Below, piece after piece: positions 1 through 64,000 of a stretch of 64,000 nucleotides of DNA. The notes below the pieces were generated by a model. The model saw only the letters and a list, made by a program, of their open reading frames with translations, had not been told where the DNA came from and searched no databases. Location: NCBI GenBank assembly GCA_038496445.1, contig JALMLS010000285.1:62001-126000 (forward strand). The letters are read 5' to 3'. Made by a program: the position numbers and the translations under genes. The stretch's first letter is position 1. Every line of letters starts with the position of its first letter. Source of the DNA: Trichosphaerium sp. ATCC 40318 (lineage: Eukaryota > Protista > Tubulinea).

Positions 1-835
1 AATGTCTCAACATATCCATTACGTTTAATACGACGTATTGCGTTGTTCCAAGCGTCGACTACAATGAGATGACCGTCAGGATCAAGCGTTATAGCTCTTG
101 GAAAGTTAAACCTGGCGTCTCTACCTGTAAAAAAGAAATTATAAGCGAATACGCAACAAGCACAACGAGAGACAGTAGTATTAGTAGTAAACATTAAAAA
201 AAAACGTTCAAAATTTTTTTTGATCCAAAAACACAAAATAACCGTTGTCATACTGTCTTTGCTCTTACGGTTTTTTTTAATTGCGTACCATAACCTTCTT
301 CGTAGCCTTTTACTGAACCAGCGACAGTTGTTGTATAACCGTCTTTAGATATCATACGAACTCTGTGGTTAAATGAATCTGTAAAGAAAACATTTCCGTA
401 TGCGTCTGTACAAATCCCACGTGGGTGGCGACAAATCGATTTATCATGTTTACCATCGCGAAAACCCCATTCGGCCGGTCTACCAGAAAGAGTTGTGACT
501 TTTTTTGTGCCAATACTTAATTGACGTATTGTATGGCTATCCCAGTCGGTAAATACGAGCTAAAGTCGTGTTACGGCGTAAAAAGGAAATAAACAGAGGG
601 TTTTGGGGTTTTTTCGTTAGGCTTTGAACCAAAAAACTTTTGCGTACACTACCGGCTGCGTCGAAGTCCATGGAGGACACTTTGCAGACTTTTGAAAATG
701 TGTTATGTTTGCCATCTTCTTCGTATTCAAGATTAGCTTGCTCCGCTATAATCTACACATCGTGGTAAGTTCGTGGTAGGTTACTATGTTCTAGACCTGG
801 ATTGCTTCTGAATCTACGTTGTGAAGTTCTTGCAT
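1..835 (-). CDS. NHL-repeat (beta-propeller) protein, 5' part; continues beyond window start
   Basis: Spliced minus-strand translation gives repeated NHL blades: CRHPRGICTDAYGNVFFTDSFNHRVRMI, ARFNFPRAITLDPDGHLIVVDAWNNAIRRI, LVFTDWDSHTIRQL. Probable ATG at 835. Confidence 0.8.
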
Positions 836-1373
836 GGCCTACACTATCAACAAACGCCTATGAAACGATATTCGCGTCAAACACTCCAATGCTTCTTACA
901 ATAACATTCACCACTTGGTATAAACGTATAAAGGCAAGCTACGCTGTTGTCTACTCTATCGCTAATCAACTAACGTTCTAGGCGATTTTACGGATTTGGT
1001 CGCCAACAGTCAATTTGTACTAAGCCGAAAAAGTCTGTTTGGTCTCATCAAAAGGGAACAAATACATTCTACTAATCAAAAATGGCAGCTGAGGGTGCGT
1101 AACTCGAAACTGGCAGATGCCATGTGACACTTCAAGCCAAACTAATTTACTACCAACAGGCGATTCTAAGATGAAGGCCGCATACGATAAAATTCAAACT
1201 GTAGACGACAAAAACAAGCAGTTTATTTTATACATGCATTTACTAAACAAAACCGAAGTATCCTCTCTCACTGACGGCGATTACGCGCACTACTGTACGC
1301 CCTTTTAATAAAAACTGACGCTTCGCTTTATTTTAAAGCACAATGTCTGTGTTGACGATGTACAGTGAGAATC

Positions 1374-2177
1374 ATGAAAGACTTCAGCACAGAGATAGGA
1401 ACGCTCGCTAAGACTCTACTGGATAGACTTGATGAAGTTGGAGACAAGGTACACTTATGGTACTACCAAATACCCTCTAATCACGCTATAGGCTGGTGGT
1501 AAATATAAAGAAGTAGCTGGAGGCATAAAAAAACAATTTATTGACGTAATTCCAGTCCCTGAGGCTGCAGCACCTCCGCCAGTGCGTGGTCTCGTTTATC
1601 ACGTGCTTTGTACATCTTATTGATTTCCTTTTAGCCACCACCTCCAAGTGCTGGGGCTCCTCCACCGCCACCACCACCTGCACCAGCTGCACCTCGCGCT
1701 CCTCCAGCTCCAAGAGGTCCCGGAGCAGGAGCACGTGTAAGTTAATTCTCGTTCACTAAACCTGATTTCTATGTAGCGCCCACCAGCTGCTGGACGTGGC
1801 GGTCTCCTGGATGCTATTCGTGGAGGTACACTAGAACTCTTTATTTTGATGTCACCCATCTCACACTATAGGTGCCACCTTGCGTAAGGCACCATCGCCA
1901 CAAAGTAGACCAGCAGCGAAAAAACCAGTAAGAAATGATCCACACTCACAAATGATGGCTGCTCTTGCGGGTGGTGTACGTCCTTTGTTATCTATTCACT
2001 TTACTAGCAACTAATAAAACAACAGATAAAGCTAAGGAAACGTGGGCCAGTGACAAGAAACGAACCCAAAAAAGAAGAAAATAAAGTACGTTTGTGGCGT
2101 AAACACGTGACTGACTTCAATTGTAGAACGTATTCTCGTTCCAGTTGCGCAAAACAGGCTCAAGTCTACGCAAATAA
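1374..2177 (+). CDS. Proline-rich multi-WH2 actin-binding protein (WIP/verprolin-like)
   Basis: Spliced exons encode a poly-Pro tract followed by WH2-like motifs GRGGLLDAIRGGATLRKA, PHSQMMAALAGGIKLRKR and VFSFQLRKT; TAA at 2175-2177. Confidence 0.75.
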
Positions 2178-2545
2178 ATACCTGAGTAATTTCTTTAGTC
2201 AGTCTTCAACAGTATTCGTGTAGTTAACAACATTACAATAAACAACAGTATTCTGCCCACACCACGCCGCTAGTGCCATAGGTAGTTTCTGATCGGCGTT
2301 ATTTGCTAAAGGCCCTGTTAAACGCAATTACGGTAAATATGAGGCGGAGACGTACGACTATACGCAAACACATACGTTCTAATGCTTGTCATGAAGATCT
2401 ATGATTTGTTTCACAACAGAGCTTTACGTAACTGCACGTTATAATTTAACATCGCAATCGCGTTCATTGGTTACTAGTAAATCATACTCAAAGGGAAAGC
2501 ATGTACGTTTTAAAAAAAACCAGCACAACACAAACACTCATAGGC

Positions 2546-4307
2546 ATGCGACTGTACGCGTAAATTTGGCACGTACAACACATTGCAAAGGCCAAACACC
2601 GGGTACGTTGTGGTTTTTTTATACAAATTTGACACTAGCAGCAGAGCTCGTTACAAGTCCATGTCTCTCGTATCTAGACCAACTGCTACTACGAGGTGCT
2701 CTAATAGACAGTACTGGATGCCACTCATGGACCAGCGCAACGTGTACTTTGACACATTGCACGTTTATAAATGTCTGAAACAAAATGTAGTATAGATTCA
2801 GTTGGCAAACAACTGCTTGTCAAAGAACTCGATGAGTGGTACGAAATTACAAATTTGGATACAATAAAAGAAGGCGGACAGAGTGTACTGAAACAATACA
2901 ATGAATCCCTTGCTGCGTGTTTGTCACGTGTTTATCCAGACCACGAGTATGTAAAACAATATTTTTATTAATTGTACTTATGCATGTCTAGGTGGGTTTA
3001 TCGGAAGTTTGCGTATGTGACATGTCTTGAAAAGACCAAGTATATATCGACATTATGTACTGAGTCTAATAAAGGTCATCACCAAGATGCTATTATAATG
3101 ACAAGGACAACCAACGCGATTTGTTGAATTATATTGCAAAAAAAGCAAATATAAAAGTATTAGACGAATGGTATCACATGCAGAAAAAAGATGTATATAA
3201 ATACTCCATAGGTGGAGTACTTAGGTAATATCTCAATACAGTATTTTACCAACGTAATTCGCATATAGACGTCATTACAATGATTCATTATCGAAATGTT
3301 TGAACACATTGTATAAACACAATTGGGAAAAATGGCACTTCCAGTTACGCTTTTGCATGGGCGTTGTATAGCTTCTATACTAATTACTCTATTCAGAAGA
3401 GCACCTAGGAACTACTGGCAAAATCCAAAGAATCAGATGCGTTTCATTAGAAAGCTACAAAAAAAATATAAAATACAGTCAGCTGAAGCATGGTACCTAC
3501 CGTGTATGTCATGTAGTTTCTTACAAAAGAAATTCCTAAGGTATCGATTTTCCATGGCTAAAATGGAGAGTGAGCACGGTAAAGGAATGCTCAGGTATTG
3601 GCCTCAAGCACTGCAACTTGTTGATCCTGTATTCCCATGGGATTGGTCAAAGTTCAAAGTCTCCAAGAAATTCAAACAGAGGCACAAACTACACTAGTTT
3701 TGTCTCTCTGCTCATTTGTTTTATTGTAGAGTACTTTGGAGCTGTATAAAGAAAATATTTCCTACATTAAAAGTAGTCGAAGAACACTTAGTTGGGTCGA
3801 AGGGAGACTCTAATGAGATTATTAGTCTTGATATTTATATTCCTGATATTGACCTAGCTTTTGAGTACCAAGGTATCAAACACTACTGTATACGCATTGA
3901 ATAACAAAATCAAAGGTGAACAACATTACACGGATGGTATTTTCTATGTTGAGCACTTGTCAACTACTCAAAAATCACGTGACGTTGTCAAAATGCAACA
4001 ATGCACCGATGCGGGTACGTTAACTATTTATTGAAATGGCATCACTTTAATTAAGATTATAGGTATAACACTGATTGCTGTGCCTTATTGGTGGAAGCAA
4101 GGAGATATTGGCTCACTTTTGGCTACTATAAACTATGTTAGGCGAGATCTTCGCCTTCGTGTACCACGTGGAAGTAAACCCTTTTCTCAAAGCAGTGGCA
4201 TTGCAGGTACAAGTTTAAAGCACGCTAAATGTATGTCTAACTACTGTTTAGATTCGCGTTTAATGGGTGCACAACCGACAAATCCACTAAATTCCGTGGC
4301 TTTTTAG
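2546..4307 (+). CDS. Trp-rich tandem-repeat protein (3 repeats) with C-terminal Vsr/DUF559/RAP-type PD-(D/E)XK nuclease domain (paralog A)
   Basis: Hand-spliced: MRLPNTGSRARYKSMSLVSRPT...YW..DQRNVIDSVGKQLLVKELDEWY..GGQSVLKQYNESLAACLSRVYPDHEW..(3 repeats)..LDIYIPDIDLAFEYQGEQHY..RDVVKMQQC..GITLIAVPYWW. All junctions GT-AG except one GC-AG. Confidence 0.85.
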
Positions 4308-4369
4308 TACAAAAATAAAACTTGCCATTAACTTGTTGTTTTTACGGCAATATAGTTAGTAAACCACTC

Positions 4370-5346
4370 ATGAACAACTTTCTTAACATAAGCGGTGTTT
4401 TATACACCGTTAGCGCCTATTTTAAACGACCACAGTGTTTTATTCCACACAAACGCGTTGTTGGTACCCAAATTTTAGTATGAGTATCCTTACACTACTT
4501 TAGACGTGACACGCATAGATTATGTCAAGCTGAAATCACAGGGTATTCGTGCTGTCGTATTTGACAAAGGTACGCCGTAAAACGCGTGTAATACAGCTAA
4601 TTCGTGCAGACAATACACTAACCGCGCCTCACGCTGACAATTATTATCCTGGCATAGAAGTAAGGGTTTAATAATGCTCAAATGAACACAATTTACCTAG
4701 GATTCGATGCGTGACTGTATCAATGAAGGTATTACATCTTACCATCCTAGATAGTATTAATCACCCATTGTAGGTCCTGAATGCGCAATATTTAGTAACA
4801 CTGCTGGCAGCGCTGGTAATTTGAGTAATTTGACACTCTTCTGACATTTACATCAGCTGACACTGAGTTTAAAAACGCGCGTGACATTGAAAGGATACTA
4901 GGCATGCCAGTGATACACCACAAGCACCAGGTAAATGTGAATATTAATTAGTATTTGGCTTTTCTTTTATTCTTGCATTCCTCGCTCACTGTTAACTTAA
5001 AAGAAACCTGCTGGCTTTGATGATGTTATGTCACACTTCCCTGGTATGAATCCAAGTGATATAGCAATAATAGGAGATCGTTACTGTACAGATGTGCTGT
5101 TTGGAAACCTAAACGGATTTTTTACAATAAAGACTGAACCTCTCACCACAAAGGGTGAAAATTTTGCAATCAAAATGGTATGTTAATAAGCGTATATATG
5201 TGCTTTTAGTACAAATCCCAACGCTAACTTATTTGTCAAACAAGGTTCGTAATTTGGAATCTTTTGTTGTTGGTAGTCTGGAAAAAAAGTATTGTCCGCC
5301 AGATGTTGATAAGTTCTCTGCAATAGTTGATGCTGCTGAAGTGTAA
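4370..5346 (+). CDS. GEP4: Phosphatidylglycerophosphate phosphatase, HAD IIIA (GEP4/PGPP1 family)
   Basis: Motifs GIRAVVFDKDNTLTAP, FSNTAGS, KKP, IAIIGDRYCTDVLFGNLNG across spliced exons. Confidence 0.85.
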
Positions 5347-5548
5347 AAATTGTAACGACTCTAAATAATACAAAACAGGAACAATTAACAGAACATACAA
5401 CGAACAATCCTTTAGTTTTTTAAATTACGCTCTAGCCCTTTGCAAGCTTTTAAAAGAAAACCTAAGGCGGCCAAATCTAGACTTAACTTACCATTTCCAG
5501 CATAAAAAGGAACGCCAGGTAGCGCATCGTATATTGAGGTTGTGTACC

Positions 5549-7823
5549 ATGCAAATTTCAGCAGTAAGTAAATTCCTATCACATTTCATTCCTTTCTATC
5601 TATTTGTGCTAAAACAACTACTAACGAATGTATTAGAAGCTCTGTTTATGCTTATTGGGCCTTTTGGCTATCGTTTTATCCGACGAAGTTATCGGAAAAC
5701 ACTACGGTACGTCTCTCAATACGTAGTTGCACTACTTGATAACCAATTCCACTGCTTAATTTTTCGATCCTAGTCGATGGCAAAGAAACGCCGTTAGAAC
5801 AGTTCGGTATTAAAGATTTACCAGAAAAGAGCGCTACGGAATTCGATGTTTTTGACATTGGTGACTCATACGAAAGTGTTCCTCCTAAAAGGCTAAATGA
5901 CCCTAAACGGCCTCTTGATGACGAAGAAATGCCTCTTGATGATGAAGAAGCTGAACTTGAGGCAGAACTTGAAGCTGAACTTGCAGCTGAAGAAGCTGAG
6001 GAAGCTGATGTGCCATTTGATGAAGATATGCCTCTCGATGAAGAAGAGTTTCCACTGGACGACGAGGAAATGCCTCTTGATGAAGAAGAGTTTCCAGTAG
6101 AAGATGAAGACATGCCTTTTGATGACGAGGAAATGCCTCTCGATGAAGAAGAAGCTGAACTTGAGGCAGAACTCGAAGCTGAACTTGCAGCTGAAGAATC
6201 CGAGAAAGCTGATGAGGAAATGCCTCTTGATGAAGAAGAGTTCCCACTAGAAAACGAAGATATGCCGCTTGATGACGAAGAAATGCCTTTTGATGAAGAT
6301 ATGCCTCTTGATGAAGAAATGCCTCTCGAAGAAGAAGAAGTGGCTTTCGACGAAGATATGCCCCTAGATGAAGAAGAGGTTCCACTGGAAAATGAAGAGA
6401 TGCCTCTTGATGATGAGGAAATGCCCCTTGATGAAGAAGAAGCTGAACTTGAGGCAGAACTCGAAGCTGAACTTGCAGCTGAAGAATCCGACGAAGCTGA
6501 TATGCCATTTGATGACGACGATATCATAACACAACCGTACATAACTACATTACCGCATGTGCCTCGTGATGAAGAAGAAGCTGAACTTGAAGGCGAAGAA
6601 TCTGAATTTGAGGAACTTGATGAAATGCCAGAAGATGAAGAAGGCGTAACTTACAATGAAATGCCTCTTGATGAAGAAGATATGCCATTCGATGAAGATA
6701 TGCCTTACGACGAAAAAGAGATGCCATTCGAAGAAGACATGCCTCTAGATGAGGAAGAGATGCCATTCGACGAAGATATAGATGACGAAGAGTTTCCACT
6801 TGAAAATGAAGAGATGCCACTAGATGAAGATATACCTCTTGATGACGGAGAGATGCCGTTCGACGAAGACATGCCTCTAGACGAAGAGGAGATGCCATTC
6901 GACGAAGATATGCCTCTTGATGAAGAGGAGATGCCATTTGATGAAGACATGCCTCTTGATGACGAAGAAATGCCTTTTGATGAAGATATGCCTCTTGAAG
7001 AAGAAGAGGAGTTCCCAGTGGAAGATGAAGAAGGTATTACATACAATGAAACACCTCTTGATGAAGGAGATATGCCATTCGATGAAGATATGCCTTATGA
7101 CGAAAAAGAGATGCCATTCGAAGAAGATATGCCTCTATGATGAGGAAGAGATGCCATTCGAAGAAGACACGCCTCTTGATGAAGAAGAAGATATGCCATT
7201 AGATGAAGACATGCCTCTTGATGACGGAGCTGAGGAAGTTTCAGACGATGATTTGGAAAAGGTTGATGAAATGCCTGATATGTTCGGTGAAAAGGATGAA
7301 ACAAACGAAGATAAAAAATCTGGGGATTTAGTGGATGCAGAACACAAAAACAAAGAAGTTTCAGATAAGCATATCCATGGCGTTAAACCTGAAGAAGAAA
7401 CCACTCCCGAGGAAGATACAAAAACTGAGGAAGAGGAGTCGAAACCAGAGGAAGAATCTAAACCAGAAGAGACCAAGCCTGAGGAGACTCTACCTGAAGA
7501 GCCTAAACCGGATTTAACGGCAACAACTAAGGAGATTAAAGATACTAACAAATCAAAACCTCTAGTAGATGATCAATCTTCAAGTACGATTTTTTTTTTA
7601 CCACATGCTTATTATGTTGCAATATTACTCACAATTAAACTTAGGCAAGCGAGGTGGTGGAAACACTTGGTGGATCGCTTTTGTTGTTGTAGGAGTAGCT
7701 GTTACAATTGTACTTGTTCTTGCTATTATCTCTCTTGCGAGGAAGAGACGTGGTGCCACACACTCAAATTACCAAAGATTTGACGACTCTGAAATGCCTG
7801 GATACAGTCCACCTTCGTTGTAA
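5549..7823 (+). CDS. Type I membrane protein with very acidic MP(L/F)DEE repeat ectodomain; 1-nt frameshift at ~7138
   Basis: Signal peptide MQISAKLCLCLLGLLAIVLS; about 400 aa of D/E-rich repeats; EEKP-rich stalk; TM WWIAFVVVGVAVTIVLVLAIISLA; tail RKRR..NYQRF. An extra T at 7138 relative to the paralogous repeat at 6741-6760 breaks the frame. Confidence 0.8.
5911..7225 (+). repeat. Coding minisatellite array (ATGCCT/CCA-CTT/TTT-GATGAAGAA units with higher-order duplications)
   Basis: Dozens of 18-21 nt units; the EAELEAELEAELAAEE block occurs 3 times and the EG(V/I)TYNE..MPYDEKEMPFEEDMPL block twice. Confidence 0.95.
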
Positions 7824-7978
7824 ATCAACAAAGAATACATAACAATAAAACACAACATTTTCACAACGGAATTCTCCTTTGAAAACTCAGTTAGTGTCAC
7901 TAAGAATTGTGTAACTGGTAGCCAGTGAAGTGCTGTATAGGCTACATTTCGAATTGGCGAAGAATACAGAGAAAAAGA

Positions 7979-8104
7979 TTGAGGTTGGAGCAGAGCGATA
8001 AGTTATTACTGATTCAACTAGTCTTGTACTATGTTTGCGTTTTGAGGTTGGAGCAGAGCGATAAGTTATTACTGATTCAACTAGTCTTGACTTATGTTTG
8101 CGTT
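7979..8104. repeat. Two-copy 63-bp direct tandem repeat in intergenic DNA
   Basis: TTGAGGTTGGAGCAGAGCGATAAGTTATTACTGATTCAACTAGTCTTG is present at 7979 and 8042, each copy followed by a near-identical ..TATGTTTGCGTTTT. Confidence 0.95.
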
Positions 8105-8168
8105 TTTTGGCCTGAAATACCCAAAGAGACTTAAAAGTGTTGTCAGACAATAATTTGGTGCTGTTCTG

Positions 8169-10094
8169 ATGAACAACTACAGCCTTCTTATAAGCTTGAT
8201 ACTATTACAGTTCGTCATTGTTCAAATCGTTTCACGTGCGTTTTACTTGGCCTCCAAAGTTTTTTTAAAATGATTTCCGTTTAGAGGTTTCAACGTCGTG
8301 GAATGTTGATACTACCCGTGTCACTTTTACTCAGTCAGGTACTGTCGCTTCAGTAACGGTACAATCTTTTGTCACCTTAAAATCATCTTAAACTCTTCAT
8401 TAGTTTGATTGGTGGCTTCACAACGATACAACGTATGGAAAGAAGTGGGGAAATGATAGTTTGTTAACGATTGATCTAAATGATCCTCTACTGCGCGCTG
8501 CCGCAAAGGTACCGCTGTACATGCAACCTTTGCTGTGTTTACTCCAAAACAGGGTTTAAACGGACCATTTTTGAGGCTTGGAGGCACTCCTGAAGATGAG
8601 ATAATCTACAACATTGATGGCGCTTGCGCAAAAGTCAAAAGTTTTTATGGTTGCTTGACTATTGAGAGATGGACAGAGCTAAACCAATTCTCTATTGATG
8701 TGGGCACGTGGGTTTTTAATCAAGAAATGCCCAATTGATGCGAAAAAGGACAAGATTTTTCGTTCTAACTTTCTCGCTAGGTTTCAAGTTAATATTGGGA
8801 CTGAATGCTCGCTTTGGTCGTACAAGTAAAGATTCGCATATGGATTTCTCAAATATTGAAGCACTGTTTAAAGTTACAACGGCGTCAGGGTAAAAAACTT
8901 GTTTTCTTTTTTTTCTTTTTTTTTGACTATTTGGAAGGTTTCCATCCTCGAATTTATGGGGATTCGAGTTAGGCAATGAGCTTTATGATCGCGTTGATTA
9001 TAGTGTCCTTGCTGCTGACTATATCACACTTGCCGCTCTTATTGAAAAGTACTGGCCAAACGAAGAAAATAGACCAAAGTTCTTAGGTACTGTTTTCAGC
9101 ACGTGATTGTTTAATACTGATGTGTTCGTACTAGGACCTGATTATTATCATCATTCAGGAATCAACCAATTTCTTGAAAGTCCAGCCCAGCCTGGTAAGG
9201 TAATGCATGGAGTAACATACCACGAATATCCAAACTGTTTACCAACATTGGGTGACTACGTTCTCGATCCTGAATGCCTTGATGGGTACTCAATAGTAAA
9301 CAATAAGTGTGTACTCATTAATTTTGGCTGTAGCATGAAAGGTGCTCCTGATTTGATAAACCCAGTACGTGCTAAATACGCACCTAACGCTGAATTATGG
9401 CATGGAGAAGGTGCTGAGCACTCTGGAGGTGGAATAGAAAATGTAACAGACACATTCATTAGCAGTATCTATTATGCTGATTGTCTGGGTTTATTGGGTA
9501 TATTAATCTCAAACCATACGTCATACCATTAATTTAATCAAATCTCAGGGACGCTTAATGTATCTGTAATGCTCAGACAGACGCTTGCCGGTGGTGACTA
9601 TGGCTTACTCGCAACACAAGGGTTTTCGCCACAACCAGATTATTGGATAGGTATTTTTTGCTAGGTTTGTTTTTTGATTCTTTGCTAAAGAATGCGTAGC
9701 TTGGATTTGGAATAAGATTGTTGGCAACAAGGTTCTAGCGACCAAACAACTTGAGGACCATCCTGGAGTTAGGTTATATGCGCACTGTGGAAAGGAACCA
9801 AACACTGTTGTTATTATTGCACTTGACATTAGCAACCATGATGATGTTGATGTTACCCTACAATTGACAGGAGCTCAAAGAACAAGTCACATGAGGGATG
9901 AGTACCACATTACAGCGCAAAACGGAGACTTTAGAGCAAGAAAAGTTAACCTCAACGGAGAACTACTTGAAATGTCTGGCTACAACTTACCTGCTTTGAA
10001 CCCAAAAACAGTATCGTCCTCAAGTACTTTGCATCTCACCAAAGGATCTATTGCCTTCGTAGAGTACCACACCGTAACAACAGCTTGCTCATAA
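8169..10094 (+). CDS. Glycoside hydrolase family 79 (heparanase-like / beta-glucuronidase), secreted
   Basis: Signal peptide; TFDWW, FLRLGGTPED, LIFGLNA, WGFELGNE (acid/base), LWHGEG (nucleophile), RQTLAGGDYGLL, PQPDYW, LYAHC. Confidence 0.9.
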
Positions 10095-10387
10095 TACAAG
10101 CGCCTTCACATTCCAACTAGACTTTATTTCATAATTTCAAGTACATGTTGTTCAAAGTCTACCCGGAGGCGGGCGGTTAGCGACTGTAGCCTACTGACCG
10201 TAAAAGTTTTTTGTAGCTGGCTATAACCAAGAGAGGACTACGACCACCTCTAAGTCTACAAGACAGAGAAAACAAAATCTGTTAAGTTTTTTTGTTTTTG
10301 CTTAACTGCGTAACACGTGTTATCTCGTAATAACTACGGAAAAGCGGTGAATACTACTTGCTTCCCTAAACACTTTCTCAGTACCCA

Positions 10388-11647
10388 ATGACAACCGAGA
10401 GCCCAACCATTCGCGCCTTTAAAGATATTGCTGCTGGCACAGCAGGTGGTATCAGTGTTACGCTTGTAGGCCATCCTTTTGATACTCTAAAAGGTACGCA
10501 AGCGAAATAGCATTGTTTCGACCTTATTATTTTAGTTCGCCTACAAACACAACCAATCAAAGCTCCAATCTACTCAGGTAACTATTTAGTGAAATAAAAC
10601 GCGTAGTAACTCAGTTTCAGGAACGTTAGATTGTGTTGCAAAAACTTATAAATGGGAAGGTTTAAAAGGGTTTTACAAGGTATGCCTGCGTTTACACAAC
10701 CTTATTTTATGCTACGCTAGCCTTTTTGTAACATTGGGAACAGAAAGACAATCGTATTGTCACAAAGTGCCTTTTTTCTTTGTACGGAGGTCTAATCACT
10801 TTCTAAGGGCGTTGGATCACCTTTAGCTGGACAAATGGCTTTCCGTGCTGTGTTATTCTCTGCATACGGTCAATCAAAAGCCATGCTCACTAACAATGGC
10901 GAAACAGAACTCACGCTATTCAAAGGCTTCGTCGCAGGTAAAATACAACTTGTTTTACAATCGTATCATCTGACATTTTATGATTTGCAGGTGCTATGAC
11001 TGGTGTTGCAGCAGCTTTCGCTGAGTCACCAATTGACTTATTCAAAAGTCAAGTACAAATACAAATTTTAAAGTCTAAACAAGACGGCACAAAGCCAAGG
11101 TTTGGTGGTGTATTTGAGTGCGCAAAGCACATTGTAAAAACAAAAGGTGTTGTAGGAGCTTACCAGGTATGTCAAACATATGATTTCATCTCGATGACAC
11201 TTACATTTTAACAAGGGTTTTGGCGCTTCATTGATCCGTAATATTCCAGCAAACGGTTTCTTTTTTGGTGTCTACGCTTTGACACGGAATGCTGCTGAAA
11301 GGCGTTTAAATGAAGGAGAGTCATTAAGCGTTGCTACACAATTGTTCTGTGGAGGAATTGCAGGTAAGAAAATTCCCTATCATTAGTTTCGCTGCTAATC
11401 AGTCATTACAGGTTTCGCTTATTGGGCAGCTACATATCCTACAGATGTTGTCAAGTCAAGCATGCAAGCTGATAGTATAGATAAATCTAAACGCCGGTTT
11501 AAAGGAGTAATAGACTGCTTCCAGCAACTTTACAAAGAAGGTGGACCTAAGCGATTCTACAAGGGATTTACTCCCTGCATTATGAGATCTGTCCCAGCTA
11601 ATGCAGCGATGTTCGCTACCTACGAGTTTGTTCGCTCGTTAATGTAA
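10388..11647 (+). CDS. Mitochondrial carrier (SLC25; carnitine/basic amino acid carrier-like)
   Basis: Three carrier repeats with PFDTLKVRLQ, PIDLFKSQVQ and PTDVVKSSMQ signatures; FYKG..P.IMRSVPANA. Confidence 0.92.
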
Positions 11648-11826
11648 ATACAATTTTTCAATGTTATTGTTATTCATTGCCTGGTGGTAACTAGTAAATT
11701 GCAAAATGTGACACATTGTCGTTAAAAAGCCAACAAATTGAAGTCAACGCTGTTCAGCGCCAACCAACTTTGACACCTGGTACAATTACGTAAATGATCT
11801 CTCATATGCGCGAATAGCCTTTGAGA

Positions 11827-14149
11827 ATGCTTATTTGCTGTATTGGGAGCGCAATAAGGTTATTTAATTCGCAATGGCTGTTAGATACATCCAACCAAGC
11901 ATTTTGAGCCGTAGAACCATACGTAATGATAAAATACAACGGTTACATCTGGCAATTAGCGGCGTCATTCAAAATCGGCTAAAGTACGTGAAAAACGCGT
12001 CATTGACCCTTTAATACCCTAATAAGCGATTTAGGGAACCGTTGACTGAGACCCTCTCCCACGCATCTATACCCTATGTTGTTAGCACAGGGAGTGTACT
12101 TATGACGTTGGACGCTCTAACACAGTACTTTGAGGTCACAGGTACGAAAAACGAGTTAAACAATAATCCTCACGTGCAAAAACAAAAGGTGAACGTTTGA
12201 GTATTCCCCATTTGGCTGGATGGTACAACATAGCTCGTGATGACAGGTACAATATAAATACACATGATGTGATACGTTAATGGACATAATAGTACTGCTC
12301 AAATTCTTGAAGAGTCTTTGAAAAAGTCTTTTCCATCAAGCGACTGGGTGCCATGGAGATTACAGTAAGCAATTTCAGGGAAAATGTAATCTCATTACTG
12401 TACAAAGGGTGCATAATGCAAGAGGCCACTGGGATGGTTTGAAGCACAGAAAGGCACTATTCGATAGTATTGGACAGCAGCTTGACATTAAGCTTATGGC
12501 TTCTTGGTACGATGTTACATTAAGTCAGGTTTGTGAATACGGAGGTGCAGCTGTAATGAACATGTACGCTTCCTCCATAAACTTAAACATAAGTGTAACA
12601 TATAAAGATATAATGGATCACTTGCAAAGGCATTAATAAGACTATATCCTTCTGTAAAATGGGACATATGGCGTTTCAAGTACGTGTTATTTTTAGTACA
12701 AATGTACCATTCCATTAAACGTTTAGGCAAGTACCACGTGGGTATTGGGATTCTGTTCAAAATCAAAGAGATGCAATGGATGTTATTGGCCGCGAACTAG
12801 GAGTTAAAGATATGGCTGGGTGGTATAATATTAGGTACAATGATGTCACCAAAATATCAGGAGGCATTAGTCACAAGTAAGACAATACAATAAAAAGACC
12901 CAACCTTACCTTGTTTGCTTGTAGGTATGCACATTCTATTTCAAAACTACTACGAGACGTTTATCCTAAGTACAAATGGCGACAATCCAAGTTCATGTAA
13001 GCCTCTCTATTAATAAGCCAACTGGGTATTAAATAATACTATGTAGGCAGACACCTATGAGTAAATTGACGTTCATGCCGAAGATATCTACAAAGAATTA
13101 TAAGCACAAACAACCAGAGATTTCAGAGTATGGTACCGTATCACCTCCGGAATACTAATCTAATTGTCATCTTAAAACAAAAGGTATGATGAAAACTTTT
13201 TCGCTGCTCCTGCATCTGAATATAGAAGACTTAGACGAAAGAAACTTGGACCACTTAATTTAGTACAAGGTTCAAAACGTTATAAAAGAATTGTTGCTAA
13301 AGTACAAGAAATGACAAAGTCCTTGAATATTGTAAACCCGGAGTCTTGGTACCTCTTTTACCCACATGGTGTGAAGTATTCTCGGCCTCTAACACATAAT
13401 CTAGGTATCGTATGTCTCCGGATATAATCAAGAAAGCTGGGGGTGCAGGAATACTTCGGTATTGGCCACAAGCACTTCAATACTCAGAACCTCATTTTGC
13501 TTGGAACTGGAGGAAATTTTCTTATTCGATAAAAAAGGCAAAACAGAGGTACACTATGCTCACTACATATATTGTTATCTTAGGGTTTTATTTAGTTGGC
13601 TTCTTGAGTGTATGCGTGTAATATTCCCAGATATTGCTGTGGAGGAAGAACGAAGCATAGGATTCAGAGAAAATGGCACTCCGCTGACAATTGACGTTTT
13701 TGTTCCAAAGTATAACATTGCCATTGAATATCAAGGTACCTCTGAATGTATTTTACACTACTAACTGTATCACAGGAGAACAACACTACCAGGACGTCTT
13801 ACCTTATCACCATGCATCAGCACAAAAGCGGCGAGATTATGAAAAGTTCCAACAATGTGAGGCAAATGGTATTCATTTGGTGCCTTTACCTTACTGGTGG
13901 GATTTACGTGTTGGATCCCTTCGTGCAACTATCAAACATTTTATACCACACGTGCCTCTGAAATCGTCATCAAGGATACATAAACCAGTATTGGATGTAG
14001 ATCAATATAAGGCACTTGACGTTGATAATCTCAAGTGTAAGGTTTTACAACAACCTGGAGAAGTCATTACTTTTGGATTATTTGATGAACACAGACTTCG
14101 AAATGATCAATATAACGCTTCAAATAGTAGGAGACGCTCACCACAATAA
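11827..14149 (+). CDS. Trp-rich tandem-repeat protein (4 repeats, first degenerate) with C-terminal PD-(D/E)XK nuclease (paralog B)
   Basis: Hand-spliced repeats such as ARGHW..HRKALFDSIGQQLDIKLMASWY..GGAAVMNIYNGSLAKALIRLYP..WDIWRF; C-terminus IDVFVPKYNIAIEYQGEQHY..RDYEKFQQCEANGIHLVPLPYWWD. Start uncertain (11827 or 11874). Confidence 0.85.
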
Positions 14150-14283
14150 CACAAAGATCCCGTATAGCAAAACTAGGAGTATTAACCTACGTTGAAGTCA
14201 CTTTCTCATCTTGTACTGATTAAACTGTAAATAAGCATCTATACGCCTAAAGAAAAAGGTTTAAAACATAAGCGCACCATTTC

Positions 14284-14784
14284 TTAACTTTCCTGTCGGA
14301 GTTTGCTATCTTGATCATTGATATTAACAGTGCAATGCATTACTGACGCCTCGATTGACGTGTCAACACCAAAAGAAATCAATAACAAGTACTATTGTAC
14401 ATTTTAGGAAAATACGCGAAAAAAACCGTTCTTTTTTGTTTTTCCGACACTATACTAAAAAAATGTTCGTTTACTAGTGTTACAATGTACATGAGGGTTA
14501 TTTCTAATCTAAACAGAGAAGGATAGTTTTCTAGAAACCCTAATCTTCTCAAAAACAAGTGGTGTGGGCAAACAAAGCGGCCCCATAGGTTTTAGGGCTG
14601 CTATGGGTATATCTGCTTGCTCTGAAAGCGGTTTTGTCTTCATCCAATTTGACGGCCTGTAGTTACGTGGTGATAGAGGTTTCTTCATTAGGTTTTGTAG
14701 AGCCAGCTTTGTTCCTGATTTCAATCCATCACAGCTTTCAGAACGCTGAATTACATTTAAATTCGGCCATTCAGCATTAGACAT
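14284..14784 (-). CDS. Hypothetical protein
   Basis: 91-aa ORF with ATG, plus a plausible downstream exon ending near 14284; no recognisable domain. Confidence 0.3.
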
Positions 14785-15188
14785 TGTATAGACGTGCTTC
14801 GTAATGTTTGTAGACTTGGCGTGCGTAAAAACTGTCAGTTTTCCAAATGCTTTTTATGGAAGTTGTGCGTTTACATCCTCTATAGCTATTCGAGAAAGCA
14901 AGTGTGATACATTAAATTATGTACACTATCAGTTAACAAAAGTACTAAAATGATTGGAACACAACCTATCTGACGTGAGGTTTAACAACAAAACGTTAAA
15001 CTTGGCTAGCAAACGCGAGATTTTAACAACTACAAAAAAAAAGATTCTTCTTCTATTATATTAATCCCACTACAACAATGATTTACATCATTTTAATACC
15101 CCCAACGCTATTTACAGTCATCTCAGACAAAGTACCGTTTTGGGATTTCGTCATCCAAAAAAAAAGTGTAACATAACCGTGTTATCGG

Positions 15189-16813
15189 TTAAAGGCCTAA
15201 CTTGCCATGTTTCTTTTGCCAATAAGTGATTACGCGCTTTAACGCCAAAATAAATTTTCTTTGGCCTTCATCATTAAGAACATGCGCAATATTATACGCA
15301 AAGATCTTTTCACGAGCAGAACGCTACAAAAAGTTGTGTTAACAGAAATAAAAAATGAACAATGCACTCCAAATGCAAAAAGCAGAAGGGGCACTGCAAC
15401 AGAAAAAAATGGGATGACGCGTACCTCATGAATACCCACCATGGTCACACCCATTGGCCATGGCGCATTACCAACAGATAAGCGGTAGTAGTGATCGTTT
15501 GCTTTAACTAGAAATAAAATGGTAAGCAAGCGAAAAGAACAACATTTTTTGATGAAAGGTTTACAAACAAACAGTAAAACTAGTGGCAAAAACTTATTTC
15601 AAGCAACAGATCTCCTTAGGCACACTTACAAGTACCACTAAACGCTTGAAAAATAAAATACAATCACAAAAATCCGTTAAACTCTGTACGGGTGCCAAGT
15701 GTCACATTTTGTAGTGAAACTTAAAAAAGGATGTAATGAAGGGACGTACCGAATTGTTGGTTCATCATTGCTTCTATTATTTTGTATACTGGTGTTTTTA
15801 TTTCTTTATGTAGTTGTCCTGTCCACATTAACCCCAAAAGAGGTCGTATATCTTTTTTTGTATTTATCAAAAGTGCAATTTGTTCACGACCAGTTTGTGT
15901 CTTCCTCTTTGGTTTAGGAATTGCGCGAATGTCATCAGTCCAAGATTTAAGTACTTTACGTAAAAAGAATAGTATTTTTTCATCATGATTTTCAGGTTCG
16001 CGATCTTCTACTATGAATATAATGTCTTGCTCAGAGATGTCTTTTTTCTATTTTTTTTGGTTAAAAAAAGACGGTAAAAGAATTTTAAGACATTTGTCTT
16101 TATGACACCTCAACGTACTTTTGGTACATCCTCATCTCTTTCTTGTTCTTCTTTTAATTTTTTCATTGTCTCTTGATGAGTATTCAATGATATATCAGCC
16201 CAACTGTCAAATGTCATTAAAAATCTTTTGTTTCATCAAATAGTTACTCCGTACGCGTCCTTAATGTATTCCATAGGCTCTTTCTGTTCTACTTCGTGCA
16301 ATCTCTGTGCTCTTGCGTCATCATCTTCACCAAACATTGTGATAGGAAGGCCTGAAAGGAATTTAAGAAATTATCAATGAAACGGCATTGCTGATTTTTT
16401 TAGATGAGTTTAAAGCATACCACGCGATAGTAGACGCCTTATAATCTCTTCTCGAGGTATTTGCTTGAAATCATCGTCTGTCTTTTTTGTCTTTTGCTGT
16501 TTAATTTTTTCTTTTCGCGCAATCTTCTCCTTTAGCTCCTTGAGTTTAGCTTCTTCCTTCTAAACAAAATCTGTGGTTAGAAAAAATAAAATTAACTTGG
16601 AGAAGGTCTACAATATGAGCATTCATGTACTGTAACATAATATCGTACCTCCTTGCGTTTCTTGTTTAACTTTTCTTGTTCAGCGCGGTATTTCTCTTCC
16701 TTTGCACGGTTTAACTCCCCACGCTTGACGAACCTCTTCTTCTTTTTAGCTGGTCCACCTGCCTGGGCAAGTTTACGCTTTTTTGCCTCAATTGCAGCTT
16801 GAACTAAGTCCAT
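15189..16813 (-). CDS. PRP18: Pre-mRNA splicing factor 18
   Basis: N-terminal PRP4-like motif ([23 protein letters not shown]) and Prp18 core [46 protein letters not shown]. Confidence 0.95.
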
Positions 16814-16956
16814 GACTGTGACGCGTAATAACGGCTTCGTATTTGATCACTAAGACAACAAAATGTATGTTGTGTGAGATTTACACGTAATTTACTGTTG
16901 ATTACTGCTGAGCATCGAAAATTGAACGGACAAATACACTTTATCACCACGCACGC

Positions 16957-19288
16957 ATGGAGCGGTTACCCAACGCGGTTCTAATGCATTTATGCTCATT
17001 TTTGGGGCCTAATCAGCTAGGCTTATTAGAATGCGTATCTAAGCGCATGAGAGACGCTCTACAAGTACATAATTGTTCAATAATTCTGTTATTTATTACC
17101 AATCTATGTAGGTAGATTCTACGTCGCTGGAAAGTGTATGTTGGAGGCGACTTGTCAGTGTCGAGGCTAAGGATGCCAACAGCAAGAGATTTTTAGATGC
17201 TCGCATTTTCGCGTTTTCAGAGTCCGATAAAATGCTTAATTGGAAAGAAACGTACCTGTACGACCAACCATTGCGTATTCCGACAACCTCACAAAACGAA
17301 GACATTTGACAGTTTACGCATTGCCATCAACAATAAAGAAGTTGCAAACAACCCCTAAAGACGTACAGAAGCTTCATTTCCTCTCAAAAATTGGTCAAAG
17401 ATGTGCTCACAACCCAAGTGTACGAGCAGTAGCAGCTGATGGGGTATTGAGCTTCCTTAAAGAACAACAGGTAAGTGTTAACAGCAATTTAAAATTCAAC
17501 AAAACCACCTCGTCACACCCTAAACTACCTTAGAATTATGAAGTACGTGCTTCTGCTGTAACACTATTGGGTGATATCATTATGGTATCTATACCAGGTA
17601 ATTAAATATACTTGAAAGGCGTCAACAGACTGTTAAACTTTAGGAACAACAAAAATTATACTGAGCCTTAAAATTCTAAATGCGTTGCTCGATATCGCTC
17701 TAACAGATGAAACCCCGGCTATACGGAAAAAGGTAATCCCAAAATGACCCATTTTTTTATTTGTGTACACAGTCACGTGATACTTTTTTTTTTTAGATAA
17801 CGAGGTGCTTCGGAAAACAATACTGGAGTTTATCAGCTCAAAATGCTCCAGTATCAACAAAAATTTTATTAAACGCTTTAAAAAAAATTGCAAAATACGA
17901 TGACGATAGAATTGTGAGACGTAGTGAGTACCTAGTTGATTAAATGATCCATAAATTTATACTTTTTTTTTAATACTCAACCAAATTTCTTGTTATTCAC
18001 ACGTCTTAGCGGCTCGTAAATACTTGCCAGGAATAGTTGCAGAGCGTGTGTTACGTTACAGGTATATGAAGAAATCTCAAGTATCACCTATGCAACGTGT
18101 GATTGTAGGTGCAGTACGTCAAGCTTTTTTAACTCGAAAAACGAATTAAACCTAATATTGTTTTCTAGATATTTGGCATATTCGTTGGGGCTACACTCAG
18201 TATATGTTTCAACTTTAGGAAGAACTCTATAATAACGCTGTTAGTAACAGTTTTATCAGCATTTTGGATGAACACTCTGTATTCTAAAGTAAGTCCCTTT
18301 AAGTCCTTTCAACATTAAAAAAAAAGTCGCCATGTTGGTTTCTTCTATCGTATTGACATGTATTTCAGGGACCAATTACGTTTTTAAGCAATACAATGTT
18401 ACCTTCAATCACGGGAGCTGTTGTTTCTATAATGTCAGTTAGAAGTGTGGACGCAACTGTGAACTATGTTTATATCAAGTCTTCAACACTTCTACAAGAA
18501 TTACCTCCAGATTTTTCAATTTATGCACCACCTTTGGCTCTTGCAACCCTAACATTGTTTGTACTATCATACGCTGTTGAGTTAAGCATGTTTCATGCTT
18601 CCATTCTATCAATCTTAATGGCTGGACTTGGTATGCTTCCATTTATTGATAGCTTATATATTACTTCTTTATTGGTATCTTTGATGATTGGTTGGATTGT
18701 TGCACTCATTTTTACACGGTATGCATACGCTATGAATATACAGGATGAAATGAGAGGGTTTTTTGATATGATGACAAAGCAGCCTACAGATATAGGGTAC
18801 GATCTTTGGGTTTTTTTTGTAAAAGTTTGTTTACATTGTCTGATTGTTTTCAGGAGTTATCTTCACACAGCGAGGCTTATGATGCCGTATGTTGTTAAGT
18901 TTGGTATTTTGTTACAATTCTGTCTACTTTGCGTTACTATGAACTTGAAGTATCACGCTGTGCTTGGTGTCTTTTTAGGTACATAACAATTTTCTTTTCA
19001 ATTTTTTCCTACCTAAAACTTCAACATCTTGGTTTTCCTAAGTGTATGCAGATGGGTTTTTTGGTGTTTCCTTGCTTCTTGTTAACTTTCAAATTAGGTC
19101 AATTGTTTTATCTTGCTTCAACGCAATGGGCTTCACTACAACGTGTTGTATCAACAGGTGGCATTGATACATATGTTTTATACTCTATGGCTCTGTGTGT
19201 CATTACAAGCTTCTTTACAGTGATTGCAACGAACACTTACTTGAGAATATCACAATCATCTATTGTGACTGCAATATTTAGCCGCTGA
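16957..19288 (+). CDS. F-box + HEAT-like repeats + multi-pass transmembrane protein
   Basis: N-terminal F-box MERLPNAVLMHLCSFLGPNQLGLLECVSKRM..CWRRL; HEAT-like VRASAVTLLGDI and DDDRIVRR; hydrophobic C-terminal half (ORFs 18396-19288). Confidence 0.7.
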
Positions 19289-19535
19289 AGACTTCAGTTT
19301 TTTCAAAACTGCATCATTGTAAACTTGTAACTTTTGTAGAATGAAGGTTAATTAACCTCTATGTAATAATCCCTTCCAGTGCTATTCTTTCACATTGATG
19401 TGAAACAATGCATAAATAAATACGGCCCTCCTGACCACTTATCGTTGATAAAATTGCTTGAAGCCAAGGCATCAATATTGTTTTTTTTATAAAGTCTAAT
19501 TTCTTTTGATTTGGTTTTAATAAAGTACAGTTAGG

Positions 19536-22500
19536 TTATACATTCTTAGGTAAGCGGTGACTACTTGATCCTTTTATTGGCTCAAGTCGCTGTGACCCTG
19601 TTCGTTGTCTTTGTGGTATAAGAAAACCTACAAGAAACGTCACAAAACAGCAGGCAAAAAACAAAGAGCTTCTTTTTTTTTTTCTATGTTACCAGTGTTA
19701 TTTCTTCGTAAAGGAACGCTGTGTTCTCGGATAGGTATTGTTTCACTACTTCTCACTCTCTTAAGTCGAGTCTTTTGCTCAGGTTTCCCCATACCTCTAA
19801 ATGTATTAGGCGCTGATTCCGCCATGTCAACAACCCTAGTAACAAAGCTAAGCAACTTGAGGCTTCAAATCAAAAAAAAAAAAAAAACAATTTCGCGGGT
19901 GAGCATAGCGACACTGACTGCAATAGTTTGATAGTATAAATTGTGCATTAACGGTTTAGTGCCATTTACATTTTTCCAAAACGAAAAGAAAAGGGATTAT
20001 CAGACAAATAACGTGTTTGTGTTCTGTATGTTTTTCTTGAAATATTCTTACCTTTTTGCTAGATAGTTGTATGAAGAATCATATGTAGACATCATTATAG
20101 GACTAGAAGTATCAGAAAATATGTCAGAGTTATTTCTTGAATGAGCACTACTTGTGCTACCATCAGAATTATCTGTAACTTGAGTATTACTTCTTGAACT
20201 CTTATGAATAATAAAGCTACTAATAAAAGCTTTCTTTGCTTGTCTTGCTTGTGAACCAATACTAGGTGTATACTTAGGTAATGATTCAAAAGTCTCAAGT
20301 CTATGTCTTCCTGCTATATGGAGCCTAGGGCTCTTTCTATTTACACCATGATGGAATTCAAAACAATTCTTTTGAGCACGCTTCTTTTTAATAGAAGCTC
20401 GATATTTTATAAGATAAACCCAGTTCTCTGCTATATGTTGTTCTCCTGCATAAACAAGAAACGTCCGTTTTGGTGTACGGACTTGTAAACAATGTCTTTT
20501 TTCAATATGATTAACAAGACGAACTCTTATGATATCTGTTAAAAATATCTCACCAGCTGCTTTCTCCTAAAGAAAAAAACAGTCAAAAAAAAAAGAGTAT
20601 CAAAAAAAGTCGTGAAATCTCTGTCTATTTAACCCCACGTAATGAAAGATTCTATTAAATGTTTTTAAGAAAAACATCACAAATTAGGTAGTGACACTAA
20701 ACCTCATACTCAATGAAGATGACTTTAAGAAGAGAACCATTTACAGTTTTTCCACAAAAAAAAAAGTTTCCTTCTTGTGTACGTACGTGTTTACCTCTAT
20801 AGTATGCTATCCTATCTCCAAAAAGAGTAAAATATCTTTGCTGCCAACTCTTTTGTTTATTCTTACCACCAAGCTTCTTTAATATGGTTGTTTTAACCCT
20901 TATATGCTTAAGATATAATCCATAATTTACGCTATTAATCTTAGATGGTTTTTTGTTACCAACATTAGTCATTTGTGTAAGTACACCTCCAGCTTCATCA
21001 GGACGCATAACACAAAATCTTTCAAACATTTGAGAAAGAACAAACAACCTCTTAAACTAATTTACAACATCAGAAGACCAAGGTAATAAGAAAAGAGAAA
21101 TAAATATTGTACCTCTTTTAATTCTTCACTTGAAGATTCAATGAACCCTTCTCGATCGTAGTCACCATCCTCAACATAAAAATCAAGATAACCATCCAAT
21201 AGTTTCATATAGAAATTAAAAACACCATATTGAATGGTATCACAAAGCTCAGGAGTATTAAGATCTTCCATTCTACTCCCTTAAAAAAAAAGTGTCATAA
21301 AGTGTTTCAGGTACACTTTGATTTAAACGTACGTGTTGGTGATTTGTTTGATTGAACAATATATACAGCGTTACCAATATGAGCTAGAAGGATATTAACA
21401 TCAAATACAAATAAAAATAACCATCAAATTCAGTTAAGAAGAAAACCAAAATCCAAAACGCAAAACAAAAAAAACCACTTACCTAACAGTTGGTCAATCA
21501 TTAAATTTGGTAGTAACTTAAAATCTCCATCAGATGGTTCATAGCAACACTATATAAATAATTAATAATAAAAATACTCACATAAGAAGCCTGTGTTAGG
21601 TCCAAGACGTACATTGTCAATATCAACAATTATACACTCCTCCATTGCGCCCTTCATGTCTTCAATTTCTTGCATGAAACTAGATAACACGCCAATCACA
21701 AAAGGGACAGGTGCGCATACAAATGTAATCATTGAAGGCGGTAGCACTGGTATAAAAATGTGCTGCCACTCAAAAGGATGGAGTATAGCTACAATAGCTT
21801 GAACGCAACTAGAGAGTACTGATATATTACTAGAAACAAAAAGAACTCGTCTCTCGCATAAAAGTGCAGCGAGTAATGCCGTGATAGTCCACGCATCCAG
21901 ATGGGTATACAAAGCTTCAACATTCACCTATGGCCTTTTAGAAACCTAGTAGTAGACGTCAAAGCGCGTACGTATTCGAGAATTGATGTTCCCTTCTTTC
22001 GAGTAAATACGAACTGTTGATCTTCGAAATGGATTGAAATGAACTTGCCAGGGTCTGGAAGTGCTGCACGGTATAACAGATTTAAAAACTTATGAATAGT
22101 CTCTTTAGTTTTAAGAGATGCTATAGCATCCAGAATATCGCAATATATGGTGTAGCAGGGACTTGCCGTTAAGGAACGAAATATTGTAATCAAAAATGTC
22201 ATTTCTTGTACTTGCGACTCAATTGAGCGCTAAAAGGATACTCTGAACTAAATATACAATAACCAACAGGCCAACGTTTAACTGCAGAACTTGACATTTT
22301 TTGTAGATTCCATGAGCCTAGTTAATGACTAAGAGCGTGTACCACCTACAATGAGCGTTCGAGAATTACGTGCCTTCCAATTCTCTGTGACAATAGCCAA
22401 AATACTTTATACCATCGGAATCTGTCAGTACAAAGCTGTAGCGCTTATCTTTGCTGTTAAATGTTAGTTGTAAGCCAAAAACACTCGTAATTACCTGGGC

Positions 22501-22799
22501 ATCAACATCTTCGGGAATTTATCTTTATCTATTCGTAGCGTACGTTATTGATAAGCCGAAACAATTATAACGCACCAGGGAAACAAAATGCTGGTATTCC
22601 AGCTAGAAAGCTTTTGTCGGCTTTTGATGACGCTACAGGGTAACTCCAATCAAGTGTAGGCACATTACAACCATCTGTAACAGTCCGTTTAATTAAATGC
22701 GCACAAAAGGGTATTCATACCCTTTTGTTGTAGTCTGACAACAGCCAGGTACTTAAATAACCTTCTTCCTTCTGACGGGCATGCTTCAGATGCTAGCAT
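19536..22799 (-). CDS. DENN-domain Rab GEF with PH domain
   Basis: uDENN (IPAFCFP, YSFVLTDSDG..FGYC), cDENN ALLCERRVLFVSSNISVLSSCVQAIVAILHPFEWQHIFIPVLP..APVPFVIGV, dDENN SQMFERF, PH LKKLGGKNKQKSWQQRYFTL. Confidence 0.9.
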
Positions 22800-23226
22800 T
22801 ATCTCTTCACCTCCGCTTTAGCTGTACCAAACAGTGCGAACGCCGTTAGCTTTATTCGCCCTTTTTGTGTGGCTCTTATCAAGTTCGTAACTATCGTAGA
22901 ACGAATTCTACATCTACCTCCTCGGTTGGAGGGGCAAGAAAATACAACAGAACACTAATTCCGGTTCAAGAAAGTTCACACTTAATCTGGTACTTAGTAA
23001 ATCACTTATATTTTAAAAAACAAATGTAGTCAGCTAGCCACTCTGCAAGCTTCACAAGACACAAAGACTACAAAGGAGGGAAAAAAACCACAAAAAGACT
23101 AGTACATTTCTTCAACAAACGATTTTAAAGTGTTTATTGATACACCACCAGTCGAAACAAAAAGTTTGCCAAGTATATATATCTAGTGGAAGGCAGGGGA
23201 CAGTGTTGTAAATATAATTTTTTCGC

Positions 23227-25530
<2,304 letters not shown>

Positions 25531-25623
25531 TGTTCACCTTCTTCAAGTCTGCCTTAATACAAAAAAGTTGGAAAGTTTAAGGCGAGAGGAAAACAACGAC
25601 ACCGTGATACAAAAGGACAAAGT

Positions 25624-26985
25624 TTACATAGTTTTTCTACGCTTTACAGTACGTTCAAGGTCGCCAATACGCTCTTCAAGCAGTTTGCCATGAAGGCTGA
25701 AAAATTGGAACATCTTTTCAGCGAGGTCTCCGTGAAGCTCTACCTGTCTGTCTAGCATAGAGTGAACCTCGCAAGATGATGAGGGTAACTTAAACTGGTA
25801 GTCGCGTTTAGTGTCGTTCTGTCCGCGTATAATTCGGTCCTTTTCTGTAGTGTCTACAACAGAGTTGAACCAATCCTTGTTGAATCCAATACTGGCTCTT
25901 GGAGGGCGCCCTCTTGGCCTAGGAACTGAAAGGTTTCGAGGAGATTTCTTTCCGTTACGCAATTTCTTTTTAGGCGGTGGGCTAGCTGTAGGGTTTACAC
26001 CATTCTTTTTACGCTTTCTCCTTATCGGAGTGTAAGATTTATCAATATGAAGCTGGTAACCCGAGATATCATCCTCAAATGCGTCTACATCGCGTAGAAC
26101 AAAGGTTTCCAGATCTACGTGCTTCTTGTAAATGAATCTCTGAGATTTCTTCGTTGAGCCTTTCAAAAACTTTTTGCAGTCCGGAACTTCTGTGAAATGC
26201 TTGACACAACATTTTCTAATTAGAGTAGAAGGATAATTCGCGTCTATGCTATTTGTAGCAAAAACTTCGTTATCATCACAGTTTTCTACATATTTCTTTG
26301 TCACTTCAAGTTCTTCGTCATCAGGCGTTTCTTGTTGTTTATTTACAATTTCTGTAAGCAACTCGCCCTTCCTAAACACAATGTGAGACACTAGCGTCGC
26401 TTTACTCAAAGATTCTCCATTTTTTTTTTGTGTAAAGTAAAACTTTAATAACGTCAAAGAAGACAAAAAGACACATCAAAAAACAAAATTAAAAATAATA
26501 AAGAAAATCAATAAAATAGCAAAGGTAAAAAAAAAAGCTCACCGCCAAAACCATTGATATTCGAACCACCTTTTCCTGCCCATCTCGTACATACCAACAA
26601 TGCGCACGATAGGGAACGGTGTAGATGGAAAATTTACTTCTAGGCAATCATAAAGTTTCAAATTCTATAACAGCAAGTTAGTAAAACCTTTTTAAATCTC
26701 GCCTGCTGTATACTCACAATCTTTTGGCGAGGTTGTCGCATCTATGAGTGATTAGAGTTGGAAGTTTTATATTATTGACTTGCCTCATAGGTGCAATTGA
26801 GGTAATACTCTCTAGACGCAATAGTTGTATACGCATCACCCCATTTTGTGTGGCCAGAGCGAGCTAAGATGTAATTTTGGTTCTATACGATGTTTAGCGC
26901 ACTTTAATGGCGAGTAAAAGGTAAAACGAACCTTTGCTGTTCCATTGCCTTTACTCCTGCATCCTTTGCGCTTTCTCGTTGCCAT
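25624..26985 (-). CDS. BAH-domain and AT-hook chromatin protein
   Basis: Spliced: YYLNCTYE..KLYDCLEV..PIVRIVGMYE..NEVFATNSIDANYPSTLIRKCCV (BAH pattern); PRPRGRPPR AT-hook; basic NLS-like runs. Confidence 0.7.
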
Positions 26986-27094
26986 AAGGCAGGTGATGCA
27001 TTAATGTGACTATGCGCTGTGGTATGTGAATGGAAGGAAAGCCGTTGAAATAAAAAATCTAAGAAATATGCTCCACTCATTACTACCATCAACA

Positions 27095-30000
27095 ATGGCA
27101 ACGACGACTGTGACTAAGCGTATAGCGGTTATGACGAGCGGCGGTGACGCCCAGGGCATGAACGCTGCGGTTAGAGCTGTTGTAAGAAAGGGGTAATGTT
27201 CACACTTTTTACTCTGTAAAACTTTGCTCATGAAATCGTTACAGCATCGTAGAAGGCGCTGAGGTGTTTGCCATTTATGAAGGATACTCTGGCATGGTTC
27301 GTGGTGGGGATTCTATCAAAAAACTTGCCTGGGATGACGTTGGCGGTGTTCTACAAGAGGTACATGGCGTAGTTCGTTTTTTTTTGGGTTGTACTTTACC
27401 GACACTTTACGACTATTCTTACAGTGCTCAGGGCGGTACTTTTATAGGCTCTTCGCGTTGCGCAGAGTTTAGGACCAAGGAGGGACGTCAAACAGCAGTA
27501 CTTAATCTTATTACAAACGGCATTGACAGACTCATATGCATTGGTGGCGATGGTACACTAAACGGGAAAAAATCGTTTTCCGATTTGGCGAGGCGCTAAA
27601 ACCTTTAAGGTAGTTTAACTGGCGCTAACATCTTAATGAAGGAGTGGCCTACGCACGTTGAGGCGCTCTTTAAAGCGAAAAAAATTACAAAAAATACAAA
27701 AGTGCGTATTTTCCGCCGTGACGTCACGGAAACCGTGCTTATTTAGGTGCTTAGGACAACCACGCACGCTTACGTATTGTTGGCCTGGTAGGATCGATTG
27801 ATAACGACATGGTTGGCACAGAGTGGACTATTGGTTGTGGTGTGTACTCGTTTTTCTTACACTTCTTCATCCATCTTACTTCATTTCTTAAGATTCTGCT
27901 TTGACCAGAATTGTTGAAGCCATAGATGCCATTAGTAATACTGCCGCCTCTCATCAACGTACTTTCATCATTGAGGTTATGGGAAGAAACTGTGGTTGGC
28001 TGGTGAGTTATTCTTAGGTGAACTGTGTTTGTTGAGTATAATTTTAAGGCACTCATGGCAGCTATTGCTACTGGAGCAGATTGGTTTTTTATTCCTGAAA
28101 TGCCTCCTCCAGACACGTGGCAAACAGAAATTGTCAAAGATTTGAAAGATGTATGTCAATAGAGCATGTAAGTGGTTCAATGTATTTAATTTCTTGTAGC
28201 GCAAAGCTCTTGGTAGAAGACAAAATCTTGTAGTACTTGCTGAAGGTGCTAAAGATAGATCCGGTAATAATATTAGCGCTGAACAGGTCCTGAGACCCTT
28301 TGACAATCTTGGATTATATTGATATTTATGTAGGTCAAAAAGTTGCTCGAAGGTGGTCTTGGTGCTTGTACGATTGTTTCACTATACTATAAATCTGACC
28401 TGTATGTAGCTGTGCGTATTACTGTCCTTGGACACGTTCAAAGAGGAGGAAATCCATCTTGTTTTGATCGAGTTATTGTGCGTTCCTTAACTTGCCCATA
28501 TTAAAATTTAACTACTTCCAGTCAACTGTCAAAGGTATCCGTGCTGTAGAAGTAGCTTTACAAGACAGCGAGAAGGATGAAGCTTTCCTTGTTGGTATCG
28601 AAAACTTTTTACCTGTAGTGCGGCCTCTTATGGAGTTTGTCGAAAAGGTAAGCATTTACTGTGTCATCTTTTGTTAACTCTACAAGACCCAATCCGTAGC
28701 TAAACTCACAGCAACTAAACAATTCGACGAAGCTATGAAGATGAGAGGCGAAGGTTATATTTATGCTTACGAGATGCAATGCAGAATTGCAAGAACTCCA
28801 AGCCCAGTTGTTGTTAAAAAGGTACTAGCACTAGCCGGTTTTGAGTCTATTCTTAAAAGATCCTAGAAACACGCTTTCGCCATTATGCATATTGGTGCAC
28901 CAGCGCCAGGTATTAATAACGCTACGAGAGGAGCTGTTCGATGGATAATGCAAGCTGGTGCGCTTAGAATTGATGTAAGTTTCACCTAATAGTTGCATAG
29001 GTCATGACGCTTTTGGAATTCAAGGAGGTGTAGAAGGATTGGCTAAGGGTAATCTAAAGCCTATGGGATGGATGGACGTAGATGGATGGGCGAGAAAAGG
29101 TGGATGTTATCTAGGAACTACAAGAACACAACCAGGAGATATGCTTGCTGATATGTCCAAACACTTGATCGAAAACCAGATAAAGGTTGATTCTTTTGTG
29201 TTTTTCCTTAGTGATTATTTTGTAGGGATTGGTTATCATCGGTGGTTGGGAAGCCTATGCTGCTATGATTACAATGTGGGAAGCTCGGTATGTTATAATA
29301 ACAACTTATTGATTTAAACACGCTTACAGTAGTTGTTTAGTAAGGTACATAAGGGATTCAATATTTCACTTATTTGCGTCCCTGCTACTATTTCAAATAA
29401 CTGCCCTGCGACACGAGTCTCTATTGGTTCTGATACAGCCCTAAATGTTATTGTTAGAGTACGTTGAACTTATTAGTAGTAGCATTTTAAAACTCATCAA
29501 TATGTAGTCTGCGGATACAGTTAAGCAATCGGCATATGCTACGGGCAACAGAGTATTTGTGATGGAAGTCATGGGTGGCAGGTATGCTTGGTTAAACAAT
29601 ATTTTATTTAAAACTAATTCATCGAAGATGTGGTTACTTGGGCTTATTAGGTGCTATTGGTGGTGGTGCACAATCAACATATTTACCTGATCCACCAAGC
29701 GGTACTCCAATCAGGCTTAGCCGTTTAGCGAGAGATATTGCAAAGTTCAAGGTACATTCCTATTTCTTTATCCTCGGCTTACTTTGTTAGTCACGTGCTA
29801 CTACATACCATCGCTCAGCTAGTCTTGTTATAAATTGTGAAAAAGCAAGCTCTACTTATGATACCATTACTTTGCGTAAAATTTTTGAAGAGGAGAGTGA
29901 TGGCATGTTTAGTGTAAGACATCTTGTTGTAGGACACATTCAACAGGTAACCAAAAAATCAAACTGAATAATTATCTTATTGCATACCTAGGGTAATACA

Positions 30001-30321
30001 CCATCTCCTCAGGATAGAATTTCAGCCGTATTTGCTACTAGAAAAGCGGCGTGCATGGCTATTGGTAACGTTGACTCTCCTGTCTGTGGAGCCATATGTA
30101 CGTAGCATTCCGAATCTACTGAAGTATCCCAAAACTGATTTTTTATTGCTACAGATATTTCTACAGAAGGTGCCAAGTTTGTTGACTTGAAAGACTTCAA
30201 ATCTAACATGGATTTTACAAATCGCCGTCCAAAAGAACAATGGTGGCAAGAGCTTTTACAGGTTGTAGGTCAACTTAGAAGGCGTCCAGAAAAGTATGTT
30301 AAGCCTATTGTTGTTTGTTGA
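27095..30321 (+). CDS. PFK: ATP-dependent 6-phosphofructokinase (eukaryotic tandem-duplicated type)
   Basis: [50 protein letters not shown]; second half GAPAPG.N, PATISNN, EVMGGRCGYL, GHIQQG. Confidence 0.97.
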
Positions 30322-30571
30322 ACTAACACAATATCTGTAGATTTCAATGTGAAACTTGTAAAAAGTGAGCTGGCCATAGACTATAAGGCGTGTTTCGTTT
30401 ACCAAATAAAACTGTTGTGCTTGCTTATAAATGTTGTATGTTGATTCGCTCAATGGTGGTATAGACAATTAATTATGTAACAAGAAAAACAACATGAGAA
30501 AATCGCTCTGGGGTCAATCATATTCTCCAATTCTTTTCGCAGCGAAAGCAACAGACACATCTCAATCTGAC

Positions 30572-33261
30572 ATGAAGAAGCAAACTACTCTTAATTTTAA
30601 TACTGGTGGAAAAACGCAAGCAAGTTCGAAGAAGAGACCACCTCCTGAATCAAAAGACACGCCACCACGCAAAAAGGCTAAGAGAGAGGGCAAAGAAGAG
30701 AGTTCCGTAGAGGAAATTGAAAATGTACTTAATTATTGTAACGGTTTGCATTAAATGTTGTTTAGTGGTCTGATGATGATCTACCAGTGAAACCTGGGCT
30801 TGTGGCACCAACAAAAGCAGAAAAGAAGCCAATCACTAACGCCTTTCGCCAATACGCGTCTAAAAGGGCTGCTAATAGCCCCTCAGTACCAACATGGTAC
30901 TACAACGCCGGTAAATCATGGAGCGCGTACACAACGGCTACAAGCGCCCGAATTGAAGCTGCATATAAATCACGCAAGCAGCACGTTGTCAGAGTGGACG
31001 GTTTGCGATTTGTTGATTTGTCAAAACTGATACAACGGTACGGATCCATCTCAACAACAATGGTAGTAATAACTAACTGGCGTTTACAGCCGTTATGACG
31101 ATTACTTTTCCACGCGCTGTCGTAGTATAAAGCGTGAAGGTCCTGGAGGCGCAGCCAAGCCCATAGCACCTGTGACAATAACGACACCAATCAATTTCCA
31201 GTGGGCATGGCGAAACGATAAGGGCGCTATGATACCATACGAGCCAGCTGTAAATGCTGTTTTAGAGGAAGCCTACAAAAGGAAACACCCAAAGTGTTCC
31301 GTAGACAAGTGCGTAGACTATGCTTCTTTTCAGAAAACATTGTCTTAGTCACGTTTATAGGGAGAGGTTTGTTGAATTTAAGACAATGTCACAAAGAAGG
31401 ATGGATAATCCTGGTAAATGCCGTATTGTTAAGCGTCAGCATGTAAAAGTGCCTACAACGCCAGCTAATGTTGCAGCAAATATACCAGCTGATTTAACGC
31501 CTGTATGGTCGTGGCTTAGAAATGATAACGTTTGGGTACACCATGTGCAGCATTTTTTTTTCTTCTCTGCTCTTTTTTTTTATTGTCTTTTTGTTTGAAG
31601 ATTGTGGACTTGCAACCTTGTATTAAATGTTGTGTTAAGGTTCCATATGCCAAAGAAATTATAGAGAATATCGAGAGAGCTTTTATACATAAAGATGAGA
31701 CTAAAGTCAGAGTTGACGATGAGCGTTATGTTGATCTAGTTAATTTTCTTCAGAGGTAACTCATTTCAGCTCTTCACTTACCAAACGTTATTGTTTTGTT
31801 TCTTTTTCTACAATTGTACTAACTTTGTTAAAAAGGAGGTATGATGGGTTTGATAGAAAGAGATATATCAAGCGGACAATACCTTTCAGAGTGAGTTACT
31901 CATTTCATTTTTTTCTTCTAACCAATCTATCTATCAAGAAAATTCAAGCTTCTGATGACCTTACGCCAGCACAAAAACAACGTGCAGAGAGGAGCCGCAA
32001 AGAAGCACTAAAGAGGTTAGCTATACTAAATGAAAAAAAGAAACAGCAAGGATTCTACTCTAAGAATAAACCGCCTGTGAAAAAAAGTCCATATTTCAAC
32101 AAATCAAAAAAACCTACTGGAAAAAAAGCTATTCTATATGATGTCATGAATGATGATGACGATGATGTATTGATATTATCAGCGTCAGATATCCCAAAAA
32201 CAGAAGACAAGGAGAACTACATAGTAGTTAACTTTGATAGCGATTCAGGTGACTTCAAAACTAAAATTATTTTTCTTTTTCTGGTTCAACTTTTTGCTAA
32301 CATACTCTCAAGATGGCGAGTCTGAATCAGTTGTTGATGATCCTCTTAAAGACAAAGACGTTCTTCGCGCTGAAAGGCGTAAAAAATACAAATGTGGTGA
32401 TAAATTCACAGTGCTTGCAGATGTACCAACATGGGCACAAACACTAGTTCATGTGAGTTATTATCTTTTTTCTTTTGTTGTTCAACTTTGTGCCTGTCTT
32501 ACAATTCTATTACTTAGAAAAAAGCTGTTGCTGCTGAGGAACCAAAATTTGAGCCTAGCAATGAAATGAATACTATCGTATCAATATGGAAAGGTGACAT
32601 AACTTCGTTAGGTATAGTTTGTTAAAATTGCTACAGGGTTTCTTTTTTAACATAAACTTGTAGAGGTGGATGCAATTGTTAATGCAGCCAAGCCTTCACT
32701 TTTGGGTGGTGGAGGTATTGATGGAGCTATACATAAAGCTGCAGGAAAGGGTCTTGTAAATGAATGCGCTTTAATAGGTGGTTGTGATCCTGGGGAGGCA
32801 AAGGTACTGAAAGGACTAAAGTGAAGTTGAACCAGTTTTTTTGTTTCCACAAATCTAACTCGAAAATAGATCACCTTGGGTTACAAACTACCTGCACTTC
32901 GCGTTATACATACTGTTGGACCTATTGGAGAAGATGCAGATACTCTACAAAAATGCTACATTAACAGGTATTTGTTTTTTCTTTCTCCAATACATGATTT
33001 TTCTCACTTTTTTCTAGTTTAAACAAAGCCAAGAAAAGGAAATTGAAGACCATTGCGTTTTGTTGTATATCAACTGGTATTTATGGATATCCAAATAAAG
33101 AAGCTGCACATGTTGCTTTAAAGACAGTGAGAACTTGGCTTGAAGATGAAGACAACAAATCTGCTATGAAACGCATTGTTTTTTGCGTCTTTTTGAAGAA
33201 AGATGCTATTCTGTACAGTAATTTGATGAAGAAATATTACTTCTCAGCAGTACCAGAATAA
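30572..33261 (+). CDS. Three WWE domains + MacroD-type ADP-ribose hydrolase macrodomain
   Basis: Three W.W/Y....W..Y......IE.AY.......RFVD...QRR units; macrodomain [56 protein letters not shown]. Alternative start at 30494. Confidence 0.88.
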
Positions 33262-33606
33262 TTTCACTGTAATAAAGTATTATTAGATAAACTCTCATAT
33301 TGATGAAGTCTGCTGCAATTTTTTTTTCACGTGAACCTGGAAAACCTTCACGTGATTTTGCTTTTTGGTTGCTACACCAAAGTCTGTTTAAAGTACCCAC
33401 CACGTTCATTTGCAAAGTTTTAAGTTATTAAAATAGACTTGTGCTTTAGAGAACATCAACGTGTCAAATCAAAACAAAATAAAAAAAAGTGTAAACATCT
33501 TTGCAAAGAATCTCCCAGTACACAAATCCATTAATATATCACTTTATTGTAAACTCTTGTACATTTACTACCATGTCTTGGTTTCTTTTGTAACCAGCCA
33601 ATTCTG

Positions 33607-34995
33607 TTATCTCTCTGTGTCAATTGTAACAATAGTACCAATTCGGCTATTGGTTTTATTATTAAGCCTATAAGGGTAAATGATATTCCGTATTTTAGGA
33701 ACAAAGATCGCCACAGCCGCTACGACCACAACCAATACGATAACTATTACGACTAAAATCATAACCAAAGCGAGTGGACCACTATTCTGTTCATCTTCGT
33801 TACATGCACTTCCAATAAGTACAATCAATTGACCAACTTGATTAATTCCTACGCCATGAGTATAAGTGAAAAAAAAGTCGAAGTTTTTTATGAAAGTTCT
33901 CGAACCTTCTTTAAAGCAAGCATCTGACCTTGATAGTGTTACATTATCTAAATCTATTTCACAAGCATCCGTTGAATTTATAAGAGGTATTGTTGAAGCA
34001 GACTGTGCGAAAGAGTTAAGTTAGAAAAAGGATCAAATCAAGTCTTCTGAGACAAACGTACATCATCTTGTATGTCTATCGTTATATTCCCTTGAAAAGT
34101 GACGCAACCACCAATAGAAATACTTGATTCACCAGAAGCAGTTAGTGTTGTATTACCCAGAAATATGATATCTCCTACACGTAGAAATTGTCAGTAAGGA
34201 TTATTTTATTTTGTCGTTGAAACTGAATAAACCAAAAGTACCAGGAACAATGACTGTTTCATCAATTACAGAAGCATCACCGTCAACATAGGCTGGTGGA
34301 TGTTTTTCGTCACTACAAACTAAAGCTCTCGCTTTTCCACAAGGAATATCATTTAAACCTGTAAACGGTCACGTGATTAGCCTTATTTTTATTAATTTTA
34401 TTCGTACCTCCACGCCTACTCTCCATACATCTCTCAGGTTCTCCGTTGTCGTCTACAAAACTTGGTTGACCAATGAGGAAGTTTTCATTCAGAAATTGTG
34501 GAACATCGTCATCGTATGATGTGAATAGAGTGGTTTTAGTAAATGACGTGTTGTCACTTTGCCAGTAAAAAGTTGACAACGCTTCAACACATTTTGTACA
34601 GTTTCCTCCTTGTCTACAGTCACTGCATGTATTGGAAGAATAGTTCCGTGGTCCAACACGCTCTGCGTTTAGCCAATAACCTCTTGACCCAACAGCAGGA
34701 GGAAGTTTATCTTGAAACTCTCTTGTTCTGGCTTCTACAATAGTCGAGTTCCTACATGAAGTTTGTACCGTTATGTCGATAATAAAATAAAAAAACGAAC
34801 AATTAGTAACACAGACGCTAGTTATGAATTGGGTTGAGAAAAAAAGCGATTTTTAATATGTTACCACGTGTAAGCGTACCTCATAGTGCATTCATCACCC
34901 CCTTTTTTAAAATCCATTCTTTTGGTGGAAATCTCTACTGGTAACAGCAACAATAACGATATAAGTAGAAAACCTGCTTTATATAGATACGCCAT
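33607..34995 (-). CDS. Type I membrane protein with C-type lectin-like domain
   Basis: Signal peptide MAYLYKAGFLLISLLLLLP; GQPS..GEPERCME..LNDIPCGKARALVC (CTLD C-terminal pattern); beta-rich stalk; TM and short tail. Confidence 0.65.
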
Positions 34996-35124
34996 GTCGT
35001 TTTATGATACGAAAAGTTACGAATGATCACAAGATTTTGGCTGGCAAAAGTCAACAACGAAAAGCTGTCATTGCTGATGGGTGTTACTGTGTGTTACACG
35101 CTTAAATAAATATTCATCCTCCAT

Positions 35125-36468
35125 TTAGATGATGGACTTTACAGCAAGCTGTAAGGTTCTATAAATTTGTTAAGAAGAAAGAAAAATGTAAAAGAGTAAA
35201 AGTATGTACAGTTGTTGTGATTTTTTTAACCAGGCTTTGTTAAATCTTTTCATTTCCCAAATCACATCTGGGTACAATTGTTGTAAAGCGGCTGGGTAGT
35301 ACCTATACATGTATTTTCCCCCGAGAAATTCAAGTTGTCTCGTAGAAACACGGTACCTAATCCCAATCAGACTATAAAAATAAAAACTACAAAGTTCATA
35401 AGTTACCATTCAGAAGGCGAACTGATACCATAATGCGCTCTTACACGCTTCAAAAATTGAACCTGACTCTGCATAGTACTCCAGCGACCATTGCGCCTTT
35501 TTTTGGGTGGAAAAAGCCGTTCAAGTGCGTTTGGTAGACTTGTGTACCTAAAAAGAAAAGAATTAATATAATTTCAGATACAAAAGAAAAGAAAGACCTT
35601 GCTAAGATTGTTTCTCCTCCAGCATCAACAATTTGATCCCTGGTGACATGATTCCAACATTCCTTCTCGTAAACACGTAATTGTTGTCCAATGACATTAA
35701 ACATATCTCTCTGGCGAGTGAGGCTGTCCCAGTAGTCAATAGGTAAGAATCTACCAAGAATGAGGTTTTTATCGATTATTTTTACCGCTTGGACTCACGA
35801 AAACTTCCAAGGGAGCCAATTATGTGTTGGGTATAACGCTTGCAAACACTTCGACAACGACAAATTGTACCTGTGTAAAAAGTCAACAAACCTATTATTC
35901 ACTTGCACTTATCGATATGCTAGTGCACTACGGGTGTACTTACATGCGTAAAACAGCGTATCCTTCTGGTGTCTTCTCAAACACGCCCTGTGGTACTTTG
36001 TACCAACCATCAAGATTCTTGACATTTAATTTTTTGGCAGTAGTGTTAACGACTGTTTGTTGGTGTTCAATTTGAGTCCAATGGCGTTGAGGTGCTTTTC
36101 TAATGCAATGTTTAGATGTAACAATGTGTTGTGTGCCCTCGTACTTGAAGCGCCATAGTGCCCACGCATAGCGTGGATATACGTCCTGCAGAGCTTTTGA
36201 AACAGAATTACCGTATCTACAACGCGTTAGACAAAAAGAGTGCAAATTGCTGTTGTGCTGACACGCTTAGTACGCCCCCACCACCTTTGGCGTGAATTTG
36301 TCGCGCTGTAGCATTATACCAAGCTTCTAAGTGCGTTACGCCAAGTTTTTTGCCAAGTTTATCAAACGCTTTCGCTCTATTGTCTATACGCGTCCAAGTA
36401 CCTCTGTATCAATTAGAAGAAGCTTTTTCTCTGCCAAGAACTTACCGACAAACTGCGTTTGTGCTCAT
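35125..36468 (-). CDS. Trp-rich tandem-repeat protein (4 repeats), nuclease domain absent (paralog C)
   Basis: Hand-spliced MSTNAVCRGTW..RAKAFDKLGKKLGVTHLEAWY..; four repeats including the capping repeat, then KSQQLTLQLAVKSII-stop where the paralogs continue into the nuclease. Confidence 0.75.
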
Positions 36469-36708
36469 CACTGTCACATTGCTCTTTTGAAGTTAACGTG
36501 CTGTGGCTCTGCTTCACGTGGGCGGTTGACTTTTTTTTTATTGTGGCTTAACAGCTCGTTAGAAGTCTTGTTCGCCAGTTTTCCAGCTCCATCAGCAAGT
36601 GATTACCATTTGGTCGTGTAATTTGACATTACATCCAAACGTTGGCATACAACGCTCATGGCGATGGAATTATTATTTATACAGTCTATACGTCAGTTGT
36701 AGTAACCA

Positions 36709-39272
36709 ATGTAAGTCTTTTAGCCTGTTCGCACCCAAACAGCTTACAATTACGCGTTAGGCGCGTCTATCACCTTCAAGTAATTAATAATGTGGCTGAA
36801 CAGCTTAAACTCAAACACCTTGATGAATGGTACTCAACACCAACAAAAGACGTAGTAACACACGGCGGTGGTAGTACACTAGCGTAAGTCTTTACCACAT
36901 CGGGTAAAAACGCGTAATAACGCTTTACATAAATTTTAGATACTTCCAAAACTCAGTTTCAGTATGCTTACATACGCTGTATCCTAACCACAAATGGATT
37001 CCTTGGAAATTTGCGTACGACAGCTGTATTTCACATAAAGAAATAACTTCCAAAACAAGAAAAGTACCAAGGCAGTTTTGGAGCAGTATCAAGAACCAAA
37101 GAGCTCTATTAAACCATATTGGTAAAGAAAATAGTTTAAAGCATCTAGATGATTGGTATAAACTTGAATTTGATCACGTGTTTAATAATGCAAGCGCACT
37201 CTTGAAGTAAGTCTTCTTCCAACCGCAAACATACACGACTACAATTACTAATGACACTTCGTAGCCACTACTATGATGGATCGCGATTGTATTTATTGGA
37301 GAGCGTGTTTCCAAAGCATAGTTGGGATCCAAGTAGATTTATGTACGTCCCATAGTTATCACTCTTTATGCTTACTAAAAATAACAGCAACTTGCGTGAA
37401 TCGACAAAATCTAAAAGTAACGAAGGCTACATCAATACTTTAGCTCAAAGACTAAATGTTAAGTGTCTTGATGATTGGTATGCTGTAAATAATACAGATT
37501 TATACCGTCACGGTGGAGACAGGATGAGGTTAATACTCAACACAATACAATTCTAAATATCAACATAGGAACATTGTAAATAGCTCTTTAATGACGCTTC
37601 TCACTAGAATGTATCCGCGCCACAACTGGTCAGCAAGTAGCACGTATGTATGCTATATCTTTCTTTTACTCATCTTGTATTTGTAGAAATAACCTAAAAG
37701 ACAACGATCAAAAGAAAATGATACTAGAGAAAACTGCTAAAAAGCTAAATATAAAAACATTAGATGACTGGTATATTGTATCTTATGATGCGTTTACCAG
37801 TCAAGGTGCAAACGGGTTTCTCATGTAAGTAATACCTATAACATATAACACTAACAAGTATCATTCAGGGATGAATACAACGGGTCTATTATTGAATGTG
37901 TGGCTAGTGTCTATCCTGGACACGAATGGAATAAAAATCGTTTCAAGTACGTCATTGAGTTACTGACTAAACGAAACCTTAATGTTTCTTAGATCTTCTA
38001 GTTCTCTTAATAAAAATGAACGTAAAGAATTATTTGATAAGATTGCTGCAAAGCTAAAAATAAAGGAGATAGAACAGTGGTATAGTATTGAGTTTAGCAA
38101 AGTTTTAAAAAATGGAGCAAGAAAAATAATGTCGTAAGTGAAGCTTTTCGTTTTTTTTTGTAGACTTGCTTAACACTTGTTCGTTGATCTTGTTATTTTA
38201 AGAAATCTATGTAATGGTGATGCATTACATTCTTTACTATCTCAAATATATCCACATCAACAGTGGTCTCCATGGAAGTTCATGTAAGAATAGTATTTGT
38301 AACGTTTTTCTTATACCACTTTTTGCAAGGTCATCACAAGGATATTGGCGTTATGTTAGCAACCAAAGAGATTTTCTACTCTCTGCTCAGAAGCATCTTG
38401 GAATTGAGGAACCTGAAGAATGGTATAGTGATTATTTTGGGTTGGCGGCCTAATATAGTGAAGGTATCGCGTTTCAACACAGCAAATACGAGACTTGGGA
38501 GGTCAAGGTATCTTGACGTATTGGCCACAAGTTCTGGTACGCGATTCCTTCAGTTGTTAAGACCTAACACGTACAAAAGTTGCGTATCGAGCCTGAGTTT
38601 CCATGGAAATGGAAGAAGTTCTCTTATTGGCAAGGCAGACTATCAAAGCAACGGTACATTTACACAAGTTTTAGTGATGTTTGTTTGTTTATTAGAGTTG
38701 TAGGCAGCTAATTAAGTGTTTGCAAGTAATTTTCCCACGTGCGCAAGTACTTGAAGAACACGTTATAGATTTAAGTGCAAGCAACCAAGAGAGAGTCACT
38801 CTTGATGTGTACATACCGGAGTTTCATCTAGCACTTGAATATCAAGGTAAACTGACGAACCGATTTGCGTTCTTTCTGACATACGTCATTAGGAGAGCAT
38901 CACTATAGGGATGGAGTATTCTTCACTGATCAATTTTCAGCCATTCAACGCACAAGGGATACAGAAAAGCTTCAAAAATGCTCAGACATAGGTATGTTTC
39001 ATAGACGATACTGTTTTTACGAAAGGGATTAACCTAACGTAGGAATTTGCTTGGTTCATATCCCTTATTGGTGGGGCGGTGGTATAGACGAGATTGTCAT
39101 GACACTGCGTTCAAATGCAAGTCATATTGACTTGTCAGACATAAAGTGCCAGAGTGACGCAAAACCATTAATGGCATTACCTGAAGAGACCAACGTACCC
39201 TCAAAGGGTATAAACCTAATGTTTCCGAATAGTAATCAAAACATGCATTCTCCTTTGTACGCTACTCAATAA
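36709..39272 (+). CDS. Trp-rich tandem-repeat protein (6 repeats) with C-terminal PD-(D/E)XK nuclease (paralog D)
   Basis: Six repeats with the L.K.LD(D/E)WY..G(G/A)..Y..S..L...YP.H.W...F pattern; C-terminus LDVYIPEFHLALEYQGEHHY..RDTEKLQKC..GICLVHIPYWW. Confidence 0.87.
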
Positions 39273-39551
39273 AACTACATGTACAATTAAAACCGGAGGC
39301 GGTTTTGGTAATTTTTGTGCAAAAGAAGAAAGAGCAGACAAGTTTCCGTAGTTGTAATGGTGTGAGGCTGATATGTTTATTCTTGAAACTTGGGCCATTG
39401 TAGCTTGTCGGAAACTGTTCCACATTATTTCTTCTAAAAAGAATCTATTTTTAAATTTAGAATTTCAATGAATGATACGAAAATAAAGTTAGACACAAAT
39501 CAACAAAGCATACTTGCAACACAATAACTCAGCAACAACAAACATAAAGCT

Positions 39552-40276
39552 ATGACAGAATACAAACTAGTAATCGTAGGTGGCGGTGGTGTTGGTAAAT
39601 CCGCACTTACAATTCAACTTATCCAAAACCAATTTGTTGATGAGTACGCACCTTAACTTGACTGTTTTAAAGCGTTTTATCTTATAATAAGTAGATACGA
39701 CCCAACAATTGAAGACAGTTACCGCAAACAAGTCGTCATCGATGGTGAAGTATCATTATTGGATATTCTCGATACTGCCGGCCAAGACGAGTACTCCGCA
39801 ATGAGAGATCAGGTAAAGCACCGTTTTGTACGAATTAACGTCTAATATATCGATTAGTACATGAGAACTGGCACTGGGTTTCTCCTTACATACTCGATAA
39901 CGAGTTCGAGCAGTTTCGACGAAGTAAACAGATTCAGAGAACAAATTCTAAGGTGAGTTTTTGCCCATGTTTAGTAACGCGCGGTTTTGTTCCAATTTCT
40001 CACTTTCTTTTTTTTAGAGTCAAAGATAAAGACAGAGTTCCAATGGTATTGATTGGAAACAAAGCTGATCTTGAGATCGAAAGACAAGTTACTACAACAG
40101 AAGGCGAAGCTGTCGCTAAGAACTATTGTATACCTTTTTTTGAATGCTCTGCTATGACACGACAAAATGTTGAAGAGGCTTTCTTTGAACTTGTTAGAGA
40201 AGTAAGGAAGGTAGATGCCCCTGTAAACAAAAAGGCTTCAAAGACAAAAAAATCCAAACGATGCTCAATACTTTGA
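39552..40276 (+). CDS. ras: Ras small GTPase
   Basis: [44 protein letters not shown]; CaaX end CSIL. Confidence 0.98.
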
Positions 40277-40545
40277 ATGCCTTGCCAAAAAACTTTTACT
40301 GTACAATAAAACCTTATGTATTCTCGAAATACTCGTACTTTTTTCGATATCTAGTTTATTCAAGAAGTTGTTTTGGTATCACGCGGTTTCGTATCTGATT
40401 ACTACCAACTATCCCTTTTGGTGATACTAATCAAAGCACGTTACATGAGTTTCAGTCGAGAGTAGATTGGTCCGTGTTGGTCTGGAAAAAACTACGTTGA
40501 ACAAAACACATTGGACAATACATTTTATTTACAATAAGGTTGAAC

Positions 40546-43320
40546 CTAAAAAGGTTGAATATATTCGAAAAATTCTCGAAGGCCATTATAGTTTGCAGCG
40601 TGCGCCAAAGCCATAGGTGTTTTGTAAAGAGGATGTTGCTCCAACTCTTTCCACATACCTACAAACTCAATATATGCTTCTTGATCAGCACCCTTGTCAA
40701 TATCAAGCTTGCTAAACACTCTTTGTAAATCAATGGATCTTGACTTCTTGCAATGAAAGCGTATGTATACATGAACTAGAGATATTAGATCATGACAAGG
40801 CTTGCAAACAATCGGCTTGTTTTTGATTCTATGATCCAGAACATCCAAACTTGCGAACATGATAGTTCCAGAGTATTCCTTTAGTTTATCCAACTTGATA
40901 GCTGCACCCCAGTCTACGAGATGAGATTCACCTTCAAACGTCATGATATTGGAATCACTGACATCTCTAACGAAGAATATTAGTAACATAAAACGAGCTA
41001 AGAGTTGACCTACCTATGAATAAATCCAGCCTTATGTACGGCTTCTAGCGTAGTAACTAGCGAAGATAATGAAGGGCACTCATTTAGTGTCTCTATTCGC
41101 TTGCATATAGGGGTGGTTGCAAGGTAAGGAATACCATCTGGAGTCTTTCCATACTCAACCTTTATCAAACTAGTGAGTAATTGACAAGATGAACAAAATC
41201 AAAAAAGGTACGTACTAAGGTTGGCACACATGTTATCTTTAAGTCATTCAATTGCTTAATGACCTCCTTTTCGTGTATGGCAGTACTAGCATACTGCGTT
41301 TGAAATATTTTGACAGCCAATTTCTTGTCGTTTACATCTACTCGATAAACGGAGGCTGTTGCTCCGGTACCCAATTGTCTCCTTGGCGCACACGCTTTCC
41401 CTTCAATCATGAGTAAGGGGTAGCTCCATCCGAGCTCCTTTGGGGTACAACTTAGAAGATGACTAATCTTTTTGCACCCAGAAGCGTTTTTGGAGTCAAT
41501 CTTGTACTCCTTTGTAAAGTGGTATGTGTACGGTTGAGGAGCGTCTCTGCCGTGCCACACCAAGCGTATGAACATAACGGTTTTTGTGTTTGATAGTACT
41601 CCCGTTATGTGTTTTCTAGGCCTTTGTGCAGCCATGATACCGGCCAATGACGCCCTAATATAAAAATAAGCAAACAACAAAAAAAACAAGAAAAGAGTAA
41701 GACGCACATGCACTGTCCTTTGGCTGCAGAATCAAGCGGACCAATCTTAGTCTCCCAAACCATAACCACTTGCAACAGGTCTGGTTTCTTCGTGTCTATG
41801 CGTTCAACATTAGCAGTGAAGATGAGATCAGGTCTCTGCTTTTTAATGATGCCATAGCCATCGTACATCATGGCATCATGAGAGTTGATGACCTGAAACA
41901 GTGTTAATTGTTTTGGTCAAAACTGTTTTCTTTGTACCTTAAGAAATGGGCTTCCAGCTTTCTTGAGGAGCTTGTAAGTGTAAATCTTTAGAATATGCTC
42001 TTCATCTATTTTACGCTTATCACGTTGCTCGAGTGCTGCCAGCCCCTCCTCTTTTTCGATTTGAAGTTCGAGGTTAAGATCATTCGAGTTTTTATTGATG
42101 TAATCAAACATAGCAATCAGATCAGCAGGTTCGACCTTAGCCCAAAAGGAACTACAATTTTGCTTGTATTTGTTATCATTAAAGCAGTTTGAATAACCTA
42201 GAAGACAAATAAGAAAAAAAAGAAGAAAAAAAAGAGAATGGCGTACAAATAATCGAAACACCTGGTAATGCCATAAATCTATGAAATTGTAGCTCCCCTT
42301 TAATATCAGCTACGTCTCCTACTACTTTTTCAACCTTGGCAGTAGTTTCTTGTTTGTCTTTTTCCATTTCAGCCACACTTTTTTCCAACTTCGCTATCGC
42401 TTTTTTGTCTTCTTTCATGGTTTCCATCATTTGCGTTGTCATCTGTTTGTTTTGTTCTATTGCTTCTTGCATCTTTTTCAATACTTCAGCTTTGACTTCA
42501 ACTTGTTTTTTTAAGGACGTGTTGAGAGTGTCTTCCGTCTCGGCTTTTGAAGCCGTAGCGCGCTTTGGAGAACCAGAGTTTGCTTTAGTCTTAGGTCTTT
42601 TTGCACTAGATTGCGTGGATGGAGTTACACCTTTGCGCTTTACAGAAGCAAAGGCACTTTCTACACAATTATCAGATTTCTGATAAAAACAAAAAAAATT
42701 GCAACATCTTGGGGACATACTGTTGGGTGGAACGACGGGATATCGTAAGCAGAGTATACGCCAAACCCATGAAGACTTTGTTGAGAGGTTGTCCAAGAAG
42801 CCTAGACGAGAGGCAAGTTTCTTTAAAGCGGATACAGTCTGTTTAAGCAATGCCTCTAAACAAAGAATGAGTGACAGCTATAATGTAGCACTTGAACGCT
42901 TTTAGGCTGAAATGGAGCTAACAAACCAATGGCGCTCTTGTGACAACTTTTAAACCAACAAGAACGAAAAAAAACGGTTAAAACGAAGAAGGCAATAAAG
43001 AACGCGTAGGGTACTAAGAACACGGGAAGAGAAGCGAAAACAACTCATATAAAACGTTTTGAAGGTTGGACACAACAAAATACCACAATAGTGGTAAAAA
43101 ACGCGTTTTACTGTATGTTTGGGCGTATTTACGTACTTGTTTCATCAAAGTCGAAGATATGTTGTACTATCGTTGGCACGTCTCCCTCAAACTTCATAGA
43201 GGACCCAAGGCTTGTAATACAGTCAGGATTGGACATACTCAAAGCTTTGAGGTGCTCCAAAAACCTTTGGCGGGACGCCTTCTCTCGCCAGCTTAAATCT
43301 CCCTCTTCATCATTGTCCAT
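40546..43320 (-). CDS. REase-fold + FunK1-like protein kinase (Crinkler/RHS-type architecture) with N-terminal HeH-like and coiled-coil segments
   Basis: RPDLIF..VMVWETK..AKGQ..ITGVLSN (PD-ExK); kinase LGTGATASVY, AVK, HRDVSDSNIM, LVDWG, YSGTIMFAS, HDLISL; N-terminal LLKQTVSALKKLASRLG. Confidence 0.75.
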
Positions 43321-44047
43321 TACTTCCCAATCGCTGCTATTGCACACCAGTTGGTAGATAAAAACGGAAACTTAACGTTGAGCTTTATTGTCATTCTTTT
43401 TTCTTTGTTGGCTCTACATGCTGCTGTACACGTTTAAGACTAAGGAGTGGCGACTTGGCGTACAATGTCAACAGTTAGCGGGGAATCAGCCGCCGGAGAC
43501 AATTCCACACTGCACTAATTTGGTTTTCGGTATTCGTTTTATTTTGTCTGACATTATAAAGTCGTGACCAATCGGTCAAGCTATGATATGGATGTTGTTG
43601 GTAGGAGAATGGATGATAGGATCTACCTTATTGTCTTAGTGATATTGAGATACATGAAGTAGTTGGGGATGTTGTTAAACAAAGAAAAGAGGAGTGGCTG
43701 AGGTGTGGCTTCGGAAATAATTTTTTACGAGTGTTCTTGTACATTTTGGTTTTATCAAACTGTTGGCAGTATTTTTTGTAATTTTTGATGCCGGTTGTTT
43801 CTTGCTTTTTTATTGAGTATCTAACAAAGCAAAACTAGCGTTACATAATGTTTGAAAACTACAAAATTCGAATAGGGTACCTCGCTTAATAATTAACATT
43901 GATCAAGATGGGCTTGTAAACAAGCCAAGGAACTACAATATGATCATATTTAAACCAACAATTCGTGCACTACGTAAGGTCACGTGACCCGAGTTCATGT
44001 CGGGTACGCGCTTATCAACAATAATTGTTTCAAACCCGACAAAGCAC

Positions 44048-45662
44048 ATGATGGCCAACAATATGATCATACTTGCTACTGTAGTATACACACTGGTTTT
44101 CTCTTGTTGTGGTGCGTTTTTTATCCACAGCGATCACTACTTTTTTTTAATGGTGCTCCTCTTGCTTACTTACAAACTTTAAAGCGATAACTACAAGTTC
44201 TTTTGACTTTGAAGACACCTATGTTATTATTGGAGGATTTAATAATTATGCTACAGAACCTGGCTTGCGATTTAGTGCTAACAAGATTGCATTGCTAAAG
44301 TTCGACATATTTGAAAGAGATGGTAAATCAAAAACTATTTCTGATTTTTTCTCGCAATGTCACTGACCAATGTTTAGGTGGGCCAATTCCAGATGGTGTT
44401 GAAATAACAGAAGCTACTTTGAGTCTACATGTAAGAAAGGGAGGATCTAATGGACTAATTTACGAAGCCGGCGCTTTTTGGGAGCCATCAACTGTAACTG
44501 GAAGAAATATTAGTACGTGTTAGCTCTGTTTGTAAAAAAACCTAAAACAAAACTGGTAGATGATTCTATTTTGAATCCAAGCACACCTTTAGTGGCGACA
44601 ATGCCATCTGTGGTTTCCAATGTACGAAATGAGTACTTTGAAATGACCGTTACATGTATGTCTTAGAGACCAAAACTGTATTTTCTTGACTAATACTTCC
44701 ACTTAAAGCCTCACTTAAAAAGCGGTTGAATGGGCAAATACAAAACAATGGATGGTCAATATTTGGAGACAGCGCTACTGAAGGTACTTCTTTATTACAT
44801 GAGATAGTAGTTAATAAAAATAGTTGCATTTGACAGCAATGAAACCCCCACAGCAAACCGCCCAGTGCTCACTGTAGACTGGGCAGTGCCAATCCCAACA
44901 GAACCACCTACTACAACTTCACCTACCAATGAGCCAGGTAAATAATCTACTATCAATACGAAAGAGTAACGTATTCTTTTTTAATGCGTAGAGGCATGTG
45001 AATCTACATTGCTCATGCTTGACGATCTAAAATGTATTGATGGTCATTGGGTGACAAATGTTCCTTTTATTGATGGAACAGTAATCGATGTTGATTTGGT
45101 TTTTGGAAATAACGTGACATTTGGTCCAAACTTGTCCCTTCAACAAGGTGTAACATTGACTGTTGAAGGATGTATAAGACTTTCAGGGAATATCAAGATT
45201 GTGTCAGAATCTTATAACGGATTCAATACAACTTCGATTTTGTACGAATGCAGTGAAGGATCACTTGATGACGTACAAGGACAATCACCAACATGCAGCA
45301 CAATTAAACTGCGTACTACCTTTACCAGTACAGCTCTGTTGTTCGAAAAGTCTCACGAAAAGAGCTGTTATCAAGGGATGGATACAACTGGCTTACCTAC
45401 ATGGAGCATAGTTCTCATTGCCTTGGTTGTATTGATCATACCAGTAAGTTGCTTAGCGAAGTTTACAATTCTGTGTTCTCCTTTGTTCTAACAAGTTTGA
45501 GTGTAGCTGACAATAGCTGTTGCAGTATTTTGGTACAAAAAGTACACATTGAATCAACAATTAAACACTATAAAGCATGTTAGAGGTGCAGAAATAATTG
45601 AGAAAGATACAACAAGAGAAGAAAAGAGCACTGATTATGAACCAATTGACGTGGGCAGTTGA
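44048..45662 (+). CDS. Type I membrane protein with DNRLRE/CBM96-like domain
   Basis: Signal peptide; EDTYV..NNY..ALLKFDI..IPDGVEITEATLSLHV..WEPSTVT..WLNG..NNGW..SNE..PVLTV; Pro/Thr linker; beta-rich stalk; TM. Confidence 0.7.
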
Positions 45663-45948
45663 GAACTTTTCTTTGATTAAAAGTTCGTTTAAGGATTGTT
45701 GTAAGTTAAACTGCTCACGCATTTGAACCAGCAAACTATGTAGTGTACTATTGACATCATTGAAACGACTTTTTGTACATAATAATCTTCATTGTGAACA
45801 ATGAGTTGCGCTCAGTAAATGACCTCTTTTTTAATTAAGGCAACTGCCTGCTTATTGGGGTGTTACTCGAACCATAAGCTAATATTGGCCGTCAACAAGG
45901 TTCAAACATCTCATCAATTCTAGCACTTACTGCCTCTGAACAAGGCCA

Positions 45949-48430
45949 ATGATCACTTCCATTCTTCCGTATTCAGTATTACTCATTTGTTTTGTATCCG
46001 CAACCCTTGGAATTTGCGTTCCATACGTCGTGAATGTAACAGGATCATCCAATAGGTACGGTACAGAGTGTTATTGATAAATTAGCAAATACCTTGTTGT
46101 TGCGAGGGTCTGCCGACATTCATCTCGTAATCGAATCCTAACTAATCTGTAAGGTGCGATACCATTGTGGGAAGCGATACGCTGGTGTACCGTACTGGAA
46201 ATAATACTCAAGTGAGTATACAAGCGTAAGTACTGGTTTTTAATTAGTAAGTGCAGAATTAAAGGTGAGAGTTGACTCACTCTTGAGCGCCATTATAATT
46301 CATGAACGAGAAAATACTACAAAAAACCACGCGAAAACTTAAGTGTAACTAAATCACGTGATTTTTTTGCTCTTGCACACAACAAACAGTTCCTGTTTAT
46401 GGATTAATACTAATTCATACCAGTGATATTGAACTTGCATTACTTGGAATAGATGCTCTAGATTCCGTTGGGGGATCTAGTTGCAAGTCTTTTGTTGTTC
46501 GCTATGCTTGCCAATCAGAATTTAAACGTTGTGATGATTCGTATGAGGCCGGATTTGAGTTACCTTGTGTTGAAACTTGTCAAAATATTGCCATTCACTG
46601 TGAACCATTCTTGGCGTTTACATCCTTAGAACTACCAGATTGTTCAAATGAAACTCTTGTATCGAGCAATTGTAACACAACACACTTAGACAACACCACA
46701 GGTATCAATCTATTTAAATCAGAACAAACTTCTCATTTGTTAGCGACCAGCACTCTCGAGTGTCCTTCTAGATTATTCAGAGACGTCAAAAGCACATCCA
46801 TCACACCCTGTACTACTAAACGAAACATCATTTGATGTATAACAAATCGCTAGATGAGGCACCATGTTGGGCTTGTCCAGTTCCAGCGTATACAGGTATA
46901 GCGCTCCACTGTGGTTATTTTTGACATGCTCCAGATTCTGCGACAAGGGTCGTCAAGTATTTCTCTGTTGCAGTTGGTATTTGTGGAATGCTGGCATCAT
47001 CATTTTGCTTCTTAGTGTTCATAGGAAGTAAACAGTACGCAGCATGAAACGAAAAAAGCTCTGAATCTTAATGAACACAGGTTCCGAGCTTTTCAAACAC
47101 AATACTTTAGCATCCTGTCTGCTGACTCTTTCATCACTGGATTATGCGTTTTTGTGACTGCTGTCGCGCAAGAATTCTTTACATGCGAGAGCAAAGCACG
47201 TTTAGCTCAATCATGGCACGTGCCGTGCACCATCCAAGGTACTCTACTTACGCTTGTTTTCTCCTAACTCTTTTGTTGCTAGGGGTTATATTTTTGTTTG
47301 CTGCTAATCAATTGGTATTCTGCTGGCTTTTGATGGCTTTCAACAGTGCTTATATTACACTAAGAGGCATCAAACTTGTCAGTGGTCGATATCCACGCAA
47401 GTACAAAATTGTATGATCTCGTCCTTGATTTTTGTTTCACGGATTAGTGTATTCTCTGATGTTCCAGTTTTAGATTGTTTACAGCGTATTGTGGGGAGCA
47501 CCTACAATTATGACTTGTGCGTGTTTGTTTGGTGGACTTATACGTGGAGTACCAGGATTTACATTTTGCTTCAGTAAGTCATACTTAATTTGATGGCATT
47601 GTGCTGACTTTCTTGAGTTACTGTACATTACAGATGGGCACAATGGGTATTCTTTTTTGGCACTATTGTACCTTATTCTATTATTGGCATCGGTAGTTTT
47701 TTATACTTGATATACCACTTGTACAAAACACAACAAAAGGTATCAAGTAGTATCAAGTGAACAGTATGAATAACCAACTTACCACAACAATAGGCTACTT
47801 CTGCAAAAGATACTAAACGTAGGCGAACCCGTAATCTTGTGCTTGTGCACGTGCTACTATATTGGTTGGTCATGATGTACATCTTACTGTACACTTTCTT
47901 TGCTGTTTTTCTTTGGAGTGTAGAGCTTACTTTACTCTATAGGTATAGAGTCTATGTAGAAACTACACTCTTGAATGTTGGAAATAGATACACACAATGC
48001 TTTCAAACTGCAAAAGATATTGACGAGTGCTTTCAAATCAACACTTTGAATGTGCCTGCAACGCTTATTTTCATATTCTGTATTGGAGGTAATATGTGAC
48101 TGTTTGGACGTTTTCTTTACTACCATTAAGTGTAATTGACTAACATTAAAAAGGCAATGGCATTGTCATGTTCATTGCATTCATGTGTATGCAGTACGTA
48201 GAAAAAAACTTACTTTAAATGCATGTAGCAGAGAGCTGTACTAACTTGCTCATAGTTCTTTTCGACGGTTAGTGGCACATTATTTCTCAATAGTGTGGCC
48301 TTACACAACAATCGAGAAGAAGGAATTATCTAAAGAAGGAACATCTGCAATGACGACATCAACTGATGGGCGAGAACTTGCAGAAAAAAATACCCAAATG
48401 CCTACTGATACTGAAATGCCAACTTCTTAG
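45949..48430 (+). CDS. Frizzled/Smoothened-like 7TM receptor (FSL family)
   Basis: Signal peptide then ICVPY; Cys-rich domain CKSFVVRYACQSEFKRC..LPCVETCQNIAIHC; CP linker; several TM helices with GFTFCF. Confidence 0.75.
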
Positions 48431-49177
48431 TTATAAGATAACAAGAAGGTCTGTTAAGATAGTAATAAATGCTTACTCCTACTTAAACGCCAACAGCCTG
48501 AAAAAGGACCTGACAGTAATCGTAGTGCACGTGACTTTTTTGAAAAGTGCACATTTTGCTAAAACGTTTATGTGGTAATTAAACGATCACAAGTCACAAG
48601 TATGTTACGCGTACTTCTTGTGACTTTGGTTGTAGTAACTTACATTAAAAACCAGCGAAATAGAAAGCAAAAAAAACTTGCTTCTTCGCCATTGCACTTA
48701 AGGACTTCTCCAAAACAAATGGTTTTCAATTTTGTAGATTGATAGCAAAGTAGAACAGCAATGAAATACACAGAGTCGCTAGGGTAGAGTGCAAAGAGTG
48801 GCTTAAAAATGGTAAATTGTACAAGCACTACAATGTAGAAGTGATTAAAAGACTGGACAAACTATAGCTGCTTAGCCTCAGTGTATGTCAGGTAATTGAG
48901 ACCCACATCAACACCCATTAAACACAGGTACTTTTGATTAAAAAAAAGCCTGCAGCTAGTTGTACTTTGCCAAAAAAGGACTGCACGTGTGTTTCTCAAA
49001 AGAACTTATTTCATGAAGCTAAAGTAGAAAGCAAAAGGCTGACCTCAATGGTTGCAAAAGTTGCCTTGCCTCACAAGGCGAATATAATACTTTACACAAA
49101 ACAGACTCTAAGTGTCATTCAACAGAAACAGCGTTAAGTTACTTGTGCTTCAGTTATAAAACGTTATTCCACGCCCA

Positions 49178-50468
49178 ATGACCTCTAAAGGCAGGAAATC
49201 GCCTCAAAAACGTAAGAGTAAGAAACAATTAGTTACAGATGAGAAATACGATGCCATGGTTATTGAGGAAGACGCCGTAAGACAGCGTGAGGAAGCTAAT
49301 ACGTTTGAAGCAAGGCCAAATACGGTTGATCAGTTCGAAAAACTATTATTTACAAATAGTAACTCCAGTTACGTGTGGATGCGGTATGTAGCGTATTTTG
49401 TGGCTCAACAGAACGTGGAACAAGCGAGGAATATTATTCGAAGGTCTTTGAAGGTTCGTACGCCTAAATACGCGTAATAGGCTACTTTCATGGTGTATTC
49501 TCAATTTCGTACGCTAAATTTCCCATAAGAAAATAGCAATGGAGCTAGACGACGAAAAACATAACATGTGGGTCTGTTTTCTCAACTTAGAACTACAATT
49601 TGGAACAGAAGACGACTTACAGGCCGCATATTTACAAGCTTTACGCTATGCAGACAGAAAACGCATTACATTAGATCTAATCCGCATTTATATACGCGCT
49701 GATATGGTAAAGGTACGCGTACAACAATTAATCGTTGTTTCATGGCGGAATAACGTCATTTCATGGTTTTTTGAATCTTTTTTTTTTTTTTTTGACACTT
49801 CCTTAGGAAGCAATCAAACATTATAAAGAACTGTTAAAACATGTCAGAAAGGATTTTGACATCTGGAAGTTTTATGGGGAATTTTTATTTAAACAAAAGC
49901 GTACAGTACAAGCCCGAGATGTACTAACGAATGCACTGCGAGCTATACCTGTGCTGAAAAGTTAGTGAACATTGTAATGATTTTTTATTTATGGTTTTTA
50001 TTTGTAGAAAATGAAATGAAGGTGTTTTGGGCACGTATGGAGTATAAATATGGTGATAAAGAGCGTGGTCGCAGTATGTTTGAAGATATGATATCAGCAC
50101 AACCATCAAGGTTAGATGTATGGTCTTGTTTTATTGATCAAGAGCAAGCAAATGATCCTGCATACACAAGGTACGAAACTGTTTCTTATTTTTTTCGAGT
50201 TTTCTTGCAATTTAAACGACAACCAAACCGTTTGATTTTTATTACCGTGTTAAATCGCCTTTAAATTCACAATTAACAATATTCTAGGATTCTTTTTGAT
50301 CGATGCCTGAGCATGCGTATGTCAATGAAGAAAATGAAATTTATTTTCAAAAAGAACCTGGCTTTTGAGAAGCAACATGGCACTGAAAAATCAATGACAC
50401 GTGTAAAACAACGTGCTAGAGATTATGTAGAATCTAGAGTAAACCAGGAGAGAAATTACGATGAGTAA
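49178..50468 (+). CDS. RRP5: Rrp5/PDCD11 C-terminal HAT/TPR module without S1 domains
   Basis: FEKLL..NSSYVWMRY, EKHNMWVCFLNLE, EYKYGDKERGRSMFE, RLDVWS, KKMKFYFKK..FEKQHG, VKQRARDYV match the Rrp5 C-terminus. Confidence 0.85.
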
Positions 50469-50729
50469 TATCTAACATGTAAATAACAATTGAAAAAATA
50501 AAGAAACAAGTAAAAATGAATCAAGTTTCACGCCTTAGTGGTATCATTTGGCGTACTGTACGCCAAAAAAATTAAACTACACAGTGCTGTATGAATTACG
50601 AGCATTCTAGTAAACAAGAACGAAATGACAGAACTACAGCTTGTTTGATGAAAATGGCAATCTTTTTTTTTTTTTTTTCAACATGATACACGCTCATGCC
50701 ATTGCGCTTACCCTTTTGGATCTCAAAAA

Positions 50730-51326
50730 TTAGTTGAGCATTTTTCCTTTGAAGGCTACTTCCCACTCTTGGTAATCTTCTTCTGTAACAACGGGCAAGG
50801 AGAACGCAAGTGGATCCATACCAAGGGACTCAATTGCGTCAAGATCGTCCTAGCAGAGATGTCATTTATGACGTGCAAACAATAAAATCGTCTAGGCTCG
50901 TTGTAGGTTTGCTCGTACCTTGAGGGAAGCGTGTACTTGTTCTGGTTTGAAGCCATAATGACTCCAGTGGTATTTGATTTCGTATAATACTGGTGTGAAG
51001 ATAATTGATGCTATTTGCTTGGCTAACTTCATATCTTGGCCCCATGATCGTACTGCTTTGCATAAAGTGAGGGAAAGCTTTAAAGCTGTATTTTTGACAT
51101 CAATCCCTGTTGTAGGTAGCGGTCTAACGATTTTTTCTAATTCAACAGCCACAGCTTCAATTTTTTGTTTTTCTGGCGCTTTATCTTTTAAAACTTCATT
51201 TGTAGCCACTACAAGTATTTCCTTCAAAAATCTTTCTAGTTCGTTTACATTTACAGCTTTTTTCTTGTTGTTATTGTTGTTTGATCGGTTGTTCTTGCCT
51301 TTGCGCTTGTTACGACGTCTACTCAT
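50730..51326 (-). CDS. Hypothetical protein
   Basis: 144-aa ORF with a basic N-terminus; one GT-AG intron extends it to TAA near 50730; no known motif. Confidence 0.55.
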
Positions 51327-51420
51327 AGTGATGCAGAGATGGTCTTTTTTGTACTTGGCTTAATTGACCAGCTTAAAGACTGCCAGAAGTGTCACAATTT
51401 AACGCCAATGCGCCAACAAC

Positions 51421-52346
51421 ATGTCTTTTTTAGTTAATTGGTTTTGGGATTTATTGTACGGGCTTGGAGTATTTCAAAAGGAAGCCACAATACTTCTCTT
51501 AGGTACCATTTACCTCACGTTAACGCAAAAGCGTATTTAAAGTTTGAAACACTAATATGTAATTTGTAGGCTTGGATAACGCCGGAAAAACGACTCTACT
51601 GTATCCTTTCGTATTTTAATGGCGTCACAACAGCATTTTTCGTTAACCTGCAACGTCACAAACTAAAGTCTGGTAAAATACGCCTTTTTATACCAACACA
51701 GCGTGCGCAAGTGGAAAAAGTGACAGTTGGTAATGTAACATTTCATGCTTGGGATTTAGGAGGTCGCCTAAAATTGATCTTATGCCACCTCACATTAACG
51801 TAGGACATGAAACAGTGCGTAATATATGGCAAGATTACTACCCAGAAGCAGATGCCATTGTATTTGTAGTTGATAGGTGAGAATTTAATATTTCTGTCAT
51901 TTTTGTTGTATTTCTGACAATGTAGCTAGCGCTGATCCTTCTCGCATGGCCGAAGCTAAAAAAGTACGTATACATAGTCTCATTGTTGCTCTTATATAAG
52001 TCGTAGGAAATTTTTTATTTACTGGATGATGGTACGTTTGATTTATTGAACCTTTAAACACGTGCCTAAAAGTGGAGTTATCCAGAACACCTAGCAGAAT
52101 GTATCTTTTTGGTTCTAGCCAATAAATCAGATAAAAGAACTGCTATGTCTCGCTTACAGGTAATCGCTTCATTGGGATTAGAAGATTTCGAGCTTGGCGA
52201 TTCTCCTGGAGCTCAAGATGATATTGAAGTACTACAATCAAGCTTTCGTTTTGGGTTTACTCTAAGCACTTTAGGTGTTTCCTTGCTCACTGATAGACGG
52301 AACAGGATACCTTGATGCCTTTCGCTGGCTCAGTAAAAACCTGTAA
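51421..52346 (+). CDS. Sar1-related small GTPase (SarB-like)
   Basis: MSFLVNWFWDLLYGLG..LLLGLDNAGKTTLL, WDLGGH, VLANKSD, GY..AFRWL; effector loop FIPTQRAQ differs from canonical Sar1 PTLHPT. Confidence 0.85.
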
Positions 52347-52514
52347 CTGGAACAAGGTTATCTATTTTTTCGCCCGTCAAGGTTACCTCCAATTAAATGT
52401 ATAGTATCACTTACGAAGTAAATTTTTTTCTGGAAGTACTTAGTACTTAGTTCAATAATTACCTTACTTAGCGTTGACACATTTCCTAAAACATCTAACA
52501 CCCATAAAAACGCC

Positions 52515-53445
52515 ATGGTACTTCGTGTTTTTGCAGCTACGGCATTATTTTGCAAGTTTATGGGCAAGAAACCAAAAACGATTCCTCTCTTCCTTCTATC
52601 CTTTGGAGGCCTTGTAGGTATTTCATATTACTTCCTACTGCTGTACATCGATCCGCTTTGTCGAGCACATACGTACGAAAACAGTTTTGCGCTAGTTCAT
52701 ACCTTTTTAATGCTATTGCGTTACCGAATAAACAATCGAATTCCTTTTTGTGTTTAACCCTCATTTAGTAAATGCCAACATCTTGCATACTCTGTCACTG
52801 CAAATGTGGGTATTTATATCTGGTTCGCTATAAACATGATTTTAATTCTAGTATCATGGTATGTGTCACCTTTTCGCCGACATTCTGACCTTAAACTTTT
52901 TTTTCGCTTATGACGTTTAGGAAAACGAGTGCACCAAAATGTAAGCTATTCACCTTGTGTTTATTTTATACCATAAGAAAGACTTTACTTTTTTTATTCA
53001 ATTTGTGAATTAACCTTGTCTTGCTGTAGTTATACGTGTAATGCTTTATGCTGTTCAATACCTCCTACTTGCTGTGTCCATTGGAGTATTTGGCGTATCT
53101 GGTAGCTTCGCAAGGTATTGCTTTGAGAATACAAAATGTTTGAGGAAAAGGTATGACGTTAACGTCAAATGTCAAAATGTTGACACATTTTGTTTTAGTT
53201 TAGGTCTATTTTGCTTAGGTGAAGCGTCATGGGGTATATTTACAATAACATTACTTATCGTTACAGCATTCTTGCTTCACCACAAAGGACCAGTTGAGCG
53301 ATTTTTGAAAGGAACACCTAGAGTTGCACCAAATGGACCAAATATTATCACTACGCATAAATTCTCTCACCCGGATATTGCTAGTGATGAAGAGACAGAT
53401 ATTGAAGGAGAACTGGGTATTAGCGTTGCTCTTCAAGAGATATAA
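52515..53445 (+). CDS. Multi-pass membrane protein of unknown function
   Basis: Several hydrophobic segments across spliced exons and an acidic tail; true start may lie upstream. Confidence 0.5.
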
Positions 53446-53909
53446 GAAATTACTAAATAAGTAAAACAACGAAGAGCTCTGTAGCAATAAAGTACTTAGT
53501 TTTAATCGCGCAATAATATTTACGATTTGTTGGCTGTTAGCAAGCCACAGGCAACCTCAATGTGTTCTATCACCCTACACAGCTAAGCACTAGTGTTTGA
53601 ACGATTTAGTTTGGATGTGCGGTTATGAAATTGAAACGTACTCAACTACATCCTAGAGCGACGAGCAATTAATATAAACACTACGCAGTATACTACCTTT
53701 TTTGTAAAAAGCGAATAAAAACAAATATTGCTATTAGTTGCACGCGTTTCCGAAACGAGTTACGCGAGAGGTGTTTAATGACGCAACCCGAAACTAAAGA
53801 GGTTAAGGCTTGACTTACTAAAAAACGACTTTAATCTCAATAAGACATCACACCTTTTCTATAGTCATAGTTTTGCGCTTGGCACTACTCTCACTACTTG
53901 CCAAATAAA

Positions 53910-56340
53910 ATGCGGCTACTGGTACGTATTCTACAGTTTGTACCGAACCAATACGCGTAGGAGACTCTAGAACTGCTTCTTTTAACAATTACTGTGGTCT
54001 CAAGTTTGGAAGTAATTTTGCCGGTCAGCGAAGCAGCTAATTACACCCATGCAAACTACTGGCGTATGAAATATCAAGGATGGTCGCGGTTTGAAGGTAT
54101 TTAGTGACAGCAATAAGATTTGGTTTTTTTTTTCAATTTTGACATGTAAAAAACAGGACGACTGGTAGACGCAGATGTTAGCTCTAGTGATATTAGTGGC
54201 AACATAGCGTTACATGAGGACAGCAACACTTTCACATCAAATATAGCGAATGATTTGATAAAGCGAGGTGCCGCTGCTATTGTATTTATTGATGACTTTT
54301 CCGGTACAGTTTTCGCTAAAACTCCGTCCGTTCGCGTTATTTACTTTGTGTACTTAGATACGCCTGGTTTGTTCGGTGAGAACTTGGGCGCTCAAATACC
54401 AATAATAGGAGTTGGTAGAAGCGTTGGCAAGATATTAAAGGTGCTTATTGTCAAGTATATTGTTTTTGTAAACTGGCGTTATCTAACTAAAACTAAAAAG
54501 GATATTATTGCTTCTAATGACTCTACATTGATTCGTGTATCACAAGATGAAGGAAAAAATGAATTCCTAGATGTTTGTAATTACACAGTATGGCTATGGG
54601 CTGCACTCGCTCTTTTTGTATACTTTGATACTTGCTTGGCGTCTTGGCGACTATACGTACGTAAAGAGATTAAAACAGTTCCTAAAAAAGAGGAGAAGAA
54701 AAAGGAAAAAAGTCAACCAAATCTGTCTATTTTGTGTTATTGGTGACGTCGACAATGGAATGTCCTTAACCTGTCATTTAGAAATTTGTAAAGAGATTTG
54801 GTTTTGAATTTTCTGTAGCTCAGATTTGTCTATCACTCGAGATATTAGCTGGTTTTCGTACGTCTTAGAAGGTGCTTTTTATTGTTTACTTATCTTGGAG
54901 ATTAGTTCGCTTCATTTTTTTTGCAATTGATCCTCCTCTGTACTGCCGAAATATTTTCCATAGATTTGCATCACAACTGCTGTTAACTATAACAATGCCA
55001 ATATCATTAGCAACAACACTACTTATAACATTCTTTTGGTACCAGATTTCAAATAATTTATTTGTTTTTACTAACTTTTTTTTAAAAGGTTTGAATTAAT
55101 GTCCAAGGCTAAGATCAGGGGGACTATGCCTATGCTTGTTCAATACAAACTTCCTTATATATTTCTAATAGCATTTATTACTATTCTTGAGTTTGCACAT
55201 AGTTTCATACGCGCATTTCAATTATCAATTCGGGTACAACTTTTTTTCTCGTTTTTTTGATAATTTTTTTTGTTTTGCAAAGACTTGATATTGTATACGG
55301 CGGCTTTTCAGTTATTTCTCTTTTCTGATATAGTTGAAGTTTTATATGCATTCTTAGTACTCACAATTTTTACTCAGATATTAGAAAACATCATAGAACG
55401 TCAACATCATGATATTTTTTTTTCCAACAAAATTCACTTTATAAAATACTAACGTAGTTATTTTTCTTAGTTGCTAGCGGTGCTACAAACAGGATTTTAT
55501 TTATTAACAACACTACTGATTACAATATTCTTCTTTGTCTGTGCTATAAGGATATTTAGAAGACTGAATAAAGCAAGAAAACTGACATCAGCCAAGTCAC
55601 GAAAAACTTTGTACAAAGTACGTAAAAGAATAATCTTCTTTTTTTTCATCGAATTTTCACGTCATCGTCAATTGATTAAAACGTTTTTTATTCTGAACGA
55701 TTTTTTTTATTTTCTATCAATGCAATATCCAGAAAATAAGATATTACAACATTGCAAAGCGATGTTCTATTATCAAAACGTTTTGTTGAAAACACAGCGT
55801 AAAAAGAAATCCAAGGAAATAACAACAAAAAACCTGTTACTGACACGTGTGTTAGACAACATTGCTTATATTCGGAAGTGGTATTGGTAACCTTGTATTA
55901 ATATTAGCAAGCTGTTTACCACTTACACAATTTTTTACAACACCCATTGGCTTCCAAGTAACATGGTACGTAAAACAACAACATACATATTGTTTTTCTT
56001 TATTCTCAACAAAACAAACAACAATTTCTTTTCAAATATACCCGTGTAACACATAGTAAAACTTCGTGCATTATCTCGGACTGTGTGCCCGGAGGCAAAA
56101 TCATCTTCCGGACTTACGAAAGCGAGCATAATTCCGTACTCACGTTATTATAACAGGCTTCTTATCTACGTATCTCTCACTGTTGTGAGTACTACGCAAA
56201 TTCTTGCATTTTCTGTTCCACCAAAGGATAAGCGTGGTTCAATCCAAAAGAGACCAAAAACTGCAAAAACTGTATCAGATAACTCAGGAAAAAGCTCACC
56301 GAAGGGTGTTGAACTATCAACATTGGAGGAAATGATATAA
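53910..56340 (+). CDS. PA (protease-associated) domain + 7TM GPCR-like protein
   Basis: Signal peptide; LIKRGAAAIVFID..IPIIGVGRSVGKIL (PA-domain pattern); about seven hydrophobic helices in downstream exons; basic C-terminal tail. Confidence 0.65.
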
Positions 56341-57176
56341 CTCAACAACAAGAAAAAGAAAAAAAAAAAGTACTCAACGTACTTGTACAATAACTGGAAA
56401 TAATGTATGTAACTATGACAAAGGGAATATAAAAACCCGCATGTAAAACATCAACAAACGTTTTACAACCTTTTTTTTTTATTTTGACACGTGATAAGCG
56501 TAATAAAATAGTGCTTTGACAAAAAAGTACCAAAAAACCGTTGAAACATTTCGTGGTATAGCACTGTAGTTTCTGTATGCGTCTGAAGTTTCGGAACAAT
56601 TACAAAAACCCGAACTAGGGATCACGTAGTGTTTAGTTAAAGTACAAATTTCGCCAACGGAGTTCAAGGGGATGACGTCACGCTGATTGACAGCGTCTTT
56701 GAAGTGTCTTTCAAAACTCTTGAAAATTACCTAAGATGCTACTAAGCCAAATTAGTTTAAAAACGCGTACCACTGTATATGTAACGACAGGGACAAGTGT
56801 ATGCACCTACTGTATTCTCTCCCACTACGGCAAGTTTTTTGTAAATTCCGTTATTCATAACTGCAGTTCTGTGTGCTTTTGAGTAAAGCACGCTATATTA
56901 CGGAGAGGTACACAGCTCTATGAACTTAAAACTGTTGCCTCATAAAATAACACTGTGTATTCTCTTCTACACCACTGCAGTTGTGTAGGTTTGCCGTTGG
57001 TGTATCCCAAACAGTAGTTGAAGGAAGCGGGCTTTCTTTTTTTCTCTTCGAAAAAACGTTATTATCATTTTACAAACTTCAACAACGTGGATAGCTTGAA
57101 AAGGATGGAGTCCAGCTTTAAAGCGATATGTTCGTCATAAACTACGTGTATTTCTTTTTTGTGCCATAGAGCCAAA

Positions 57177-57829
57177 ATGGATCAATGCACCGTGACGAGG
57201 TACTAGCTAGCGAGATTAAGCCTGTTCCAAAATCCGATTTAACTAGGTGCCGTTGTTTCAAGTCATGTGCACTTTGTCATTACAGAACTCCCACGAATGA
57301 GCACGCCTCAAAAGGGCCTCAGTCAGTACTTACTACATTTTAAAGTACCCAAGCAGGTAGGTTATATTATCTAAAAAGCGCTAACAGCACATATAGGCAC
57401 TTCTGAAGAGCAAATTTAATGATGCAACCTTTAAAACATACCCACTGTTCTCAATGTTCCGCAGCAGCAATGGTAAAGGCGTAGGTACTACAGAGGTGTA
57501 AAACTTACTGGTAACCGTCACGTTTAGATAATTCTGACGCCCATGAACATCAACAGAACTTTGACGAACAGCTAGTAGAGTTCAAAGCGCTGGTTTCGCA
57601 ATTATCAGTTTACAGCAAAACAAAAACATTACTCCTACAATTTGAAGCCTCTGAAACACACACACTCGTTATCACCCCTGGTACTGAGATGCGAGTAAGC
57701 TCTAAACCTAGAAGGGCACTACAACAAATGAACAAGGTATCGTCCTATGGCGTGTCTAAGAGGAGGCCACGCCGAAAGATGCATTTAAACTATCTTATGA
57801 CGACAGAAAAAAAAACAATAACAAACTAA
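57177..57829 (+). CDS. Hypothetical protein
   Basis: A chain of GT-AG-bounded exons gives a ~150-aa product ending ..KMHLNYLMTTEKKTITN-stop; 5' structure uncertain. Confidence 0.35.
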
Positions 57830-60087
57830 AATGCTGTTCGAACACAACCTGCTTTCATTTTATTTTTCCAGGCTAGCATCACACCCTGCTCACTCTTTTC
57901 ATATCTTTTTAACGTAGTAGAATCGTTACACACCAAAAAAAATGGACACCAGTTTTATCTTTTTCGTTCGAGTTTAAAAAACGACCCACGTGATTAAACC
58001 CTGATCGTTGACACGTGTGTTGGTGCTTTCCGCGGATAATCCGGAGAGTTTTCATGAAGGTAAGTGGTTGACCAAGAGAATTGAGCAAAGTTAAACGCAT
58101 GTAAAAGTCACGTGTTGAGGAACGGTTAATGCATGAAACGGTTTTTTTAGGGTAAACCTGTTTATTATTTTTTTTCGCTTTTTGTTAGTGGAAGCTTAAA
58201 AAAAAATCAATGACACTTCATGCACAACTACGTAATTTATTCAAGAGTGCAACTAAAACACATTTTAGACGAATAAACGAGAAGACCACCATTCATTACA
58301 ATAGTCAATACGGCTTGAGAGCTACTTCGAGACACATTAGAAAAAAAATGGAAGAAGTAGAATAATTTCGCTACAAACTAGTTGAACTCGTTTTGCATGG
58401 AACCTTTCAACGCTCTAAAATACCCTACGAGTGGCTACACAACGCACAGATTAGCTTCTATTCTACGAAGAGACTTTTTTGCTTCTATAGCCAAATTATA
58501 GGTCATTAGCTTGCTCTATGTTGTACCCTCGCTGTACTGTTCTTAGGTGTACATACGAGACATAGCAAAAATGTTCCTTGAATAACTTTGTCTAGAATCA
58601 GTAAAATACGTACCGCAGCCGAGCAAAGATAAGACGTGAGGTACTTTGATTCAAATTCTGTTGTTTTAAAGTCCCTTTTACAAACATGCCTGAGATGCTC
58701 CATAATGATAGCCTTGATCTAATAAAGCTCGTACAGCGTTTGGTACAAACCAATTACGGTGTCATGAGCGAGTAACAGTCCCTGCTTGGTAAGAATAAAA
58801 GTAGTTTTTGGTTTTATTTCAGTATCCATGCTTCACTATGCGGTCGTCATCTACGAACTTGTACGGCGAATTCAGTGTTTGTGAATGCTAAAATCTTAAA
58901 GCAAACAACTGCTTTTTTTCAATTCAAGTGCCTACTGGTTAGAAGAGACCTTTTGTTTGATAAAACAAACTTGCAAAGTAGTCAAACACTATATTTTTAA
59001 TAGTCACTCTAGGTTCCCATCTTGAACCCCAGCGTTGAGAGAACGCCAAGAGTTATCAATAGATGTTTCGAATTAACACTACAACCTAAAAACAAAGTCC
59101 TTTACCTTGGCGTTAGGTACCACACAAAAACGTGATATATAAAACAAGCATTTTATCCACAGTGTTTTCATAAATTCTAACTTCCTGCTCTGTGCACTGT
59201 GTAATATGGACAACGTATAAACACTGAAGTGTTCTACAAACATGGGATAACGTTTAACGCATCGGTCTTCTATTTGGTTGAAAACCAAGTCAACTTGTTT
59301 TATTTTTACTTATTACAGCGACACGTGACCATTTAGCGATATTTACGGCGTACCAGGTCTTGAAGGGGTCTTAAAACAAAAGTATTCATAAAAGGGTATT
59401 TTCAACTACGTGTGCGCACTGTTAGCGAAAAATCAGCGACTGCGGTAGTTGTAAGAGTATTGTGTCAAACAGTGTTTTGTCACATTTTCTATGTGTCAAA
59501 ATATTACGAACAGATTTCGTGCTTGGCACGTCACCTCGCGGACATGAACAATTTGATTCGACTTGCCAACTTTTATCCAATGATGTCACTTCATACAACT
59601 ATCGATAGCCGCCCTTAATGAAACTAATCATCCATTCTCAGTGCTCCAATAAGACCGTGATAAAATTCTCTGTGATAATCAAAGTTATCAAACCTACCTG
59701 CTTTCTCATTAATGTAGTTCCTGTTATTTCGATGAAATTAAAGTGCTTGACAAAGCCAAAGGGATAACGTAAGAAGCAAGGGAATTCCAACTAACGCCAG
59801 CCACCCACTGAGTTAATTTAGCATACCACTGCCAAAAATCGGCTGCATAACTGTTTTCGATACGTATGAGCACCATTGATAGCCTGTTGACTCGCTAGAA
59901 AAAAGAAAAAAAAAGAAAAACGAATGTCGCTTCGTTTTGTGTTAAGTTACACTGAAATACAGTTAATTCAATAGACGACCACTACCTATTGCATATAATT
60001 ACATACCGCTAATTTGACTCGAATTTGAGGCCTTTTGACTACATATTCGTTTTCACGTGCCTAAAACCTTTGTTATTCGCCAAGAAA

Positions 60088-61301
60088 ATGCTTAGTAAAC
60101 GCCTTGGGCTATCTTTTGGTGCGTATCTGTCAGTATTTTAATTAATTAAACTAAAACGTACGTCACTTACTACAAAAAAGCCACAAAAGATAAGGAGCTA
60201 GAAAGAGCATTAAACGAAATACAAACAAATTTGGTCCACGAGAGAAACGATAAAAAACGCCAAATTACGCTGATAGGGATAGCGGAGGTATCAACGTTTA
60301 ACTATGAGCTAAACCGCTTCCGGAACATTTACTGTGACTCCATGGGTTGACGTTATATATTCACCTTTAAAGCACTTTAACTTACTGTGAGAGAGATGTT
60401 AGGTTTGGATAGTATTAGGGACGTCTATGACTTTTATTCATCTACTATAAACCTATTGGCATTTGACTTTCCACTGTCCAAAACGTGCGTTGTATTCGAA
60501 AGAAAAAAAAGAAGCAAAACCTTTAGCAAAAAACACAGCAGACTCCTAAGGCTTTTTTTGAACAATCACGTGATAATGTTCAAAAAGGGTTGGTTGGAAA
60601 TTTTGAGTTTTTTTATTGTTTTCGGGCGTTTTTTTGATTAATTTTTCGTTCTCGTTCGTTCGGTGACTTTTGTAGAGTTGGCTCTGTCCGTCTTATCAGA
60701 GAGAATATATCACTTTTTCATATTGCAGAAGTTGAAGCATATCTCAAAGGTTTCTCCTCATATATAAATAAAAAAAGATACACATTCTTATTTGTCTCAC
60801 TCCTAACCGCCTAGATAAAAATATACATAAGGATGATATTGTTCAAGTTGATTGGTTATGCGTAGATTACGAACACAGACAATACAAGGCACGTGGGATT
60901 TTTTTGAAAGATGAAACGAAATAATCTTTTTTAAAATTTTTTTAGTTATCTGTATCATTTTACAAACTTATCAAACGATACTTGGGTCTATGGAATAAGT
61001 CACACGTGATAATGTATTGTGACGAAGAGAAGATGCCTTACTTCATGTACATACTAGTGCCTGCAACAACTGCAAAAAAAAAAGCCGATAAAAATAAATA
61101 CGGCAATACGCCACAGCTTTTGTTTTTGCACTTTGGATTTTTTTTTGATAGTTTTTTGTTCTTACCTTTATTGTTAGGAAGTGGACAGGTTTCAAGTTCT
61201 TAACGTTCTCTACAAGAAAGTCAAAGAAGCACAAGGAATATACAATTGGGGTTTTCCTATTCACGTTCGAAGATGTCGATGTAGAATGGGTCGAAGATTG
61301 A
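60088..61301 (+). CDS. GNAT-fold N-acyltransferase, FeeM/LasI-like (barely represented in the ORF track)
   Basis: Six-exon-scale model: ..ELNRFRNIYCDSMGLDSIRDVYD..LLAFD..VGSVRLI..VQVDWLCVDYEHRQYKLS..YCDEEKMPYFMKWTGFKFL..; all junctions keep frame, one is GC-AG. Confidence 0.6.
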
Positions 61302-64000
61302 AGATATTATTTTTCTACAACCATAAAACGTAAATCTTTTTCAAGAAGACAACTATTGTGTCCCTCCCGGAGGTTATGTGTTTATTTTTTTCGTGCTTGT
61401 TTGTAATTATAATTCACAATATAAAATTGTATATCATTGGCAATAAAATATAGTTTTATTATGTCGTAGACACTTGTTAGAAACAGTTCCGAAGATGCCG
61501 GAAAAAACAAGATTTTTTCCTTCCGAATGGTTGTATCCCAAAAACCTTCATTTCCGTTTTTTTTTTTGTATGTTTAATTACAATTAATTAATATCTTTAC
61601 CTCTCATCGTTATCATTATGCATAACTAGTCAATGACGTTATGTAGTTTATAAATGAGGACATTTTACATAAATACCTCAAAACAGTTAAAAAAGATCAC
61701 TCGAATAAACCTACACCTATCAGACTTCCTTTCAAAAAAACCTAAATTTAAACACGTGCTTTGGTGCTTTTTTTTTTCAAAGATCCAATTTTCTTCTTTT
61801 AGATCTTATCATAGACCTAAATAGCGATAAAAAACCCGACATTACACACCAAAAAACAATGTACATTTACCCGACGTATCTTGATAAATTTGCTAAATTA
61901 CAGAAAGCGTGTATGCACCACCGATTTGCATTCATTTCTATCGAATGTCATTGTTTTTTTTGAGGCTAAGATTAATCATTAGGTTTTATGGCATCCTCGT
62001 GAAGTTTTCGTCCATCTACGATGTGTATCACCCATGTGATTGTAATAAGCTATAATCAAGTCGTTCATAGCCTATTCTAACGACCCTGTATCTCGAAATC
62101 GTAAGAGCATTATTTCGGCAGCGGATACGGAGTTTAAGAAATCTTATAAAATCGTCAGTTAAACAAAGCAAGCAACACAAGCACAACACTTCTAAAACAC
62201 ACAATGAGCAACTACAGCAAAGCACCAGTAATCTTCTATCCACGTGCTATCAAGCAACAACATGCAATGTTACCACCACTACGATGTGTCTTAAAGCAAC
62301 GTACGTTGATAACATCAAAAATGTCAAGAGAACCTGACATTAAAAAAAAAAGCCCAAAACAAAAACACTGCTAACGCCCAACTTTTTAGTACCTTACACA
62401 CGTTGGTCTGTCACTCATGTTGGTCCTCAGAAGAGAATCTATCGCGCTAAAGCAACACTAAAAAGGAAGACAAAACCACATGTTAAGAAGTACCAGATGG
62501 AGTCTTTTAGCAAGGTTTACAATATGAACAAAGGTTCGTTCTTTGTGTATTTAAAAATACAAATGAGGCACTTATATGGCCGTGAAAAAAAGGATTAATT
62601 TGTGACACATTGAGAAACTGACGATTTTTTAATAGCTTACAGCACAGAGCCAGATGATTTTTGGATATTTGAGTTCGGCCCTGCATGCAAAGCAGATAAC
62701 GAGATTGAAAGTAAGCCAATACTGCCACAATCAAACCATTCAGCATTCCGAAGAGTTAAAAGAGGCACATGCGTTATGTAGATAAGTTTTCGGCGATTTT
62801 CGTCGGAGATAGATATCTATCAACCCTTCCTTTTGTATCATAAAAAAAACAAACCCAAAAAATCTTCAAATGAAAAAAAACGCTTCTAAAGTGAAGCGTT
62901 ATCACGTGAGGAGAGAAATAATTAAAAGATGTATTTTTATATAAATAAATAACAGTTAAATCGTTGTATTTCTTGCCTTGTGTTATTCTACTACGCTACA
63001 ACTACACTACTACGCTATTATTTTTTTTCTTTTTACCAAAGAGATAAAAAAAGAAACTGTTTGGGAAAAAAGTAAATTCGAAACTATTGAACTCCTACAT
63101 CAACGACATAGTTTTGAATAACATGAGCGTATCCGGAGTGCGATATCTCGCTCACGGAAATCAGGAACACAAGAGCACAGGTCCGAGGTGAATTTTTCCG
63201 TCGATTATTACGACTATGTTTAACAGGAACAACTCAAAAAAAACCCCCAAAAAAAAAAAAAGACATTGGTCAGCGCACCTCCGCTACTTTTGACATCCCA
63301 ATTAATATTGTACCACATGAAACATTCCTCTTTTATCGCAACAATACAGCGGTGTACCTATGGCAACAAGTTGTAAGCACCCTATGTGTACACGGAAAAA
63401 AAACCTTCTGCCCAAGATTTTTGATTATTCACGTGATCTAGCTTCGAAAAGAGGCAAAAAAAAAAAGAAAAAAATTATTGTATTTTGAAAAGCAGGTGTC
63501 GGATACTTCTCTAAAAGGCGTGAGTCGCTTTCAGTACCTACAAATAGCTATACTAAGCAAGTTCCTCTACCTGATAACGCTAAAACAAAAGCCATCGGAG
63601 TACTGATCAAGAAATAATACAAAATAAAATAAAAATCAGAAGAAAAGTTTAATGATACCCACACGTGATAGCGTAAAATAACTACGATGTAATCCAATTT
63701 CAGAAGTGAAGTGTCCTACGTACTAGTGAATTAATTTACAGATACGGATACCATACAAGGAATACAGCAAGTCACTATACAATCGCACTTGATGTTCTAC
63801 TTGTGGGAGGTTTGTTTTTTGTGGATAAAGCGCTTAACTTCATCTAAGGAACGAAATAACCGCGTGACATAGTACGTTAGTAATACTCGTACGCGTCAGT
63901 AATGAGTAGAAAAAAACCAAAGACAGCCAACCATTATTTTGACCAAAACCTCCAAGATTTACCTTTACTGCACCTTCTACTGTGGCTCGCTGTAATATGT

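Follow-up and report, generated by a model that had tools for sequence, protein, structure and literature searches.

The analysed window, a stretch of 64 kb, contains four genes, A, B, C and D, which encode arrays of a 74-residue, Trp-rich module and, in the case of A, B and D, a C-terminal nuclease domain (Table 1). All four loci are present at the places at which a sequence-only reading of this DNA had located them, and GT..AG splice models built by hand join their exons into reading frames without interruption. The genes possess 6 to 14 spliceosomal introns each, which are short (about 35-90 nt); the donor of the gene A intron 3682-3729 is GC. In a six-frame scan of the whole 64 kb, matches of the repeat HMM reached 17 to 61 bits and were confined to A, B, C and D, whereas a control with five shuffles of the window gave a maximum of 11.4 bits. 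Matches of the nuclease HMM were confined to A, B and D. The 74-position repeat HMM finds 17 units, in agreement with the copy numbers of 3, 4, 4 and 6 proposed earlier. Likewise, every variable stretch quoted at that time is found in the new translations, and A, B and D all retain the complete tail motif D-x8-9-EYQGE(Q/H)HY...RD-x2-K-x3-C...GI-x-L...PYWW. The four proteins share 25-37% pairwise identity, and their genes lie between cellular genes, which in this window include those for a small GTPase and a mitochondrial carrier; on the contig of a relative, the cellular genes are those for actin and Skp1.

Table 1. Genes, nuclease-coding exons and introns covered by run X1 in the 64 kb window.
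Feature	Position	Strand	Description
Gene A	2661..4307	+	10 exons, 402 aa, 3 modules and nuclease; predicted start codon
Gene A, nuclease domain and tail	exons 3730-3872, 3916-4014, 4063-4307	+	nuclease HMM E 1.3e-15, 1.1e-4 and 2.7e-7, respectively
Gene B	11874..14149	+	13 exons, 561 aa, 4 modules (first degenerate) and nuclease
Gene B, nuclease domain and C-terminal tail	exons 13584-13735, 13776-14149	+	nuclease HMM E 1.6e-10 and 3.5e-20
Gene C	35173..36547	-	at least 7 exons, at least 361 aa, 4 modules, without nuclease; 5' end provisional
Gene D	about 36783..39272	+	at least 15 exons, at least 603 aa, 6 modules and nuclease
Gene D, nuclease domain and tail	exons 38704-38846, 38893-38991, 39043-39272	+	nuclease HMM E 1.5e-12, 2.7e-4 and 2.7e-5
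Gene D, intron	38284..38329	+	46 nt, phase 2, GT..AG; spliced contig of public run X1, joint 38283>38330
Gene D, intron	38423..38463	+	41 nt, phase 2, GT..AG; spliced X1 contig, joint 38421>38463, cut +1
Gene D, intron at array/nuclease boundary	38654..38703	+	X1 contig begins at 38703; its 11 loose letters equal the end of exon 38580-38653

The gene starts, which are predictions in both analyses, have been shifted from 2546 to 2661 for A, from 11827 to 11874 for B and from 36709 to probably an ATG at 36658 for D. This first exon of D is probably followed by one short intron with an ambiguous junction; several combinations of start and intron fit the 5' ends of C and D, and the model of B is uncertain in its 5' exons and in those between 12997 and 13184. 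The location of gene C was confirmed, and its strand, on which the sequence-only reading was silent, has now been assigned. C and D are head-to-head neighbours, one without and one with a nuclease. At the site of the pre-nuclease intron of A, B and D, gene C keeps a donor-like GTACAT (35209-35204), read-through of which leads to a stop after 15 codons, and the nuclease HMM gives no match anywhere downstream.

Gene D is transcribed and spliced. Three of its predicted introns agree exactly with spliced contigs of the public run X1, and an X1 contig covers the exon 38703-38847; of the C/D stretch, some was found in this one small run only, which covers part of D. The comparison of splice models with RNA-type data, which had been proposed earlier, bears out this part of D and yielded no support for A, B or C. 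The second intron listed for D interrupts the last module between W and Y, and introns are found at the same position in B and C. Array introns are all in phase 2, except for one phase-1 intron among the uncertain 5' exons of B and one phase-0 intron in the last module of D. Due to this near-uniform phase, gain or loss of modules keeps the reading frame.

The module is all-helical and consists of five to six helices; a structure prediction for three modules yielded a pLDDT of 96 and a pTM of 0.82. Its length of 74 residues, the number of helices and the lack of an above-threshold Pfam match confirm that it is not a PPR, OPR, TALE or PUF repeat, and the view that it is uncharacterised was borne out, no solved structure being available. 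Membership in Myb_Rap1, SAM_TNK or CH was rejected, as the respective Pfam matches are partial, cover around 20 residues of the module and are summed over repeats. In the region upstream of the nuclease, no match to the FAST, OPR or PPR domains of Pfam was obtained. The stretch after WY, previously described as different in every repeat, is not exceptionally variable; it forms an amphipathic helix, and the residues exposed on it, often K, R, S, T or N, vary in the same way as those of the other helices. Lys/Arg is conserved at module positions 10, 18, 19, 23 and 69, and the proteins are basic, with a pI of 8.8-9.8 for A, B and D and a median of 9.07 for the family, in which 82% of the members exceed a value of 8. 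In a set of 1,053 modules, entropies at the 13 positions of highest variability are 3.5-3.9 bits, with broad residue spectra, covariation between module positions does not exceed 0.16 bit of excess mutual information, and no code positions limited to a small choice of residues were found. Thus, a TALE- or PPR-like code is unsupported, the variable positions being merely exposed basic helix faces.

The nuclease is a predicted member of the PD-(D/E)XK superfamily, in which it would belong to the Vsr/EDxHD/DUF559/DUF2726 branch. The anticipated fold was found, with an alpha-beta-beta-beta-alpha-beta core and the expected catalytic layout of an Asp in strand 2, a Glu in strand 3, a His after strand 3 and an Asp in the next helix. 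An alignment of 65 sequences shows at least 90% conservation of D45, P49, E56, Y57, Q58, G59, H62, D81 and K84, all of which are found in A, B and D. The DUF559-type motif E-x-D-G-x-x-H has Asp where family position 58 is Gln. Equivalence to Vsr D51, H69 and D97 is based on order, spacing and literature rather than on superposition; in I-Bth0305I with the catalytic residues Asp196, Asn208, His213 and Asp222, the residue order and the first two spacings are similar (PMC3239194). Pfam DUF2726 matches 34 of the 65 family domains (best E 5e-6), and the relative P0045 scores 29.6 bits against a cut-off of 24.7. Ten exon-sized pieces of the window, which are too short for this purpose, gave nothing meaningful in Pfam; the fold evidence is from relatives with about 30-43% identity. 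A PDB sequence search with the last exon of gene B produced no match, and Xis, obtained in a PDB search with the domain profile, was dismissed as a chance match (E 0.52). Fold and type of conserved acidic/His residues are common to Vsr, DUF559 (3hrl), DUF2726 and the nuclease of A, B and D; however, the former are single-domain bacterial proteins, unlike the array-fused A, B and D, the family motif E-Y-Q-G-x-x-H-Y followed by RD-x2-K and PYWW differs from theirs, and the zinc site and intercalating Trp pair of Vsr are lacking. Of the Vsr/DUF559/RAP branch suggested by the sequence-only reading, the Vsr-type fold and the conserved residues are retained; the fold is also similar to solved RAP modules, but a scan of the 65 domains with the RAP HMM (PF08373) and an E limit of 1 gave no match.

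The family extends far beyond the four genes of the sequence-only reading. A repeat-profile search revealed 5,600 cluster representatives, including amoebozoan, heterolobosean and environmental sequences, with members in Cavostelium and Heterolobosea and 3 to 25 modules per chain. This large search was built from first-half exons only; mixed-exon alignments, in which MAFFT superimposed the 'YP..W..W.F' half on the 'P..YW..NQR' half, were discarded. Shared-word homologue searches recovered merely 2 and 12 family members and no bacterial DUF4046 proteins. A distant relationship links the module to DUF4046 of Pfam (PF13255), an uncharacterised family mostly of Bacillota. In comparisons with predicted models on both sides, the three-module model matches ESM Atlas Bacillota clusters (97-100% DUF4046) with a TM of 0.65-0.70 over 213-221 of 225 residues, and a eukaryotic 'DUF4046' cluster with a TM of 0.54/0.60. 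One module of P0014 aligns to positions 14-87 of the 90 positions of DUF4046 with 15.3 bits (E 0.03), which is below the gathering threshold of 22.8 bits, and a precomputed PF13255 match is on record for P0002 only. No nuclease family is among the common Pfam families listed by the Atlas for the bacterial DUF4046 clusters. A literature search found no paper mentioning DUF4046 and, apart from this distant link, neither an experimental study nor a name was found for the family.

Relatives of the nuclease are encoded by viruses. A search with the codon pattern of EYQGEQHY identified at least 117 viral contigs versus about 0.4 expected by chance, an estimate of ours that assumes a collection of about 1e11 bases. 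The nuclease HMM matches all 117 viral reading frames with a median of 59 bits, and a profile-profile comparison of the viral and family nucleases gave a probability of 99.8% (E 1.6e-29). CapR, DUF4379 and/or DUF723 were detected in the N-termini of seven of ten scanned viral proteins, and one viral protein contains DUF4379 four times; the viral nuclease is thus preceded by zinc-finger arrays. The same layout, DNA-binding arrays joined to an EDxHD/Vsr homing-endonuclease domain, was described in 2025, and the authors report a 'large unrecognized outgroup' with CapR/DUF4379/DUF723-like arrays, which is located in phage group II introns (PMC12350094). A common logic with EDxHD/Vsr homing endonucleases such as I-Bth0305I (PDB 3r3p) is the placement of tandem small modules N-terminal to the nuclease. 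However, the phage arrays are zinc fingers or NUMODs, whereas those of A-D are all-helical DUF4046-like modules, and arrays reach up to 25 units here. Furthermore, homing endonuclease genes reside in self-splicing introns or inteins or are free-standing in phage or organelle genomes, whereas A-D are nuclear and rich in spliceosomal introns. The 74-residue module is absent from all 117 viral reading frames, a Foldseek comparison with predicted viral structures did not detect it either (best E 0.23), and a P0055-based search of viral contigs gave no match.

Judging from sequence and predicted fold, A, B and D may be array-guided DNA nickases or endonucleases and the nuclease-less C a binding-only paralog, for which we see about an even chance, higher than for any other reading. 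A rigid chain of helical modules would hold nucleic acid, most likely DNA, which would be contacted by the helix after DWY, and the chain would position the putatively Mg-dependent EDxHD/Vsr-type nuclease to nick or cut where the array is bound or next to that site; C (pI 9.9) would bind without cutting. We infer nucleic-acid binding by the modules, DNA as the substrate and a mitochondrial or nuclear compartment. DNA is suggested by an ATP-dependent DNA ligase domain that follows the nuclease in the relatives P0086 and P0114 and, weakly, in P0053. Modular reading of DNA or RNA by the array is hypothetical, and it is quite unlikely that the modules represent a hitherto unrecognised class of natural, modular DNA readers, in which each of the 3 to 25 units contacts a fixed number of base pairs via the basic, variable helix after the invariant DWY, the array thereby specifies a long target for the attached nickase, and the ligase reseals the DNA in some relatives.

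A minor possibility is that these proteins are organellar RNA-binding or -processing factors and thus counterparts of RAP, FASTK and OPR proteins, whose arrays would bind specific mitochondrial transcripts or rRNA and whose Vsr-like domain would cleave or clamp RNA. A Tubulinea cluster of the ESM Atlas with the automatic name 'RAP domain-containing protein' is a near neighbour (score 0.95), and the lineages holding this family are those in which a published survey could not detect the RAP HMM, namely Amoebozoa and Excavata (PMC8190603). In addition, A and B have Arg/Ser-rich N-termini with few acidic residues; however, these termini are only predicted, which weakens the argument for a presequence. 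RAP proteins (FASTK, OPR/HPR-RAP and apicomplexan) are composed of 38-40-residue helical hairpins rather than a 74-residue multi-helix module, and the missing RAP matches, the viral DNA homing-endonuclease-like proteins as closest sequence relatives, the strict conservation of all catalytic-type residues and the ligase fusions, which are sensible only for DNA, argue against an RNA substrate. The nuclease, which also occurs in homing-endonuclease-like genes of phages and other viruses, could also point to a conflict system, either of diversifying self/non-self DNA nucleases for defence, for example from giant viruses, or of domesticated or selfish homing-endonuclease descendants, with the array providing target variety across many paralogs. 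The paralogs are numerous, old and divergent, modules can come and go in frame, and nuclease-less members, C among them, might serve as antidotes or decoys. Such a role is nevertheless unlikely for A-D, which have many spliceosomal introns like normal nuclear genes, are dispersed between housekeeping genes and located outside introns, inteins and obvious mobile elements, and whose module was not detected in the 117 viral reading frames or the predicted viral structures. The lack of a code-like pattern and weak fold resemblances to protein-binding modules, among them SAM domains and the Slx4 CCD, the docking module for the Slx1 nuclease, would fit an array that serves as a protein-interaction scaffold, leaving the nuclease to act without sequence guidance. 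This is very unlikely given the basic proteins with conserved Lys/Arg positions, the 3-25 copies per chain, which are more typical of polymer readers, and the viral arrays at the corresponding pre-nuclease place, which are read as DNA-binding in the literature.

Like TALE, PPR and PUF proteins and TALENs, the family combines a tandem array, a conserved framework and variable exposed residues, and in A, B and D the fusion to a nuclease is natural. However, TALE, PPR and PUF units are helical hairpins of 33-38 residues with restricted code positions, whereas the module described here is twice as long, has another fold and shows no such positions. Taken together, thousands of proteins from at least Amoebozoa and Heterolobosea join a confidently folded, structurally unsolved module to an intact Vsr/homing-endonuclease-type nuclease. 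Genes A-D contribute clean, partly RNA-verified gene models, an exon layout that permits addition or removal of modules and, with D and C, a natural neighbour pair with and without nuclease. If the arrays read organellar RNA, the family would occupy the RAP niche in lineages without RAP HMM matches. If they read DNA, they would represent a new principle of targeting by proteins and might be used as a scaffold in engineering, and if the modules were modular DNA readers, nature would have in this family a 'TALEN-like' system that cuts and seals with protein components only, and DNA binding could be designed on a new scaffold.

The window is eukaryotic, with a G+C content of about 38% and genes that are split by very short introns. 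At the loci of A, B, C and D, four paralogous genes encoding arrays of a Trp-rich module, the candidate junctions define GT..AG introns of 35 to 87 nt with GTAAGT- or GTACGT-like donors and, in many cases, a TACTAAC/TACTAAT-like branch site. Gene models were built by joining open segments via the shortest in-frame junctions, which gave complete reading frames; the 5' ends are the weakest part of all four models, and no start was found at the 5' end of C. Judged from its donor, the intron of A at the boundary between array and nuclease may belong to the rare GC-AG type or have a weakened splice site. RNA evidence comes from one small public run, the only one to cover part of the C/D stretch. 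One spliced contig of this run omits two segments of D, and a second contig spans a D exon that is preceded by 11 letters corresponding to the end of the preceding exon. Since these junctions agree exactly with the modelled introns 9, 10 and 12, D is transcribed and processed as modelled. On the strand opposite the long acidic gene between A and B, Ser-rich mirror reading frames are found, which are probably not genes.

Positions of the four repeat genes, their parts and their neighbours in the window
Feature	Position	Strand	Description
Gene A	2661-4307	+	model, 10 exons, 402 aa
Intron of A at array/nuclease boundary	3682-3729	+	GC donor (GCACAA); GTACAC/GTACAT in B and D
Acidic gene	5929-7800	+	long, low complexity; many MPLDEEE/MPFDED-like units, then a Lys/Glu/Pro-rich stretch and a hydrophobic segment
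Exon about 230 bp upstream of B	11399-11644	+	last exon, presumably of a mitochondrial carrier (by eye)
Gene B	11874-14149	+	model, 13 exons, 561 aa
Gene C	36547-35173	-	model, 7 exons, 361 aa
Region between C and D	36550-36790		divergent neighbours on the two strands; possible first exons would overlap or abut
Candidate starts of C	36609-36659	-	possible first-exon ATGs
Candidate start of D	36658	+	possible first-exon ATG; likely position of the first exon
Gene D	from 36783	+	model, 15 exons, 603 aa
Segments of D omitted from spliced contig	38284-38329, 38423-38463	+
Exon of D spanned by second contig	38703-38847	+
Exon about 700 bp downstream of D	39953-40276	+	C-terminal exon, presumably of a Ras/Rap-like small GTPase; ends in a CSIL CAAX box (both by eye)

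The sequence-only reading had described repeat arrays joined to a nuclease, and this observation is real and well described. A repeat HMM of 74 positions, trained on the units of the window and re-estimated on 1,053 units of relatives, detects three units in A, four each in B and C and six in D; real exons score 17 to 61 bits, shuffled windows at most 11.4 bits, and a six-frame scan of the whole 64 kb revealed nothing comparable outside the four loci. The rough consensus is GYW-x4-NQR-x-F-x-D-x-L-x3-L-x5-EDWY-x-V-x4-I-x3-GG-x2-LL-x2-Y-x2-S-x4-L-x3-YPE-x2-W-x3-K-F. A typical unit is encoded by two exons, one of about 46 to 51 codons reaching to GG-x2-(I/L)L and one of about 23 to 26 codons ending in W-x2-W-x-F. 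Apart from one phase 1 intron in the doubtful 5' part of B and a phase 0 intron inside the last module of D, array introns are in phase 2, so that the gain or loss of cassettes would leave the frame intact. The last unit of each protein belongs to a separate subtype, GG-x-GIL-x-YWPQAL, whose intron splits W|Y in all four genes. With 25 to 37% identity, the paralogs are old, and the head-to-head C/D pair did not arise by a recent duplication.

C ends past its fourth module. The sequence GTACAT is found exactly at the donor position of the pre-nuclease intron of A, B and D; no nuclease-like sequence lies downstream of it, and reading through it yields a short hydrophobic tail. C thus looks like a derivative that has lost its nuclease exons. 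The nuclease tail is also absent from many relatives, and array-only members may therefore have a role of their own. The arrangement of the candidate first exons suggests that C and D share a bidirectional promoter region of less than 250 bp.

Among 1.84 billion protein cluster representatives, a profile of 49 positions from the first-half repeat exons (A3) matched 5,600 proteins at E<=0.001 and 2,586 at E<=1e-10, with up to 22 matched stretches, or 25 units by the repeat HMM, in one chain. About half of the best 150 relatives carry the same nuclease tail, with an EYQG-x2-H or PYWW motif in 79 and the EYQG-x2-H motif itself in 64. Even the nearest relatives share only about 30 to 34% identity with A, B and D (P0014, a marine protist transcript), and the named sources are Cavostelium (Amoebozoa), one heterolobosean, MMETSP and metagenomes; one intronless relative adjoins actin and Skp1 genes on a eukaryotic metagenome contig. 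In P0035 and P0107, the nuclease lies in mid-protein with a second array behind it; in P0035, it is located at residue 1070 of 1641 and followed by five further modules. C-terminal extensions of about 270 to 290 residues past the nuclease in two other relatives (P0059:790-1055 and P0070:570-854) have no Pfam match.

A model of three consecutive P0014 modules, predicted from an alignment of 138 equivalent triplets, is all helical (pLDDT 96.2, pTM 0.82). Each unit is predicted to start with a 14-residue helix and a short helix ending in DWY, followed by one or two helices across the variable stretch and GG-x2-LL and a helix over S-x4-L, with short turns near the Trp residues. In the ESM Atlas, this model superposes over nearly its full length (TM 0.65-0.70) on DUF4046 clusters, which are mostly from Bacillota and 97-100% PF13255. 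At the sequence level, the likeness is backed weakly but consistently: one module can be aligned with positions 14-87 of the Pfam model (90 positions) at E 0.03, which misses the cut-off, the relative P0002 has a recorded PF13255 match, and the nearest Atlas feature cluster includes some DUF4046 members. The description that fits the module best is that of an uncharacterised protein unit distantly related to DUF4046. No paper mentioning DUF4046 was found in the literature. The earlier claim of an uncharacterised repeat stands, but the module is not new to databases.

Column entropy over the 1,053 modules follows the pattern expected of amphipathic helices. Behind DWY, the conserved positions 31 and 36 (V, I) are buried, and the variable positions 30, 33, 34 and 37 lie exposed, with an entropy of 3.5-3.9 bits and at most 0.16 bit of excess mutual information. 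At these exposed positions, K, R, S, T, N and Q are preferred, in keeping with contact to a nucleic acid, and none of the positions is restricted to a small residue alphabet. Neither entropy nor mutual information across these modules gave any sign of a TALE/PPR-like code of one unit per base. The sequence-only reading had argued for modular recognition from the variable stretch behind WY; this argument fails, since the next helices vary just as much at positions 42, 43, 46, 47, 53 and 57. The window proteins are basic (pI 8.8-9.9; family median 9.07), which, together with the exposed face, fits nucleic-acid binding.

In an alignment of 61 relatives and four window exons (A4), the nuclease residues D, P, E-Y-Q-G, H, D, K and P are near-invariant and all retained in A, B and D. 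AlphaFold2 predicted the order helix, three strands, helix, helix, strand, helix (pLDDT 88.4, pTM 0.82), and the best Foldseek rows comprise I-Bth0305I, T. gondii mitoribosomal proteins, Vsr, R2 endonuclease domains and PvuRts1I (E 1e-3 to 1e-1, probability up to 1.00). Of the 65 nuclease domains, 34 match Pfam DUF2726 and none matches the Pfam RAP model; in a published classification, DUF2726 is grouped with Vsr and DUF559 and also listed as a separate family (PMC3424549). The assignment to the Vsr/DUF559/RAP branch made from sequence is thus correct.

A codon pattern for EYQGEQHY was found in at least 117 viral contigs, compared with about 0.4 chance matches estimated for an assumed collection of about 1e11 bases. 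The nuclease HMM matches all 117 viral reading frames and the helical repeat none; viral and protist nuclease profiles align with a probability of 99.8% over 94 columns, a value somewhat biased by the selection of loci by motif. Seven of ten viral N-termini scanned contain treble-clef zinc-finger-type modules (DUF4379, DUF723 and/or CapR), with four DUF4379 stretches matched in one protein. It was reported in 2025 that phage group II introns encode exactly this design, with three to five CapR/DUF4379/DUF723-like domains ahead of an EDxHD/Vsr-like domain; it was termed a large unrecognised homing-endonuclease outgroup, and its array was read as DNA-binding (PMC12350094). I-Bth0305I, the founding EDxHD member, is a DNA-cutting enzyme that combines N-terminal helix-turn-helix-like NUMODs with the same catalytic domain (PMC3239194). 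The idea of a modular reader seems reasonable, given the analogy to the viral relatives.

DNA-directed nicking or cutting is regarded as the likeliest function, with about even chances of being correct, because DNA homing-endonuclease-like proteins are the closest relatives by sequence, the catalytic-type residue set is complete and an ATP-dependent DNA ligase domain directly follows the nuclease in relatives (clear in two, weak in one). A RAP-like role in RNA biology is considered rather unlikely; the predicted nuclease fold resembles RAP modules equally well, and according to a published survey, RAP proteins were not detectable in Amoebozoa and Excavata (PMC8190603), the groups in which the family occurs, so that it could be the RAP counterpart there. 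Most of the remaining probability falls to a role in conflict or as a selfish element and to the array serving as a scaffold. The protist proteins share the nuclease and the order 'array first, nuclease last' with the viral homing-endonuclease-like proteins, whereas their array is different; A to D follow the known design of tandem binding modules joined to an EDxHD/Vsr nuclease, but with a new type of array and in nuclear protist genes.
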